64,000 nt of DNA, taken from the IMG/VR virus record IMGVR_UViG_3300025133_000024; one strand, 5' to 3'. Positions 1 through 64,000 of the stretch are shown here, piece after piece. Within the stretch, counting starts at the first letter, position 1. Every line of letters starts with the position of its first letter. Below the pieces are notes generated by a model. It worked only from the letters and a program-made list of their open reading frames with translations. It did not search any database and was not told where the DNA came from. Origin of the DNA: a virus. Position numbers and translations under genes: made by a program.

Positions 1-63
1 CATTTATATAATTTCCAATGTTATTTTTCAATTCAAAATAATTTAAACTATTAAATTTACAAA

Positions 64-70
64 TAAATAG
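64..70 (-). promoter_or_regulatory. candidate phage late promoter core CTATTTA for the gene beyond the left edge
   Basis: Minus strand AACTATTTAT just downstream of the 99-127 terminator; the same heptamer recurs in other intergenic gaps (14677, 21870; variant at 570). Inference. Confidence 0.4.
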
Positions 71-98
71 TTTTTTTTGTTTTAAAAGTTCGTTGAGT

Positions 99-127
99 AA
101 AAAAAAAAGGCCCCAAAAGGGGCCTTT
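99..127 (-). terminator. Rho-independent terminator
   Basis: Minus strand AAAGGCCCC-TTTT-GGGGCC followed by a 10-T run, about 30 nt after the stop of 159..551. Confidence 0.9.
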
Positions 128-158
128 CAAAGGTATCATTAATTGTTAATAACTAAGA

Positions 159-551
159 TTACATTAGATACCAGGAAGTAACACCAGAACCAGTAGAAAA
201 GAACATGTTGTTGTTATCGGTGTCAAGATAAAAATCACCTGCTTTTGAAGCGGAAACAGTGCCATCGGAATTACCGGAACCTGAATGCATTCTTCCGACT
301 TCTTGATGCCGATAATACTGAGAATCATGGTTGTGATATGAAGAAGCATCGCTACCATCAGTTAGAGTATCATGTTGTGCTTGAGTTAGGTGATAACGTT
401 GACCGGCAATACCACCTTGTTGGTTAATAAGGTCATTATGGCTAAAAAGTGTGGGAAGTTTAACCCAGGCAGAGCCATTGTAGATATAAACTTCATCTAA
501 ATTCTGAACGAAATATGTCTTAACTGATGAACCTATTTGTAACTTCGACAT
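159..551 (-). CDS. hypothetical virion protein with His-rich fibre-like segment
   Basis: 130 aa; HNDL..QGG...RYHLTQAQH..LTDGSDASSYHNHD and GDFYLDTD...W motifs resemble phage fibre/decoration segments; AAGGTGG RBS-like sequence upstream. Confidence 0.55.
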   Translation of the reverse strand: MSKLQIGSSVKTYFVQNLDEVYIYNGSAWVKLPTLFSHNDLINQQGGIAGQRYHLTQAQHDTLTDGSDASSYHNHDSQYYRHQEVGRMHSGSGNSDGTVSASKAGDFYLDTDNNNMFFSTGSGVTSWYLM

Positions 552-569
552 ACTCTGTTCGTTCCACCT

Positions 570-576
570 TAACTAG
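570..576 (-). promoter_or_regulatory. candidate late promoter variant CTAGTTA
   Basis: Lies in the 552-614 intergenic gap, 19 nt upstream of the 551 start; one mismatch to CTATTTA. Confidence 0.3.
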
Positions 577-614
577 ATATAATTCCCTCAAAAGACTTGA
601 GCCTTTATAAAAAT

Positions 615-1403
615 TTACTTTTCCCTATACTCTAATTTTAAACGTAGAATTTTACCGGCAATAGCGCTGTTATTGCCATTGAATATACTTAATGCAATAG
701 TCATATTATCCTGTTCAAAAGGTCTCGCTTTAGAACCTGCTGTTTCTGATAATTCATTTTGATTGTCATAAAAGGAAATGCCTCTCTGAATCATATCTTT
801 ATCATCAGGGAAACCACCACTATAAACTCCTGTTCTAAAATAAGCACCTTTATCAAAAAGTTCAATTTGCAGAACATCACCTGAGATACTATTTGTATCT
901 TCTGTGAAATATGTTCCAGATGAACCTCCATACATGCCCCATCTATCAGTTGGACCTGTGGTTTTCCCTCTTATCATTCCAATTATCATTTCTCCACCAG
1001 TTCCGGCATTTCTTTCAAAAACCGCCATAACTGTGTCCCAGTTTGTTGTTGAAGTAAAATCAAATTGAACTGTTAATTTGAGATAATGTTTCGAAATATC
1101 AAAAGAAGAAAATAAATTTGTGATGAGGGTTCTTAAAATGGGGCTTGTTCTTGTTCCATAATCAAAACTTGTAGAATTAGATGGAAGAGTCCATTCTAAC
1201 CCTGTACTTCCATCCAAACCCCATGTTGTGGCTTGTGCTGTATTAACAGCTTCCCATGTTTTTCCATCAATGGTTTTATTTCCATCACCTGAGATAAAAC
1301 TTTGAGAAACAGCCGATGTATAATTCGCTTCATATGCTGTTTGAAAGCCAGTAGTTGTGGAAGAACCTGTAGATGATGTTGAACCGTAATTATAACCACT
1401 CAT
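615..1403 (-). CDS. hypothetical structural protein (beta-rich, lectin-like composition)
   Basis: 262-aa ORF, S/T/G and aromatic rich; TAATG-coupled to the upstream gene. Confidence 0.5.
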   Translation of the reverse strand: MSGYNYGSTSSTGSSTTTGFQTAYEANYTSAVSQSFISGDGNKTIDGKTWEAVNTAQATTWGLDGSTGLEWTLPSNSTSFDYGTRTSPILRTLITNLFSSFDISKHYLKLTVQFDFTSTTNWDTVMAVFERNAGTGGEMIIGMIRGKTTGPTDRWGMYGGSSGTYFTEDTNSISGDVLQIELFDKGAYFRTGVYSGGFPDDKDMIQRGISFYDNQNELSETAGSKARPFEQDNMTIALSIFNGNNSAIAGKILRLKLEYREK

Positions 1404-1786
1404 TAAATGTTAATTCCTGAACCTGTAAGTTGATACATTCTATTTTTATCAATACGAGTTAATTCTGCATATACCTCAATACCAGTTCCACCAGAACTAG
1501 AATTAGATACATAAATCTCTCTACATTTAACATCATAAGTAAAACTTGAATTAGATGTTAATGTGATGTAATGATTATTGTCATATACAAGAGTGTTTGA
1601 TTTTGTATCAAAATGAACTCTGAGGGTGTTGCTTCCTGTGTTAAGGATTGTGATGCTTTTTGTTACAAAAGGAAATTCAAGTTTTACTTCTGTTCCAACA
1701 TCAATATATGAACCCGTTAACCAAGGATGCCCTGAAACTTGATATGATGCAGCATGTCCAATGCCTACTCCATGATGTGTACTCAT
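1403..1786 (-). CDS. hypothetical structural protein
   Basis: 127 aa, beta-rich (YQVSGHPW..GS; FPFVTKSITI); TAATG overlaps at both ends. Confidence 0.55.
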   Translation of the reverse strand: MSTHHGVGIGHAASYQVSGHPWLTGSYIDVGTEVKLEFPFVTKSITILNTGSNTLRVHFDTKSNTLVYDNNHYITLTSNSSFTYDVKCREIYVSNSSSGGTGIEVYAELTRIDKNRMYQLTGSGINI

Positions 1787-2196
1787 TATTTTACTCCAAT
1801 TTTATTTAAATTATATACCATTGCCTTCTTTATATCCTTGAATAAGAAAGTACAGAAAATAGACCAATCAGTGTTTGTCTTGATTGAGGCACCATCAGTA
1901 AAGTCTGTTTCTCCTCCATTATCATCTTTATATTTTATTTGTACGCCATTTGTTAGCTCGGTTAACGAACCATATCTTTCTGCTCTAAAAGTAGGTGAAT
2001 CTTTAATGTTTATTAGAATTCTTGACACTCTATAAATTGAGCCACTAGGAGGTTGAATATAAAAACGTTGAACTGCTGAGGAATAATCTTCGTTGGCGTT
2101 TTTTATTCCAATGCCGCTACCAGATGTATCAAGAAATCTAGAAAGTATGTATTTTTGTTCCCCTATGGGGTATTTTCTAAAATTTGCGTTGCTCAT
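1786..2196 (-). CDS. hypothetical protein
   Basis: 136-aa ORF tiling between its neighbours. Confidence 0.55.
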   Translation of the reverse strand: MSNANFRKYPIGEQKYILSRFLDTSGSGIGIKNANEDYSSAVQRFYIQPPSGSIYRVSRILINIKDSPTFRAERYGSLTELTNGVQIKYKDDNGGETDFTDGASIKTNTDWSIFCTFLFKDIKKAMVYNLNKIGVK

Positions 2197-2197
2197 T

Positions 2198-2872
2198 TTA
2201 TGCGAAAGGTCTTGCTAGAATCCAATACCTTTTCTTTCCTTTGTTATTTGTTTTGTTCTTGAACCAGTAATCATAACCGGCTCCTTCTGCTAATGGTGAG
2301 GCAGCCCATGTATCAAGTGCTTTTTTATTATAAATTTCTATATGTGGGTTGGGAGCAACCAAGAACCAATGATGTGGTAATTCACCTTCATACCCAATAA
2401 CACCAACATCACCTTCTTGAGCAATATTTGGGTCTGTAAATAAACCCTTCGCCCAACCTAACTTAACAAATGCCTGAGCAATTCCATTTGAATTTAACAA
2501 GGACACGGTCTTTAAAGTCCCAATTTCTTTTTTTGTTATTTCTTTTTCCAAACCAAGTTCTTTAAACGCATGAATAATACACCAAAAAGTCGTCCCCAAA
2601 CAAGCCACCGGAATATTTTCACCTTCCCTCAGTGACTTCCCTTCATCAGGTTCAGCCGGATAACACCAAAGAACACGTCTTCCATTCCATAAAACATCTG
2701 TGCCTTTATCCTCAGAGTTGTCAGGTTGATATGATGTTATTGGTTGTGGGCATCCATGGTCATCATCCAAACTTCTTGTCGAATATTCAGTTTTGTCAGC
2801 CAAATGTTCGTCACAATAATCTTGAATTTTTACTAAAGCTTTCTGCCACTCTTCATTACTTATTTTTAGCAT
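2198..2872 (-). CDS. putative papain-like/NlpC-P60-fold Cys-His hydrolase (possible peptidoglycan amidase)
   Basis: Cys heading a helix (VACLGTTFW), then GDVGVIG..PHHWFLV and a distal TWAAS strand, which is the order seen in NlpC/P60/CHAP-like enzymes. Confidence 0.45.
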   Translation of the reverse strand: MLKISNEEWQKALVKIQDYCDEHLADKTEYSTRSLDDDHGCPQPITSYQPDNSEDKGTDVLWNGRRVLWCYPAEPDEGKSLREGENIPVACLGTTFWCIIHAFKELGLEKEITKKEIGTLKTVSLLNSNGIAQAFVKLGWAKGLFTDPNIAQEGDVGVIGYEGELPHHWFLVAPNPHIEIYNKKALDTWAASPLAEGAGYDYWFKNKTNNKGKKRYWILARPFA

Positions 2873-3059
2873 TTTCTTTTTTCCTTAAATGTCTAACTTT
2901 TTCTTTATGTTTTCTTTTCTTCTCAGAAGGTTTAACAAAATATCTCCTTTCCAGAAATTCCTTGATTACGCCTGCTTTGGACACTTTCTTTTTGAACCTC
3001 TTGAGTAACTTCTCTTGAGACTCACCCCTTTTCAATTTTACTTCTGCATTAACAGACAT
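2856..3059 (-). CDS. rpsU: ribosomal protein bS21
   Basis: 67 aa, basic; VKLKRGESQEKLLKRFKKKVSKAGVIKEFLERRYFVKPSEKKR matches the S21 signature (ES....LKRFK+.....G...E...R.Y..KPS). Confidence 0.92.
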   Translation of the reverse strand: MSVNAEVKLKRGESQEKLLKRFKKKVSKAGVIKEFLERRYFVKPSEKKRKHKEKVRHLRKKENAKNK

Positions 3060-3062
3060 TTT

Positions 3063-3296
3063 CTATCCTTTTATTAATTTGATTCTAATATTTCTATTTT
3101 CCGATAACATTTCTCGATTCAATATCTTCATTTTTAATATAGGTATTAAAGAACGGAACTTATCTCTTCTTTTGCGAAGAAGTTTTCCACTACGAACCGA
3201 AGAATCACCTACAAAAATAGAGTTTGAAATTAAAGAAGCAACCATACTTTCTTTTTCTTCATTTGATAAATCAAGGGAGGTTGTCTTTTTTTTCAT
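3063..3296 (-). CDS. hypothetical protein
   Basis: 77-aa basic ORF tiling the gap. Confidence 0.6.
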   Translation of the reverse strand: MKKKTTSLDLSNEEKESMVASLISNSIFVGDSSVRSGKLLRKRRDKFRSLIPILKMKILNREMLSENRNIRIKLIKG

Positions 3297-3299
3297 TTT

Positions 3300-3683
3300 T
3301 TATTTCCCAAAAAACATGCTAATGTCAATACCCGCATCATTTGGGTCCATTCCTAAAGGCGGCAATGAACTACCCTCAGACACCTTATCCACCGTTGCAT
3401 TAGGATGAACGTAATTTTTGTTACTTACATTCAGCCCTTCAAATACATTGACCCCGTTATACATGTTTTTAGAGAGTTCAGCGAGATTCTGCTTCTTTAG
3501 TGAAGGTTCGGTCGAAGAAGGAATTTGCGTTGATTCTTGGATGGCTGAGGAGGGAATATTTCGATTTAATCCTTTCATTGTTTCTGAGATGATGTTTGAT
3601 AGGATTTTTCCTTCTAAAAGGACTTCTTTGATGCATTCTTCAATTATTGGCTTTACAAGTTTTTTAAATTCGCTTTTTTTCAT
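3300..3683 (-). CDS. hypothetical head-region protein with IIEE/LLE leader
   Basis: N-terminus MKKSEFKKLVKPIIEECIKEVLLEG; next to the prohead protease. Confidence 0.7.
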   Translation of the reverse strand: MKKSEFKKLVKPIIEECIKEVLLEGKILSNIISETMKGLNRNIPSSAIQESTQIPSSTEPSLKKQNLAELSKNMYNGVNVFEGLNVSNKNYVHPNATVDKVSEGSSLPPLGMDPNDAGIDISMFFGK

Positions 3684-3684
3684 T

Positions 3685-4293
3685 TTATTTTACAATTTTT
3701 TCCATAAGTCCAAAAATTCGACTTAATTTATCACTAGTTTTTGTTGTTTGGATTTCTTTATATTCTTTAACAAGGAAAGCATTGGTTGTGGAAGGTTCTT
3801 GAACAATATCAAAACAAATCAGTTGATAATCATCTTCTACAAGCATTTTCCCGTTTTCTTCTCTTAGAGAACCAACACCCCTAGAGGAAATTCCTAACTT
3901 TACTCCGTCATTAATTAGAGTTTTAATGATATGTCCTGAGGGAGTGTTAAGAATTCTTAATTTCCCCATGACATTGTTTCCTTCCCACCAAACCTTTTCG
4001 ACCAAATGAGAAACATTTTTGAGGTTTACGACGGCTTCATCCCGGTGGTCCAATTCCCCTAATGCACGGGCTTCTTGAACCAATTGAAGGTATTTTTCCA
4101 TTTCTCTTTCAAGGGTTTCTTTTGGATATACTCTATTGTTGCCATTAACAGTCTCAGCAGCTTGAATAACACCTGTTAGGTAAACAGCATCATTTTCTTT
4201 TACATTGATTTTATCTTGTTCTGATAAATTATCTTTGCAAATACCATTTGGACACAATGCAAAGAATTCTCGAATTAATACTTTATTGGACAT
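3685..4293 (-). CDS. prohead core protease (T4 gp21-like)
   Basis: NGNNRVYP, ALGELDH, VSH, GISSRGVGSL and FDIVQEPST are gp21/S77 family motifs. Confidence 0.93.
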   Translation of the reverse strand: MSNKVLIREFFALCPNGICKDNLSEQDKINVKENDAVYLTGVIQAAETVNGNNRVYPKETLEREMEKYLQLVQEARALGELDHRDEAVVNLKNVSHLVEKVWWEGNNVMGKLRILNTPSGHIIKTLINDGVKLGISSRGVGSLREENGKMLVEDDYQLICFDIVQEPSTTNAFLVKEYKEIQTTKTSDKLSRIFGLMEKIVK

Positions 4294-4643
4294 TATTTAA
4301 TATCTCTTTCGTCTATGATTTGGAAATGCTCTCCGATTTTTTTTAATTTAACGTTTTCTAGATTTAAAGAAAAATTAAATCCATCTTTTGTAAATAAGGA
4401 GCATAGTAAAAAACTTGAGCAAGAACTTAATCCACCTAGTAAAAGACCTGTAATTGGATTATAATCAAAAGTGAATAATGTTGTGTATGTGTTTAATGAC
4501 CATAATAAAATACCAACATAAAAACCAACACACATTGGACAAGTGAAGAAATATTTTTTTGGTCTAATTTTATCGAAGATTTTACCCTTGGATAAGATTT
4601 GTGTTAAACCATATGAACAGAATATAAAGTATAATAGTTCCAT
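4293..4643 (-). CDS. membrane protein, DUF1360-like
   Basis: Hydrophobic segments around CPMCVGFYVG. Confidence 0.55.
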   Translation of the reverse strand: MELLYFIFCSYGLTQILSKGKIFDKIRPKKYFFTCPMCVGFYVGILLWSLNTYTTLFTFDYNPITGLLLGGLSSCSSFLLCSLFTKDGFNFSLNLENVKLKKIGEHFQIIDERDIK

Positions 4644-4669
4644 TTTAAACTTACCTAATGATGTTTATG

Positions 4670-5191
4670 TTAAAAAGATGCACCAAAGCTGCCACCATAA
4701 TTGTGAGGTCGATGTTTTCTAGGGATTGCACCTTTAAATTCTTTATGGGGCACTTTACCAAGTTCAGTAGTTTCATCTTCATCTGGAGAAGAGTATCTTT
4801 GGTTAACTTCTTTGTGGTAATCTTCTTCTGCTTTAAAATATTCTTTTTCTTGTTCTAAAAATTCAGCGATGTTCATCAACACCATATCTATAGCATTAAT
4901 ATCAGACTTAGAAATTGCTATGGACGCTTCTAAAGAATAATAAATTGAACCACCTTGAATAGTATCAGGAGGAATCAAGCCTCTTTTTACAAGAAAATCA
5001 AAGAGAATGTCTTGTGAACCATAAATGTATTCATTCATTTCTCTCTTTGGAAATGTAACAATCTTGTTCTTTTCAGGAATTATAACAATATCAATATCAG
5101 GATGGTCCCGAACAAAAATTCTACCATCAATTGTTTGATAAATTTTTAAGTCATAATTTATTGACTCGAATCTTTTAATTGTTAACTTCAT
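4670..5191 (-). CDS. hypothetical protein
   Basis: 173-aa ORF in the head cluster. Confidence 0.7.
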   Translation of the reverse strand: MKLTIKRFESINYDLKIYQTIDGRIFVRDHPDIDIVIIPEKNKIVTFPKREMNEYIYGSQDILFDFLVKRGLIPPDTIQGGSIYYSLEASIAISKSDINAIDMVLMNIAEFLEQEKEYFKAEEDYHKEVNQRYSSPDEDETTELGKVPHKEFKGAIPRKHRPHNYGGSFGASF

Positions 5192-5999
5192 TTTGACATT
5201 CTTTTATTAACTCATAAACATTACTAATTTTAAGAATCAACTCTTTATCGATTGCTTCTGTTTTAAACTCTTTTAATGTTGTATGAACAGTGTTTAATTG
5301 ATTTTTTAACAATTCATTTTCTTTAATGAATTTATAGGATTTTATTTTTATAATATCTTGCTCTATATTTGGAATCTCTTCATTAAGATAAGATTTTAAT
5401 GACAACTGATTGTCTGAGAAAGAGTTAATATATTCTTTTATCAAGATACTTTGTTTTTTAGTGAAATTTTGATACTTTTTGTTATATCTCTCAACAAACC
5501 TTCCCATAACAAGATTATCAACAGGCTTTAATTTTTCCTTCTCTTGATTTTTTGCACACATTTGCTCAAATAGGAAATTTTCCATGATTATCTTCTTTTT
5601 GATGTTAAGGCCATCTTTGAACAAAGAAGAGATTGTTGCAAGACTTTTATAATTTGGAACAAAGTTGTTATAAAATCTCTTATCAAGGATTTTGTTAATA
5701 TCTTTTATTAACTCACTTTGTTTTTCAAATAAGACTTTGTTGTCAAATGTTTTATAAACCTTGATTGACTCTTTTAATATTCTTTGAGCATCCTCTAGGA
5801 GGATATTTTGAGTTTCATAGATGTTTTTGTATAGTTCATATTCTTTTCCAAGAATATTATTTTTGCTAAAATGAGTTTTTAAAATTTTAACAATATTACT
5901 TTTCTTTTTCTGGTTTTTCTCAAAAATACTTTTGGACAATTCAATGACCAAAGATTCAAAAAGAAAAGCAACATTCCTTTTTTTATTATGTTTTATCAT
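5175..5999 (-). CDS. hypothetical head-cluster protein (helical)
   Basis: 274 aa, starts IKHNKKRNVAFLFESLV; directly downstream of the portal gene. Confidence 0.7.
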   Translation of the reverse strand: MIKHNKKRNVAFLFESLVIELSKSIFEKNQKKKSNIVKILKTHFSKNNILGKEYELYKNIYETQNILLEDAQRILKESIKVYKTFDNKVLFEKQSELIKDINKILDKRFYNNFVPNYKSLATISSLFKDGLNIKKKIIMENFLFEQMCAKNQEKEKLKPVDNLVMGRFVERYNKKYQNFTKKQSILIKEYINSFSDNQLSLKSYLNEEIPNIEQDIIKIKSYKFIKENELLKNQLNTVHTTLKEFKTEAIDKELILKISNVYELIKECQNEVNN

Positions 6000-8900
6000 T
6001 ATTGCCCTTTTCCTCTTTTAGGAATTCTTCTCTATCTTCTAGAACTTTAACAATAGATTTTAATCCTTCGTTAATAACTACAATATCACCCTCGGTTTTA
6101 TCGTTTTCTTCAAAAATTCCTTTACCCAAAGAAGTTAAACCAAACAAATCTTTACCAACTTGAGATGACCTGCCCCTTTTTGTATTCTTAGAAGACTCCT
6201 TAGAATACAAGGATTGCATCTGTTTTTTTCTAGCTCCTGTTTGCCTTCCATCATACTTCTCAGGACTATAAAACTTACCTTTTGAACCTGGAGTTGTATA
6301 TGAACCATCTCTTGTATTGATTTTTACTTTTTTTGGCTCCGGCTTTAATTCATCATTTCTCTTCCCAGGTTCCATTGGTTGTGCTAATAATGATGGAGCA
6401 TCCTCTTCACCTGAGGGAACATCCATTTCTGGACCTTCACCACCTGGAGGTTCAATTGGAATTTCCATATCACCTCCTTCACCACCAAATGATTCTTCTC
6501 CACCCATCAATCCACTTGCGCCAGGACCAAAACCTCCATCTTCCATCTGAGCGCCAGCAAAAACAGATTCAAGAGACATATCAAACTTTTTATCACTAAA
6601 GATTTCTCTTTGGTTTTGAATAAACTCATTTTCAGACAATCCAAAGATTTTTGTGGCAACCCAACGCTTACTGAAAAATCCTTCAGTTGCAGCCGATGCT
6701 ACATCAAATTTTGTTCTCCAGTGTTCTAGTTCTTGTAATTCTGCAATTTTTGATGGATTTGCTAAGTCATATTTAAAAGATAATAAATCATCATCTCTGA
6801 AGCCTAATGTGTAAAGATGTACAATACTCATTTTCTCCAATTCATTAATAACAGATAATTGCAATCTTTGAATGGTCCTTGCAAAACGAACATCTTTTTG
6901 AGCTAATGTGCTTCTATCTTCAAATCCACCATCTTCTCCACCCATCAAATACGCCTTCGGAATTTTAATGGCTGCAAATAATTTATTCTGAAGATATTTT
7001 ACATCATCAATGTCACCTGTGTAAGTTCCACCAGCTAATGATTCAATTCTTGTAGCGTTGTTTTGCCCCCTGGTTGCGATGTAATAGTCGTCTTCAACGG
7101 AATTTCTAACAAACACTCCTGATTTAGCCATTTTGCCTTCAATTAACTCGACATTATAACCAGATGTAGGAAATACTCTTGTAGAGCTATCAATTGTAAC
7201 ACCATAAGCATCACATCTCTCTTCAACCAACTTAACAGAAACAACTTTATGATTAATTATTGGATTTTTAGTGAATTTTTTACTTGGTTGCCCAACAAGA
7301 GACTTTGAATAACATTCATGAGTGCAATATTTTCTGTTTTTATCTCTAATTGTTCCAATAAATTTTTTATTACATTGTTTACAAGACCATTCAAGTTCTT
7401 GATAATAACCACCACCTAAAAATCTATTATCAAAACGCTCATTATCAAAATCATGGTTTTTTAAAAGTCGATTAAATTCTTGCTTTGTTAAGTTAAAATG
7501 TTTGTATACCTGTTTTCTAGATTTAACAAGATTAGTATCGCAATATTCAACAAGTATATTCCAAGGAACTCTCATTGAAATATAAAAATCCTTAACCTTA
7601 GTCAAAGAACCAAAATTGTTTTTTCTCAATTGCTTTAATAAAGCTTGTTTGTCAATTGAATCAATTGTTCCATTTTTGAAATCAGGATTCAATTCTTTCA
7701 AGTATTTAATAAAGTTAACATTTTCATTCAAATAATTAATTATTTGATGATTCTTTGCATTCGAGCCTAATTCATTCAATGATTCAAAAATATAATAAAT
7801 TATACTAGAATCTGTTTTAAGTGTTAATTTATCAACTCTCTTCTTTCGAACTTCTGGATTTTTCCAAAGCTCTGTCGCATGCTCTTTAAAATTATTGTGC
7901 GCTTTTCTAGTTTTTGCCAAAGTTTCCCTAGATTTTTGCCTTCCTTCTGGGGATTTAGCATATTTTAATAAATTTTCAACTAACTCTTTGTGGGCCTTCA
8001 TATGTTCACTTTGTGTCATTAGTTGTAAATTTGTTGGTCTATTATCAAATTTAACATGATTTCTATGGTGAACAATATAAGGCCACTTATATTTCCCCTC
8101 CATATGTTCCATTACAAGTTTGTGACAACTTTCTCTTTTATTTGACAAAGGATTGTAAATTTGAGTGTAAAAATTGTCTTTGTTCGAATATTTCTTTAAC
8201 CTATTGTTTTTCGAACAATAATATGGCATCAATGAATCACCAATTTTTAAATTTTCTGCTTCAATTAAAGTACCATCTCTCAACATCCACTTATGCTCAG
8301 GAGTTGTTTTTATTTTTTGACCATCATCTAATTCAACTTCTATAAATTGAGCATTCTGTTGAGTCTGTCCTGCCCACAATATTTTTGCAGGAATGGGCTT
8401 ATGTTCCTCGTTTAATGACCAAGTATAAAACTCTTCACCCTCTGACCACTCCTCAGATAATTGTTTAAATGTTTTTCTAGAACCGTCCAAAAGCTCGATG
8501 GTATCGAAGGGATAGTGTGATAAAGGGTTATATCTATAATCCACCTTACCTGTTGTGGTATCGACAATTTGATTCTTTCTTAACTCTGCTTGAAACTTCA
8601 ACATATATTGCTCGACTTCATCTGGAGCAATATTTCCAACATCAACGTAAAATACACGCCTCTCCGAACTCCTGACAACTCGATAGCTCATCATTGCATC
8701 TTCCAAAAGTGTCAACTGCCTAAATATACGTCTAGCAGGTTCGAATATTGAACTACCATAGGGCGCATATCTATCATCACCAAGAATTCTAAAGTGAGAG
8801 ACTTGCCAGGGTTCAAAAGTCATTCCGGCAGAGTTCCATTGATATTGTGTATAATTTGGATTTGTTAAGTCTTGCCCTTCTATTCGTTCAACTTCTCTTG

Positions 8901-9420
8901 TTGGAAGTGCAATGACATTTTTGATACCTAATTTTTCATCAATATCTAGATAAAGAAAGAAATCTCCATCTTTGCACATGTTCCTTGTCCAGTAGAACAA
9001 GTTTGCATCAATATTCAGGACATTATATAAGAATTCATGTAGGATTGATTTGATTTCTTGATTGGGGCAGTTAATTTTGACAAGTTCTTGGAATAAAGAT
9101 TTTGTTGTGATTTCTTCTGCATAAAGGTCGAGGGCGGCAGCCAATTCAGGAAGAAATAGCATTTGTGAAAAGTCTGCATATCTTTCTGCTCGTTGTTGTT
9201 CAGAGAGATAACGAGTGGACATGTGTTGGAAGAAGTCTCTGGAATGTAGCTTAAATGGTTGACCAGCGACATCATTAAATTGGCTTCTATATTTGTCAAT
9301 GTCTTGACGACGTTCACGAGAATGAAGTTGTCTTCTTCTTTTTGTAATGGGGCCTGAGAATAATCTTGTTAATGCTTTGTATAAGGCATTATCTTTATTT
9401 CTTGTATTTTCTTTTGTCAT
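5986..9420 (-). CDS. portal protein (T4 gp20-like) interrupted by an intein; about 671 aa after splicing
   Basis: gp20 motifs (PELAAALDLYAEE, WQVSHFR, PYGSSIFEPARR, LLEDAM..YR.VRSSERRVFYVDVGN, AAIKIPKAYL); removing aa 301-773 restores YRYNPL-SVEDDYYI. Confidence 0.93.
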   Translation of the reverse strand: MTKENTRNKDNALYKALTRLFSGPITKRRRQLHSRERRQDIDKYRSQFNDVAGQPFKLHSRDFFQHMSTRYLSEQQRAERYADFSQMLFLPELAAALDLYAEEITTKSLFQELVKINCPNQEIKSILHEFLYNVLNIDANLFYWTRNMCKDGDFFLYLDIDEKLGIKNVIALPTREVERIEGQDLTNPNYTQYQWNSAGMTFEPWQVSHFRILGDDRYAPYGSSIFEPARRIFRQLTLLEDAMMSYRVVRSSERRVFYVDVGNIAPDEVEQYMLKFQAELRKNQIVDTTTGKVDYRYNPLSHYPFDTIELLDGSRKTFKQLSEEWSEGEEFYTWSLNEEHKPIPAKILWAGQTQQNAQFIEVELDDGQKIKTTPEHKWMLRDGTLIEAENLKIGDSLMPYYCSKNNRLKKYSNKDNFYTQIYNPLSNKRESCHKLVMEHMEGKYKWPYIVHHRNHVKFDNRPTNLQLMTQSEHMKAHKELVENLLKYAKSPEGRQKSRETLAKTRKAHNNFKEHATELWKNPEVRKKRVDKLTLKTDSSIIYYIFESLNELGSNAKNHQIINYLNENVNFIKYLKELNPDFKNGTIDSIDKQALLKQLRKNNFGSLTKVKDFYISMRVPWNILVEYCDTNLVKSRKQVYKHFNLTKQEFNRLLKNHDFDNERFDNRFLGGGYYQELEWSCKQCNKKFIGTIRDKNRKYCTHECYSKSLVGQPSKKFTKNPIINHKVVSVKLVEERCDAYGVTIDSSTRVFPTSGYNVELIEGKMAKSGVFVRNSVEDDYYIATRGQNNATRIESLAGGTYTGDIDDVKYLQNKLFAAIKIPKAYLMGGEDGGFEDRSTLAQKDVRFARTIQRLQLSVINELEKMSIVHLYTLGFRDDDLLSFKYDLANPSKIAELQELEHWRTKFDVASAATEGFFSKRWVATKIFGLSENEFIQNQREIFSDKKFDMSLESVFAGAQMEDGGFGPGASGLMGGEESFGGEGGDMEIPIEPPGGEGPEMDVPSGEEDAPSLLAQPMEPGKRNDELKPEPKKVKINTRDGSYTTPGSKGKFYSPEKYDGRQTGARKKQMQSLYSKESSKNTKRGRSSQVGKDLFGLTSLGKGIFEENDKTEGDIVVINEGLKSIVKVLEDREEFLKEEKGNNDKT
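7102..8520 (-). mobile_element. intein (473 aa) with HNH homing endonuclease
   Basis: Block A SHYPFDTIELLDG; block B KTTPEHKW; HNH IVHHRNHVKFDNRPTNL; C-terminal NHKVVSVK...GVFVRN followed by Ser+1. Confidence 0.9.
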
Positions 9421-9448
9421 TAGTTTTCCAAAAATGGTTTTCTATATA

Positions 9449-11053
9449 TTATCCAACAAACAACCAAGGAAATTGCTGTTGATGATTGTGTTGTTCTCTA
9501 AACTGCTTTTCTAGTCTTCTTCCAGATTCCTTTATTGAACCAATGTGCATACCAGGAATGCTCGTATCAAGAATCTTTCTCCCAACAGAAAAAGAATTCA
9601 ATAAAGCCTTTTTGTATTCACCTTCTCTTGTAGAGTTAATGATTGCTGTGTCCCTTACCCAACAAGCAATAGCCATCGCCATAACCAAGTCATCATTATA
9701 ACCTCGTTGAGCCTCAGGCTTTCCATTGTTCCAAACAAATGTGTCCAATTCATGAATGAACCTTCCAGAAGGAGATTTTAACACATTTAATCGAATATAT
9801 TCTTCTAATTTTGCAATAATTAATGGTCTAGTTTTCACTGTAGTCGTAAAACCAGGAATAACCGTAGAATCAGACAATGCTACAATAGGGTCAACATATA
9901 TATGTGTCCCTTTTTTTGAGTAATATAGATTCCTATATCCTTGCTCTTCTATTGTGCTAGCTACAGTAAAACCAACATTGTTGTTCTCAACAACCAACAT
10001 TGCACCACCATATTCCTTGGCAGTGTTCTCCAAAAATGATGAAAATACATCTAGTGAAGGTTTTCCCTTATACTCAGCAACAATTTCCATATCTTCTAGA
10101 TTTAACACAACAGCCGTTGAATAATCCTCTCCATCGCCCCTAGCAACATCAGCGGAAACAAGATAAGTGTTCTTTGGACTGTAATCCTTCCAAATCCAAT
10201 AATTTCTATCAAATCCTGTTCTATATTTTGGTTGTTGGATGTTGTTTTTTAATTTCTCAATGTGTTTCGGGTCAATAACTGTATGTCCAGAAGCGTTAAA
10301 AGCACACATATATTCCTGTGCAATTTCCCGTTCAGAAAAATTCTTTGTTTCTTTCTGGAACCATGCTTCATCTCTCTCAGGATGAACATCCCACATTAAC
10401 TCTGTTAATAAAAATTCGTTCTCTCCTGTTTGAGCCTCAACACACGTTTTGTGAAACCATGACCCAACACCTTTTGGACTTGATAACCCAATCACTGAAC
10501 CTGCAACACTTACAGTTGGATAAATTGAAGTCCAAATCTCATCCATATTGTCAATATGAGCAGCCTCATCAATAACCAATAAAGAAAGTGCATCTGAACG
10601 ACCAGCATCACCGGCTGTAGATTCTGCGGCACATCTTGAGCCATTTTCTAATTCAATAAGGGTTCGATTGTCGTTTGCAAAATCAGATAATTTTAACCAA
10701 GAAGGCATTTTAGTGAGGATGGTTCTGACTTTTCTGAGGATATTTTGAGCTTTTTGTTGTTTGGTTGCGATAACCAAGACTTCTTTGTATTTATAGAAAT
10801 TTATTAACCATGCAATATAACCAGCAACAATAGTTGAAATACCAAGTTGTCTAGCTTTAAGAATGATATTATAACGATAATCTCTAAATTTTCTGAGAAG
10901 GTCTTCTTGGTAATCGAATGTATTAAACAATATCTCACCTTTTTTGGGATGAGATATTTTTGCATAATTGCACAAGAAATAAACGGGGTCTTTACCACAT
11001 CTTATGATTTCTTCTTTTATTTGAGATTTGGTTAGAGATAACCTTCGAGCCAT
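9449..11053 (-). CDS. terminase large subunit (T4 gp17-like)
   Basis: ILKARQLGIST (Walker A), LVIDEAAHI (Walker B), SADVARGDGEDYS and NDDLVMA nuclease motifs. Confidence 0.95.
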   Translation of the reverse strand: MARRLSLTKSQIKEEIIRCGKDPVYFLCNYAKISHPKKGEILFNTFDYQEDLLRKFRDYRYNIILKARQLGISTIVAGYIAWLINFYKYKEVLVIATKQQKAQNILRKVRTILTKMPSWLKLSDFANDNRTLIELENGSRCAAESTAGDAGRSDALSLLVIDEAAHIDNMDEIWTSIYPTVSVAGSVIGLSSPKGVGSWFHKTCVEAQTGENEFLLTELMWDVHPERDEAWFQKETKNFSEREIAQEYMCAFNASGHTVIDPKHIEKLKNNIQQPKYRTGFDRNYWIWKDYSPKNTYLVSADVARGDGEDYSTAVVLNLEDMEIVAEYKGKPSLDVFSSFLENTAKEYGGAMLVVENNNVGFTVASTIEEQGYRNLYYSKKGTHIYVDPIVALSDSTVIPGFTTTVKTRPLIIAKLEEYIRLNVLKSPSGRFIHELDTFVWNNGKPEAQRGYNDDLVMAMAIACWVRDTAIINSTREGEYKKALLNSFSVGRKILDTSIPGMHIGSIKESGRRLEKQFREQHNHQQQFPWLFVG

Positions 11054-11550
11054 TATTCATCATCCAAAAAGTTTAAAAATCTTTTTATTGTCTCGTTAAG
11101 GTTATCTTTCTTTTGTTCTTTTGACAAACCACCAATTTCAAAAACTGCTGAAGCCTCGACCCAACTTCTATGCATATTTAAACTTCTTGCATCAACGTCA
11201 ATCTCTCCAAGTTGTTTAAGTTTTAAGGTTTTCCCTTTTTTGTTCTTGAAATCATTTGATTTATATTCTTTTTTGATAAAAGAAATAATATCGTCAAAAA
11301 CATCTTGAATATCACCTTCAAAACTCTTTTTATGCATATCTTTCAAAGAAATTTCACTCTGATAAACAACAACCATATGCTTTCCTTGAAATCGAATTGA
11401 AAATCCATCAATAACTCGTTTGTCAGTTAAAGGATTCCCTTTTTCTCTTTTCAGGCCAATTTTCACTGGTTGTCCATCTTTATCTAATGCACCATCATGT
11501 GTTTTATGGATGCAATTAGAAATTCCTTGAATAACATCTAAAATATTCAT
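11053..11550 (-). CDS. hypothetical protein
   Basis: 165 aa, TAATG-coupled to the terminase gene. Confidence 0.7.
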   Translation of the reverse strand: MNILDVIQGISNCIHKTHDGALDKDGQPVKIGLKREKGNPLTDKRVIDGFSIRFQGKHMVVVYQSEISLKDMHKKSFEGDIQDVFDDIISFIKKEYKSNDFKNKKGKTLKLKQLGEIDVDARSLNMHRSWVEASAVFEIGGLSKEQKKDNLNETIKRFLNFLDDE

Positions 11551-11555
11551 TATTA

Positions 11556-11873
11556 TTATTCTCTAAATTTTTGTTTTGAAGGTTGTGTTGGTTGTGATAC
11601 TGATGGGTTTGAAGGTCTTTTCCCACCCATTGATACAATTGGTGCAATATCATGTTCTGCTTCTTGACCAGCAAAAGACTTTCCTGGTTGCTGACCTGTG
11701 ACCAACATTTTCAAAAGCTTTATAATCTGTGGACCCAAATCTTCCTTCATTACCGCAATTAATTCATCAAATTTTCCAATAACCTTGCCATGATAAGCAG
11801 AATTGGTGTCTGATGTCATAAATTCCTTCATTGTTTCTTCTAAAATGATTTGCTTTACTTGTTTTTTATTCAT
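11556..11873 (-). CDS. hypothetical protein with IILEE leader
   Basis: Start moved to 11873 (MNKKQVKQIILEETMKEF), which overlaps the upstream stop at 11866-11868. Confidence 0.6.
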   Translation of the reverse strand: MNKKQVKQIILEETMKEFMTSDTNSAYHGKVIGKFDELIAVMKEDLGPQIIKLLKMLVTGQQPGKSFAGQEAEHDIAPIVSMGGKRPSNPSVSQPTQPSKQKFRE

Positions 11874-12579
11874 TTTGTTGACTTCCAAATCCAAAACGAC
11901 CATGTTCTGGGCCACCGACTTGTCCACCTGTTGCTGTTATAGCGCTTGCAGAACGAGTTTGTCGCGGGATGAGTTCTTTTTGTAGCTCCATTAATTCATC
12001 ATAAATTCGATATAATAATTGTTGACTTTGTGTTGTTTTACCCTTGTTTTTTCCTGCAAACTCTTTAGATGGATCTAAAGAGCTTTGCCCATCTAAATCT
12101 TTATCTACACCCTTCTCGATACCGGAAATTGGCACTCTCCCTTGTGAAGACATCCGATTTCCTTTCCGACGCATCTCTTTTTTTCTCTTTAAACGAGCTA
12201 TTTGTTGAGCATTTTTATCTTCATATGATTCTTGTAGGTCACTCATAAGGTTGCCTTTTCCGAAGGGGTGTCTAACTGGTCTAGACAAAAGAGTCTGGAA
12301 GTTTCCATCTAAACGTCCTGTTTGAAGAAATTGTTTTAAAGAATTAGTTAACTTTGATAACTTTCCATGAACGTCATTTTCCAATTCCCCTGAGGGGCTG
12401 TCATCCAGCTTCTCATTTTCTTCATCCCAATCCTTTCCACCAAATTTACTCTTGATCGAGCCCCATAAGCTTTCTTCAAGAGTATCCTCAGAAATATCTT
12501 CAAGTTCTTCGGAAACATAATCAATTTCTTCCTTGATTATTTGTTGTAATCTTTTTTTTGTGATTGTAAAATCTGACAT
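11866..12579 (-). CDS. hypothetical protein with IIKEE leader
   Basis: Start moved to 12579 (MSDFTITKKRLQQIIKEEIDYV); GGAGA RBS upstream; avoids overlap with 12605..13069. Confidence 0.65.
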   Translation of the reverse strand: MSDFTITKKRLQQIIKEEIDYVSEELEDISEDTLEESLWGSIKSKFGGKDWDEENEKLDDSPSGELENDVHGKLSKLTNSLKQFLQTGRLDGNFQTLLSRPVRHPFGKGNLMSDLQESYEDKNAQQIARLKRKKEMRRKGNRMSSQGRVPISGIEKGVDKDLDGQSSLDPSKEFAGKNKGKTTQSQQLLYRIYDELMELQKELIPRQTRSASAITATGGQVGGPEHGRFGFGSQQNE

Positions 12580-12604
12580 TATATTTAATTTCTCCAATAT
12601 TTGT

Positions 12605-13069
12605 TTATCGATGTGGTTCTTGATAAGTTGTTCCTCTGTCACCAGAAGATTGATTTTGATTAAGCGTTGACTGTCTTTCTTTGGCAACTTTAGCCATACC
12701 AGCAATAAATTGCTCCAAAAGAAGTAGGGTCTGTTGTCCACTTGGAAAATACCTAATATTACTTAAACTCATTAGAAGTCTAGATAAAAAGAAGTTCCCC
12801 GACGCACCAGGAGGGCGAAGCTCGAGTTCGTAATCTTTGTATTCTCTGCTATATAACATATTAACCAGTTGCATTGTTAGGTTTTTATTATCTGTTAACA
12901 ACGCACTAAATGTTAATTCACCGATGTTTGGAACATTGTTAGTTTGTTGAGTTTGTCGCTGATGAGGTAATCCTGGAGGAGGAGCCATCTGTTGAGGAGT
13001 TTTTGGCCTTTCCTGAAGATTCATTTCTTCAATAATGATTTTCTTTAAAATTTCATTAAAATTTGACAT
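12605..13069 (-). CDS. hypothetical protein with IIIEE leader
   Basis: MSNFNEILKKIIIEEMNLQER followed by a Q/P-rich linker. Confidence 0.65.
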   Translation of the reverse strand: MSNFNEILKKIIIEEMNLQERPKTPQQMAPPPGLPHQRQTQQTNNVPNIGELTFSALLTDNKNLTMQLVNMLYSREYKDYELELRPPGASGNFFLSRLLMSLSNIRYFPSGQQTLLLLEQFIAGMAKVAKERQSTLNQNQSSGDRGTTYQEPHR

Positions 13070-13427
13070 TATTTTTTTCTTGTCCTTCTAAATGGTTAAT
13101 GTAACACTTATAACAACAACTATATTTAATGTACATCACATCATCGTCAATTGTTTTACATTTATTTTTACAAATGGAGCAATTTTTTATTCCATTTTTC
13201 CTATTAATTAGTTTTTGAGGCATACTTATACCACCAACATTAACAACTTCATGGAACTTTTCCAAAACAATGTCTTTTTTTACTTTATTTTTCCATTGTT
13301 TCAAAAATTCTTCTTCTCTCTCTTTATCCCAATCATCTTCTGGAACCTTTATAGCATCCAAACCATAATGGTCATAAATTGCCTTCTCCATTTGCTTCAA
13401 AAATTGCTCTTTCTTGTTTTTGTCCAT
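13056..13427 (-). CDS. hypothetical Cys-rich (putative Zn-binding) protein
   Basis: CSIC...CCYKC pattern. Confidence 0.65.
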   Translation of the reverse strand: MDKNKKEQFLKQMEKAIYDHYGLDAIKVPEDDWDKEREEEFLKQWKNKVKKDIVLEKFHEVVNVGGISMPQKLINRKNGIKNCSICKNKCKTIDDDVMYIKYSCCYKCYINHLEGQEKNNVKF

Positions 13428-13912
13428 TATTTCAACTCAACTCTCAAATTATTGTTCTTTTGAACGAAATTTTGCACTGCCGGAACCAATCCATACACAA
13501 CAGCCACCGTTATTGCCGCTCCACCAATAAAACCCAACGTTATCCATAATGGAACCAAATTAATTCCACTCCCCTTAACAGCCTTCTCCCTCAGAAACTT
13601 TATTTCCTTATTTTGGATATTCAAAAGACCTTTTAAGCGCTTCTCAGTATTTTTTTTGTTGTTTTTACACAATTCTAAAGCAAAGTTTCTATTAATCTTG
13701 ACATTGCTCTTTATATATTGAATTTCCAGGTTACATCTGTTTTTTTCGTTTATTTTGGCTTGTCTTAGTTTTAAAAGTGCTTCTGCGGTTAACAAATAAC
13801 CTGAGAAGGGGGCTTTTTTGTCTTTTTTTAGGACTGTAATTTTATTTGCGAAAACATTTTGTGAAAAACATATAATAAAGCAGAAACATAACATACGAAT
13901 TTTATTCAACAT
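13427..13912 (-). CDS. secreted/membrane protein, candidate spanin partner
   Basis: Signal peptide ending NVFA, LKKDKKAPFSGYLL, coiled coil, C-terminal hydrophobic helix. Confidence 0.5.
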   Translation of the reverse strand: MLNKIRMLCFCFIICFSQNVFANKITVLKKDKKAPFSGYLLTAEALLKLRQAKINEKNRCNLEIQYIKSNVKINRNFALELCKNNKKNTEKRLKGLLNIQNKEIKFLREKAVKGSGINLVPLWITLGFIGGAAITVAVVYGLVPAVQNFVQKNNNLRVELK

Positions 13913-14288
13913 GTTCTAATCCAAATTCTTTAGCTATTTCTTTAGACAATTTCTTTTCATTGTCTTTATATTTCTTAATCATCTTCTTTAATTTCTTTTT
14001 TTCTTTTGCCTTTAAAGTTTTCTTCTCCTTTTTATACTTCTCCTCCACATCCTTCCTTATCTTATCATACTTTTTCCTGATTTCTTCCCTTTCAACCTTT
14101 TCTCTCTCATTTGATTCATTAATTGATTTTATTTGCTTCTCATAAGACTCAGAAGCCTTGGAAAGAATTTCTTGGAGTCTACCCTTCCTTCTAAAAATAG
14201 ACAGTGTGACGACGCCAACAACCACCAAGAGGAGGATGGTGAGGATTGGCTTCCAATATGTCTTTATCCAAATCCATAATTTTTTCAT
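13902..14288 (-). CDS. candidate inner-membrane spanin (Rz-like)
   Basis: N-terminal TM helix followed by a long K/E coiled coil; downstream of a holin-like gene. Confidence 0.5.
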   Translation of the reverse strand: MKKLWIWIKTYWKPILTILLLVVVGVVTLSIFRRKGRLQEILSKASESYEKQIKSINESNEREKVEREEIRKKYDKIRKDVEEKYKKEKKTLKAKEKKKLKKMIKKYKDNEKKLSKEIAKEFGLEHVE

Positions 14289-14650
14289 TTTGTTCCTCCA
14301 AATGATGTTGGTCTGTCTTTTGATGTGTCTTTTTCTTGGCTTGGGTCTTTTTTGATTTCTTTTACTGTTTTGTTTTCAGAATTGTTGTTTTTGTTTGTGT
14401 TGGGTGAGACATTTTGCAAGACATTTGTTATCGTGGATGATTTGTTGCCTTTTATTGCTGTAAAAATGTCAACAACGGCTTGACCACCAATATAAATTGC
14501 GGTGATAATGACCCAATCCTCAGATTTTAAGATAAGAAATTTTGTGAATGCACTTATCAACAACAAAGTGGTCGCAACCACCCAAGCAAGAAATTTACGG
14601 GATATTACTCTTTCTACACATTTATCAAAAAAATGTCTTTTTCTGGACAT
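14285..14650 (-). CDS. holin-like small membrane protein
   Basis: Two TM helices (SRKFLAWVVATTLLL; DWVIITAIYIGGQAVVD) and a charged tail. Confidence 0.55.
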   Translation of the reverse strand: MSRKRHFFDKCVERVISRKFLAWVVATTLLLISAFTKFLILKSEDWVIITAIYIGGQAVVDIFTAIKGNKSSTITNVLQNVSPNTNKNNNSENKTVKEIKKDPSQEKDTSKDRPTSFGGTK

Positions 14651-14676
14651 AATTGTTTTCCTTTTGTGAACAATTG

Positions 14677-14683
14677 TAAATAG
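14677..14683 (-). promoter_or_regulatory. candidate late promoter core CTATTTA
   Basis: Lies between the 14689-14720 terminator and the holin-like start at 14650. Confidence 0.45.
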
Positions 14684-14688
14684 ACAAT

Positions 14689-14720
14689 AAAAAAGGGATT
14701 CTGATTAATCAGAATCCCTT
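14689..14720 (-). terminator. Rho-independent terminator (perfect 28-bp palindrome)
   Basis: AAGGGATTCTGATT/AATCAGAATCCCTT at 14693-14720, with a minus-strand T run, after the stop at 14744. Confidence 0.88.
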
Positions 14721-14743
14721 CAAGACACCTATTCAATTTTGTT

Positions 14744-14926
14744 TTAATATTTTAACAAAGCTTTGTAGCCAACTCCAGCAATTTCACTATGAAACTCTAT
14801 ATTCCACTTGCCATTCCATCTCCAGAAGACGCAACCAGGAGAAAGATTTAGAATTATTGAATTTATTGCAGTTATTATCACATCACCTTTATTTATTGCT
14901 TCAAGTTGAACTCTTTTATTCATCAT
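14744..14926 (-). CDS. small hypothetical protein (KGD-type)
   Basis: 60 aa, INKGDVII. Confidence 0.55.
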   Translation of the reverse strand: MMNKRVQLEAINKGDVIITAINSIILNLSPGCVFWRWNGKWNIEFHSEIAGVGYKALLKY

Positions 14927-15128
14927 AATAAAACCTCACACATTCTCTAGTATTGCGATGAAAACAAAGAGATAAAGTTTCAAGTTGAAAATACCAGAAT
15001 TGACCCTGGTATCTTTTATTTTCATTTAACAAAATATAAGCATGTCTGGAATCTTCCGAAATAACCAAATCTCCCTTTTTACCACCAGACATGAGGAAAT
15101 TTGAATGTCGTTTCGATGCATGACTCAT
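14916..15128 (-). CDS. small hypothetical protein (KGD-type)
   Basis: 70 aa, KKGDLVIS. Confidence 0.55.
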   Translation of the reverse strand: MSHASKRHSNFLMSGGKKGDLVISEDSRHAYILLNENKRYQGQFWYFQLETLSLCFHRNTRECVRFYYDE

Positions 15129-15131
15129 TGT

Positions 15132-15365
15132 TTAACCCCTTTTATCTTTGTTTCGATATGTTTTTAGTTCATAATCTCTATAAGCAAAGCAGCGATGACT
15201 AGAATTATTTCCAAAATTTAGCAATTTTATTTTGCCATCATAATAATGCAAAGAAATTAAATTCGTGGTGTCATCTTTACCTGCTGTGTTATCAACAGCA
15301 AGATAAAGCTGTGTTAGGGGCGATATAATCAAGTCTCCCCTTTCAATATCTTTTCTTCTAATCAT
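15132..15365 (-). CDS. small hypothetical protein (RGD-type)
   Basis: 77 aa, IERGDLIIS; TAATG-coupled to the SbcDC gene. Confidence 0.6.
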   Translation of the reverse strand: MIRRKDIERGDLIISPLTQLYLAVDNTAGKDDTTNLISLHYYDGKIKLLNFGNNSSHRCFAYRDYELKTYRNKDKRG

Positions 15366-18300
15366 TATATGTTCACCTTTGCATATCCATCATTATTATC
15401 AATTTCTAAAATCACATCAACAATGTCTTTTAAGCCATCCATATGGCTAATCAAAAATATTGTTTTGAAATAACTCTTCAAAACATCTAAAATTCTAACA
15501 AACCCTTCTAGGTTTTTTTCATCGAAGTTAACTCCTGGTTCATCCAAAATAAAAATGTTACTTTTGGGCTTCTGAGAGACATTCAAAAGAGATAAACGAA
15601 TAACAAGGTCAGCAAATGCTTTTTCCGCTCCTCCTGCTCCCTCAATTGGACGATAATCATATTTTGGGTGTTTGATATAACACTGAAACTTACCACCCTC
15701 AGAATCAAGATATATAGAAAATTCTACAATTTCATGTAGAATTTTGGCAATTTCATCATTGATGAGAGGGATTTGTTTGTTGATTACATAAGATGGAATT
15801 CCATTAGGGTGATAAGCCTTTGTCAACAAAGAATAATACTGTAATTGAGAATAATATTCTGAGAAGTCTAGTTTTTCTTGCTTTAAAGTTTCTAGTTGTT
15901 GTTGAAAGGAGCCATTTTCCTTTATTAGCGAAATATACTTTGCCTCACAAGAAACAAATTCTTTTGACATGACATCAATTTGTTTTTTTATTTCTTTGTG
16001 AATTTCATGATGGTGATGTGAATTTTCATATAACTCCTTGTTATCATTATAAAAATCAATTTGCTCCTGGATTGACTCTTGTTCTTGTAATAGAGAATCA
16101 AATTCGGATTTTAATTTGTTTACTTTTAATTCAGATTTATAAACTGTTGATTCTAGTTTAAGTTTGTTGTTTTTAAGAGTTTGATGTTCTTTTATTTCAT
16201 TTTTAATTTTTTCTCTTAGGTCTTTATATGGAGTTTGTTGTAGACTTTCCTTTTTGAGTTTAAGTTCCTGAAGTAAATCTCGAATGATGTTGATTTCTTC
16301 TTTGATTTCCCAAGCATCTTTGATAAACTTACATTGAGGATATGTGTCACCACATGGAACTTCCTTTAAAAGTTTTACTTGTTTCTGTTTTAACTTGAAA
16401 TTAAGATTCTTTTGTTTATATTCAATCTTAATTTGTTCTAATTCTCTAACTTTATCATCCAATAAAGAATGCTCTTGTTCTTTTTCCAAAACATTAACAA
16501 TCTTCAGCTGCTTGTCTTGACATTCCAAAAGAACTTTAGATTGGCTTAAAGTTAACTCCTGTTTTTTTATTCTTTGGCTGTTTTTTTGAATTTTATTGTT
16601 AATGTTCTCCAAATCCAACTTCAAACTTAATAAAGACAAAGGCTTAATCTTTAGAGTTTCAATCTTTTCCTGTATTCTCTCTAGTTGTTCTTTAAAGATT
16701 GCAATTTTCTGTTTATATTGCTCACAATGAGTTTTCTGAAGTTTTCCAAGATCTTCATTTTCCTGAAGGAGTTGTTCTAACTCTAAAATTTTCACCGAGA
16801 AGTGGCTTTCTGTTTTGTCGCCAATTAAGATTTCGAACTTTTTCTTTTGTTCTTTGGCAATTTCATGTTTCTTTTCAAAAACGTCCAACCCAAGAAACCT
16901 TGCAATGGCCTGTTTTCTTTTTGTTGGCCCACAATCAATAAAATTAACAAAATTATCTTGTGACATCATAGATGACATTAGAAAACTATCCAAGTCACCA
17001 ATGTATTTTTGAATCTCTAAATCTGTTAAGGAGCGTGACTCTTTTGTTTGGTTCTGTAAGTTGCCATTTTCATCCTCAATAAAGAAATCACACGTAATCT
17101 TGGCCTCCTCAGTCACATTTCCCTTTAAATTCTTCAAATACTTTTTAATGTCTCTTTTAATATGAAGAATTTTGTTTCCCAATCTCAACTTTATAGAGCT
17201 TACTGCATAATCTTTATTCTGATTTACATAGTGAACGTTCTTTCTTGAGGGTTTTGAATCAGAGTTAAACAAGGAAAACAATAAAGAACCAAAGATTGAT
17301 GATTTTCCTAAGCCATTCTTCCCAAGAATACCAACAATACCTTCCAAATTAGAAAAGTCAATCTGATTTGACTCTCCATAATTGTATAGATTATCCCATT
17401 CAAGTTCAAGCAACTCCCAAGTAACACCATGAAATGTCTTATTGCTAACTGCATCAGAATTTAATTGATTGTTTAGCTTGAATAGTTTTTGCAGTTCCAT
17501 TTCAGGTAAGTTATATCCCTCAAAATACTCTCTTATAAGTTGGTTTTGAGTTTGGACATCTCTAATATTACCTAAAACATAATTTGTATCTTTTTCTTGA
17601 TGTTTCTTGTTTCCTTTGTTCACAAAAGATACAAATTCTGGTGAAAACCTATCCTGAACAATTGAGGAGATTTTTTTGATATAATCTGGAGATAGGGAGA
17701 TGTTTGAAATGATTCTTATTTTTGAACTAGATTTGATGTTTAAATTACTTGGTAAAGTTCCATCATCATTAAGTTCTATCGTTACAAATGGCTTTATATT
17801 TGGGATGATAACCTGTTCGACACTAAAAGCATCTTTGCCTTCAATTGTCCAAATCAAAAAACCTTTATCGTCAGTTTCTCCAAAGTTTTGCTGAATTGTC
17901 GAACCAGCATATCTAATTTTGCCATCCACATCCATCGCTTGATTTGATTTATGAATATCACCCAAAAGAGCATAATCAAAACCCTGAAAGCTATCCACAT
18001 TCAGGTCAGAACTGTGCTTTATTTGATAATTACTGTCTGTTTTACTTCCCCAGACTGCACCATGATACAAACAAATATTGATTTCATCTGTGTTAACAGG
18101 ATATTGCCAATTGTTTGTATCAAACAAGGACCAAGTGAAAATATTGACGCCTTTATGTCTGTAAACAACAGAATCACGAGAATAATGAATTTTATTGCTC
18201 CCAAGAGCCTCTATAACAGGAGAAATAGCATCAAGCCTATCAAGGTTCCTTAGGATTCCATCATGATTCCCAGGAAGAATGTACAATGGTGCAATATCAG

Positions 18301-18505
18301 ACAACTTCTTAAAGAAATCTGTACATAAAGAAAAATATTCAGGTGACAATTGAGTCTTTGTATGAGCAATATCGCCCGTATGAATTATAATATCAATATT
18401 CGATTGTCTTAACTTTTCATAAATTTTCTCAAAAATAATTTTATATTCAACATGATATTTTTGATTCCGAATATGTGTGTCAGAAATATGAGCAATTTTT
18501 AACAT
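15365..18505 (-). CDS. fused SbcD-SbcC (Mre11-Rad50, T4 gp47-gp46-like) nuclease/ATPase
   Basis: Metallophosphoesterase motifs SDTHI, HTGDIAH, GNHD, LGDIHK; Walker A GKNGLGKS; coiled coil; Walker B ILDEPG; H-loop ISH. Confidence 0.93.
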   Translation of the reverse strand: MLKIAHISDTHIRNQKYHVEYKIIFEKIYEKLRQSNIDIIIHTGDIAHTKTQLSPEYFSLCTDFFKKLSDIAPLYILPGNHDGILRNLDRLDAISPVIEALGSNKIHYSRDSVVYRHKGVNIFTWSLFDTNNWQYPVNTDEINICLYHGAVWGSKTDSNYQIKHSSDLNVDSFQGFDYALLGDIHKSNQAMDVDGKIRYAGSTIQQNFGETDDKGFLIWTIEGKDAFSVEQVIIPNIKPFVTIELNDDGTLPSNLNIKSSSKIRIISNISLSPDYIKKISSIVQDRFSPEFVSFVNKGNKKHQEKDTNYVLGNIRDVQTQNQLIREYFEGYNLPEMELQKLFKLNNQLNSDAVSNKTFHGVTWELLELEWDNLYNYGESNQIDFSNLEGIVGILGKNGLGKSSIFGSLLFSLFNSDSKPSRKNVHYVNQNKDYAVSSIKLRLGNKILHIKRDIKKYLKNLKGNVTEEAKITCDFFIEDENGNLQNQTKESRSLTDLEIQKYIGDLDSFLMSSMMSQDNFVNFIDCGPTKRKQAIARFLGLDVFEKKHEIAKEQKKKFEILIGDKTESHFSVKILELEQLLQENEDLGKLQKTHCEQYKQKIAIFKEQLERIQEKIETLKIKPLSLLSLKLDLENINNKIQKNSQRIKKQELTLSQSKVLLECQDKQLKIVNVLEKEQEHSLLDDKVRELEQIKIEYKQKNLNFKLKQKQVKLLKEVPCGDTYPQCKFIKDAWEIKEEINIIRDLLQELKLKKESLQQTPYKDLREKIKNEIKEHQTLKNNKLKLESTVYKSELKVNKLKSEFDSLLQEQESIQEQIDFYNDNKELYENSHHHHEIHKEIKKQIDVMSKEFVSCEAKYISLIKENGSFQQQLETLKQEKLDFSEYYSQLQYYSLLTKAYHPNGIPSYVINKQIPLINDEIAKILHEIVEFSIYLDSEGGKFQCYIKHPKYDYRPIEGAGGAEKAFADLVIRLSLLNVSQKPKSNIFILDEPGVNFDEKNLEGFVRILDVLKSYFKTIFLISHMDGLKDIVDVILEIDNNDGYAKVNI

Positions 18506-18520
18506 ACTTTCCCTATCATT

Positions 18521-18709
18521 TTAATAAGTTAATTTTTGGTAACATGAATTATTAAACTTTTCTTCTCTTGCTTCGTTTAAGTGGCATATAAAAAGGCCAA
18601 CAAATAAATATTCAAGTTTTTCGCCTCTTTTCAAAACAATTCTACAACTTCCCCATTCCGAAAGAATTAAATCACCTTTTCTGAACTTGGAGTCTGGCAA
18701 ACAATTCAT
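18521..18709 (-). CDS. small hypothetical protein (KGD-type)
   Basis: 62 aa, FRKGDLIL. Confidence 0.55.
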   Translation of the reverse strand: MNCLPDSKFRKGDLILSEWGSCRIVLKRGEKLEYLFVGLFICHLNEAREEKFNNSCYQKLTY

Positions 18710-18720
18710 TAGATTATTCC

Positions 18721-19662
18721 TTATATGTTCATTATTGAAAATAAAGTTACAATATTATCTGGAGTTATGAATTCGGCTTGTTTTTTTCTTTTATCGAAAA
18801 TGTTTTTGGGAATTTCCCCCACATCCTTAAAGCCCCTTGTATCCACCAAATAAACACACAAACCATAAGACAAAAACAATTGCAACATCTTCAATGTTTT
18901 GTGTTTCGCATCCTTATCCAACGCAACATAAACACAAGTTCCATTCTCAGCCATCTTATCTAATAAAACACTTTTTTGTGTCAAAGATGAGCCCAACAAA
19001 GGAACACAATTTTCTTTGTCCCAAAAATCAAACACACCTTCAACCAACAAAACGTCCTTTCTCCAATCCAAATCTAATTCACAGAAAACAATGTTCTTTG
19101 ATATTTTTGGGTTTTTGTATGTTGGGAAGCCACTTTTTTTGAATGTCCTTGCGACAAAATAATTTAAGCTTCCATTTTCGTCAAAAGAAGGAAAAATGAT
19201 TCTATCTTTGTAATAACCAGATAAACAACATCCAATTCTCCATCTTATTATATCATACCTTGTTAGCCCACGTCCAATCAAATATTGCTGAGCTTGAACA
19301 TATTCTGGACCCTTTAATTTAGATAACGAAACAAACTCTTTTGGTAACTCAACCTTTGTTTCAATCTTTTGCTTCTCTTGTTTCCCAAAAAAGATAACCT
19401 CGAAATCTGTTATATCTTCTTGATTCGTTATCTCCAGCCATTGCTGCTGAACTGAGAATGTTCCAAACTTTTTCACAAGATAATATAAATTATTACCTCT
19501 TGCTTCACATATCCAACATTTATACTTTCCTTTTTGGAAGTTAATTGACAACTTTGGTCTATGATGCATATCTGGACAAAAATCGCACCAAAACAAGTAC
19601 TCTTGACCCTGTTTTTGTCCAAACTTCATTATCTGTTTCAATATGTCTAATTGCTGAATCAT
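18721..19662 (-). CDS. DNA primase (Zn finger + TOPRIM)
   Basis: CDFC...CWIC zinc finger; RIIFP; LVEGVFD, ALDKDA and KDVGE TOPRIM motifs. Confidence 0.9.
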   Translation of the reverse strand: MIQQLDILKQIMKFGQKQGQEYLFWCDFCPDMHHRPKLSINFQKGKYKCWICEARGNNLYYLVKKFGTFSVQQQWLEITNQEDITDFEVIFFGKQEKQKIETKVELPKEFVSLSKLKGPEYVQAQQYLIGRGLTRYDIIRWRIGCCLSGYYKDRIIFPSFDENGSLNYFVARTFKKSGFPTYKNPKISKNIVFCELDLDWRKDVLLVEGVFDFWDKENCVPLLGSSLTQKSVLLDKMAENGTCVYVALDKDAKHKTLKMLQLFLSYGLCVYLVDTRGFKDVGEIPKNIFDKRKKQAEFITPDNIVTLFSIMNI

Positions 19663-19663
19663 T

Positions 19664-19870
19664 TCAATGTATTTTTAGACCTTCTTTGTAAACTTCCCGA
19701 CTAGGAGATATTAAAAACTTATCAAACTTTTCTGGTTTTTCTGAAAGCGTAAAAAAGAAATTATCTGGAGGATAGTTTGAAATAAAAAGTTCATATCCAG
19801 GTTGTAATTGAAGAATAAGGTTTGCTCCATTTGTGGAGATACATCCATATTCAATATCACCTATTTTCAT
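19664..19870 (-). CDS. small hypothetical protein (KIGD-type)
   Basis: Start likely at 19870 (MKIGDIEY), overlapping the stop of 19857..20036. Confidence 0.5.
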   Translation of the reverse strand: MKIGDIEYGCISTNGANLILQLQPGYELFISNYPPDNFFFTLSEKPEKFDKFLISPSREVYKEGLKIH

Positions 19871-20036
19871 TTTTATCTCCATAGCTTCGAGTATTTCTGA
19901 GAGGATAGGAGCAAAAGTTATCACCCTCTATTTTTACATCATGTTCTTTTGTCCAAAGAAGAAAGCATATTTTGTCACCCAAATGTATAGAGAGATAATT
20001 TTCGCCTTCACCAAGCTCCAATGTTCCTTTTTTCAT
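19857..20036 (-). CDS. small hypothetical protein (59 aa, missing from the ORF track)
   Basis: Read by hand: MKKGTLELGEGENYLSIHLGDKICFLLW...NENR*; TTGGTGA RBS-like sequence upstream; fills the gap after ruvC. Confidence 0.5.
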   Translation of the reverse strand: MKKGTLELGEGENYLSIHLGDKICFLLWTKEHDVKIEGDNFCSYPLRNTRSYGDKNENR

Positions 20037-20057
20037 GTATCACCAAGTTTTGTTAAG

Positions 20058-20570
20058 TTAGGAGGAAAGATATGATTTCGCTATGACAATAGCATCAGCC
20101 ATATCATAAAATTTCGGTTTTGGATTACCTTTATGGGTAAGTTCAACATCTAAAAAGTTATTATCAATCATATATTGAAGAACAACTTTTTTAGAATCAG
20201 ATTTTTTGGGAATTTTTATTCCAACTTTTTTTCTTGCAGAAGTAGAAAAGATATAAGTTGGTTTAATATTGAAGATTTGATAACACATCCAGCTAACAAC
20301 TCCATTAAAAGAAGATGCCACGGATAATGTTTTTGCTGAGGAGAATCCCTTTTTAAAGGATAGATTCTTTTTTTCTATTACTATTTTTGTTATGTTGTTG
20401 TTTTTTCGAAGTTTTAATAGATAGTCATATACATATTGTTCCTTTTCAAAAATGTCCGTATATTTGTTTTTGTTTCTTAGGTCAATTGCGTCAACTAATT
20501 CAATTTCATCCTTTAAATTTAGTACACAAACGCCCGCTATTGAGGTGGATAAGTCCAGGCCGAGAATCAT
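20058..20570 (-). CDS. ruvC: RuvC-like Holliday junction resolvase
   Basis: ILGLDLSTSIAG, IVIEK and DMADAIVIA acidic RNase H-fold motifs; AGGAG RBS. Confidence 0.82.
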   Translation of the reverse strand: MILGLDLSTSIAGVCVLNLKDEIELVDAIDLRNKNKYTDIFEKEQYVYDYLLKLRKNNNITKIVIEKKNLSFKKGFSSAKTLSVASSFNGVVSWMCYQIFNIKPTYIFSTSARKKVGIKIPKKSDSKKVVLQYMIDNNFLDVELTHKGNPKPKFYDMADAIVIAKSYLSS

Positions 20571-20590
20571 GAGGGTTTTCTCCTGGGAAC

Positions 20591-20619
20591 ATTATAGCCA
20601 TTACTCTACTGAATGTCAA
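20591..20619 (-). promoter_or_regulatory. perfect sigma70 consensus promoter
   Basis: TTGACA (20619-20614), 17-nt spacer, TATAAT (20596-20591), then AGGAG and the ruvC ATG at 20570. Confidence 0.9.
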
Positions 20620-21829
20620 GCTTCAGGCGCAAAGAAAATGAGTTGTTTTTCGTCTTTTTTAATGGAGTTGCTAGTTTAGCAATACCAATTAAATTTTTAT
20701 CTTTATCGTAAATTCCAACCTCAGACAAATACGTAATCTTCTCAAAAGAGCCTGTAGGGGAAACAAAAGAACTTGATACCAAATTTACAATCTTTTTGTT
20801 TGATTGTTCCTGAAAAAGGTTTCTCGTAACAATATCACTTTGAATTGAACCGGAACGAATATATGTCAAGTTGTTGGAATGATTTAATTCATTCTTGCTA
20901 GCATGTGCCATCATATTTAACACCTCAATTGTATTTTCACCCTTGAAGTTTAATTCATATGAAGTGTTTTGAGTTGAGTTCCCAGATAAAGAAGAGCCAA
21001 AATAAACCCATTTCGGGGTAGTTGCTCCTGTTCCAACATAATCTTCAGTGTGAGCAGAATTAATGGTTTCTGTTCCGCTTAAAATTATTGTTCCCTCATT
21101 ATATAACACAATTCCATTAATTGTTCCACTGTTTTGAGAACCATATGTCTGAACAAGCTCTCCATTTTTGTTAATATCCTGCAACTCAGAAACCAATGTT
21201 CCTGTGATAATTTGTCTTAAAAGAACAGAACCCTTCTTTATCCTATTCCCATAAAAAATCTTGGGAATATCTACCAAGCATAACTCAACAACATTAAAAT
21301 CTCTCGAATATAAAGTTGAATTGTATTGATAGTGAGGACTCAACACAGAATAATAATCAGTGATATTTTTTAAGGCGTCAATATAAGAAGATGTTCTATT
21401 TGAATTGTTACTATAATGATGCACAGAAATACTTGCAGACATAGGGTAACTTGAAGTTATCTGAGGGAGGATAAAATTGCCTTGTGAATCAATCGTTGGC
21501 TTTTTAGAGAAAAAAGAAGCTGAAGATACTGTCTTGAATGTAGAGTCATAAGCATTGTTTGATTTCTCTGTAAAAGGAAAAATCAAGTGTTTTTGTCCGG
21601 TTTGTGTGTCTGCATTGTAAGTGTGCATCAATGGACTTCTGTCAATGTTTAGTTCATGTAAACTTATATATCCTGGCGGAATATTTCCAATATTTCCTGT
21701 TAATGTTCCGCTAATAATTGGATTGTTGTTGTAATACATTGAACCTTCATAGATAAAGAAGTTACTCTCAGGATATGTCTTTATTCTATGTCTTAAAACA
21801 TCATTATTTTCAAATTTATATAAACTCAT
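20606..21829 (-). CDS. tail/baseplate-associated structural protein
   Basis: Start likely at 21829 (MSLYKF); C-terminal YLSEVGIYDKDKNLIGIAKLATPLKK matches that of the neighbouring gene. Confidence 0.65.
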   Translation of the reverse strand: MSLYKFENNDVLRHRIKTYPESNFFIYEGSMYYNNNPIISGTLTGNIGNIPPGYISLHELNIDRSPLMHTYNADTQTGQKHLIFPFTEKSNNAYDSTFKTVSSASFFSKKPTIDSQGNFILPQITSSYPMSASISVHHYSNNSNRTSSYIDALKNITDYYSVLSPHYQYNSTLYSRDFNVVELCLVDIPKIFYGNRIKKGSVLLRQIITGTLVSELQDINKNGELVQTYGSQNSGTINGIVLYNEGTIILSGTETINSAHTEDYVGTGATTPKWVYFGSSLSGNSTQNTSYELNFKGENTIEVLNMMAHASKNELNHSNNLTYIRSGSIQSDIVTRNLFQEQSNKKIVNLVSSSFVSPTGSFEKITYLSEVGIYDKDKNLIGIAKLATPLKKTKNNSFSLRLKLDIQ

Positions 21830-21869
21830 TTTTATCTTCCATATAAAAAAACCTTTTATTTCCTTCCTA

Positions 21870-21876
21870 TAAATAG
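21870..21876 (-). promoter_or_regulatory. candidate late promoter core CTATTTA(TA)
   Basis: Lies in the 21830-21926 gap, about 40 nt upstream of the 21829 start. Confidence 0.45.
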
Positions 21877-21926
21877 GAGTTCCATAAAAGGTCATATGAT
21901 TTCTTTATTTGTTCTAAAAATAAAGA

Positions 21927-23006
21927 TTAGAAATCGTTGCGAATTCTTAATGTTATATCTGAACTATTATTCACTTTTAATGGCTCACTCAATTTAGCAA
22001 GAGCCATTAAAACATTATCAGGTGAATACAAACCAACTGAAGTTACATAACTCACTGGAGGGTCTTGTTTGTTATTCTTTACCCTAATTTTACTACCGGA
22101 AAGATATGTGGGGTTGGCACTATAGTTAAACTCATTGTGGCCAATACGAACAAAATAAACTGTTGAGTTTAATTCAATCGTGTTGTTCATGTTGTGATTC
22201 GTCCATCTTTGACGAATATTATCACATGCGCCTGAAATTGATGAACCTGTTAACACTTCATCCACACTTGAAATATATGTTGAACCACTATTAAACTCCA
22301 CAAGACTTGTTGACGCCAACAATCCACCTGAAACAGCAGGAGAAAACAAGGATGCAGTCACAACAGCCACACCAGCTTGGTAAAACACCAAGCCACAAAT
22401 TGAACCATCAGTTGTTAATGGTGTTCCCGTGTTATTTGAAGCCGTAAGAATTCCATAATCACCGGCTGGACTGTTTGTTTTCCAAGAAGAAGTTGCTGCT
22501 GTATCTTTAACAAGGACTGTTTCATGATTTGGTGCCCAATAACTTGCTGACATGCCTAGTTCAAGTTGAAAAGAACCTTTCTTGATTTCATCTTTGTTCA
22601 GAATTCTTGCAAAGTTAAGAAATACAACTTCTTTTAGTTTTGTTCCACCAGTTAAGTCACCATCTTGGTCAAATTCTCTGATTGAACCAGTGACATCAAT
22701 ACCCATCAACACTTTTGCCATTTGATTATACATATTAATCTTAGCAGAGTTTTGAGTATTTGCTGAGGATGATAAAGAAGAGTTGTTAGAGTACCCTACA
22801 GACAAATCAAAGATGTGATTTGCTGATGAAGATAAATAAGGATAATCATAAACCTGTTGAAATAAACCATGTGAAAAGTTTTTAACGTTTTCGTTATTAT
22901 ATGTTCCAGAATTTATGATTGTTCCTGTGATAGGAATTGCTTCATGCAATAATGTTCTAAAACTTGTCCTGTCATTCTCTGATAAATTTTTAAATGTTGT
23001 TGCCAT
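21927..23006 (-). CDS. tail/baseplate-associated structural protein (paralogue of 20606..21829)
   Basis: C-terminal YVTSVGLYSPDNVLMALAKLSEPLK. Confidence 0.65.
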   Translation of the reverse strand: MATTFKNLSENDRTSFRTLLHEAIPITGTIINSGTYNNENVKNFSHGLFQQVYDYPYLSSSANHIFDLSVGYSNNSSLSSSANTQNSAKINMYNQMAKVLMGIDVTGSIREFDQDGDLTGGTKLKEVVFLNFARILNKDEIKKGSFQLELGMSASYWAPNHETVLVKDTAATSSWKTNSPAGDYGILTASNNTGTPLTTDGSICGLVFYQAGVAVVTASLFSPAVSGGLLASTSLVEFNSGSTYISSVDEVLTGSSISGACDNIRQRWTNHNMNNTIELNSTVYFVRIGHNEFNYSANPTYLSGSKIRVKNNKQDPPVSYVTSVGLYSPDNVLMALAKLSEPLKVNNSSDITLRIRNDF

Positions 23007-23028
23007 TTATTTTTCCAATAATTTTATT

Positions 23029-23370
23029 TTAATTCGTGTTTTGACGTTTTATATCATCTATCATCATATTCATTAATCTAAACAAGTCAAGTGAAGAAGA
23101 AATTTCTCTGGAAATATGTGAAAATATCCTGGCAATGTTTCTCTGAAAATCCTCTCTGTCATAATCATCACTTTCTTGATTTCCAACATCACCAGTATTA
23201 AGCCAAAGACCTTGGATTTCTTTATATGCCGAGATTAATTGTCCTCTAGACATCGGTTGGGGCCGGAGGTCATCGCCAGGGCCCTGCGGGGACAGTGCGC
23301 GTGAACTCCACTGTTGTCCCCTTTGCTTATACGAATTTTCTTTCAAAACCTTTTTGATAATACACTTCAT
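23029..23370 (-). CDS. hypothetical protein with IIKKVLKE leader
   Basis: 113 aa; AGGGG RBS; locally GC-rich. Confidence 0.6.
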   Translation of the reverse strand: MKCIIKKVLKENSYKQRGQQWSSRALSPQGPGDDLRPQPMSRGQLISAYKEIQGLWLNTGDVGNQESDDYDREDFQRNIARIFSHISREISSSLDLFRLMNMMIDDIKRQNTN

Positions 23371-23383
23371 CTATATATCCCCT

Positions 23384-24322
23384 TTAAATAATTTTTACAT
23401 ATCTTACTGGAATATCCAATCGATAACCAGTTGTGACACCTTGAACTTTAATAACAGAATCAATATATTTAGCTGTCTTTGCTCCAGTGTGATTTCCATT
23501 AATAGTTGTGGCTAAAGCTGAACCTCCAATCTCATCAAATAAGTCTGAGGAGGAGTTTAATTCTTGTGATGATTTAAGTCTAAAGTTGAAATATGAACCT
23601 CTAGGTCCAGCAACAGCAACCAAACCAACCAAGTCTTTTGAATTGTCCATGAATTTAATCATGTCATCGTTAGCATCAGTAATATTATAAAATGCAATGT
23701 CATCATCATCAATTGCATTAGGGATTTGTTCCACACCAGTTGCAGACATTAAAGAACCAAGTCTATTGTCCATTTCAACAATATATTGTGTTTCTAGCAA
23801 ATCTGAATCTAATGGTCTTCGATATGAAATTGCCGCTGTATCCAATCCTTGGTCAACACGAATATAACTTCCTGCCTTACCCTCAGTGCCTTTTACAAGG
23901 CCATTGGTGGTTGATTCATAAACACCAATTGATAAGTCTGTATCTTCAGAGTTTTCATCAACAAGAACAATGAAGGTGTTCAAAGAATCATGTCTTTTTG
24001 TTTTTGTTCCGTCTGCTGTTTCTGATAGTTTAAGAACTGGGAGGTAAAGTAGGTCATCTCTTGATACTGTAATCAATTTAGAATGCATAACAGAAGTATT
24101 GTTTGTTAATGCTTCCATTACAGGGGTTTGCAAAATATCTAAATCATAATATGCTGAACCGGATGCATGGTTTCTGTTGTATTTTGCATAATCAATTTCA
24201 TCGTCACCTAAGGCAAATTTGACAATCTTAAAAGAACCATCACCTTTTGCTAATCTTCGTCTCCCTTCATCAGAAAGAACCACGTCCAGGATAATATCAC
24301 CTGAATTATCTTGTAAACCCAT
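23384..24322 (-). CDS. virion structural protein
   Basis: N-terminus DIILDVVLSDEGRRRLAKGDGSFKIVKFALGDDEIDY resembles that of 29934..30776. Confidence 0.65.
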   Translation of the reverse strand: MGLQDNSGDIILDVVLSDEGRRRLAKGDGSFKIVKFALGDDEIDYAKYNRNHASGSAYYDLDILQTPVMEALTNNTSVMHSKLITVSRDDLLYLPVLKLSETADGTKTKRHDSLNTFIVLVDENSEDTDLSIGVYESTTNGLVKGTEGKAGSYIRVDQGLDTAAISYRRPLDSDLLETQYIVEMDNRLGSLMSATGVEQIPNAIDDDDIAFYNITDANDDMIKFMDNSKDLVGLVAVAGPRGSYFNFRLKSSQELNSSSDLFDEIGGSALATTINGNHTGAKTAKYIDSVIKVQGVTTGYRLDIPVRYVKII

Positions 24323-24325
24323 TAC

Positions 24326-24793
24326 TTATACCCTTTTTCTTTTTCTTGGCTTTAATTTTAGTTTTTTTCTTAATTTTTTTTCTAATTTTAGTTTTTTTCT
24401 TAATTCTTTTTCTAATTTTAAAAGTTCATCTTGAATCCTTAAAACCTTTTGTTTTTCCAATTCATTGTCTTCTTCGTCACCAGAGCCAAAGCCTATAAAA
24501 TCTGCATCTATCTTGCTTTTATAAATATCCAATGTGTTATCAATTGCACCACTATCTTTTAACACATATTGTATAGCTGATTTATTAAGACGTAATATAT
24601 AATTTCCAGTAGGATCTTTCTCTTCTTCGTATACAGCAGTGGCAAAATCTTCATGACCTGGAGAGGAATATTCAGGGTCATATGTGTCTGCCTCAAGCAT
24701 TTTCCATTCATCATGTAGTTCTGATGAAACAAAAATTGCCATGAGAAAATCATCAGGAATTTGTTTAGATTCTTTTATAATTCTAAGTTTCAT
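24326..24793 (-). CDS. hypothetical acidic protein with basic repeat tail
   Basis: Start at 24793 or 24799 (MKLRIIKES); C-terminal LEK(E/K)LRKKLK repeats. Confidence 0.55.
   Translation of the reverse strand: MKLRIIKESKQIPDDFLMAIFVSSELHDEWKMLEADTYDPEYSSPGHEDFATAVYEEEKDPTGNYILRLNKSAIQYVLKDSGAIDNTLDIYKSKIDADFIGFGSGDEEDNELEKQKVLRIQDELLKLEKELRKKLKLEKKLRKKLKLKPRKRKRV
24353..24420. repeat. 30-bp tandem repeat, about 2.3 copies
   Basis: taattttagtttttttcttaatt(t/c)tttttc repeated with one mismatch. Confidence 0.85.
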
Positions 24794-27602
24794 GTTCATG
24801 CCTATAAGAGAAGTTAATATCAACTTTTTTGCCTGTTTTTTTGGAAGTTATTCTTAATTTAAAGTTTTTTTCCAAAATTGATTCTGATTCTAAGCCAACA
24901 ACAGGCACAGATGAGTTGTCATTTTTTATCATTGTTTGAGAAAATGTTGGCATTATCTTTAAATACTTTCCAACGTCTTTTATTTTACTTTTTTGGTTTA
25001 AAATAGGAAATTCAAACAATTTTACGTCAAGATATGTAAAACCACCATCATTTATTAATTCTACTTCATAAATAGAGGTAGGGTTAGACTTATGACCATG
25101 ATTATCAATGCTCCTAAACACATAGTAGTATTTAGTATTCGTTCTCATATCATCAAAAAATGATACAGCAGGAGCATTAACTTTCGACTTAATCACCCTC
25201 AACTTTCCTGAGAAATCATTATAAGACTTTGGAACGTCCAATATCCTTCCCACTTCAAATGATGAAACTAAATCATCATTTTTGAATTTGATTTGACCTT
25301 TTTCATCTCTTTCGTAAAATTTGTACAATTCCTCTTCACCATTCATCATAATTGGAATTTCTAAAGACTCACCAGATGAAGAACGAACATTAATTTGTAT
25401 CTTATTGTTTACTCCAACAAAAGGAACAAATTCAATTTCAGGTTGAACAGGAGGGGAATCAAGAATCCCTCCAGAAACAGAAAAATATGGTTGCTCGACC
25501 AACATAAAAGAAGGTTTGTAGTTGACTGTTAATTCTAAAATAGGTGCCCTTAGTTTTTCATTCGGGTCTATCGGCCTAGAAACTTCTCTTTCTGTAGTTT
25601 TTTGCTTTTTTTCAATGTTTGGTGTGTTTCGTGGTCTAGCAAATGGGTCTTGCTCTTTTTGAGGAATTGAAACACCAGGAAAAACTATTTCTTTTCTTTG
25701 GTCTGTTACATCAGGGGATGTTGTTATGTTCGCATAACTAACAGCATTTTTATAATCATATTCTGTTCCCAAGACAATAGTATAAACATATACATTATAG
25801 TGATAATCAGAATTGTATTTTACTTGTGAATCTAACCAAGACATTATTGAGTCTGTTGTTGAATTTGTGATATAAAAGTTTTGTATTGTTGGTGGGTTTT
25901 CTGTTTTCTTTTTTTCTATTCTAAAAAACAACTGCTCGTTATAACATTTCTCACCAAACTCAAACATTTCACTAATTGTTCTAAAATGTCTTTTTTGAAT
26001 CTCTTTTGTTTTTGCGGAAAACATCAAGAACATTAATTTCTTAAAATATTCATAGGACTCTTTATTCAGGTTTTCTATATCTGAAGGGTGGGAACCTAAG
26101 AAAGAAGCAATATTTAACTTTTTGGTGTCAAATATTTCAAGAGCATTCTTGTTCTCTAAGACTTCTTCTTGTACCTCAAATTTATTAAACAATTCAATCC
26201 ATTTTGTGATGTTCCAGGTTTTTCTTTTCTTTGTTTCCAAAAAGTTTACAAAACCACTCTCTGTCTTCACTTGTGTTTGTTCTACAAACTCTCTTCGAAC
26301 ATTGATTCCTGTATATCGATTTACATACTTTTCGAACGAACTCAATATTTCAGAATCTTTAGACTCCTCCATTTCTTCCTCTTTGAATTCTTTTTGCTTA
26401 TCTGTTTGAACCACAAAATTCAACAAGGATGCATCCAGTTTATTATCAACCAATGCCTTCAAAAATAAATTAGACCTTAAAACAAAAGCACTATCATTAG
26501 GAAATTGAACGTCAACAACAAATGGAAAGATTGCTTTTATGTCTTTCACTTCTTTTACTAAACCAGAATCATCACCAATTAACATCTGATTAGTAAATTT
26601 CTTTCCAAGTAACTCTCTATCTTCCTCAGACAAATCCAAAACGTTTTCTACATACTCATCCAAATATTGCCTCTGTTGAGAAGATAGTTTTTGAAAAATA
26701 GATGTATCAGGATAAATTTTCTTAAAATCTTTCTTTTGTAACAACCCATTCAAATTTATAAAATTATAAAAATCATTAACTGAACGATTTCTTACTCTAT
26801 TGTTTCTCTCAGACTGCCATATATTAAGACTAGGAAGGATTTTTTCATCTAACTTAGAATCCAATAATAACTTTTCATACTTTTCATGATAAAAATTATA
26901 ATCAAACTTTCCTTTTCCTACAAACTTATCATTATCAAAGAAAGTAAACTTTTCAAAGTCATCTTCGTCAAAAGGTAAAAATCCATCCCAAACAAAATCT
27001 TGATACACTTTTTTTGTATCAATCCTTCTCAAAACTCTTTTTTTGAAAGAATCCAATGTTTCATAAAAAGAATCCAATGTTTCATAAGGAGAACCTTGAA
27101 ATACTTCAATTTCTGCATCGTCTTTAGAGAAGTGGGAAGGTTTTCTATTTGTTGCAATAGGAAGACCCACAATCTTTATTTTCGCTTCTCTAGATGGCTT
27201 AAAATCAGAATTATTTTTATTTGTTTCGTCTTGGATGGTGACTTTGAATTGTTCTCTGAGTTCTAGGTTTGGATTATTGGTTTTTGCTTGTGTCCGAACA
27301 TGTTGCAATTGGTTATTTTTTGTTTCCCAAAAAAATGATGTTATTTCTCTTAGTTTGTCTTGTAGATTTGACTCATGAATGTCTGATAAAACAGAAGTCT
27401 TGATTTTGTGGTTGGCTTTTTGTTTTTTATTTGGTAGCTTTGATATAACTGGCTCAAAAGTGTCTTCACATAACAATGGGTTGTGGTGTGTGATTCCGTT
27501 TTTATCTGGGATGTTGTTTGATTTTAAAACAGGAGGGTTTGCATTCACATCCTCTTGCTTGCATCCAATCTTTGTTTTTGCTTCTTGTTTACAAATAGAC
27601 AT
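24783..27602 (-). CDS. large hypothetical virion protein
   Basis: 939 aa, K/E/N/F rich, among structural genes; possible Fn3-like strands (YYYVFRSIDNHG..SNPT). Confidence 0.65.
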   Translation of the reverse strand: MSICKQEAKTKIGCKQEDVNANPPVLKSNNIPDKNGITHHNPLLCEDTFEPVISKLPNKKQKANHKIKTSVLSDIHESNLQDKLREITSFFWETKNNQLQHVRTQAKTNNPNLELREQFKVTIQDETNKNNSDFKPSREAKIKIVGLPIATNRKPSHFSKDDAEIEVFQGSPYETLDSFYETLDSFKKRVLRRIDTKKVYQDFVWDGFLPFDEDDFEKFTFFDNDKFVGKGKFDYNFYHEKYEKLLLDSKLDEKILPSLNIWQSERNNRVRNRSVNDFYNFINLNGLLQKKDFKKIYPDTSIFQKLSSQQRQYLDEYVENVLDLSEEDRELLGKKFTNQMLIGDDSGLVKEVKDIKAIFPFVVDVQFPNDSAFVLRSNLFLKALVDNKLDASLLNFVVQTDKQKEFKEEEMEESKDSEILSSFEKYVNRYTGINVRREFVEQTQVKTESGFVNFLETKKRKTWNITKWIELFNKFEVQEEVLENKNALEIFDTKKLNIASFLGSHPSDIENLNKESYEYFKKLMFLMFSAKTKEIQKRHFRTISEMFEFGEKCYNEQLFFRIEKKKTENPPTIQNFYITNSTTDSIMSWLDSQVKYNSDYHYNVYVYTIVLGTEYDYKNAVSYANITTSPDVTDQRKEIVFPGVSIPQKEQDPFARPRNTPNIEKKQKTTEREVSRPIDPNEKLRAPILELTVNYKPSFMLVEQPYFSVSGGILDSPPVQPEIEFVPFVGVNNKIQINVRSSSGESLEIPIMMNGEEELYKFYERDEKGQIKFKNDDLVSSFEVGRILDVPKSYNDFSGKLRVIKSKVNAPAVSFFDDMRTNTKYYYVFRSIDNHGHKSNPTSIYEVELINDGGFTYLDVKLFEFPILNQKSKIKDVGKYLKIMPTFSQTMIKNDNSSVPVVGLESESILEKNFKLRITSKKTGKKVDINFSYRHEHET
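27046..27087. repeat. perfect 21-bp tandem duplication
   Basis: aaagaatccaatgtttcataa twice; in frame (YETLDSF twice). Confidence 0.9.
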
Positions 27603-27608
27603 TATATT

Positions 27609-29723
27609 TTATATAAACTCATCGATTGATAGATTTTGATTGGGGATTTTCACATCTCCTAGTAAAAAGTACCTATTTTTGATTTTAGGTTGTACAACTC
27701 CGAAATCATTCTGGATATTATACCTCATTAACAGATTTTTACTTTGTAATTCGTTAATATTTCCAACTTCTTTCCATTTTGGTCTTTTTAGCAGAACTTG
27801 ACCCTCCTCAGACATTTCATATCCAGCAAAATATACTATTTTTGCTAATGGGGGTTTCTTTTCTTCCTTTAACAACGTTTCTAGGTCTTTTATTTCTTCA
27901 AATACAACTTTTTCTTCAACTGTGTTCTCGGATTCAGAAGACAACAAAGAAAAATCAGAATCTATCTTGTTAATCACAAAATTTAAAGAAGTAGGTGGCT
28001 TTAATTCACTAAAATTTAAATTTGGAGGTTCAAGTGTCAATACTGGAGATAGAAACTCAGTCTGTAAGGGAATGTCCAATATTGGTTGAGTCTCAAGTTG
28101 CTCTAAAGAGAAATTCAACACTGATTGTTCTGGCTTAATAGACAACTCCTCAGGTAAAAAGGAAACAGAAGACTGAGAGTGGGTATAATTCTTATTTACT
28201 GAGAGGGTGAAGACAAAGGAACGTTCTTTCCCTGTTAAGTTTTCAAATTTACCTATGGTTTTGTCCAAAACGTTTTCGAAGTTCAGAAGCACTTCTTTTT
28301 CCGCTTTGATATGTTTGTTTACCTCAAGAAATTGATTTTGTATTTTACTTTTTTGTTCTGTAGATAACAATTCTATTGAATTAAAAGCATTTTGAACAGA
28401 ACTTTCAATTTCAAGGTTAGGATTTGATTGAAAGTTCGTTAAATTTCTTTTTGTTTCGTATAATTTAGTTTTGTTATCTTCTACTTTTTGCCTAGTCATA
28501 TCTTTTATATGAAATTCAAAAGAATAATGATAAAGAGATTCATGTTTTTTGTTGTTTAGGGTTTTATCAAGAAACATAAATGACTTAATATATTCATTCC
28601 CGTTTTCTAAATCAAATTTTAACTCTTGAATCTTGATTTTGTTATTTTCTTTGTCTATTTTATCACCATTTTGAAAACTTAGTGATGATAATAGAGATTT
28701 TTTTTGGTCTTTTCTTGCTCGATAAACTTTCAACTCTTCAATGTAAGACAATAACGACAATTCAGGTTTGTTCTTCATTAAATTAACGTAAACAGAATTA
28801 TCATTCATAATTCCCAACCAATCCAAGTCAAAAAATACCTGAACGGGGGATGAAACAGCGCCAAATTCATGAATGTTGAACCTAGAACTTAATATTTTCT
28901 GTTCAGGTGGCGTTAAATCAACAGAAAAGTTAAATAAATTACTCAAATCTAAAGGTTTGACTGACTTCTTCCCTAATTTCTCTTCTGAGAAGGTGATTTT
29001 TTGGGATTCAAACAAAAGTTTGCTATATGTAAACAGTTCATTATTCGATACATTATATGAACCTTGCCATACACTCCCATCAACTAATTTTCTATGTTGA
29101 TACATCTTTTCAACAACACTTCCATCTTCTTTAAAGCCGATGAGAATAGATTTTCCGTTAGAAGATGATTTTTCTTTGGTGTTGAACTCCTTATTAAACA
29201 AGTCAAAGTCAAAAAAGATAGATATTCGATATAACAAGTTCTTTGACTTTATATCTTTTGCCCTTAACTCATCCTCAGAAACAATGAAATTGTATTCACC
29301 AATATTTGGATTCTCAAAAATCTTTGTAACCTTTGTTATTTTCTTTTTATCAATTTGTTCGAAAGAAAATAACTTTGCTCTCTTAACATTATCAACATCT
29401 GATTTGTTATTGGTTTCAAGTTTTTCGATTTTTAATTTGAAATATTTGTTTATGATGTTCTTTACAAGAGAAACATCAACATCGAAATTTACGTTGATGT
29501 CAAAAGAAGCGTGAATTTCTTGGTTCAATTGTTGTGTTTTAATTTGATTCACAACAATATCTGGAAATATATCTGTTAAAACAATCTCTTGCTTATCATT
29601 GTTGTTCTTCGACGCTTTAACAACATTATTAAGGGGACCGACATTTCCTTGGTTTGTTAGGTTGCTATCAAACTTCTTAGAATCTTTTATTTGTTGTGAG
29701 AAAAAATCAAAAACTGTACTCAA
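27609..29723 (-). CDS. large hypothetical protein
   Basis: 704-aa K/N/S-rich ORF in the structural region. Confidence 0.65.
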   Translation of the reverse strand: MSTVFDFFSQQIKDSKKFDSNLTNQGNVGPLNNVVKASKNNNDKQEIVLTDIFPDIVVNQIKTQQLNQEIHASFDINVNFDVDVSLVKNIINKYFKLKIEKLETNNKSDVDNVKRAKLFSFEQIDKKKITKVTKIFENPNIGEYNFIVSEDELRAKDIKSKNLLYRISIFFDFDLFNKEFNTKEKSSSNGKSILIGFKEDGSVVEKMYQHRKLVDGSVWQGSYNVSNNELFTYSKLLFESQKITFSEEKLGKKSVKPLDLSNLFNFSVDLTPPEQKILSSRFNIHEFGAVSSPVQVFFDLDWLGIMNDNSVYVNLMKNKPELSLLSYIEELKVYRARKDQKKSLLSSLSFQNGDKIDKENNKIKIQELKFDLENGNEYIKSFMFLDKTLNNKKHESLYHYSFEFHIKDMTRQKVEDNKTKLYETKRNLTNFQSNPNLEIESSVQNAFNSIELLSTEQKSKIQNQFLEVNKHIKAEKEVLLNFENVLDKTIGKFENLTGKERSFVFTLSVNKNYTHSQSSVSFLPEELSIKPEQSVLNFSLEQLETQPILDIPLQTEFLSPVLTLEPPNLNFSELKPPTSLNFVINKIDSDFSLLSSESENTVEEKVVFEEIKDLETLLKEEKKPPLAKIVYFAGYEMSEEGQVLLKRPKWKEVGNINELQSKNLLMRYNIQNDFGVVQPKIKNRYFLLGDVKIPNQNLSIDEFI

Positions 29724-29728
29724 TTTAT

Positions 29729-29959
29729 TTAACCTTTTAAAATCCTTAGAGCTTCTTGCTTTATTGTCTCATGAATTTCATCGAACAAAGCATCCTCATA
29801 GTCGTCCTGGTGTTTTTTATAATTAATATCACGTAGTTTCTCTTCATCCTCTATTACCTTATTTATAACTCTGTGAATCTCACCAACAGCCTCTTGTGCT
29901 ATAATATTTGGTCTTTTGTTAATATCGATCAATTTAACATTCCTCAGTGTCTTCTGCAA
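29729..29959 (-). CDS. small protein with C-terminal YEDALFDEIHE tag
   Basis: 76 aa; its C-terminal motif is shared with 31393 and 31959, which supports translation. Confidence 0.65.
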   Translation of the reverse strand: MQKTLRNVKLIDINKRPNIIAQEAVGEIHRVINKVIEDEEKLRDINYKKHQDDYEDALFDEIHETIKQEALRILKG

Positions 29960-30776
29960 TCGGTATATTGTATATTGTGTTGTTTATATCAACACTGTCC
30001 ATCTCTTTCTTCTTTTTTGTTTCTATATCAAAGTAATATTCTACATCCAATGGGCCAAAAGGTTCTACATCGGATAATATACTTTCTTCATCCATTAAAA
30101 TACCATTGACAACCAATTCTTTTTTCTTATGAAAGTGCAATGGTTTTAGTATATCCCCTTCAACTTCATATAATTCAATTTCAAGGTCATCAGAGTTTAT
30201 AATATTATTTTTTTCTTCCAAAAATAGTTCTATGAAGTCTTCTTGATATACTTCATGCTTGTCAGGAACATACTCATCATCAACACAATACTCTTGAACC
30301 AAATCATCAATAGTTTTCAAGGATTCCGTTAAATTCTCTTTCTTTTCTCTTGTTTTTATATAGAGAGGGTGTAAGTTCAATTGAGGAATATTCACATCCC
30401 CATAAGAACTTGTATAGTGTGTTGCTGAGGATGATATTTCAGAACCCTCAAATTGAATATTCCAAGCAGGAAATTTATCATTTCCATCAGATGTTCCGAC
30501 AGGGTTGTTTAGGATGTACTTCGTTTGTTGTGTTATTAAACTTCCTGTTTGAACAGATACATTTCTTAAAGGAAGTTTCTTGTATATTGAGTCTTTTATT
30601 CTATCATGAATATCTTTGCTGCTTTCTTGTATACCAGTGTGATTTAAATCATATAAAATATCATTATCAAAAAAAGAATAATAATATGGTTCGAATTTTC
30701 CCTGAGAGAGTAATTCTTTTCCATGGGGTGTCAATTGAATATCAAGAACTTCCTCTTTTTTATCAAAAAATGACAT
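29934..30776 (-). CDS. virion structural protein
   Basis: N-terminus VLDIQLTPHGKELLSQGKF...FFDNDILYD resembles that of 23384..24322. Confidence 0.65.
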   Translation of the reverse strand: MSFFDKKEEVLDIQLTPHGKELLSQGKFEPYYYSFFDNDILYDLNHTGIQESSKDIHDRIKDSIYKKLPLRNVSVQTGSLITQQTKYILNNPVGTSDGNDKFPAWNIQFEGSEISSSATHYTSSYGDVNIPQLNLHPLYIKTREKKENLTESLKTIDDLVQEYCVDDEYVPDKHEVYQEDFIELFLEEKNNIINSDDLEIELYEVEGDILKPLHFHKKKELVVNGILMDEESILSDVEPFGPLDVEYYFDIETKKKKEMDSVDINNTIYNIPIAEDTEEC

Positions 30777-31393
30777 TATATATCAATCCTCTCAGATTCT
30801 ACGATAGCGATTGGGTCAAAAATTGCAATTTCCAATACTCTCTTGCCAAATTCACCTTGAGGAGGTAAAATTTCGGAAGTACCTTGGACCCCAATCTCTT
30901 TAAAAATCCGTAATGCTCCTTCTCGACCTTGACCTGATGACATTTGCCATGCATTAATTTCACCTAACACCCCATTACCGTGTCTTGTTACACTCCAACC
31001 CTTAACTCTACCTTTCCACTTGTATTTGTCTGGAATAGAGTCATACACTTCTTTTATTTTAAGACCCAAAGGTTCAGAATAATCTTTATGCCGGTCATAT
31101 ATGCTGGTCATGTTAATCTTAACCTTATATAGATACGGACTATCACCGCCATACTTACAGTATCCTTTCGCTGTGGCACAAGCCTGAGAGATTTCAACTT
31201 CTTCTTCACTCACTGCACCAGCAAAATAAATTCCCGGACCTAATACCAACCAACCTTCACCAGAGTACAAAAACGGCCCAACTTCAAAATCATCCTCAGG
31301 AATTTTTGACCCACAATGAAAAGCTGTTATTGTATTGCCAAGTGCAATCTCCTTTAACACCTCTTCTTTTATTAGTTTTCGAATTAAAAACAT
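30776..31393 (-). CDS. putative H-Y-E-class ADP-ribosyltransferase with IKEE/LKE leader
   Basis: FHCGS, SGEG...GPGIYFA, AKGY, YLYKVKI, FKEIGVQG and EIAIFDP follow the ART-PolyVal/PARP-like strand order. Confidence 0.65.
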   Translation of the reverse strand: MFLIRKLIKEEVLKEIALGNTITAFHCGSKIPEDDFEVGPFLYSGEGWLVLGPGIYFAGAVSEEEVEISQACATAKGYCKYGGDSPYLYKVKINMTSIYDRHKDYSEPLGLKIKEVYDSIPDKYKWKGRVKGWSVTRHGNGVLGEINAWQMSSGQGREGALRIFKEIGVQGTSEILPPQGEFGKRVLEIAIFDPIAIVESERIDI

Positions 31394-31962
31394 TAATCTT
31401 TCAAAACCTTTAAAATTTCTTGCTTGACTGCTTCGTGAATTTCGTCAAATAAAGCGTCTTCGTATTTATCTCTTGCAGTAGATAAAGTTTGTTCTCTTTT
31501 TTTACACATTCTCTCAATATATTCTGAAAATTCAGATTGCCATCGACGAGGATATGACATAGTGGTATTAAATTTTTCAATTTTTTCACTTAAACTTCCT
31601 TCTTCATCTTGAAATTCAAGATAAAAATAAAAATAGTTATACACCGCGACAAATGGCGAAAACAACCCTGGAACATCGTGCAATTTCCCTGTTTCAGGGT
31701 CTTTCATGAGTTTGCTTCGTAAATTTATTGCAGGGACAGTTAAACCCAAAAGTCCTCGAAGGTCATATTGTAAAATATCAGCTAACGATATTTTACCCTT
31801 TAAATGTCTCTCAAAATCACCTAAAACAGCATCCATCTCCTCGGAATATCTTCCGTTGTAATGGCAATATAATAATTTTGATAGATGGGTCAAGTTCTCT
31901 TGCAAGACCACTCCATTTGTTGTTATATGTTGATATAATTTTTGTAATTCTTTTTCAATCAT
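31393..31962 (-). CDS. hypothetical protein with C-terminal YEDALFDEIHE tag
   Basis: 189 aa. Confidence 0.7.
   Translation of the reverse strand: MIEKELQKLYQHITTNGVVLQENLTHLSKLLYCHYNGRYSEEMDAVLGDFERHLKGKISLADILQYDLRGLLGLTVPAINLRSKLMKDPETGKLHDVPGLFSPFVAVYNYFYFYLEFQDEEGSLSEKIEKFNTTMSYPRRWQSEFSEYIERMCKKREQTLSTARDKYEDALFDEIHEAVKQEILKVLKD
31429..31470. repeat. dispersed 42-bp repeat, copy A (41/42 identical to 32001..32042)
   Basis: tgcttcgtgaatttcgtcaaataaagcgtcttcgtatttatc; a diverged third copy lies at 29765..29806. Confidence 0.9.
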
Positions 31963-32561
31963 TTTTTACTTTTTAAACTCCTTAGTACTTCTTCTTTGAT
32001 TGCTTCGTGAATTTCGTCGAATAAAGCGTCTTCGTATTTATCATGATGTTTATTTAAATTTTGCTTTCTATCATCTAGGAATTTTTTACAATAATCATGG
32101 GGAAGGTTAATTTTAATTACAGACATCTTTTCATTCTGTCGAGCTTGATTAAGAAAATCCAGGCTCTCTATTAATAAAACAGAAACCCCATCTCTTTTGT
32201 CTGTAATGTTAGAAATGTATTCATCTTTTTTACCCTCTTGCAATGAAGAAAATGCGGAATAAAATTGACTTGCAGCATCTATTAATTTTCCTATAGAGTA
32301 AAAAAATACCCAATCATACTGAACATCCCAACTCCAATATTTACTGGAATCTGTCCCTATAAATTCTAAAGTTTCAATGGCATTGTCAACGTGTTTGAAA
32401 TCAGAATATATTTCCTTTTTCACTCTTTCAGGGATTTCAAGCAGCCATCTGCGGCTATTTCGGAGATAATCATATATTTCATTTAATAATTCATATGATG
32501 AATCAATTATAATCTGTTTAACTCTTTCTGGCAGTAACTCACCAAGACATTCTTTATTCAT
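31959..32561 (-). CDS. hypothetical protein with C-terminal YEDALFDEIHE tag
   Basis: 200 aa. Confidence 0.7.
   Translation of the reverse strand: MNKECLGELLPERVKQIIIDSSYELLNEIYDYLRNSRRWLLEIPERVKKEIYSDFKHVDNAIETLEFIGTDSSKYWSWDVQYDWVFFYSIGKLIDAASQFYSAFSSLQEGKKDEYISNITDKRDGVSVLLIESLDFLNQARQNEKMSVIKINLPHDYCKKFLDDRKQNLNKHHDKYEDALFDEIHEAIKEEVLRSLKSKK
32001..32042. repeat. dispersed 42-bp repeat, copy B
   Basis: tgcttcgtgaatttcgtcgaataaagcgtcttcgtatttatc. Confidence 0.9.
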
Positions 32562-32563
32562 TT

Positions 32564-35500
32564 TTATTTTCCAAAATCAATTTTTACTTTTAAATTTGCT
32601 AGCTCAACAAGAGAACAAAAATCATAAGGCCAATTGTAATTGTAATCGACTTTTCTCTTCTCTATTCTATCAGTCTTGACCTTAATATTTTCATAATCTG
32701 GAATTATATCAAAATAATTCTTTCCAGCCTTTCTCTTTACTTTAAATACCAACCATTTTAACTTTTCGGGAATTTCCATGTCCCCAAAGAATTCATCTTC
32801 ATTCATTTTATGCTCAATCTGGATTTCTTGCTCAGAAGCATTTAAAGCAATTTTTGGCATCACTCCTTGCCAAATATCTGATAGGTCTTGTTTGTCAAGT
32901 TCCGAAGAAAATTCGAAAATATAAATTATGAACGGATTAATATTATTATTATCATTAGAGAAATCCATGAACGGAGGAAAATAATATTTATCCATCCTCT
33001 TTATCATGTTGCTAACGCTAGTTTCTTTCTGAGAAACATTACTTGCTATGTTCTGCTTTGTTTGTCTAAAATGTTCTTTGTTAATGCCAATAAAGTTCCG
33101 ACCACCAACACTAACAGTTTTTTCACTCTTGTTATCAACATAAGGAATTGCAACAATTGCCTCTTTGATAACCTTTTTGCTTGCCAACTTTCCAATTCTC
33201 TTGCGCTTTGCCCCAAAACCACAAGCCTGAATTAGGGAACCTGTCAAACCAAAAGAACCCGATGCAATTTGAAGACCATATGAACCACTTTGAGGAAATG
33301 ATTCTTCCAAAGACAAATAAATCCCCTCAGAACCCGTTGGAATTGAACCATAGGTTCCCCAAATCCCTGAACTGAGAAATGCAGGTTGGTATGTAAAGCC
33401 ACTATCATCAGAATAAACATCATTGATGTGAGGTGAGCGCTGCGTTCCATTGAAGTTTAATGTTGGACATTCAAATTTGGAAGCAATGACCCAAGAATCA
33501 AAACCGGATGAGTCATCAGAGTCCAAACTATTTCCTTTTCCAAAAAGATTCACAGAAGATTCAACTCTCATGGAGTTTAATTGAGCCATTTCTAAATTAG
33601 ACTCACCACGCTGGTCAGTTGGTTGTGATGAACTAGCAACAGAAGATGCGATGATTTCGTCTACTGTGTACTTTCTTGTTTCAGTTGGAGAGAATGCTAG
33701 TCTTACTTTTGCTGCACCATAAAAATATGGTGGTGTATAAGGGGCATAAACAGGGTCTTTATAAAAAATTGCTCTAGAATCCGCATCAGAGCCAAAAACA
33801 TGTCCATCGCCCCAAGCATTAACAGGTGGGCCAAAATATCTTCCATGATATGAGCTTGATACTTCGAACTCGCTCCCCAAAGTACCGGATGGAACGCTTC
33901 CAGAGAAATAACTTCTTATCATATCAAAATTGTCCGTTTTTCTCAAGACAACATCCATATAATAAGTCTTTCCTGCCTTCATTATTGCAAATGTCTTTTC
34001 AGGTTTACTTGCAAATGTAGTTATTGTTTCATTTTCTAAAAAGAATTTGGGAACCTCCGACAAAAAGTTGTGCATAGACATTTCGAACTTATCAGATTTC
34101 TCCCCTTTCCAATAAACCCATGGGAATATAGTGTTTGCGCTTCCACTTTGTTGCAATATTTTATCTGGAGCAATGTGCATCAATCTTGAGCCAGATGGTA
34201 AGGTGTTTTTAATGTCAACAAGGGATTCGAATGGTAGGCGAAAATGATATTCACCACCCAAATTACCAAAAGATGACGACAACAGATATTCTTGCCAATC
34301 TTCTTGTACACCAGTTAAATCAAGACCACTTGCTGTCAAATATTGACTAGCAAATCCAGATGCATTATCGTCTGAACCTGTTATCATTGGCCAATCAACA
34401 GCAATACCAGATTTAATTGTATTAAAGACAATTCCAGGTGCAAAATAAGGTTGTAGAAGGGACTGCAAGCCTAATCCAGGCTTTGTATCATACAAAGAGC
34501 CTGAAATGTATGGGCCCAAAGATTGTGAAAATATTGCTCCGAGTTGTGTTGTTCTTGTTGTAGGATAAAAACCATTATAAGGAAGAAGCTTCTTCACTCC
34601 TTTACAGACTAATTTTATCTTTTTTGTTTTCCCAAAATCTCTTCTAAAAGTTTCAAAATGCTCCATGAAGTCGGAGTTTGTGTGTCTTTCGAAGAAATCG
34701 TTTATATACCCATCCCCAGGAGAAGCTGAGCTTTCACTCAAAATCCCACCTTTAACTTTCAAAAATGCATTGTTTTTTGAATTAAAACCTTTGTTTTCGT
34801 CAATATAGTAATCCATATAATCTGATATATTAAATTCAGACAAAACAGAATATTCTTTGTTGTATTTTATGTCTGAGGCATAATCTTCATACGAGTCAAA
34901 CCAAGGACTTTTACTTGATAGAGCAGGAACATCATAAGGATAGTTCATTTCTGTGAACTTGCCAATATTTGGCATATAAACAAACTGCAATGATGCTGTA
35001 ATATTATCATAATACGTTGAATCAATTGCATCATCTGTTGCTGTTCCACTCAAATAAGATTGTCCAGAACCATACATACCAATTTCGTTTGGAGAAACGT
35101 ATGAGATGAAACTTGATGTTGTTATAAAGGCAGATGGGTTTAATTCACCATGAGCAGAACCAGAATTAATCTTATTAACCGATAATAACCAAGGAGGAGA
35201 GTTTAGAACATCTTCACGGGCATGGTAAACATATTCATTGTCTAATGGGTGAACACTACGGCCATGTCTATATTCAACAGCGTTTTTAAAGGGAGTTGAG
35301 GAGGATATGGAGCTTCTAAATTTGTTTTTTTGCCAAAATGTTCTTCGTTCATCAATTCTTCTATCATATCCACTAACACCAAGGCCGCTTTCCTCAACAT
35401 ACCCTAATCTTGCTCTTGTTCCAGACAAAGATGTGTATTGACTTTGAGGAAACACCTGTTCACTATAACAATGATACAAAAGATTGTCATTCGCATTAAC

Positions 35501-38500
35501 AAATTCTTTTATCTTATTATATTCTGTCTTATTCTTCCCTTCAGGGTTGTGCTTTCTTTTTAGGTTTTTGTTTCCAAAATATTCTAGAGCATTATTGTGT
35601 TCATATTGAACTTTTAGGTTTTTATTGTTATATTCAAAGCCTGTTTCCAAAGGAAGATTATAAGAAATTGGTGGCTCTATGTATTTTGTCTCTTCTACTT
35701 CATTTTCAGGAACAATAGAGTAAACATTGTTCTTTTTTAACCATTTTGTTATTGGATGGTTGCTATTTCTTGTTTGTTTCCAACTTGTAAATCCACCTGG
35801 ACCTGTTCTTTTAAAGTTTAATGCGTTAAGAATAGAAGACACACCCTCTAAAGTTGAAGTATCATCCGTATCTTCTCCGTTTTGTCCATTTACTAACGCA
35901 TCATTTACATAATTTGATTGAACTCTTGTCCAATCACCAAATGGATTTGATACAACCAAACTTTCAAAACCCAATGTATTATTTGAACTTGTTATTGGTT
36001 CATAAATGTTCATGTTTAGGTTTAAAGTGGTTTCAGGAATGAAATTAAAACCAAAAGCTATCGCCTCAGTTGTTCCGAAGAATCGATTGTTTCCTGCTAT
36101 AGGGTTTCTATAGGAGCCAAAGTCACTTGCGCTAACAAACAATATGCTTCTGTGCTTTCCATCCCTCAAAGACCCTGAAGAATATTGAAAAGGGACGTTT
36201 TGATTGTTTATTATCAATTCATCAACTTGCAGTGCAGACTTTTTAATCCAAGAATATTGTAAATCACTTCTTGGAATTGCTCTCGACACAAAATTATTGT
36301 CATATTTGGAAGCCGTAATAAAGGAACTTCCACTTAATCTCATCTCATAAGAGATATTTCTATTTGTTTTATGGAATGATGCACTAACAGGGCTAAGAGG
36401 GTTGTCAATACCGAATTGATTGGATGCAGTAGCCCATAATTCATCTAAATAATTTCTAATTACAAGATTTATATAAGGTAATGCATTATAAGCAGAATAT
36501 TCACCCGCTTCCAAGTCCAAATAACCCTCAGCAGTTGTTTCTACAGAACCAGGAGAGGAAAATTTAGAGACAATTACAGAGTTACTACCAGTTAAATCTC
36601 TTCTTGGAACAGCATAATCATAAAGCCCTGTGACATTCTGTGAAGCAGTGAAAGAAGCTGTAATTCCGTTGTTTTCTCTCAGGTAAAAGTTGTTTTCTTT
36701 TCTTCCTGAGAGGGTTGCGACTTCATAGTTGTGTTGATAATTTCCTAAAACCTTGCTATCTGTTGTATGCTGTATATTTTTGACGTTTATTGGACTTTTT
36801 GCAAGATTATCTCTTGACCAACGAGAAAAAACAGTGTTCATGTTGGGATATAAAGCAGCACTATTATAATCAGGACCAACAAGTAGAATATCACCTCCTT
36901 CTTCCACAATTCTAAACCTTTCCGGTCTTGTGGATTTGTCATCTGTCCCTTGATTAATCTCTATGTGTCTGTGTTTATATCCACCAACATGAACATCTGT
37001 AAAAATACCTTGCACAGGCTTTTCTTTATCAAACCCATACAACTCATGATGCAAGTTTTCTACATTTGCACCCGTTAAAGTAATATTGTGAGCATCATTT
37101 ACACTTGATGACACAATATTAAATGGCATATATAACTCACCCTTACCCTCAAAAACATCATCACCACTTATTACATCAAATCCTAACTTTAATTCAGAAT
37201 TTTCATGATGTTTTGATTTTCCATCAACAATAATCTCATTAAATTCGTTACGTGGCTTTCCAGCATCCAAAGAGGAACTTGTAGCCCTTAATAGATTAAC
37301 ATTGATTCCTGCTATTGGAGTTGGACCTAATGGCTCTACAAATGGCTTATAAAAGGAAATATTTTTATTATTTGAAAAATTGATACCTCCTTTTATGATT
37401 TTTTGTTGGGAGGTGTTTAAAGTTTGTGTTTTTTTGCTTTCTTGTTGTAAAAATTGATTTTTTACATCTGCTAACAGTTTTCTATCTTGAATTTGTGCTG
37501 CTGTTAAAGAGGGCCATGCATTATCATCGTTAAATGCTTTGTCACTCCACCATTGGCCATGTAAGTTTTCGTTTAATGGCGAGGGAGCATGACCATGTTC
37601 CCAATTATAGTCAAATTCTCCAACGCCTTTCATCGAACCTGTTGTGGAAGGTTTTGTTTCTAGGAGAGGGAATTTGTGTTGAAATTTGTTTCTTTCAAAA
37701 ATATGACTTTCGACAACATCTAGTACATCTTCAGATACATTTAAGGATGCAGGAAATAACTGAGAGAGTGTTTTTGTTAAAGATTTATCAATCCATTTAT
37801 AATATTCAATAAACTTGTTGACATCAGGTGTGTTTTGGATTTTTGTAAAATATAGTTGTCGAAGTTTCTCTAAAGACTTATATTTGATTCGATATTTTTC
37901 AACAGGATGTCCGATTAAGTTGTTGTAGTCAACAATTGTCTCCATCCATTTTATCATATCTTCAGATATTGTTTGATATGGACTTTTTTCAACAAACAAA
38001 ATGTTTTTGACGGGCCTTGAAGTTTTTGTGTGAATTTCAAGGTCGGAATTCAAGATATTAATCATATCTGAACTATTGACTGTTTCCGGTATCCTGGGAA
38101 CAACAGTTGGTAGATATTTTTCTTGAATTACTTCTGAACTGGAAGTTAAAAAGAAATCACCCTTGCCAGGAAGTCTATATCCAAACGCACCACCAAAACC
38201 ACCATAAGAAGCCGAGGCATCTGTCTGTGAACCAGAAGTTTCATCGAAAACATGGAACTGTCCCAAGTCATTTGATGAAGAAATAGTGGAAAATTCCCAA
38301 TTAAAATTTAATGTTTTGATTTTAGGGATATAAAAATCTGAAACATCAGTATTATTGAGATAAGCATATTGATAAGGATTTTGAACACCAAAGTCACCTG
38401 TTTTGGCATGTGATAAAATGGAAGATGTTGGAATATAATCGGACCAACACCTTAAATTATTAACTTGTACATCTGAATATGTTAATAAAGAGCCTGTAAA

Positions 38501-41029
38501 GTTTGTTCTGTGCGCTCCAGCATAAACTCTTTTATCTGAAAGGAGGAAGTTTCTTCCTTGTGTGTTTGTTAGTGAAGCTGTTAAAGTAAATTCTCTAGTT
38601 TTCACTCCTCTTTCAGCGACTTTATCTTGAATTGTGTTAACACCATAAAGTTCAAGAATGTATGTTGGGGAGCTAGAACCAGTTGTTAAATCAACATAAG
38701 GATGTTTTGAAGGTTTAATTGAAACTGCAAAATTCCATTTGTCGTTATCATAGACATCTTCATAAAAGCTTGATGTTAATACAGGAAAAGTTGAATCTAA
38801 TGTCCCAGTTAATACAAATTTTGCATCTTTGGATTGTTTTGTTCTTCTTACTGCATAAATCTGAAGGGAAGCTGTTTCGGGAGTTTGCCATGTTAAGTTT
38901 GAACTGTCTGTTCCTAATGCATTATGACAACCAAACAAAGAAGATGAAGTGAAGTTTGTGTAAATGAAATTGTTATCAGATTGATTCCATTTTTTGGGAA
39001 ATACAATTTGAGATTCCAATGTAAACGGAACATATTGGTTATTGTCCCCTAAAGTGGGAACAAAAGAACGGCTATTTGTAGGGTCGTTACTTGCTGTAGA
39101 TTGATAAACTGTAGCATCAAAATGGTCTGGGTGGGAGAAGTTGATTAAATTATCTCTTTTTGAACCCAATGTGTGACTGTTTTTAAGTTCAAAAGATTCA
39201 TCATTTGCATATAAATTGATTTTTACTAAATCATCACCAACACCAAAGCACCTTAGGAGATTTCTATAGGACTCTTCAGTTCCTTTTGTTTTATAAAGGT
39301 GATTTAAGCTGTTGTATATGTTCTGATAGATAATGTTTTTTACTTCATCAACACTTTTAACAAAATGCTTATCAAAACTTCTGTTTTCAATATATTCTAG
39401 AACAGAAGCATTTTCGAATAACTCGGGGACCACAAAGTTGAAACTCTTAAGAGACTCTTTTATTAGTGTATTCGTTTCAACTTTGTCAGTGTCGTATGAA
39501 GGGGTTTTGTATTTGTTTATGTGTTCTGTCTTGAGAAATAAATCGTCAAGAGAAGATGCTAGAATCTGTGTTAATTTTTTAATTTCACCACCAGAGTTAG
39601 CATCCTCGTTCAATATCCACTTTGGTAAAGTGTAATATAAGGCAGAATTATTGGTTAAATCATGGTTTGAGCCTGAATCTATGAGATTGTTTAATAATGT
39701 GTTGACATCATTGTGAAATGAATAAACAATCGGGTCTTTAAATTCATAAAAAGATGCTGAGGATTCAATAATAGCAGAGCCGGTAGAACGGGGAGTTAAT
39801 GCCTGAGAGTATCCTGTCCATTGTCCGTTAGAAACCCTTCCAGAATAATCTAGAACAAGAGAATCAACACTTGATGTTTGTGTTATCCCTTCATTAAACT
39901 TATAATACAAACCAAGCTTTGTTGTGTTATCATCTGTATTTGTTCCACCACCAACAGTATCAAAATAATATTTTTTGATTTCTTCTGCGGTTCTTTTTGT
40001 TTTCCAAAAACGGAAATCATCCAGCGAAGAAGAAACCAATTTTCCATGACCTTCATCAACCCCTGATGCTCCGAATGGAGATGTTCGAATGGAACCAATA
40101 TTAGCAATTAAAGTTCCAGTAACCTCTTGTATTTCATCTCCCATCAACAACTCTTGATTTAAGTCACCGTTGATGTATAAACGACTATACATGCCACTAT
40201 CTTGGTTGTAAAAAACAAAAGCATAATGATTCCAAGAATTATTTGTTACGCTTGAAATAGCCGTAGAAGTTCCTGTTCCTAACTCTACATTCTCATTTCC
40301 GTCAGAGCCAGATTTGCAAGTAACCCTGAAGGTGGTATTTGAAGCTGTGAGATTCATCTCAATTTTCAAACGACCATATTCGTTGGATGTTGAATGTCCA
40401 TTCCATAAATCAAAAAGAACTTCTTTCGATGTTAATCCCAGGTCATAGCCATTCTTTTTTAACCAAAATTCTACAGTAACACCATTATTGGAACCACTAA
40501 AAGAACCAGTTGTGTTAAATTCAAGGTTGGAACGTCTTTTCTTTGTGTTGTCAAATAAATTTGTATTTTCGAATCTTAGTTTAGTTTGTTTTGATAATCT
40601 ATCTCCAGTTAAATCGAAACCAAGATTGGGTCCACCTTTAACTTGAATATATTCATAAGAGGATGAAGCTGGTGCACCATAACCATCAACTGTAGAAACT
40701 AATGTTCCCCAATTGTTTCCTAAGGTTCCATAGCCATTTGTTCTGGGATAGAAATTGTTAAAGATATATTTATCTAAAGCAGTTGATTCATTAATCCACT
40801 GTTGTTTTTCAAATTTAGAACCATCATAAGGATAAGTTTTATAAATTCTCTTAACAGAGTTTGTGTAATATTCTTCTGCCAATCCAAACCTAACAAAATT
40901 AGAAGCTGTGAGATAATCTATTGCTGGAGAGTATTGTTTCTTTTGTTCTAGAACGGCTTTTATCTGTTGTCCAGATTCAACCTGCTCACCCAATTCTTTT
41001 AAACTTTGTAATTCAAGATAATTTTTCAT
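32564..41029 (-). CDS. giant tail/baseplate protein with LamG (concanavalin A-like) domains
   Basis: 2821 aa; TVEFWLKK, WNHYAFVF, LYINGDL, LDDFRFW..KRTAEEI, LYYKFNEG and DYSGRVSNG form a LamG module; a second degenerate module follows (WNFAVSI; VNNLRCW). Confidence 0.75.
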   Translation of the reverse strand: MKNYLELQSLKELGEQVESGQQIKAVLEQKKQYSPAIDYLTASNFVRFGLAEEYYTNSVKRIYKTYPYDGSKFEKQQWINESTALDKYIFNNFYPRTNGYGTLGNNWGTLVSTVDGYGAPASSSYEYIQVKGGPNLGFDLTGDRLSKQTKLRFENTNLFDNTKKRRSNLEFNTTGSFSGSNNGVTVEFWLKKNGYDLGLTSKEVLFDLWNGHSTSNEYGRLKIEMNLTASNTTFRVTCKSGSDGNENVELGTGTSTAISSVTNNSWNHYAFVFYNQDSGMYSRLYINGDLNQELLMGDEIQEVTGTLIANIGSIRTSPFGASGVDEGHGKLVSSSLDDFRFWKTKRTAEEIKKYYFDTVGGGTNTDDNTTKLGLYYKFNEGITQTSSVDSLVLDYSGRVSNGQWTGYSQALTPRSTGSAIIESSASFYEFKDPIVYSFHNDVNTLLNNLIDSGSNHDLTNNSALYYTLPKWILNEDANSGGEIKKLTQILASSLDDLFLKTEHINKYKTPSYDTDKVETNTLIKESLKSFNFVVPELFENASVLEYIENRSFDKHFVKSVDEVKNIIYQNIYNSLNHLYKTKGTEESYRNLLRCFGVGDDLVKINLYANDESFELKNSHTLGSKRDNLINFSHPDHFDATVYQSTASNDPTNSRSFVPTLGDNNQYVPFTLESQIVFPKKWNQSDNNFIYTNFTSSSLFGCHNALGTDSSNLTWQTPETASLQIYAVRRTKQSKDAKFVLTGTLDSTFPVLTSSFYEDVYDNDKWNFAVSIKPSKHPYVDLTTGSSSPTYILELYGVNTIQDKVAERGVKTREFTLTASLTNTQGRNFLLSDKRVYAGAHRTNFTGSLLTYSDVQVNNLRCWSDYIPTSSILSHAKTGDFGVQNPYQYAYLNNTDVSDFYIPKIKTLNFNWEFSTISSSNDLGQFHVFDETSGSQTDASASYGGFGGAFGYRLPGKGDFFLTSSSEVIQEKYLPTVVPRIPETVNSSDMINILNSDLEIHTKTSRPVKNILFVEKSPYQTISEDMIKWMETIVDYNNLIGHPVEKYRIKYKSLEKLRQLYFTKIQNTPDVNKFIEYYKWIDKSLTKTLSQLFPASLNVSEDVLDVVESHIFERNKFQHKFPLLETKPSTTGSMKGVGEFDYNWEHGHAPSPLNENLHGQWWSDKAFNDDNAWPSLTAAQIQDRKLLADVKNQFLQQESKKTQTLNTSQQKIIKGGINFSNNKNISFYKPFVEPLGPTPIAGINVNLLRATSSSLDAGKPRNEFNEIIVDGKSKHHENSELKLGFDVISGDDVFEGKGELYMPFNIVSSSVNDAHNITLTGANVENLHHELYGFDKEKPVQGIFTDVHVGGYKHRHIEINQGTDDKSTRPERFRIVEEGGDILLVGPDYNSAALYPNMNTVFSRWSRDNLAKSPINVKNIQHTTDSKVLGNYQHNYEVATLSGRKENNFYLRENNGITASFTASQNVTGLYDYAVPRRDLTGSNSVIVSKFSSPGSVETTAEGYLDLEAGEYSAYNALPYINLVIRNYLDELWATASNQFGIDNPLSPVSASFHKTNRNISYEMRLSGSSFITASKYDNNFVSRAIPRSDLQYSWIKKSALQVDELIINNQNVPFQYSSGSLRDGKHRSILFVSASDFGSYRNPIAGNNRFFGTTEAIAFGFNFIPETTLNLNMNIYEPITSSNNTLGFESLVVSNPFGDWTRVQSNYVNDALVNGQNGEDTDDTSTLEGVSSILNALNFKRTGPGGFTSWKQTRNSNHPITKWLKKNNVYSIVPENEVEETKYIEPPISYNLPLETGFEYNNKNLKVQYEHNNALEYFGNKNLKRKHNPEGKNKTEYNKIKEFVNANDNLLYHCYSEQVFPQSQYTSLSGTRARLGYVEESGLGVSGYDRRIDERRTFWQKNKFRSSISSSTPFKNAVEYRHGRSVHPLDNEYVYHAREDVLNSPPWLLSVNKINSGSAHGELNPSAFITTSSFISYVSPNEIGMYGSGQSYLSGTATDDAIDSTYYDNITASLQFVYMPNIGKFTEMNYPYDVPALSSKSPWFDSYEDYASDIKYNKEYSVLSEFNISDYMDYYIDENKGFNSKNNAFLKVKGGILSESSASPGDGYINDFFERHTNSDFMEHFETFRRDFGKTKKIKLVCKGVKKLLPYNGFYPTTRTTQLGAIFSQSLGPYISGSLYDTKPGLGLQSLLQPYFAPGIVFNTIKSGIAVDWPMITGSDDNASGFASQYLTASGLDLTGVQEDWQEYLLSSSFGNLGGEYHFRLPFESLVDIKNTLPSGSRLMHIAPDKILQQSGSANTIFPWVYWKGEKSDKFEMSMHNFLSEVPKFFLENETITTFASKPEKTFAIMKAGKTYYMDVVLRKTDNFDMIRSYFSGSVPSGTLGSEFEVSSSYHGRYFGPPVNAWGDGHVFGSDADSRAIFYKDPVYAPYTPPYFYGAAKVRLAFSPTETRKYTVDEIIASSVASSSQPTDQRGESNLEMAQLNSMRVESSVNLFGKGNSLDSDDSSGFDSWVIASKFECPTLNFNGTQRSPHINDVYSDDSGFTYQPAFLSSGIWGTYGSIPTGSEGIYLSLEESFPQSGSYGLQIASGSFGLTGSLIQACGFGAKRKRIGKLASKKVIKEAIVAIPYVDNKSEKTVSVGGRNFIGINKEHFRQTKQNIASNVSQKETSVSNMIKRMDKYYFPPFMDFSNDNNNINPFIIYIFEFSSELDKQDLSDIWQGVMPKIALNASEQEIQIEHKMNEDEFFGDMEIPEKLKWLVFKVKRKAGKNYFDIIPDYENIKVKTDRIEKRKVDYNYNWPYDFCSLVELANLKVKIDFGK

Positions 41030-41030
41030 A

Positions 41031-41927
41031 TTATGTCATCTGTCTGTAATATTCAGGGTAACGATGAGCGAAATAATTCAACTGCATGTCTTTTACTTTC
41101 TCTAAAAACTCTTCTGTCGGATTTATCTCGCCAGCAGAATAACCCAGATACAAGGGGATTAAATAACTTTTAATCCAGTTGTCGATTTTTTCTTCCAAAG
41201 TTGAACCACCATAGCTTCTTCTAATTCCACTAGCGAAACTTTCTTTTTCGGCTGGAAAGGATAGATATTTGTAAAGCTGGCCTTCAAAGTTTTCTTGCCT
41301 ATCGAGACCCTTTAAATGGCTAGGAGTTAATAACGTGGAACTTCCATCTTGAGACCTAAATGGAGTAGTATGAGTAAATTCATGAATCATTATATCCTGA
41401 AGTGTTTTATAAAAATCCGCAAAATCTTTTTCTGAGAATCTTCTATCAAGACGAACCGTTATTTCAATTTTGCCCCGATTATCAGATTTATTTTCTTTAG
41501 ACGCCATACCACCAATTGCAAAAGTCTTTTCGTGAAAATCTCTATCTAACATCCACCAAACTTCAAATCTTAAATGGTCAAGAAAAAACCTTTTATCGCT
41601 TTCTATCTCTTTAAAGAGGTTGTCAATTGTTTCAGGGTTAGAAGAAGAAGAAGTTTTATGTTTTTTTGCTGTCATGATGTCGTAAACATAATATACGTCA
41701 TCCTTCTTATAACGAAGATTCGTTAATAAACGATATGGGTCTCCTGACGACATTGCCTCTTCTTTCTGTGATAAAAACAATACTTTAAAAACCTTGAACA
41801 AATACTTGGTAAAAACATTGGACATCATTCTTAAACGATGATAAAAAGAACCACCAGGCCTTAATGAAGAAGCTCTTTTTTCAATAAGTTTTTGTATTTC
41901 TTCTTTGATAATTTGTTTAATGTTCAT
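41031..41927 (-). CDS. putative zincin metallopeptidase with IIKEE leader
   Basis: IHEFTH (HEXXH) plus downstream YLSFPAEKESF; N-terminus MNIKQIIKEEIQKLIE. Confidence 0.6.
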   Translation of the reverse strand: MNIKQIIKEEIQKLIEKRASSLRPGGSFYHRLRMMSNVFTKYLFKVFKVLFLSQKEEAMSSGDPYRLLTNLRYKKDDVYYVYDIMTAKKHKTSSSSNPETIDNLFKEIESDKRFFLDHLRFEVWWMLDRDFHEKTFAIGGMASKENKSDNRGKIEITVRLDRRFSEKDFADFYKTLQDIMIHEFTHTTPFRSQDGSSTLLTPSHLKGLDRQENFEGQLYKYLSFPAEKESFASGIRRSYGGSTLEEKIDNWIKSYLIPLYLGYSAGEINPTEEFLEKVKDMQLNYFAHRYPEYYRQMT

Positions 41928-42693
41928 TCACTATCTTCTCCTGCTCTACTTCCCAATCATTTATCATAATTTCAAATTCCTTTGAAACAGCTTCTTTTTG
42001 TTCTGGTTTTTTGAAATAAGATAATAATCTATCCCTCTCTTTCATTATTCCATCCTTAGTCACATCATCTTCAAAAATTTCAGTTACATGACCGTCATAA
42101 TTACTTGAAATGCTTCTTGACGAAATAACATCACCTAAGTATGTAATACTTCTTTCGTGTGGAACAAATATATCAAAACCATATCCCTCATCAGGTTTTA
42201 CAAAATCTCCCCCAATCGAAGAAACATACACCTTCTGTGATGAAATTTGAAAAATATTTTTTACAGAACTTGGGTCTATTAATGGCTCTCTATCTGTTCC
42301 TCTTTTGCCAGAATCTATTCCATCAAAAACCCAAAAATCTTCATTAAAAACTCTATCAAAAAATAAACTATTTGCTTGTCTTTTAAAAATATGCATTTCA
42401 ATTGGAATGCCAACTATAATTTTATTTTCACTGAAAAATAAAATAGGATAAGCCGACAAGCCACTTTCATATTGTTGGTGGGCGCGATAATTATCTGGTC
42501 CATGCAACCACCACTCTTCTTCATATGAACCATGAATCATTGATGAATTAATTCCAGCAGGATTACCTAACCTAAAAAACTTACAATCTATAAAAGTTGC
42601 ATTTTTACCCCTTTTGACAAAAGAGTAATTTTGGTTTTCTAGTAATAATCTCTTAGTTTCTTCTTTTATAATCTTCTTTATTCTATTCTTCAA
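41917..42693 (-). CDS. hypothetical protein with IIKEE/LLE leader; possible R-S-E ART-fold domain
   Basis: Start uncertain (TTG at 42693 or ATG up to 42774); RIKKIIKEETKRLLLEN; FFRLGNP, ESGLSAY, GTDREPLI. Confidence 0.5.
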   Translation of the reverse strand: MKNRIKKIIKEETKRLLLENQNYSFVKRGKNATFIDCKFFRLGNPAGINSSMIHGSYEEEWWLHGPDNYRAHQQYESGLSAYPILFFSENKIIVGIPIEMHIFKRQANSLFFDRVFNEDFWVFDGIDSGKRGTDREPLIDPSSVKNIFQISSQKVYVSSIGGDFVKPDEGYGFDIFVPHERSITYLGDVISSRSISSNYDGHVTEIFEDDVTKDGIMKERDRLLSYFKKPEQKEAVSKEFEIMINDWEVEQEKIVNEH

Positions 42694-44215
42694 CTCTAAA
42701 TTTCCATAATTTATTTTGAACCTGCCATGATTGATTGACATCATTATAATAAGCCAATTTAATTCCATAGGCATAATCAGGTTCTAACATTCCCATGTCA
42801 AAGTCAAAATAATTTCCTGAGACATCATAGGAAAATTTCGTGTGTAATAAAGAGCCTGTTCCAAACCCAACAACCTTTAAGTTATCACTTATTCTTGTGA
42901 TTTCATATGCTCCAGAGACAATGATGTTGTTTTCTGGCGTAGCATTGGCTTTATCGTAGATAGTTGGTGTCCAGTTTTTCTCTCTATTGTAGACTCTAAA
43001 TCTTGCTGTTTCTGTTGGTGAATACCTATCTTTTAAGTTAGTAATTGTTGAGTAATAAGTGTAATTTGGGTTAAACTGAGTTGTTGGTAATCGTTTTGGC
43101 TCAAATGAACCCGTATAATATTCCACACTACCTGAATGCCATATATCAAAAACTGTTAATAATGGACTTGAAGATGCTGTCACAGCAAATGAAGCTGTAT
43201 AAATTCCAGTAGAAACCCATCCACCTGTAATATTAGTGTCAAGGTCTGTTACAACACCACCACCAACAGAGTTTAACAGTTGTGAGCCTGTTGGTGTTGT
43301 TGAACCTGAATACAAACTAACATTTATTTTCCCTGTTCCTACTCCTGGGATGTCTCTCAATCTTCCTCTTGCATAATTGTAAAGATACAAAGTGTTGAGA
43401 TTGTCCTCAGCCGTCATCAAGGAGGAAGAAAAATACACATTTCCTCTATCATCTTGTTCAGATGAATTCCATCTTGCTTCTAAAATAGGTCTTTTGAAGT
43501 AATGTTCACTTCCTCTAGCAAAAAACTTTTTTGTATAATATGATTCCTGAGAACCTAAAACATTATGGAGAATAGAACCAGTATTGGAACCATTAGATGA
43601 AGAATAATATGCTTCATGACTAGCGGTCAAATGAATTCCTAAGCCAAAATTACTCCGGGTTTGAGTTAACCATTGTTCTGCTAAAACTGTAACATCAATT
43701 TCAATATCTTCGTAACCATTTTGTAAACTTTGTGTATAATAAGTTGAAGAAGTGAAATCATAATCACCTCCAACAGTTGTCCAAGTTGTGTTTTTTGCCG
43801 AATTTATCCAATTGGAGCCACTTCCATCTCTGGTTTCATCAAGATATGTTTCCATATCAAGACCGTTGCCTTCTTCCCAATCTTTTGTTATTGGAGTAAT
43901 ATTGTAAATTGCATTTCTGGGTAAAGTTTCTGCATGAGTGGCATTAAACATTTTCAGATAAAAACTTACACTTCCAGAAGCTGGAATTTTATCATTTGTT
44001 CTGTCTGTTATCATCTGAGATATAGGAAACTTTAATAAAATTCGGGATAGTTCTTGTGATAAACCTGCTGAGGATGAAGCTTGTGCGTATAGAGAAAATA
44101 CTTCAAGAATATCTGATAGGCCCATGTTTGAACCTGTGCCTCTGTTTATGAGGTTGGATTTATATGCATTTGTTATAGTGTTGTCTGAAGAGGCGACATA
44201 TCTTTTGATTGCCAT
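42683..44215 (-). CDS. virion structural protein (DNRLRE/CBM96-like N-terminal domain, Ig-like C-terminus)
   Basis: DNTI...N.G.SDILEV...SRILLKF...YLKMF...PITKDWEEGNG pattern. Confidence 0.6.
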   Translation of the reverse strand: MAIKRYVASSDNTITNAYKSNLINRGTGSNMGLSDILEVFSLYAQASSSAGLSQELSRILLKFPISQMITDRTNDKIPASGSVSFYLKMFNATHAETLPRNAIYNITPITKDWEEGNGLDMETYLDETRDGSGSNWINSAKNTTWTTVGGDYDFTSSTYYTQSLQNGYEDIEIDVTVLAEQWLTQTRSNFGLGIHLTASHEAYYSSSNGSNTGSILHNVLGSQESYYTKKFFARGSEHYFKRPILEARWNSSEQDDRGNVYFSSSLMTAEDNLNTLYLYNYARGRLRDIPGVGTGKINVSLYSGSTTPTGSQLLNSVGGGVVTDLDTNITGGWVSTGIYTASFAVTASSSPLLTVFDIWHSGSVEYYTGSFEPKRLPTTQFNPNYTYYSTITNLKDRYSPTETARFRVYNREKNWTPTIYDKANATPENNIIVSGAYEITRISDNLKVVGFGTGSLLHTKFSYDVSGNYFDFDMGMLEPDYAYGIKLAYYNDVNQSWQVQNKLWKFRVEE

Positions 44216-44216
44216 T

Positions 44217-45935
44217 TTATATAAAATCTCTTAATTGTTCCAGGATTATTTGTTCTAGATTCTTCTTCTCGTAAATATGCCCAATGTGTTCATCTCCATA
44301 AAAATTAGATAAAGACAAAAACTTTCTTATTGCATAAATCATGTCTTTTGTTAACCTGTTAGGTTCTAATATATAAAACATGAAAGTTTCTGCAAAAGAC
44401 TCTTTTAAGTTGGTTCTCGCATATTCGCTCGGAAGTGCTCTATCAGGCTTAAATTTGTCATCGCCTGAGCCTCTTTGCATCTCTGGTGAAATGGGATATT
44501 CAATTCCTGATTTGAACATAAAGTCCCTCCAGAACCCTTGGGATGTAGGGCTTGAATTGAAATGTATCAAGTGACCAAATTCATGAACAAGGTCATTTAG
44601 GTTTGCATGCTTCGAAAATAACTCTATTCCATTTCTTTTTGACAAGCCACCTGATTTTTTTGAAACCCGGCCATGGTACATCCCCGCAACTTCTTTTCCG
44701 CTTTTTCTGAGAATTGTTCCGCCAGAAAATTGAATAAATTGAATCAAATTAAGTGAACGAGAGGACAGTTGTCTTTTTTCCATTAATCTATAAAAGCCCT
44801 CAACCACTCTAAGAAGTTTGTTTACTTCGGATTGAGATACCAAATGCAACACTAATTGTATTTGATGGTTTGTAGATGTTGTGTACTCGTACAGTTTCTT
44901 CTCCATCTCGGTTTCTTTTCGCGAAAAGGCCCTTTTTAATTCCAAATTGATTTCCTCCGGTAATTCAAAACTGTCAATAACGAAATTATCAGGCTCTTTA
45001 ACAAATTCAGATAAATCATTAACAAAAGTGTTTAATATTTCTCTGGAACTTTGTCGAATTTCACGAGGAGTAGAAAATCCTACGTCTTCAAACTTTAAAA
45101 AGGTTTTTTTATGATATTCATAAACCATATCAAGGGTCTCGTGAAATTCCTTTTTGTTATTTAAAATTATTTCCAAAACTTGTTTTTCACTTTCAAGCTC
45201 AAATTCAAACTGTCCTGAAAAATTCTGTACAATAAAACTAGAAATTTCTCGATAATCTTTACGTTCCAAAAGAGACTCTTCGCCACCTCCGCAAGGAAAA
45301 AAAACAGACTCCATCTCAGACATCAACTCTGAAATTTTTTTGGACTTTGGATTAATTCTCATTCCATCATTGAGAAACAAATAAATGTTCGCTTGAAATT
45401 CCTCTGGAGAGATTTTCTGGATATAATCTTCTAAAAATCTAAAAATTCTTGCATAAAGAATTTCAATTGGTTTATGCCAATCATGAAATTCTTGCATATT
45501 GTGAGCTTCTTCACTTCCCAGTTTTAGAACTTTTGGATTTCGAAGAGAAGGAAGGTAAGAAATGCCCTCAATAAAAAGAAAGGACTTTAACAACGCCATA
45601 ATAACATTGCTCCCCATCCTCAATGGCCGAAGTAAAACCTCGAAAGAACGTGTCCAGGAAGAGGTATACAGTTTTTCATCAATATAATTGTAATTGAATC
45701 CCTTTGAAATTCTTTCTTTTATGAAATCCTCTATTTCTGACAGCACACTTTCCATACCAGAATTCAAAATAGACCAACAAAATTCCTCTAAATTTGGATA
45801 GTCTAATTCTTGTTGAAAAGCAGGAGATGTGTACCAATCATAGTTTTTGATACTATTCTGATAAGGTCGAATAACATAATCTTCCAAAGCGTGGTACAAA
45901 TCATTAAAAAAATATTCGATATCAATATTGGTCAT
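44217..45935 (-). CDS. protein with C-terminal zincin metallopeptidase domain
   Basis: LVHEFGHLIHF plus PSEYARTNLKESFAETF; ends NLEQIILEQLRDFI. Confidence 0.7.
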   Translation of the reverse strand: MTNIDIEYFFNDLYHALEDYVIRPYQNSIKNYDWYTSPAFQQELDYPNLEEFCWSILNSGMESVLSEIEDFIKERISKGFNYNYIDEKLYTSSWTRSFEVLLRPLRMGSNVIMALLKSFLFIEGISYLPSLRNPKVLKLGSEEAHNMQEFHDWHKPIEILYARIFRFLEDYIQKISPEEFQANIYLFLNDGMRINPKSKKISELMSEMESVFFPCGGGEESLLERKDYREISSFIVQNFSGQFEFELESEKQVLEIILNNKKEFHETLDMVYEYHKKTFLKFEDVGFSTPREIRQSSREILNTFVNDLSEFVKEPDNFVIDSFELPEEINLELKRAFSRKETEMEKKLYEYTTSTNHQIQLVLHLVSQSEVNKLLRVVEGFYRLMEKRQLSSRSLNLIQFIQFSGGTILRKSGKEVAGMYHGRVSKKSGGLSKRNGIELFSKHANLNDLVHEFGHLIHFNSSPTSQGFWRDFMFKSGIEYPISPEMQRGSGDDKFKPDRALPSEYARTNLKESFAETFMFYILEPNRLTKDMIYAIRKFLSLSNFYGDEHIGHIYEKKNLEQIILEQLRDFI

Positions 45936-45936
45936 A

Positions 45937-47739
45937 TTACTTTATAATCCCTTTAATATCTGAATCCGGGAACTTAATCTCGAACACAACATTTTTTGGA
46001 CAATTATAATAACGTTTGTCTGAAGATAGGAGCGAATCAAGGTCAACATACGACGTTGAATAAAATGTTCCATTCTTTACCCTTATATTGACATCAACGA
46101 CATCTAACAAACCATCGACTTCTCTCAACTCTTTATAAACATCTGTTATAAAGAATGGCTCTCCAATATTTTGTTTTCTTGTATATTTTTGTTCTAAAAT
46201 TGCATTTGCTTTTCTCAAAATGTCATATTTATTCGACCCCAATTCAGACAAAGCAACGAATTCAATCTCCAAATTAACGATTTTTGCATTTAAAATGTCA
46301 ATCGTGTCATTAATCATCTTATATTGACCAATCCAAGTCTTTAAATTTTCCTTGATAACGTTATTTGTCGTTATTAAATTTCCTTCCGAATCCTCAGATA
46401 ACACATATAAATTCAAGTTTCTTTTTTTGTTGTTCGGGTCTGTAATGACGTTTGCTCTTTTAATCCCGCCAAACTTCCCAGGCATTGCATAACACAAAGT
46501 CACATAATCTTCTTTTGTGACTCCTCTCTTTTGAGCAGAATAAAATCCATAAATTCTTTGTCTTATCTCTTCTTCATCAACTTCTATCACATCACCCACA
46601 ATTGGACTTTCATTCTCTGTTTCCAGAGAATTTATTACATCCAAAATCACAGACTCATCTAAATCTTCTCTATTTTCAAACTCAACTAAAGGTGATGACA
46701 CTCTTGTAACTGTTTTTACTGCTGCATTTGTTGATGAATCTGTGCTAGCTCTATATGTGATATATAATGTAGTGTTAACCGGAACAATACCCATATCACC
46801 TGTTGAAACAAGATTTGTCGGGTCAAAAGTTAAATCACTAATATACTCCTTTCCATGTTTCTGAAGGAATACTTTATTTGGTTCTAAAAACCTATCCTCA
46901 GAATTCAATCCTGTCTTTCCAGAGCCAAATTGAAGGGAAATTGCATCTCCATTAAAGTCAGACACAAATCTCCTTGGCACAGTTAAAGGAATCAACAAAG
47001 AATTCGGTTCATCATTTGATTTTGTTCTATTCGGAATAGATTTATACACAATTTGTTGTGTTAAAGACTCCACTTCATAGTATTCGTTACCATTTCCATC
47101 AAATACAGAAACAATATCAACAAATTCATCATCTTCAAACTCTACCTTCAGAAATCTCTCATAAGAGCCAACACTAATCTGTTTTAATCTCAATTCTCCA
47201 GAAATAACCTGTCCTTTAGCTTTTACAGCAAAAGAAGTTGGGTTTCCTGTTGTTGAATCAATCTCCGCAACAACAACTTTCCCATCATTTTGAAAGTGAA
47301 TGTCTTCAGTTAAAGAATAAATTCCACCTGTGTTTGAAGAAATCTCTGTTCCTTGTTTCAAAACAGGAAAGTAATCAGGATTAGGACCATCACCGATTGT
47401 TTTTGCTGGAATTATTGCATAAAAAGATTGCTCACCAAAGCCTGAGGAGGAATTTCTATATTTATACCCATGCATTTTACCAATGTTTATAATATTCTCT
47501 AATTCTGTCGCAGTATCCAAACTACCCTCATTTGCTTGGTAATCCAAATAAAATGACAGGTTATCTCCGATATAAGAAACTGTATCCATCATCAAAGACA
47601 AAAAACTATTCTCTGAATAGTCTTCGTTAATGTCTGAATAGTAGTTTTTAGCGTAATTTTCTAAATCTTCTCTTAATGAAGAAATATCTCTATTGGTATA
47701 ATCGATTGAAACTGTTCTCAGTTTATTATCTCTTGGCAT
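45937..47739 (-). CDS. baseplate wedge subunit (T4 gp6-like)
   Basis: DYTNRD...L...A..Y; SYIGDNLSFYLDYQANE..LDTA; RGVTKEDY. Confidence 0.88.
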   Translation of the reverse strand: MPRDNKLRTVSIDYTNRDISSLREDLENYAKNYYSDINEDYSENSFLSLMMDTVSYIGDNLSFYLDYQANEGSLDTATELENIINIGKMHGYKYRNSSSGFGEQSFYAIIPAKTIGDGPNPDYFPVLKQGTEISSNTGGIYSLTEDIHFQNDGKVVVAEIDSTTGNPTSFAVKAKGQVISGELRLKQISVGSYERFLKVEFEDDEFVDIVSVFDGNGNEYYEVESLTQQIVYKSIPNRTKSNDEPNSLLIPLTVPRRFVSDFNGDAISLQFGSGKTGLNSEDRFLEPNKVFLQKHGKEYISDLTFDPTNLVSTGDMGIVPVNTTLYITYRASTDSSTNAAVKTVTRVSSPLVEFENREDLDESVILDVINSLETENESPIVGDVIEVDEEEIRQRIYGFYSAQKRGVTKEDYVTLCYAMPGKFGGIKRANVITDPNNKKRNLNLYVLSEDSEGNLITTNNVIKENLKTWIGQYKMINDTIDILNAKIVNLEIEFVALSELGSNKYDILRKANAILEQKYTRKQNIGEPFFITDVYKELREVDGLLDVVDVNIRVKNGTFYSTSYVDLDSLLSSDKRYYNCPKNVVFEIKFPDSDIKGIIK

Positions 47740-48137
47740 TATGAGTAATTTCCTAATATTAACCCAACATTCAAAGAATCACTCTCTTGTATGGGCTTGA
47801 TAAAATATATAAGCTCTAATTCTAATTGATGTGGAGAATCAACACTGTCATAATTGAAATCTACATGAGCAATTTCAATATATGGCATATATAAACCAAC
47901 TTGTTCACCAATTCTTGCAACAATCTCAGAATGCAAGACGTCTGATGAACCAGCATTCTCAAATAAAAACCCTTCAATGCCAACTCCGTAATCAGGAATC
48001 AATAACCTCTCCCCAGGATTTGTTAAAACTAACATTTTTAGATTTTGCCTAACAACTTCTTTGATATTCTTGTTTAATCTGTATAAACCATCTCGCTCAT
48101 CCTGAACTAATGGCAATTTAATTGATAATCCTGACAT
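47739..48137 (-). CDS. baseplate wedge subunit (GPW/gp25 family)
   Basis: QNLKMLVLTNPGERLLIPDYGVGI...LFE. Confidence 0.9.
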   Translation of the reverse strand: MSGLSIKLPLVQDERDGLYRLNKNIKEVVRQNLKMLVLTNPGERLLIPDYGVGIEGFLFENAGSSDVLHSEIVARIGEQVGLYMPYIEIAHVDFNYDSVDSPHQLELELIYFIKPIQESDSLNVGLILGNYS

Positions 48138-48138
48138 A

Positions 48139-51100
48139 TTATAATTCCAATGGCACCTTTAACGACCCCAAGCAGACATTCTGAAGGGTTTTTGAGAATT
48201 CTCTGGCTGCTGACATAGACACACCTGTTTCAAACTCTATTTTTTGTTCTAAAATTGAATTATTTTTAATTTTTTCCAAAAGGTCTTTTCCGACAATGTT
48301 TTCAAATGCGAGATATGCGAATCCAAGTGGAGAAGGAATGAGACCTGTTACAGTCAAGAAAATAGAGGGAACCTGAATTGATAAATCTGGAACCTTTTCA
48401 AATTCTTTGGCAAGGTCAATCACCCACTGGGAGGATATTAACTTATCTTTTTCTTCTTGCAGGGTTTCTAGACCTTTTGCAATGTTTTTTATGATTTGTA
48501 ATAAGGGTTTTGCTTCATTTAAAATTTTCTTCTTATAACTATTTGCCACATCTACAATTTTTTTCGATAATGATATGTTTGGGTCAAAAGTTTCCACCAA
48601 ACCCTTCAACATTATATAAGGAGTTGAATTTCTTATATAATCAATATCAAAAAACCTAGAATTCTCAGAATCTAAATTCAAATTGTTACCAGAAGCTAAA
48701 ATTCCCACATCATCATTAAACGCAACCCTTTTATTATCCTTAAATTTCACGTTATCAATGTTTTCAATATTTTCTAACAACGAAAAGATGTTGTTTTTAA
48801 CATTATTGAACATTGAATCGATTGAAGTCGTGCTTCTATTATACAAAACCATATATAAAACAAACATGGATGATAATTTTGATATTGGAAAGAGGTTATC
48901 AAAGATTAATTTATAGTCATTTTGTCCTTCAAGGCTCTTTACAAGCCTTTCCTTGAGACATTCTTCAAAAAACCTATCAAAAAGCACCCTTTCCTTCGTT
49001 TTCTTCTTTGTCTCTGCGCTCTGTTCTGGTTCACAATCATCTTTCCCTTTTTTGTTGTCTGAGAATAGGGATGAAATCTCTGTAATGTTGGATAAAGACT
49101 TGTTGATTATAGACTCTTCTTCATACAAGATTGGAATAATAACAGATTCGCCCGTTTTTTTATTGGAATAATACTTTGTTGGAGGTAATAATGGAGATGA
49201 TACAAATCCGTTCCTAAATCTTTGTATTGACTTCCTTGTGCTGGCTTGCGTATAGAGAAAATCGTCAATAAATTCTACAATATCACTATTTGTATAAAGT
49301 TTATTGGTCTTTACAGAATATAACTTAAACAATTTGCTATATTCTTCGAAAGAATAGTTTTTTCTCCCATTGATGATGACATTAATCTTATTATTTGTTT
49401 TATTTTCGCTTGTTAACAAGGTTAAGTCCCATTTATTGGTCCTTAACATCTTGTTTATCTTTTGTGTATCTTTCTCTGTCTTTGTTTTCCAAAAAAGTTG
49501 GATTGTTACCTTTTCTATAAGCCCCGCCTTTCTTACTCCTCGAACAGTTTGCTGCACAAGAAAATGGTTTGGTGTTTCGCTATCCCCAGGCTCAAAGTAA
49601 TCTTTCGTTTCATAGTTCAATTTTGAACTTCTTTTTGTGATAATCTTCCTGAGGAGGTCTTTTTCTTTTTGTGTTGGTCGATATAATAACCGAACACCAA
49701 CTTTCAGGTCATCGAAGTAATCTATGAAGTTATTTTTATCTTTTTTCTTTATAAAATTAAGATATTCGTTAAATGATTCAATATTAACAAACCCATTTAA
49801 TACCTTTTTGTTTTGTGGAGGGATGAATTCCTTTTTATAAGAAGGTTTCACATATGTTTCAAAGAAAAACCCGTTTTCTTCTGTGTTATATTTGTTTATT
49901 AATTTATTAACGTCTTCAATATTAACAAAACGTCTAGAAATGAAATCTTTTTGTTTGGAAGATAAGTTTCTGTTTTCAAACTCAACAAAACGCCCTCCTT
50001 TATTCCTATAATCCAAGTCTGATTCAGGAAGAGCTACAAAAGGAAAGAGTTTATCCTGAAATGACTTGATAGAAAAGTTATTAGATTGAATAACGTCTGG
50101 CTTGTATAATAATTGTCTTAATCGATTAGAGACCAAAACTAATTGCTCTGAAACTAGGGATTGTAGAGCTTTTTTACAGTCTATATTTGATTCATTTGAT
50201 TTAATCTTGTTGAGGTAAAGAGAGCCAACAATTTCATAGAATTGTTCTAGAAACTTATCATCTCTTCTTTTTTCTTGTTCTAAAATTATCTCTTTTTCAA
50301 TCTTAGAGCATATAAACAATGACAAGAAGTTTTCAATATCACTTGCATCAAGATGAATTTTGGAAAAAAAGAAGATGGATGATAAAACAAACTCTACCAC
50401 ATACAATCTTATCAAGATTTGCACAACCGAACTTGATAAAACCAAATTTAATTGCTTATCAGAGTCCTTCTCTTCAAAACAAACAGCAATGTTGGTATAA
50501 TCGTCCAGTGCTTTTCTCTTAACTTCCGATAATCTCATCAAATCAACATCAATGTTGCAATCTAGCCCCCCAGATTTAATTTTTGGAGAGAAATTAATAA
50601 ATTCTAATAGATTTACCTCTGATAGACCTCTATCTTTATCCAAATCCTTAATAGAAAAATCTCTTGTTTGTTCAGTCGTTGTCTCAATAGTGTTGAACAA
50701 AGGAGATAAAGAAACAAATTCCCCGATTCTCTTGATAAAACTTATGTGAATGTTATCATATCCATTGTTTTTATAAAATGAATGGATTTGTTGTTCTTCC
50801 TGAGGGGAGATGTCGTTAAACTTCTTCTTTAAAGAGTCAATAATCATATTTGACCACACAGAAGCATAAAATTTCTTGTTGGATGACTTTATCTTTTGAT
50901 TCTTAAAAATCTCATTGTTTTTATCTGTCCACTTTTCACTTTCTTCTGTGGAAAACCTCTTTTCTTTTACAAAACCAGTTTCAAATTGAGGTTTTATCTT
51001 GTTTTTAATGGGTTTCGTGCTGTTATATTCATTTTGAACTACTGCCACATCTATTTCTTTTGGGGGTGAGACAATGACCTTATTTGTGTTGCAATCCTTT

Positions 51101-53211
51101 TCAGTTTTTACTGAGGGGGATAGTATTTTTTGTTTGGCAATGTACAGAATGTTAAAATCTTCTTTGATATTGCCATCAACATCAATTGAAGAGTCGAAAG
51201 AAAACTTTAAATCATTAGATTCTTGCTTTGGGAAGCTTCTTTCGAAGAGTTTCCCTTTAAAAACTTCTGCTATCTTCTTATGTAAGTCACTTGGGAAAGA
51301 AAAATCAATGATTCCTGTATTAACAGAACAGAATTCTTTTGTATTTTCCCTTTTTATTCTTTCTAGTAGGTCAGGTTGGACCTTTTTTCTTTTATTTGTT
51401 TCCCCAAAAGAGCTTTCTTGGAGGTTTTTCAAGCCTTTCATGTCTAGAAAATCATTAATTTTCTTATCACCATCTAACGAACCTTCGATTATGTCTTTTA
51501 ATCTCTTATTATCTTCGTTTAATGATGAAAATGTCTTATTATATTGCTTGTTATATTCATCTTGATACAAATCTACAACTTTTTCTGTTAAATTTAGTAG
51601 AGTTTCATCTTCCTCAGTGTTAATTTCAACTTCTTTTAACAAACGAGAGACATATGATAAGAGAGCATGGTCATATGACATTCCAATTGAATCCAACAAG
51701 CCATCTAAAATTGTTTCTGTTGTTAAAGACAAACCCTTCTTGATACTTTTTAATAAAATATCATCTTCAGATATACGGCAAAGGTTATTTATGTTGAAAT
51801 CTTTTACTTCTGTTTCTTCTAAAATGTTAAAAAGATTCTGTAAATCATTTAAATGTTTTGATTTAATTTTTTCTAAAAGGGCTTCTACTTGGTTTTTATC
51901 AAAACCAACACCCCCTAATAAACATTTCTTCAGGCTATCCCTGTCATTATCAAAACAAGGCCCAAAATTTCCACCAGAGTCAATAATGTCTTCACATATC
52001 TCTAAATCCACAGCTTCAGACAACAAAACAAAGAAGTCAATCATTGATTCTCGGTCGTTTAATAGATTCTTTAAGTCAGGATAAAAAGTGTTTACAAGCT
52101 CGCTAACAATAATAAACACATCAGATGGCAATTTCCCTTTTAACAACCCACAAAATTCTGCTGAGGATAGGGTTGTTGCCATTTTGTCAACCAAAGATGA
52201 TAAATCACTTGCATTATCTCCAAATCTATTAACCAATAACTCTTGTGTTTTATTTGGTCTCTTTATTAACAACGGAGAGTCTACAATACAAGTTTCATGA
52301 ATAATTTGTTGCAATAATGAACTTAAAAATCTAATAGAAAAAGTTACCACTGTACTTTTGATGTTCTTTTCCAGATTTTCTTGAATAAAAGATAAGAAAT
52401 CAACTGTTGGAATGTTATCAAGTAACTTAAATGTTGGAACTTTTGGCAATTGATTCTTATATTTAAGAAATTTTTCTTCAAATACAGTTCCAATGTTAAG
52501 AATTTTTTTAAATGAATCAAAATTCAAAGATAACAACTCACATAAAGAATCAACACTTGCTATTTCATCAATCTTAGATAAAAGGTCATCAACTTCTTTT
52601 GCAGAATTTGCAACTTCTTCTGTTTGATTCAATAATAATTCACCAATTTGTAGAATAAAAGATTCAATATCACGGAATAAAGAAATAAATTCTTTAACCT
52701 TATCGAGATCAGAATTTTTTAACATATTTCTCAAAATGTTTTTGCAAAGTTCTTTCTGTACTTGAAAAAATGGTAGTTTTTTATTAAGACATTCAATAGA
52801 AACTGCAATAAGAGATTTTAAATCATATTTGTTTAAAATTTTATTGTAGACTTTTTCGATTTTATTAAGTTCTTTTTCAATATCCTTGAATGTAACTGAT
52901 AAATCTTCTTGCTTTCTGTATCTCTGTTTATCAAGTTTCTTAGACAGTTCTTCAAGAATCTCAGAATCTTCTAATAATTGTTCCTCAAGAGCAATTAAAT
53001 GTTCTTCTTCTTTTATTGTATCTGAGGAGTATTCTTTTAAAAATCCTTCTGTAACTTTATTCAACATTGATTTGTATCTCTGTTTATCAAGTTTCTTAGA
53101 CAGTTCTTCAAGAATTTTTTGAGCTTCTTCTTGAACTTCTTCTTGAACTTCTTCTTTTATTGTATCTGAGGAGTATTCTTTTAAAAATTTTTCTGTAACT
53201 TTATTCAACAT
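48139..53211 (-). CDS. giant helical hypothetical protein
   Basis: 1690 aa, K/E/L/I rich; lies between the spike and gp25 genes; N-terminus duplicated. Confidence 0.7.
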   Translation of the reverse strand: MLNKVTEKFLKEYSSDTIKEEVQEEVQEEAQKILEELSKKLDKQRYKSMLNKVTEGFLKEYSSDTIKEEEHLIALEEQLLEDSEILEELSKKLDKQRYRKQEDLSVTFKDIEKELNKIEKVYNKILNKYDLKSLIAVSIECLNKKLPFFQVQKELCKNILRNMLKNSDLDKVKEFISLFRDIESFILQIGELLLNQTEEVANSAKEVDDLLSKIDEIASVDSLCELLSLNFDSFKKILNIGTVFEEKFLKYKNQLPKVPTFKLLDNIPTVDFLSFIQENLEKNIKSTVVTFSIRFLSSLLQQIIHETCIVDSPLLIKRPNKTQELLVNRFGDNASDLSSLVDKMATTLSSAEFCGLLKGKLPSDVFIIVSELVNTFYPDLKNLLNDRESMIDFFVLLSEAVDLEICEDIIDSGGNFGPCFDNDRDSLKKCLLGGVGFDKNQVEALLEKIKSKHLNDLQNLFNILEETEVKDFNINNLCRISEDDILLKSIKKGLSLTTETILDGLLDSIGMSYDHALLSYVSRLLKEVEINTEEDETLLNLTEKVVDLYQDEYNKQYNKTFSSLNEDNKRLKDIIEGSLDGDKKINDFLDMKGLKNLQESSFGETNKRKKVQPDLLERIKRENTKEFCSVNTGIIDFSFPSDLHKKIAEVFKGKLFERSFPKQESNDLKFSFDSSIDVDGNIKEDFNILYIAKQKILSPSVKTEKDCNTNKVIVSPPKEIDVAVVQNEYNSTKPIKNKIKPQFETGFVKEKRFSTEESEKWTDKNNEIFKNQKIKSSNKKFYASVWSNMIIDSLKKKFNDISPQEEQQIHSFYKNNGYDNIHISFIKRIGEFVSLSPLFNTIETTTEQTRDFSIKDLDKDRGLSEVNLLEFINFSPKIKSGGLDCNIDVDLMRLSEVKRKALDDYTNIAVCFEEKDSDKQLNLVLSSSVVQILIRLYVVEFVLSSIFFFSKIHLDASDIENFLSLFICSKIEKEIILEQEKRRDDKFLEQFYEIVGSLYLNKIKSNESNIDCKKALQSLVSEQLVLVSNRLRQLLYKPDVIQSNNFSIKSFQDKLFPFVALPESDLDYRNKGGRFVEFENRNLSSKQKDFISRRFVNIEDVNKLINKYNTEENGFFFETYVKPSYKKEFIPPQNKKVLNGFVNIESFNEYLNFIKKKDKNNFIDYFDDLKVGVRLLYRPTQKEKDLLRKIITKRSSKLNYETKDYFEPGDSETPNHFLVQQTVRGVRKAGLIEKVTIQLFWKTKTEKDTQKINKMLRTNKWDLTLLTSENKTNNKINVIINGRKNYSFEEYSKLFKLYSVKTNKLYTNSDIVEFIDDFLYTQASTRKSIQRFRNGFVSSPLLPPTKYYSNKKTGESVIIPILYEEESIINKSLSNITEISSLFSDNKKGKDDCEPEQSAETKKKTKERVLFDRFFEECLKERLVKSLEGQNDYKLIFDNLFPISKLSSMFVLYMVLYNRSTTSIDSMFNNVKNNIFSLLENIENIDNVKFKDNKRVAFNDDVGILASGNNLNLDSENSRFFDIDYIRNSTPYIMLKGLVETFDPNISLSKKIVDVANSYKKKILNEAKPLLQIIKNIAKGLETLQEEKDKLISSQWVIDLAKEFEKVPDLSIQVPSIFLTVTGLIPSPLGFAYLAFENIVGKDLLEKIKNNSILEQKIEFETGVSMSAAREFSKTLQNVCLGSLKVPLEL
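52917..53211. repeat. duplication of the 5-prime end of the 1690-aa gene
   Basis: 43-bp identical block at 52917-52959 and 53073-53115; near-identical block including the ATG, offset 144 nt; internal 12-bp repeat encoding VQEE twice. Confidence 0.88.
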
Positions 53212-54173
53212 TAATTTGTTCCATTATAACGACTTGCTACATATCCATCACCATAAGGCTCTAAATAATTCTGTTTTACATTCGATAAATTAATTTTATT
53301 TCCATATAAACTACGCTTAACGTCCTTTAGCATGTTCATAAGGTTTCTACCACCTTCAATCATTAAAACCTCTGAGGGAGTGGTAGGGGAGCCGAAAAAG
53401 GGTGAGATGTGAGTATGGTTGGATATGGCTTTGTTGAAATTTAATTGGTATTCAACAAATGCGTCAACAATTCCATTCATGGCACTTATATGTTTCATCA
53501 TTTTTTTTAATAATTCAATGGAGTTTTCACCTTTCAAAAAAGGTTGGACATCAGTATCATCATTACCAGCTATCAACTCAATCCCTTGTACTTCAAGAAC
53601 ATCTCCACCTAAAGAGTTTTTTCTATCTGTCCCTGTAACAAGTTTAATACTTTCTCTTGCAATGAATCGTAAATTATCTGATTTAATTCCTATTCCTGCT
53701 CTATTTGCATTTTTATCACGATTCTCTTCAGAACCAATTTTAAAATTATGGTCTAAGTCGGTTCTTTGTGATATATAAATTCTTGATGCATCATGAAAAA
53801 AATCGGGGTCAACAACTTTTATTTTTCCGTTATTATCAAACTCGAAAGAACTAAATCTTCCAGCCACAATATCAATGGTTCCACATTTCATGTGACCTTT
53901 TGGGCCATATGGACCTAGATTTTCTCCATTATCAAACTCTCCCGAAACAAACTTTGGACCGCTTCTGTCTCTTCCTAATACAATCCAAGTGTTGTTGTCA
54001 CCTTGAAATACTTTTTCGGAAGGGGATTTATTAAAATGGGGAACTGATTCTAACAGTTCCCCACATCCTAACCCTTTCAATTTGTTTTGCTCTATGTCAT
54101 CAAGTTGAATTAATGTGTCTTGATAGTTTATCGAAAGAGTTTTTATATCATTCGCTTTTTTAAATACAGACAT
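53211..54173 (-). CDS. putative baseplate central spike (gp5 C-terminal-like beta-repeat)
   Basis: Short beta strands (TWIVLGRDR, IDIVAGR, SRIYISQ, IGIKSDNLRFIARESIKLVT); position before gp25/gp6. Confidence 0.55.
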   Translation of the reverse strand: MSVFKKANDIKTLSINYQDTLIQLDDIEQNKLKGLGCGELLESVPHFNKSPSEKVFQGDNNTWIVLGRDRSGPKFVSGEFDNGENLGPYGPKGHMKCGTIDIVAGRFSSFEFDNNGKIKVVDPDFFHDASRIYISQRTDLDHNFKIGSEENRDKNANRAGIGIKSDNLRFIARESIKLVTGTDRKNSLGGDVLEVQGIELIAGNDDTDVQPFLKGENSIELLKKMMKHISAMNGIVDAFVEYQLNFNKAISNHTHISPFFGSPTTPSEVLMIEGGRNLMNMLKDVKRSLYGNKINLSNVKQNYLEPYGDGYVASRYNGTN

Positions 54174-54188
54174 TATCGTTACATTCTC

Positions 54189-55238
54189 TTAGCCGTCTTC
54201 GAAATGTGGAGAAGGGTCAATTGCGCTTTCCCTTCTATTGCTGCCAATTCTCAATTCCATGTGCAAGTGTGGTCCAGTGCTATCACCTGTGCTTCCAACT
54301 TTACCTATTACGTCACCTTGTTTTATTTTTTTACCTTTATAGACTAACACCTTACTACAGTGAGCAAATAAAATATAAAATAAAATTCCATTTTTTTTAT
54401 GCTTGGTGACAATTACATTGCCATAACCACCCCAGACAGAAACATTATTAACCACTCCTGTTTCTGGAGCAATTATATCTTGACCAGTTCTTGCTCCAAT
54501 ATCAATTCCACGATGAAACACAGGCTTTTGTTTTATTGGACTAATTCTTGGTCCAAAATTACTTCCAGGGCTGTGCTGAGGGAGGGGCCATTTTAATTTC
54601 AAACTTCTGTTCTTTGTTTTTCGAAGAGATTCTTTTCTTAACTCTTCTTTCTTTTTCCGAACATCTTCAGGATTTAAAGATGGAACATTTCCTTGAACAA
54701 CTTTATCTTGGTTTCTTTTGAATTTTTTTGCTGTGCTTATTGTACCAACAGGAAGCATTTTCTCATGAGATGTCACATCAACAATCAATGGCTCGGAAAA
54801 ATTAGATAGATTCCCATATGAAATTTTAACTATTTTCCCAGGAGATGACTTATCCAACTTATTTGAAATCTCTTTATTTTTACAAACAAAAATAGGAAAC
54901 ATCTCAATTGTATAATCATCCATTGATTGGTCAGATGACTTGGGATTTCCAAGGGATTCTAAATTAAAAGGAATTTCAGAGTGAGGTCCAGAAAAAACAT
55001 AACATCTAAATCTGGATAAAGGAGGAATGTTTGAATTGGGTATCTTAATGGAGTTTTCTTGTCTGAGGATGAGGGCATATAATTCTTGAGACACTTCAGA
55101 ACTTGACTCAAAAGACTTATTAGAGGCATGTTGCATGCCATCCAACACAGTTGTCTCTCTTAAATCAAACTCTCGTCTACCCGCCTCAGGCTTTTCAAAT
55201 TTATTTATTAAACCCCATTCTTCCCCCAATATAGGCAT
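54189..55238 (-). CDS. M23 family peptidase, probable tail-associated lysin
   Basis: HRGIDIG, GYGNVIV, FAHCS, GDVIGKVGSTGDSTGPHLHMEL (HxxxD and HxH). Confidence 0.9.
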   Translation of the reverse strand: MPILGEEWGLINKFEKPEAGRREFDLRETTVLDGMQHASNKSFESSSEVSQELYALILRQENSIKIPNSNIPPLSRFRCYVFSGPHSEIPFNLESLGNPKSSDQSMDDYTIEMFPIFVCKNKEISNKLDKSSPGKIVKISYGNLSNFSEPLIVDVTSHEKMLPVGTISTAKKFKRNQDKVVQGNVPSLNPEDVRKKKEELRKESLRKTKNRSLKLKWPLPQHSPGSNFGPRISPIKQKPVFHRGIDIGARTGQDIIAPETGVVNNVSVWGGYGNVIVTKHKKNGILFYILFAHCSKVLVYKGKKIKQGDVIGKVGSTGDSTGPHLHMELRIGSNRRESAIDPSPHFEDG

Positions 55239-55552
55239 TATTTGTTAGTTCCCTTTTTTGGTTCATTCTCTTTAATTTCATCAAACATATCATCAGCGCT
55301 AAAATCTTCGTCATCATCAAATCTATCTTCTTTTAAAATTATCGAAGCAGCTTTTAGAATTTGTTCGTTTGACCTTTGCATGTTGTCAATATATTTTGAC
55401 AATACTGGTCCAACATCCCTATGGGACTCACCAGTGCTCTTTAATTTGACCATTAACTCTAAAACCATTGCACCAACAAGATTTCTATCTGATGTCGCAT
55501 ATTCAATTACTTTTTCAATTTCTTCGTATTTCTTATTAGATATAGCCATCAT
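55238..55552 (-). CDS. hypothetical protein
   Basis: Helical, about 104 aa; start likely at 55552 or 55549. Confidence 0.65.
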   Translation of the reverse strand: MMAISNKKYEEIEKVIEYATSDRNLVGAMVLELMVKLKSTGESHRDVGPVLSKYIDNMQRSNEQILKAASIILKEDRFDDDEDFSADDMFDEIKENEPKKGTNK

Positions 55553-56225
55553 CCCAATCTTCTTTAAAAACAGCATAATAAACTTTGAATTTCTTTAAGC
55601 TCGTTGCTATTTGTTTTGTTGTAAGTCCTGTCAACTCCCTAAGGTACAAATAAATAGCTTTTTTGTTAAAAATTTCAAGTTTTTCTTTCTTCTCGAAGAT
55701 TTCCAAAATTGAATTCAAAACCAACTCATCATTGGGCTTTAAGTCCGAATCTTTCCAGCTTTTAATCTCCTTGACAAGATTAAGCCAAAATTCATATTTT
55801 TCCATTTGTTTGTAAAATGGGTTTTCAACTGTTAATTCTTTTTCACTAATAACAGTATTTAAATCTCTATATGGGACTTCTCTTTCCAGACGCTTCTTTC
55901 TTTTCTTTACTTCATGAATAAACCAATTTTTGGTTATAACACTAAAGTAAGAAAACGCCTTAAAATTTTTATCGGGATTAAACTTTTCAATTATTGTCAT
56001 TAACCATGTCTTGCATTCACTTCTTAACAAATCAATATTATGAAGATTTGTAAACTTGAAAGTCAAAACAATTTTGTCAACCATTTCACTGAAAACTGGC
56101 TGAATATATTCCTTATAAATTTCTGTTCTTGTTTTTAAGCAATCAGTATTGTTATAGTCGATGATTTTCTCTTCATGAACCTTTGTGAAATACTGTTTGC
56201 CTCGCGGCTTTCTTTTTTTTGTCAT
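55536..56225 (-). CDS. phage sigma-factor-like protein
   Basis: Region-2-like IIEKFNPDKNFKAFSYFSVITKNWFI, preceded by YFT..HEEKIIDY; C-terminal HTH-like YLRELTGLTTKQI. Confidence 0.7.
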   Translation of the reverse strand: MTKKRKPRGKQYFTKVHEEKIIDYNNTDCLKTRTEIYKEYIQPVFSEMVDKIVLTFKFTNLHNIDLLRSECKTWLMTIIEKFNPDKNFKAFSYFSVITKNWFIHEVKKRKKRLEREVPYRDLNTVISEKELTVENPFYKQMEKYEFWLNLVKEIKSWKDSDLKPNDELVLNSILEIFEKKEKLEIFNKKAIYLYLRELTGLTTKQIATSLKKFKVYYAVFKEDWDDGYI

Positions 56226-56518
56226 TTATATTTTACTTCATCATCCTCTTCTTCTAAAAAATATACTTCTTGAAACTCCTTAAGTTCCTTTCTAAACTTA
56301 GCAGTATGCTTCATTAACGATTCCAAAGTTGCATCACCATAAAACATCTCTAACTTATAAACTCGCTTTAAATGCTTTTCATACCCACTTAAGAGTTCTT
56401 CTAAAAACTGAATATCTTCCTCAATCAACACTTTTTCTCTGATTATAATTCTATTAAACCAAAACAAAGCTCCTGAGAATGTGACGGACAAAATTAACAA
56501 ACTCACCAATATCCACAT
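56222..56518 (-). CDS. hypothetical membrane-anchored protein
   Basis: N-terminal TM helix; LEMFYGDATL. Confidence 0.6.
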   Translation of the reverse strand: MWILVSLLILSVTFSGALFWFNRIIIREKVLIEEDIQFLEELLSGYEKHLKRVYKLEMFYGDATLESLMKHTAKFRKELKEFQEVYFLEEEDDEVKYK

Positions 56519-56782
56519 TTATTTCTTTGGGCTCCATTTTTTAAGGGTTGATTTTCTATCTTCTATTTCTTTTTTTGTGTTCTCGATAAACTCCTTAACC
56601 ACTTTTCCAGGCTTGATTTTTTTAGAAGTAGAAGATGGGGATTTTATGACTCCTTTGTAGTTCCAAACTCTCTTGATTTTATCCGACCTACATCGAATAC
56701 AATGATACACTTCATCAGAAATTCCTTTCTGAATTGCAAAAACATCATCACATTCTTCACAAAAAAAGTCATAAATAGGCAT
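56519..56782 (-). CDS. FmdB-family zinc ribbon protein
   Basis: MPIYDFFCEEC...CIRCRS; start placed at 56782. Confidence 0.85.
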   Translation of the reverse strand: MPIYDFFCEECDDVFAIQKGISDEVYHCIRCRSDKIKRVWNYKGVIKSPSSTSKKIKPGKVVKEFIENTKKEIEDRKSTLKKWSPKK

Positions 56783-56783
56783 T

Positions 56784-57101
56784 TTACACCTCTCCTTCTT
56801 GCTCCACCAATCGAGCCTTAAATTTTTCCTTAACACGCTCCTCCATCTCAGGAGAAACCTTAACCGTTGGAGGATTTGTTACATACAATTTTCCGTTAAA
56901 ACCAACCTTAAACTTAAATTCTTGAACGATATTCGAAATATCAACCTGCTCCATTAAACCCTTTTGCAAGGCAAACATAACAGCAGCAAGAGCCTGTTCA
57001 GATAAAACAAGGTCTCCAGATTGAATCTCTTCTTTTTTTAATCCCTTTGTTAATTCCGCTAAAAGGGATTTATTTACTTTTTTCTTATCTAATTCTAACA
57101 T
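56784..57101 (-). CDS. hypothetical protein
   Basis: 105-aa ORF. Confidence 0.65.
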   Translation of the reverse strand: MLELDKKKVNKSLLAELTKGLKKEEIQSGDLVLSEQALAAVMFALQKGLMEQVDISNIVQEFKFKVGFNGKLYVTNPPTVKVSPEMEERVKEKFKARLVEQEGEV

Positions 57102-57102
57102 T

Positions 57103-58080
57103 TTACCACCTATAATTGTTTTTGTAATGTTCTACAATATTTTTAATTTCTTTTTCAAAATACTTTTTGGGTTTATACCCCAACTCAATTAATTTACTTT
57201 GATTCACAGCATACCTAACATCCTGTCCAGGTCTAACATGAGATAAATCAAAATATTTCTTCTTTTCTTCTGAGGTTAGTTCTTGATGAATGTCTCTATC
57301 TAAAAATGAATTCACAATCATCGATGTGACACTCATATTCTTTAATTCTTCATTTCCAGCCACATTATAAACTTCATTCCTTTTACCCTTTTCCACAACT
57401 GTTAAAATTGCTTCTGCTGTATCTTCAGCATGTAACCAACTTCTCACAGGGTTTCCTTTATTATGCAATTTTATTTTTTTATCTTCTTGCAACAACTTTA
57501 CACACAATGGAACCAATTTCTCAGGATACTGATAATTCCCATAATTGTTTGTTGGCCTAATAATATTATATTTCAAGCCATATGTTCTTGCCCATGATTT
57601 AATTAATAAATCCCCACTAGCTTTTGATGCTGCATAAGGATTTGAAGGGTTTAAAGGATTACTTTCATAAAAGTGACCAACCTCTATATCACCGTATACT
57701 TCGTCGGTTGAGACGTTTACCAAGATAGGTTGGTCCCTAATGTTTTTTGGTTTCCTGGAGATAAGTTCTAAAAGATTTCTCACTCCATCAACATTGGTTT
57801 TGATAAAATCTTTGCAATCAATTATCGAATTTCCAACATGAGTCTCAGCAGCCAAATTAATAACAAAATCACAATCGGGCAATCTTTTTAAATCGCAGAT
57901 ATCCTCTTTTAAAAAAGTATAAGTTTTTATATATTTTCCCAGAAGTTTATAATGTTCATCTTTGTTTGCAGCATATGTCATCTTATCAATTCCACATACT
58001 CGATAACCATTTTCCAGAAACTTCTTTGTTACATATGTTCCAATAAATCCACAACATCCTGTGATAACAACTGATTTCAT
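57103..58080 (-). CDS. rfbB: dTDP-glucose 4,6-dehydratase
   Basis: TGCCGFIG, DKMTYAA, AAETHV, STDEVYG, NPYAASK, NNYG.YQYPEKL. Confidence 0.88.
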   Translation of the reverse strand: MKSVVITGCCGFIGTYVTKKFLENGYRVCGIDKMTYAANKDEHYKLLGKYIKTYTFLKEDICDLKRLPDCDFVINLAAETHVGNSIIDCKDFIKTNVDGVRNLLELISRKPKNIRDQPILVNVSTDEVYGDIEVGHFYESNPLNPSNPYAASKASGDLLIKSWARTYGLKYNIIRPTNNYGNYQYPEKLVPLCVKLLQEDKKIKLHNKGNPVRSWLHAEDTAEAILTVVEKGKRNEVYNVAGNEELKNMSVTSMIVNSFLDRDIHQELTSEEKKKYFDLSHVRPGQDVRYAVNQSKLIELGYKPKKYFEKEIKNIVEHYKNNYRW

Positions 58081-58511
58081 TTTTCTTCTCTATTTTTTTG
58101 TTCTAAAAAATGCCAAGCTCTTTGATAACCCCATGAAACAGGTTTCCGTCCTCTCCCCAATCCCTCAACAATTGTTAAATTTCCTGAGAATGATAGGAAA
58201 GTCTTTATTGGCATAATATAAAATATATCCAAATTGTCAACATAAATTAACGCAAAATCAAAATCTGTTTCTTGATATTTTTCTTTCTTTTTGCCTCTTC
58301 TTGTGTTGACAACATATTTTTCTTCATTGTTTTTTGAGGCAGTCTTAACTTGAATCTTGTACAAACATCCTTTAACATCAAATATCAAATCATATGGTAA
58401 ATTATCACCAACAGGCTTAGAAACACCATAGTTTCTTTTTAATGCATGAACTATAGCCATATTCTCTGCTATATCACCAAGTTGTTTTCTATAGGATGTT
58501 TTGTATTTCAT
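58077..58511 (-). CDS. free-standing PD-(D/E)XK endonuclease (intron-associated type)
   Basis: GDIAE...VSKPVGDNLPYDLIF...KIQVKT. Confidence 0.82.
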   Translation of the reverse strand: MKYKTSYRKQLGDIAENMAIVHALKRNYGVSKPVGDNLPYDLIFDVKGCLYKIQVKTASKNNEEKYVVNTRRGKKKEKYQETDFDFALIYVDNLDIFYIMPIKTFLSFSGNLTIVEGLGRGRKPVSWGYQRAWHFLEQKNREEK

Positions 58512-58520
58512 TTACAAGGA

Positions 58521-58934
58521 TTAACGATTTTTCTTTAATGATACAGTCGGATCAGTATATTTTGGAGCCGTGACAGTTCTTGCAAATGCCTTAGAATCAG
58601 GATAACCTTCTCTTTCGGTTGTTTCCCTTTCCCTTTGTTCCTGGACTCTTACAATAATCGCATCAGCCCAATCAATATAATCATCCATTGCGTACATTTC
58701 GCTACGAGATAAATTAATCATTTCTACAGCAACATCAACATAATCAAAGGAAACATCAGTTTCTTTAACAACCAGTTGTTCAATTTTCTTTAATACACCA
58801 ATTACTTCTTCCGTAGGTTTGTTTTCCATTTTTAACAAAACAGCAATTTGGTCAACAATGTTCTTTAAAGCCTCTGGATGTATGGCTTCATTAACAAACT
58901 CTTTCCAGTTTTTTATAAATTTTTTATTCTGCAT
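58521..58934 (-). CDS. hypothetical protein with NWKEFVNE leader
   Basis: Start likely at 58934 (MQNKKFIKNWKEFVNEA), 1 nt after the cupin stop. Confidence 0.6.
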   Translation of the reverse strand: MQNKKFIKNWKEFVNEAIHPEALKNIVDQIAVLLKMENKPTEEVIGVLKKIEQLVVKETDVSFDYVDVAVEMINLSRSEMYAMDDYIDWADAIIVRVQEQRERETTEREGYPDSKAFARTVTAPKYTDPTVSLKKNR

Positions 58935-58935
58935 T

Positions 58936-59331
58936 TTAATCACCCTTAACAATTCTAATAGAATCTTCGTCAAAATGTTGCGTTGAAAATTCAAACAACT
59001 CTGTGTCCTCTAGTGCTTCCATCTGATGTCGCAAGCCAATAGGAATGCGATACACCTCTCCTTCATTCAATGTCAAAATAGAAGCATTATCAATATCATC
59101 TTCCCAAGAAAGCGTCAACAACAACTTTCCTTTGTGAACATAAAAATGCTCTTCTTTCAATTTGTGATAATGAAAACTGCATTTTTTCCCCTTTTTGAAG
59201 AATAATAGCTTTCCACAATATTTCTCGTTATTTGTTATCCAAGATTCATAACCCCAACCTTTTGGAACAAAGTTTTCCGGGAGGGATGAAGTTGGAAAGT
59301 TAAATTTCTCATAAAATTCACCATGAAGCAT
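58936..59331 (-). CDS. cupin (sugar isomerase-like)
   Basis: VPKGWGYE.W...KYCGK...CSFHYHKLKEEHF...IPIGLRH. Confidence 0.85.
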   Translation of the reverse strand: MLHGEFYEKFNFPTSSLPENFVPKGWGYESWITNNEKYCGKLLFFKKGKKCSFHYHKLKEEHFYVHKGKLLLTLSWEDDIDNASILTLNEGEVYRIPIGLRHQMEALEDTELFEFSTQHFDEDSIRIVKGD

Positions 59332-59528
59332 TATTTGTATTTCCTTGTATATCTATTCCACCATGCCAACTTCAAATATTTATCAGGCACAGGACTTAAC
59401 CAAAATTTTTTATAACCCTCACAAACATCACATTCATGATATTCTTTCGAATTACACTCTGGGCACTTATTTCTCCAGAGTCTATATTTACCTCTCAACC
59501 ACAAACAACACTTAATCAACGAAAACAT
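59331..59528 (-). CDS. small CxxC-CxxC protein
   Basis: CPEC....ECDVC; TAATG-coupled. Confidence 0.55.
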   Translation of the reverse strand: MFSLIKCCLWLRGKYRLWRNKCPECNSKEYHECDVCEGYKKFWLSPVPDKYLKLAWWNRYTRKYK

Positions 59529-59940
59529 GGGTCTTGTTTTCTTCTAAAAGTGATTTTAAGTCAATATTCCCCAAACCCTTGTCTCTATCCACCGTAATTC
59601 CGAAAGCCGTTTTGCCCATCTTCCCAGGTTTGTTGTCATTAATTAAAAACCTTGGGCCTCTACCAACACCCATTACAAGTTGATGATAAGGAATTGCACA
59701 CTTTTCTAGTTGTTCTTCCGTGTATTTCTTCATGGATGGTGGTCTTGCTGTTGTAATAAGAATAAAACGGCCATCAGAAATCCATTCGTTGAATCTTTTG
59801 TGAACACCATCTAAAACTATTGTTGGATTATTATAAATCTCAGTAATATCACCATGGTGTTTAAAAATTAAACCATCAATATCTGCTACTACTAATCCAC
59901 TATTGCTGTACGAAAACATTGTGAACACCTTTGTCTTCAA
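59512..59940 (-). CDS. HAD-superfamily phosphatase-like protein
   Basis: ADIDG, ITTARP, LVMG...GPRFLINDNKP; start at 59940 or 59919. Confidence 0.75.
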   Translation of the reverse strand: MKTKVFTMFSYSNSGLVVADIDGLIFKHHGDITEIYNNPTIVLDGVHKRFNEWISDGRFILITTARPPSMKKYTEEQLEKCAIPYHQLVMGVGRGPRFLINDNKPGKMGKTAFGITVDRDKGLGNIDLKSLLEENKTHVFVD

Positions 59941-60859
59941 ATTTAAAATCCATAATATTATCTCTATAAATCTCTTTTAATTTCTTTTTTACTTCTTGAC
60001 TACAAATTGCCATAACAAAACCCTGTCCACCAGCACCTAATAATTTTGCTCCATAGGCTCCATTATCTAAACATGTGTCTATGATTTCTTCTATCCTTGG
60101 AGTAGCAATCAAAGGGGACAACAGTCTTTTGTGATTCCATGATTCCGATAAAAGATAACCAATTTCAGGGATGTCTTCTTGAATAAATACCTCATACGCT
60201 TGAACAGCAATATCATGAATTTGTTTTTTATCTTTATTTTCATGAGATTTTGCTATTGAATTTGTCTCTCTCTGCCCATTAGTATAAATCAAAATAATTG
60301 ATTCTTCTAGTCTTTTTTTAAATTTTTCTGTTACTGGTAAAGGCTTAACATTAAACGAACCATCATGTTCAATCTCTATTGTGTTTAATCCACCGTGCAC
60401 TGCCCAAATTTGGTCTTGAATTCCTCCAGGTTCGTTTAATCTATTTCTTTCAATATCAATCGCATCTAGAGCCAAATCATCCCAGGTTATAAATTCATCC
60501 TGAAGTTGTCGGAGAGCATATAACAAAGAAACACAAAAAGAAGAAGAACCTCCCAATCCTGTTCTAGAAGGAATATCTGCAAATGTATGTAAATCTACAG
60601 CCCTAGTTTCTCCATTATATTTTAATATTTCCTTTATTAAGGGGTGTTTAATATCTCTGTTGGATATTACAACTTCTTGTTCTGAATAGGAGATAATTGA
60701 CTTGTCTGAAACAATTTCTGGTCTGTACCTTAAAGAGGTATAAACATATTTATCAATGGTTGTTCCAATAATAAAACAACCATGCTTCTGATAATAATCT
60801 TCAATATCCGCAGACCCGCCAAAAAAGCTAACTCTCAATGGTGCCCTAGTGATTATCAT
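59900..60859 (-). CDS. hddA: GHMP kinase, D-glycero-alpha-D-manno-heptose-7-phosphate kinase-like
   Basis: MIITRAPLRVSFFGGSAD, PSRTGLGGSSSF, GIQDQ, GAKLLGAGGQGF. Confidence 0.82.
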   Translation of the reverse strand: MIITRAPLRVSFFGGSADIEDYYQKHGCFIIGTTIDKYVYTSLRYRPEIVSDKSIISYSEQEVVISNRDIKHPLIKEILKYNGETRAVDLHTFADIPSRTGLGGSSSFCVSLLYALRQLQDEFITWDDLALDAIDIERNRLNEPGGIQDQIWAVHGGLNTIEIEHDGSFNVKPLPVTEKFKKRLEESIILIYTNGQRETNSIAKSHENKDKKQIHDIAVQAYEVFIQEDIPEIGYLLSESWNHKRLLSPLIATPRIEEIIDTCLDNGAYGAKLLGAGGQGFVMAICSQEVKKKLKEIYRDNIMDFKFEDKGVHNVFVQQ

Positions 60860-61857
60860 TATACATTACCCCAAAGAGAACGAACTTGAGTTAACACTTC
60901 ATAACCTTTTATCAATTCTTCAATTCCATCTTCAATCGAATATTTAGGTTCCCAGCCCAGAGATTCCAATTTTTCATTGGAAACAATATAATTCCTCTTG
61001 TCAATGTCTTTTTTGCCCTCTATATGAAAAGTCTTAAGCTCAGGAACTTGCTCTTTTATCTTCTGACATAATTCAAACTTTGACAAGTTAGCTGAAGATA
61101 GGCCCATGTTATATGTCTCACCTTTCATTTTATCAAAATTGTTAATCGCGAAAATAAATGACCTTACCACATCTTTAATGTGAACATAATTCCTCTTGAA
61201 ATGAGGTTCAAACAATGTAATTGAGCCTTCTGTGACCGCTTTATAAACAAAATCATTAACCAACAAATCCAATCTCATTCTAGGAGAAAGTCCAAACACC
61301 GTCGCCAATCTAAAACAAACCACATTCTCAGGGGCCTGCTCCAAACAAAAAACCTCAGCGTTAACTTTCCAAATTCCATATCCACTTAACGGACTCAAAG
61401 TAGACTCTTCTGTACAATAAGCTAACTCCCCATCAACAACATCCCCAACTCCATAACCACTATTCGTACAGAAATAAACCATCTTCTTGTTATACTCTCT
61501 AGACCACAAAGCACAATCAACAATGTGAGAAAAATTAACCTTTTGATAATTATTGTATTTCTCTTTGTTACAAGCTGGCATTCCAACAATACAAGCCAAT
61601 GGCAACACCACATCACACCACTTCACCCATTTATGAACAAATTCCTTATCCCTCACATCTCCATAAATAAATTGAATATTTTTCTTCCTCAGAAGACTCA
61701 CAAGGGATGTTTGTTGATAATGAAGGTTATCTATCACAACAATCTCCAAATCCTCTTGAAATTGATATTTGGGGTCTTCCTGGGTATCTGGGTTGAGAAG
61801 TGTTTCTAAAAGAACAGTTCCGATGTATCCTGCTCCGCCAGTTATTAAAAGCTTCAT
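60859..61857 (-). CDS. NAD-dependent sugar epimerase/dehydratase
   Basis: TGGAGYIG, YGIWK (YxxxK), RLATVFG.SPRMRLDLLVNDF. Confidence 0.9.
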   Translation of the reverse strand: MKLLITGGAGYIGTVLLETLLNPDTQEDPKYQFQEDLEIVVIDNLHYQQTSLVSLLRKKNIQFIYGDVRDKEFVHKWVKWCDVVLPLACIVGMPACNKEKYNNYQKVNFSHIVDCALWSREYNKKMVYFCTNSGYGVGDVVDGELAYCTEESTLSPLSGYGIWKVNAEVFCLEQAPENVVCFRLATVFGLSPRMRLDLLVNDFVYKAVTEGSITLFEPHFKRNYVHIKDVVRSFIFAINNFDKMKGETYNMGLSSANLSKFELCQKIKEQVPELKTFHIEGKKDIDKRNYIVSNEKLESLGWEPKYSIEDGIEELIKGYEVLTQVRSLWGNV

Positions 61858-62642
61858 TGATTTTCTCCGATTGGGTATTTTTTAATCATTTGTTTGCTGA
61901 GGGTTGTGATTCCTTTTTGTTGTACAATTTCTGTGCAGCAATTATTGGCGAACTTTATTGATTTGATGACATCTTTTGAGTTTAAAATTCCGTAGACGAA
62001 CGAAGCAATAAAGGAATCTTTGACTCCGAGTCTAGTTTTTGTTTCTACATCGGGAACAGGGTAGTTTGTTTTTTTATAATCTGTTCCATCTTTACCTTTT
62101 ATAAAAACGAGTTTGTCATCCAGATATGGTGTATTGTATTTCTTTACATTAGAATTTTTCACTTCTTCTCTGCTCATAATGATATAAGAAGGTTTTTTGG
62201 TCCAATCATCATTAATGTCAATTACTTTTTTTGTAAAGACAAAAGGCATTGAAGCGACAGAAATAAAAGAGCAAATATCTCTTAAGGATAAAAATCCTTT
62301 GTCATAATCAACAATGACCACTGCGTCATATTGTCTAATAAATTCTTTGGATGGTATTTGTTTTATTCTTTCTGTTTTTTCTTTTTCCGAATCAACTCTT
62401 AAAAACATATGATGCGTTCTTTTATCAATGAATCTTGTCTTTTTTACAACAGATTCATTAGACAACAATTCTGTTCCAGGAACAATTGCTTTTAAGTTTT
62501 CGTAAACATTTCCAGCCATTCCTTTATTTTGTTTTGTTTCTTCAGGAATGAAAATTGGAACAGGAACGTTGTTGGATAATGAATTTACAGAACCATAAAT
62601 AATTTCATCAATACAAGAATCTCCAACCACCAATATTTTCAT
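61854..62642 (-). CDS. PfkB-family RfaE/HldE kinase-domain-like protein (divergent)
   Basis: ILVVGDSCID, VPVPI, GMAGNV..NL, DYDKGF; GAGD is replaced by GVKD. Confidence 0.75.
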   Translation of the reverse strand: MKILVVGDSCIDEIIYGSVNSLSNNVPVPIFIPEETKQNKGMAGNVYENLKAIVPGTELLSNESVVKKTRFIDKRTHHMFLRVDSEKEKTERIKQIPSKEFIRQYDAVVIVDYDKGFLSLRDICSFISVASMPFVFTKKVIDINDDWTKKPSYIIMSREEVKNSNVKKYNTPYLDDKLVFIKGKDGTDYKKTNYPVPDVETKTRLGVKDSFIASFVYGILNSKDVIKSIKFANNCCTEIVQQKGITTLSKQMIKKYPIGENQ

Positions 62643-63664
62643 TATTTGTAAAGCCTTTCATGAATGTCCAAATAAGATTGCATAAGTCCAACATCAATTG
62701 ATGTCTTTGGCTTCCAATCTAAAACATCATAAGCCTCCGAACAATCGCAATATTGTCTCTCAAGATTCCCAGGTGTTTTTTCTGTTTCAATCTCGATATT
62801 TTCTTTTTGTGAAATCTTAACAATTTTTTCAACAATCGTTTTGATTTTATAATAATTGTTGTTTCCGATATTAAGAGGACCAATTACTTCTTTTTTTTCT
62901 GCGGATAACTCAATCATTTTGAAAATTGCTTCTAATGCATCATCAATGTAACAATAAGAGCGAACTTCTTTTCCGTTTGTCATAAGTTTGACAGGTAACA
63001 CTGGATGTTCACAAACCCTTCTGCACATAACTGGGATGAGGGATGATTTGTGGATTTGCATTGGTTGTCCAGGACCATAAATTCCATTCAACCTTGCAAT
63101 AGAAATACCTTGAAATACATTTACATTCATTTCAAGTTTCTTTTCCATGATTCTCTTTACCCATCCATAAGAAATATCATAATCCTCTAAAGAATATGGT
63201 TTCTCCAAAAGGTCTTTTTCCTTCAATGGAGACTCAAAATGTGGAGGATAAACATGAGATGAACTTGCATAAAAGAAATATTTCACTTTTTGGAGAATTG
63301 ACAGTTTTAAAACTTGTGAATCAATATAAGAATTTTTTGCTGCAATAAGACCATCATTGTGTTTATAATAATGGTAGCCACCAACTAATGCAGCCAAATG
63401 AATAACAACATCGGCTTTGTGAAAAAAATTAATAAATCTTTTATGTGAGTCTCTATACAAATCTGCATTACAGAAAGTCGGTGCTTTGTGTAAAGAACCT
63501 TCAAATGTATCAGCGTAATATAATCTTAATGGTCGAAGTGATTCTGAATTGGACTCAATTGCTATAATCTCTGAACCTGCATCAAACAATGACCGGAAAA
63601 TATGTTTACCGATAAATCCACCTGCACCTGTTAAGACTACTTTTTTATCTTTCCACCATTTCAT
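62642..63664 (-). CDS. NAD-dependent epimerase (GDP-mannose 3,5-epimerase-like)
   Basis: TGAGGFIG, HLAALVGG, ASSSHVYP, YGWVK, RSYCYIDD. Confidence 0.82.
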   Translation of the reverse strand: MKWWKDKKVVLTGAGGFIGKHIFRSLFDAGSEIIAIESNSESLRPLRLYYADTFEGSLHKAPTFCNADLYRDSHKRFINFFHKADVVIHLAALVGGYHYYKHNDGLIAAKNSYIDSQVLKLSILQKVKYFFYASSSHVYPPHFESPLKEKDLLEKPYSLEDYDISYGWVKRIMEKKLEMNVNVFQGISIARLNGIYGPGQPMQIHKSSLIPVMCRRVCEHPVLPVKLMTNGKEVRSYCYIDDALEAIFKMIELSAEKKEVIGPLNIGNNNYYKIKTIVEKIVKISQKENIEIETEKTPGNLERQYCDCSEAYDVLDWKPKTSIDVGLMQSYLDIHERLYK

Positions 63665-64000
63665 TTTCTTGCTCTATCCTGATTTTGTTTATACCACTCA
63701 ATTGTTTCTTTTAATCCATCTGAGAGGGTGGTTGATGGGATGTTTGAAAAATCTTTTTTTAACTTTGTTAAATCATATACTCTTCGTTGCTGCCCATCAA
63801 GCTTTGGATATTTCCATAATATCTCACCTTCATATCCAACTTGTTTTTTAATTTCATTAATTAAATCAACAATAGACGTTTCAACACCTGTGCCAACATT
63901 ATAAGGTCCAAGTTGGTTAACAGAAAATGACTCTAAAATTACTTTCACCATGTCTTCAACATAAAGAAACTCTCTTGTTGCTTTACCAGAACCCCACACA
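63661..64000 (-). CDS. fcl: GDP-L-fucose synthase-like protein, C-terminal part (5-prime end beyond the window)
   Basis: VWGSGKATREFLYVED, NVGTG.E.SI, DGQ.RR. Confidence 0.75.
   Translation of the reverse strand, partial: VWGSGKATREFLYVEDMVKVILESFSVNQLGPYNVGTGVETSIVDLINEIKKQVGYEGEILWKYPKLDGQQRRVYDLTKLKKDFSNIPSTTLSDGLKETIEWYKQNQDRARK

Follow-up and report, generated by a model that had tools for sequence, protein, structure and literature searches.

The internal proteins of T-even phages are diverse, and the conserved capsid-targeting leader (CTS) is the only part that they share (PMC3012670). In T4, CTS processing relies on two positions, 8 and 10, within a 10-residue propeptide, and propeptides of this phage span 10-19 residues (PMC9026906). 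Head and ejection proteins of phiKZ and SPN3US also carry N-terminal propeptides, for which gp175 or gp245 is the protease and S/A-x-E the cut site (PMC5694885, PMC9026906).

We describe here an N-terminal tag encoded in a 64,000-nt stretch of DNA (the window) from an uncultured T4-like phage (IMG/VR record IMGVR_UViG_3300025133_000024). Like the T4 CTS, it would be a short propeptide at the extreme N-terminus of otherwise unrelated, fast-evolving small proteins, with an [I/L]-x-E site at its end and a gp21-type protease in the same phage. One candidate cargo (30776) may be ART-like, as T4 Alt is. The T4 CTS is MKTYQEFIAE, whereas the tag, MK.TK.QLKQIIKEEI.KVL.E, is about twice as long and has two site-like motifs. 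T4 internal proteins are basic but many tagged bodies are acidic, and the tag heads no fewer than 90 body families in an aquatic, uncultured far-T4 clade. The tag does not belong to the same sequence family as the T4 CTS, since its IIxEE consensus differs and only one N-terminus in the window, that of 58521, resembles the T4 leader, by eye. Our claim is that the tag may work like the T4 CTS, not that it is homologous to it.

The phiKZ and SPN3US propeptides have a related protease and, as is predicted for the tag, are cut after Glu and at several sites per propeptide, and the SPN3US paralogues gp53 and gp54 have identical N-termini. Unlike the tag, they are mostly longer than 100 residues and have Ala or Ser rather than Ile or Leu at P3, and no single short portable tag has been described there. 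Putative shared leaders of huge and T4-type phages (MNWYK..., MNRYDIALGKKP and MKRYI) also differ from the tag, both in sequence and in phage group.

Encapsulin cargo-loading peptides and P22 scaffold-fusion loading show that a short peptide suffices to bring foreign cargo into an HK97-fold shell. In contrast to the tag in its proposed role, these signals sit at the C-terminus, work by shell binding or through scaffold fusion, and involve no removal by a protease.

A shared leader within the window

All genes of the window are on the minus strand, so leaders lie at the high-coordinate ends of their ORFs and the coordinates listed in the initial annotation, used here as gene names, are the low, stop ends. 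For 11556, 11866, 24326, 41917 and 58521 the start was set inside the longest ORF, guided by where the gene upstream stops and by a Shine-Dalgarno-like sequence. The TTG start at 42693 is the least certain; alternative ATGs at 42741 and 42744 would move the core of the tag to residue 24 or 25.

Table 1. Head-module genes, tagged ORFs and other N-termini considered in the window.
Feature	Coordinates	Strand	Tag, N-terminus or family match
Small conserved head-module protein, 127 aa	3300..3683	-	tag variant MKKSEFKKLVKPIIEECIKEVLLE, first 24 aa, 3612-3683
Prohead protease, T4 gp21-type (Peptidase_S77)	3685..4293	-	phrog_207 at 8.8e-54
gp20-like portal with intein/HNH insert	5986-9420	-	phrog_213 at 2.4e-61
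Large terminase (TerL)	9449-11053	-	phrog_2 at 6.5e-46
Tagged ORFan, 105 aa	11556..11873	-	tag 11823-11873, MNKKQVKQIILEETMKE
Tagged ORFan, 237 aa, polar and charged	11866..12579	-	tag 12508-12579, MSDFTITKKRLQQIIKEEIDYVSE
Tagged ORFan, 154 aa, P/Q-rich, pI 9.6	12605..13069	-	tag 13010-13069, MSNFNEILKKIIIEEMNLQE
Possible degenerate tag on 113-aa ORFan	23029..23370	-	MKCIIKKVLKE, 23338-23370
Possible degenerate tag on 155-aa ORFan	24326..24793	-	MKLRIIKE, 24770-24793
Tagged protein, 205 aa, ART-PolyVal-like lead	30776..31393	-	tag 31349-31393, MFLIRKLIKEEVLKE
Tagged protein, 298 aa, HEFTH...E, putative metallopeptidase	41031..41927	-	tag 41880-41927, MNIKQIIKEEIQKLIE
Tagged ORFan, 258 aa if TTG start used	41917..42693	-	tag 42637-42693, MKNRIKKIIKEETKRLLLE
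Different N-terminus, among sugar-nucleotide genes	58521..58934	-	MQNKKFIKNWKEFVNE, 58887-58934

The initial annotation proposed that unrelated ORFs begin with a common leader, and we found this to hold for seven ORFs with dissimilar bodies. The motif [IL]I.EE occurs six times in the 68 minus-strand ORFs (21,140 aa), always within the first 14 residues (chance ~9e-9), and is thus not equally frequent at internal positions. The seventh ORF, 3300, carries the variant PIIEEC. When all N-terminal 26-mers were compared with one another without bias, this family was recovered again and ranked above every control of internal segments. Outside the leader the tagged bodies showed no pairwise similarity, and they matched no Pfam or PHROG family. 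Ile and Lys codons differ from copy to copy, indicating that the leader is conserved at the peptide level.

In the seven-leader alignment only I7 and E9 are invariant, which gives I-x-E, a site of the type that T4 gp21 cuts. The end of the first I-x-E falls at residues 9-17 in the window leaders, and that of the tag itself at residues 15-24. As [ILV]-x-E is common in the window's proteome (about one per 46 residues), such a site within a Glu/Ile-rich helix says little by itself.

Three further N-termini had been listed as weaker members. Those of 23029 and 24326 remain weak, each keeping [IL]-x-E yet scoring near background with both leader models; the former lies in a variable slot and is without orthologues, and no orthologues were found for the latter. 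The third, 58521, has a different sequence (NWKEFVNE), which resembles the T4 leader and falls outside the IIxEE family.

Tagged genes occupy variable slots amid conserved late structural genes, frequently with overlapping start and stop codons. The three ORFs 11556, 11866 and 12605 make up an insertion that genomes G003 and G001 lack, immediately upstream of the TerL region; 11556 has no orthologue among G001, G002, G003 and Flavobacterium phage immuto, a cultured member of the clade to whose TerL the window TerL is 41% identical. The top window match of an independent tag model built from IMG/VR is 11866 (19.4 bits). The other three, 30776, 41031 and 41917, are located among tail and baseplate genes.

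The gp21-like protease reported earlier is indeed present, with 34% identity to T4 gp21 and both catalytic residues conserved, His (ELDH) and Ser (GISSRG) being aligned. Its N-terminus is MSNKVLIRE, with I-R-E ending at residue 9; T4 gp21 has LIE-9 at the equivalent place (PMC9026906). The scaffold and capsid genes of this phage lie past the low end of the window. Where T4 gp23 has its maturation site (LTE|A), capsid proteins of the clade have LRE|A, LRE|V, VVE|A or VSE|A at the homologous position, so that the clade protease plausibly retains [LIV]-x-E specificity.

The ORF 3300 had been taken for variable cargo but is instead a member of a conserved family of ~130 aa, encoded next after the protease in the window's subclade. 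Its start abuts the protease stop, and orthologues immediately follow the protease in loci L001-L007 and L017. Among its 60 homologues, every one annotated 'hypothetical', the N-terminus MKKSELKxILKPLIKECIKExLLEEG is almost invariant, and the tag prefix MKKSELK..I.K is present on this family. Given a conserved family encoded directly after the protease, 3300 is probably a prohead-core component bearing the archetype of the tag, rather than cargo.

The tag across IMG/VR

The proposed portability of the leader was borne out in related phages, where the same tag is present on ~90 unrelated families and is enriched in contigs encoding an S77 protease. The octapeptide KQIIKEEI occurs at a minimum of 119 IMG/VR loci. 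A start codon lies 5-9 codons upstream in 119/128 matches (93%), and in 115 of the 128 the tag core begins 6 or 8 codons past it. The full consensus is MK(I/L)TKSQL-KQIIKEEI-xKVLxE, and its conserved part runs precisely up to [VLI]-L-x-E, six residues beyond the core. The octapeptide is encoded by 77 distinct 24-mers.

Clustering placed 110 tagged bodies in 92 unrelated clusters. Most bodies are acidic, and most are ORFans that are short and polar and have no Pfam domain; recognisable domains fused to the tag include a J domain, which starts right behind it, and FliG_C. Small tagged genes form tandem arrays at loci L083, L093, L126, L140 and L143 and at 11556-13069 in the window.

As a control, the reversed octapeptide was found at 3 loci in all IMG/VR, making it at least 40-fold rarer, and 596 Gb of prokaryote genomes contained 89 KQIIKEEI matches, mostly internal or out of frame (Fisher 3e-33). 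Peptidase_S77 (PF03420) was present in 16/20 long tag contigs vs 8/20 composition-matched controls (p = 0.011), and among contigs of up to 110 kb in 13/17 tagged vs 2/12 control (p = 0.002). The tag is, however, a marker of a single T4-type phage clade, and its association with the protease is thus confounded by lineage. Neither Mel-JY01 nor cyanophage S-RIM2, both of which encode S77, contained the canonical tag, so it is not universal among phages with this protease.

We also searched upstream of 121 tagged genes for a common late promoter; TATTTAT was weakly enriched (7.8-fold, 20/121). A literature search for QIIKEE, QIIREE and KIIKEE as a phage motif returned nothing relevant, and for neither immuto nor Mel-JY01 did we find a proteomic study.

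The T4 CTS resembles the N-terminus of gp22. Mimicry of the scaffold by the tag was considered but not supported: scaffold N-termini of the clade (LLKQAIAEAK) look alike by eye, but rank 105th or lower of 1602 N-termini with both tag models.

Candidate enzymes behind the tag

Two tagged bodies in the window gave leads to an enzymatic function. For 30776, an Atlas search (score 0.93, 179 shared features) pointed to clusters partly carrying PF18760 (ART-PolyVal), at TM 0.64. The protein is an ORFan with no homologue in 5.8 billion proteins and no Pfam match even at E=5, and its single-sequence AF2 model (pLDDT 44) is unusable. The ART-PolyVal-like assignment is thus a lead from language-model and structure comparison.

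The body of 41031 has three distant relatives in 1.84 billion representatives. Residues H182, E183, H186 and E227 (HExxH...E) are invariant across the 4 homologues, a motif that makes 41031 a lead for a zincin-like putative metallopeptidase. Its AF2 model, built from 4 sequences, reached pLDDT 60 and had no significant fold match in Foldseek searches (PDB, VIA-wide). The cargo sequence searches found no PDB relatives. The homologue P0003 has a leader of its own, ending LTE|KRAS where the window protein has LIE|KRAS, and the distant homologue P0004 starts with MNWY.

A proposed role in capsid loading

Because the cleavage motif of this phage's head protease lies within the tag, the tag most likely loads proteins into the capsid. 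We consider it reasonably probable that the tag acts in the manner of the T4 CTS, targeting proteins to the prohead before being removed, with a new consensus. The computations support its N-terminal restriction, portability, peptide-level selection and site motif, the conservation of the protease and the confinement of the tag to a T4-type clade.

A different role for the helix would be docking or oligomerisation away from the head core, for example in tail or baseplate assembly, on a hub protein of the phage or host, or on a chaperone; the head protease would then not remove it. Three tagged genes sit in baseplate and tail operons, and the a/d-type hydrophobic spacing would suit a generic coiled-coil helix. 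A helix resembling the tag (SQIKEEIIRCGKDP) also begins the terminase, which is not a packaged protein. However, the tag prefix heads the conserved protein encoded directly behind the protease, the invariant leader residues are precisely I-x-E, tag conservation stops at L-x-E and no other conserved partner gene was seen; we regard such a role as unlikely. It is more doubtful still that most tagged genes belong to one fast-evolving paralogous family with a constrained N-terminus, for instance core- or scaffold-like fillers, rather than carrying a portable signal on unrelated enzymes. The tandem arrays of small tagged genes and the many short polar bodies without Pfam domains would fit such a family, but the J domain and FliG_C are independent domains fused directly to the tag, and homologues of the 41031 body bear other N-termini. 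A paralogous family would be compatible with head targeting, and would change mainly the word 'unrelated'.

Conservation at the nucleotide level, with gene starts carrying a cassette for translation initiation or recombination, or a chance low-complexity helix would be conceivable in an AT-rich genome with abundant Lys, Glu and Ile codons. Both are contradicted by the 77 distinct 24-mers for one octapeptide, the at least 40-fold rarity of the reversed peptide and the positional test in the window (9e-9), and we judge them highly improbable.

For CTS-like loading, core binding, cleavage, packaging and ejection of the tagged proteins are what we infer from these sequence features. The tag is predicted to be an amphipathic helix of 15-24 residues, of which the window carries shortened variants of the full form. 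Late in infection this helix would attach the protein to the prohead core during assembly. Cutting after Glu by the gp21-type protease (3685-4293) would follow, at I-x-E in the tag core and at the terminal L-x-E, freeing the body inside the head. The freed body may exit with the DNA at the next infection.

More tentatively, and as a serious possibility rather than an expectation, the tag may be a sequence-readable mark of injected proteins. Around 100 or more unrelated small families, J-domain, ART-like and metallopeptidase-like proteins among them, would be loaded into the capsid by one tag of ~22 residues that has two cut sites, in a T4-type clade that is abundant, aquatic and mostly uncultured. 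Its archetype would be the N-terminus of the conserved core protein next to the protease gene, and the tagged ORFans would form a catalogue of first-minute host-takeover and anti-defence effectors.

If the tag operates as we propose, the packaged and injected proteins of a phage group would be predictable from metagenome sequence alone, which today needs virion proteomics of cultured phages, and a large pool of effectors active in the first moments of infection would be accessible. The tag would also be a second natural address, unrelated in sequence to that of T4, for loading foreign proteins into T4-type capsids. The principle of the T4 CTS would thus be widened from three or four T-even proteins to a whole far-T4 clade.

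The leader in the window

Variants of one peptide opened seven proteins of the window (table). For these minus-strand ORFs, the coordinates in the initial annotation were stop-side ends, so the leaders lie at the high-coordinate ends; their starts were placed by the stop of the upstream gene and by Shine-Dalgarno-like sequences. The core pattern [IL]I.EE occurred six times in the 21,140 residues of window proteins and all six matches fell inside the first 14 residues (chance probability about 9e-9), indicating that the motif is not equally common at internal positions. When all N-terminal 26-mers were compared in an unbiased way, the leader family was recovered at scores above every internal-segment control. 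No Pfam or PHROG family matched the tagged window proteins and no mutual similarity was found among them outside the leader, whose copies use differing Ile, Lys and Glu codons. The proposal of a shared leader on unrelated ORFs was thus confirmed, and the resemblances already described as weaker, at starts 23370, 24793 and 58934, stayed weak. Separately, a 1690-aa protein (48139-53211, minus strand) upstream of the gp25-like gene has the N-terminus MLNKVTEKFLKEYSSDTIKEEVQEEV, with tag-like LKE and IKE sites and a low model score.

Coordinates and N-termini of tagged proteins, head-module genes and immuto genes with a second shared N-terminus
Feature	Coordinates	Strand	N-terminus
Tagged protein	start 3683	minus	KLVKPIIEECIKEVLLE
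Tagged protein	start 11873	minus	KQVKQIILEETMKE
Tagged protein	start 12579	minus	KRLQQIIKEEIDYVSE
Tagged protein	start 13069	minus	EILKKIIIEEMNLQE
Tagged protein	start 31393	minus	LIRKLIKEEVLKE
Tagged protein	start 41927	minus	NIKQIIKEEIQKLIE
Tagged protein	start 42693	minus	NRIKKIIKEETKRLLLE
gp21-like prohead protease	3685-4293	minus	MSNKVLIRE
gp20-like portal with intein/HNH insert	5986-9420	minus	
Large terminase	9449-11053	minus	MARRLSLTKSQIKEEIIRCGKDP
Immuto gene (MW353177)	4772-5320		
Immuto gene (MW353177)	18597-19598		
Immuto gene (MW353177)	19598-19897		
Immuto gene (MW353177)	26207-26434		

Distribution of the tag among viruses

Relatives of the window, obtained via the protease and as whole contigs, carried the same type of N-terminus on proteins non-orthologous to the window's. 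No orthologues of the window's tagged genes were found in the related genomes G001, G002, G003 and Flavobacterium phage immuto, ORF 3300-3683 excepted, and in the window these genes occupy slots between conserved structural genes. A model built from the window leaders alone preferred N-termini, which accounted for the best five matches in the complete 171-kb genome G002 and the best two in each of immuto, G003 and G001. Immuto is a cultured member of the clade, and its tagged genes (MW353177) lie at 81481-81900, 102250-102825, 102836-103315, 113144-113902 and 123311-123532. In addition, four otherwise differing immuto proteins share another N-terminus, ME(N)xF(D/N)LKKFL(V/T)ENKL; its L-x-E end lies near residue 12, and one copy is encoded directly past the protease gene.

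IMG/VR was scanned with the back-translated octapeptide KQIIKEEI, which was present at no fewer than 119 loci. Among the 128 distinct matches listed, 119 had a start codon 5-9 codons upstream, at a distance of 8 codons in 78 and 6 codons in 37. The matches listed had either MK(I/L/V)TK(S)QL-KQIIKEEI or else MKKSEL-KQIIKEEI as their consensus, with x-K-[VLI]-L-x-E next; beyond this final Glu, conservation was lost and unrelated G/D/P/S-rich sequence started. The same listed matches encoded the octapeptide by 77 distinct 24-mers. The tagged proteins among them, 110 in number and with a median length of about 113 aa, formed 92 BLAST clusters, of which 80 were singletons, and only six of the 110 had a Pfam match. 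Some contigs had three or four tagged genes in a row.

The reversed peptide IEEKIIQK was found at only three loci in the whole of IMG/VR. The forward pattern gave 89 matches in 596 Gb of prokaryote genomes, mainly out of frame or inside unrelated proteins, and 14 of these passed the same lax N-terminal test (Fisher 3e-33). The tag is widespread and almost confined to viral sequence. Of 20 long contigs bearing the tag, most of them 20-65% complete, 16 encoded Peptidase_S77, the gp21-type protease family, versus 8 of 20 control contigs chosen by an arbitrary heptapeptide rich in K, E and I (p=0.011); when only contigs of up to 110 kb were compared, the counts were 13/17 versus 2/12 (p=0.002). 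The tag-contig proteases are nearest to those of Microcystis phage Mel-JY01 and immuto, the window's own clade, so the link between tag and protease is real yet confounded by lineage. The canonical tag was sought in Mel-JY01 and cyanophage S-RIM2 and was absent from both.

The head module, the protease site and the adjacent gene

The window is a 64-kb piece of an uncultured far-T4-like myophage genome (GC 33%) with all genes on the minus strand. It carries a head module of T4 type, and it also encodes gp25-like and M23 genes of baseplate or tail, with a sugar-nucleotide island at its high-coordinate end. Its closest cultured phages are immuto and Mel-JY01 (TerL identity about 41%). The terminase and its relatives have similar starts. 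The portal is 1144 aa long versus about 630 aa in relatives, and its residues 403-613 match HNH endonuclease, which fits an intein/HNH insertion. The head module also contains, a few genes past the protease, a gene for ribosomal protein S21 (2856-3059, minus strand; Pfam 7e-14); it has orthologues in G003 and G001 and is annotated RpsU in Mel-JY01 at the equivalent position.

The gp21-like protease recognised in the initial annotation is indeed encoded here, with 34% identity to T4 gp21 and the catalytic His and Ser aligned. Its N-terminus corresponds to the LIE-9 site reported near the N-terminus of T4 gp21 (PMC9026906). Where the T4 capsid protein is cut during maturation (LTE|A), the homologous position in capsid proteins of the clade has LRE|A, LRE|V, VVE|A or VSE|A, which we read as suggesting that the clade protease retains [LIV]-x-E specificity. 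Across the 22 columns of the leader alignment only an Ile and the Glu two residues on are invariant; they form I-x-E, the same site type as that of T4 gp21. Strong leaders have a second [ILV]-x-E 5-9 residues beyond the first, the next such site being M-K-E in the leader starting at 11873. Hydrophobic residues of the tag are spaced i, i+3, i+4, i+7, i+11, and an amphipathic helix is predicted, at low confidence, in the model of ORF 41031-41927.

ORF 3300-3683 had been counted among the tagged payloads. Judging from its homologues, it is not variable cargo: it belongs to a conserved family encoded beside the protease. In the window's subclade, the gene starting at or no more than 3 nt from the stop codon of the protease codes in every case for a 127-146-aa protein with the N-terminus MKKSE(F/L)KK.(I/L)KP(L/I)(I/V)KECIKE..LEEG. 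Among the 60 homologues, none named, this N-terminus is nearly invariant and the middle is variable. The prefix MKKSELK..I.K is common to this family and the portable tag, and an independent tag model detected a family member in the related genome G008. The position after the protease is that of the scaffold gene in other T4-type phages. Prefix and position beside the protease together link the tag with the head module and suggest an origin for the portable tag, which may be the N-terminus of this family. Scaffold mimicry by the tag failed a rank test.

Candidate cargo and the packaging reading

The ART- and zincin-like identities proposed for the cargo are leads. For ORF 30776-31393, the relationship to ART-PolyVal is a lead only (Atlas score 0.93, TM 0.64); it had no Pfam match, its AF2 model was unusable, and it shares with one tagged IMG/VR protein the tag and a GN.I..[FY]H stretch, nothing more. 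For ORF 41031-41927, three distant homologues all keep the HExxH motif and a Glu downstream of it, but no fold match was found. A separate leader that ends LTE|KRAS heads one of these homologues (LIE|KRAS in the window counterpart), and another starts MNWY.

At the IMG/VR tag locus L154, a tagged protein (6893-7471, minus strand) has a J domain (NYYLTLEV...HPD) starting directly behind KQIIKEEIG and may be a packaged co-chaperone hijacking DnaK. In the alignment of tagged IMG/VR proteins, Pfam Rhabdo_ncap matched one small tagged phage protein (9.5e-29) and FliG_C another (1.8e-8). A 572-aa window protein between baseplate genes (44217-45935, minus strand), with no orthologues in relatives, has the C-terminal end NLEQIILEQLRDFI and a faint match near its C-terminus to the zinc metallopeptidase family Peptidase_Mx1 (E=0.095). 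The neighbouring genes 29729-29959, 31393-31962 and 31959-32561 (minus strand) differ in their N-terminal parts and share a cassette that is C-terminal and about 42 aa long (BLASTP 4e-12 to 4e-10, identity 51-55%). The C-terminus of T4 Alt is processed as well, and by analogy the cassette could be to the C-terminus what the tag is to the N-terminus. Four tiny ORFs of 60-77 aa around a 1046-aa SbcCD-like gene (14744-14926, 14916-15128, 15132-15365 and 18521-18709, minus strand) share an N-terminal (K/R)GD(L/V)(I/V)I(S/T) and look like a small paralogous family.

The leader had been read as a portable packaging signal that loads diverse payloads into the head. Its portability is borne out by its presence on unrelated bodies and across the clade; the reading as a whole is supported in part. 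Several observations count against capsid targeting: [ILV]-x-E is common throughout the window proteome, the tagged bodies among the IMG/VR matches listed are mostly acidic, and three tagged genes sit amid baseplate and tail genes. The N-terminal helix of the terminase, which we take to align with a helix internal to T4 gp17, also resembles the tag, so the pentapeptide by itself is not diagnostic. No experiment or proteome was found in the literature on the window's clade.

In T4, N-terminal propeptides of 10-19 residues confer affinity for the prohead core and are cut off by gp21, and the residues of this capsid targeting sequence (CTS) needed for targeting are separable from those for processing (PMC9026906, PMC3012670). 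Additional sites within a propeptide are thought to aid fragment clearance (PMC5694885). The tag resembles the T4 CTS in its short N-terminal position and I-x-E site, and its extra sites are like those of the described propeptides. By T4 logic, the tag helix would bind the tagged protein to the prohead core, the gp21-type protease would cut the tag, and the protein would be packaged in the head and then ejected. Review authors have already suggested the CTS as a means by which T4-like phages package a variety of proteins (PMC9026906, PMC3012670). On balance, the tag is probably a new sequence variant of this known T4 CTS principle.
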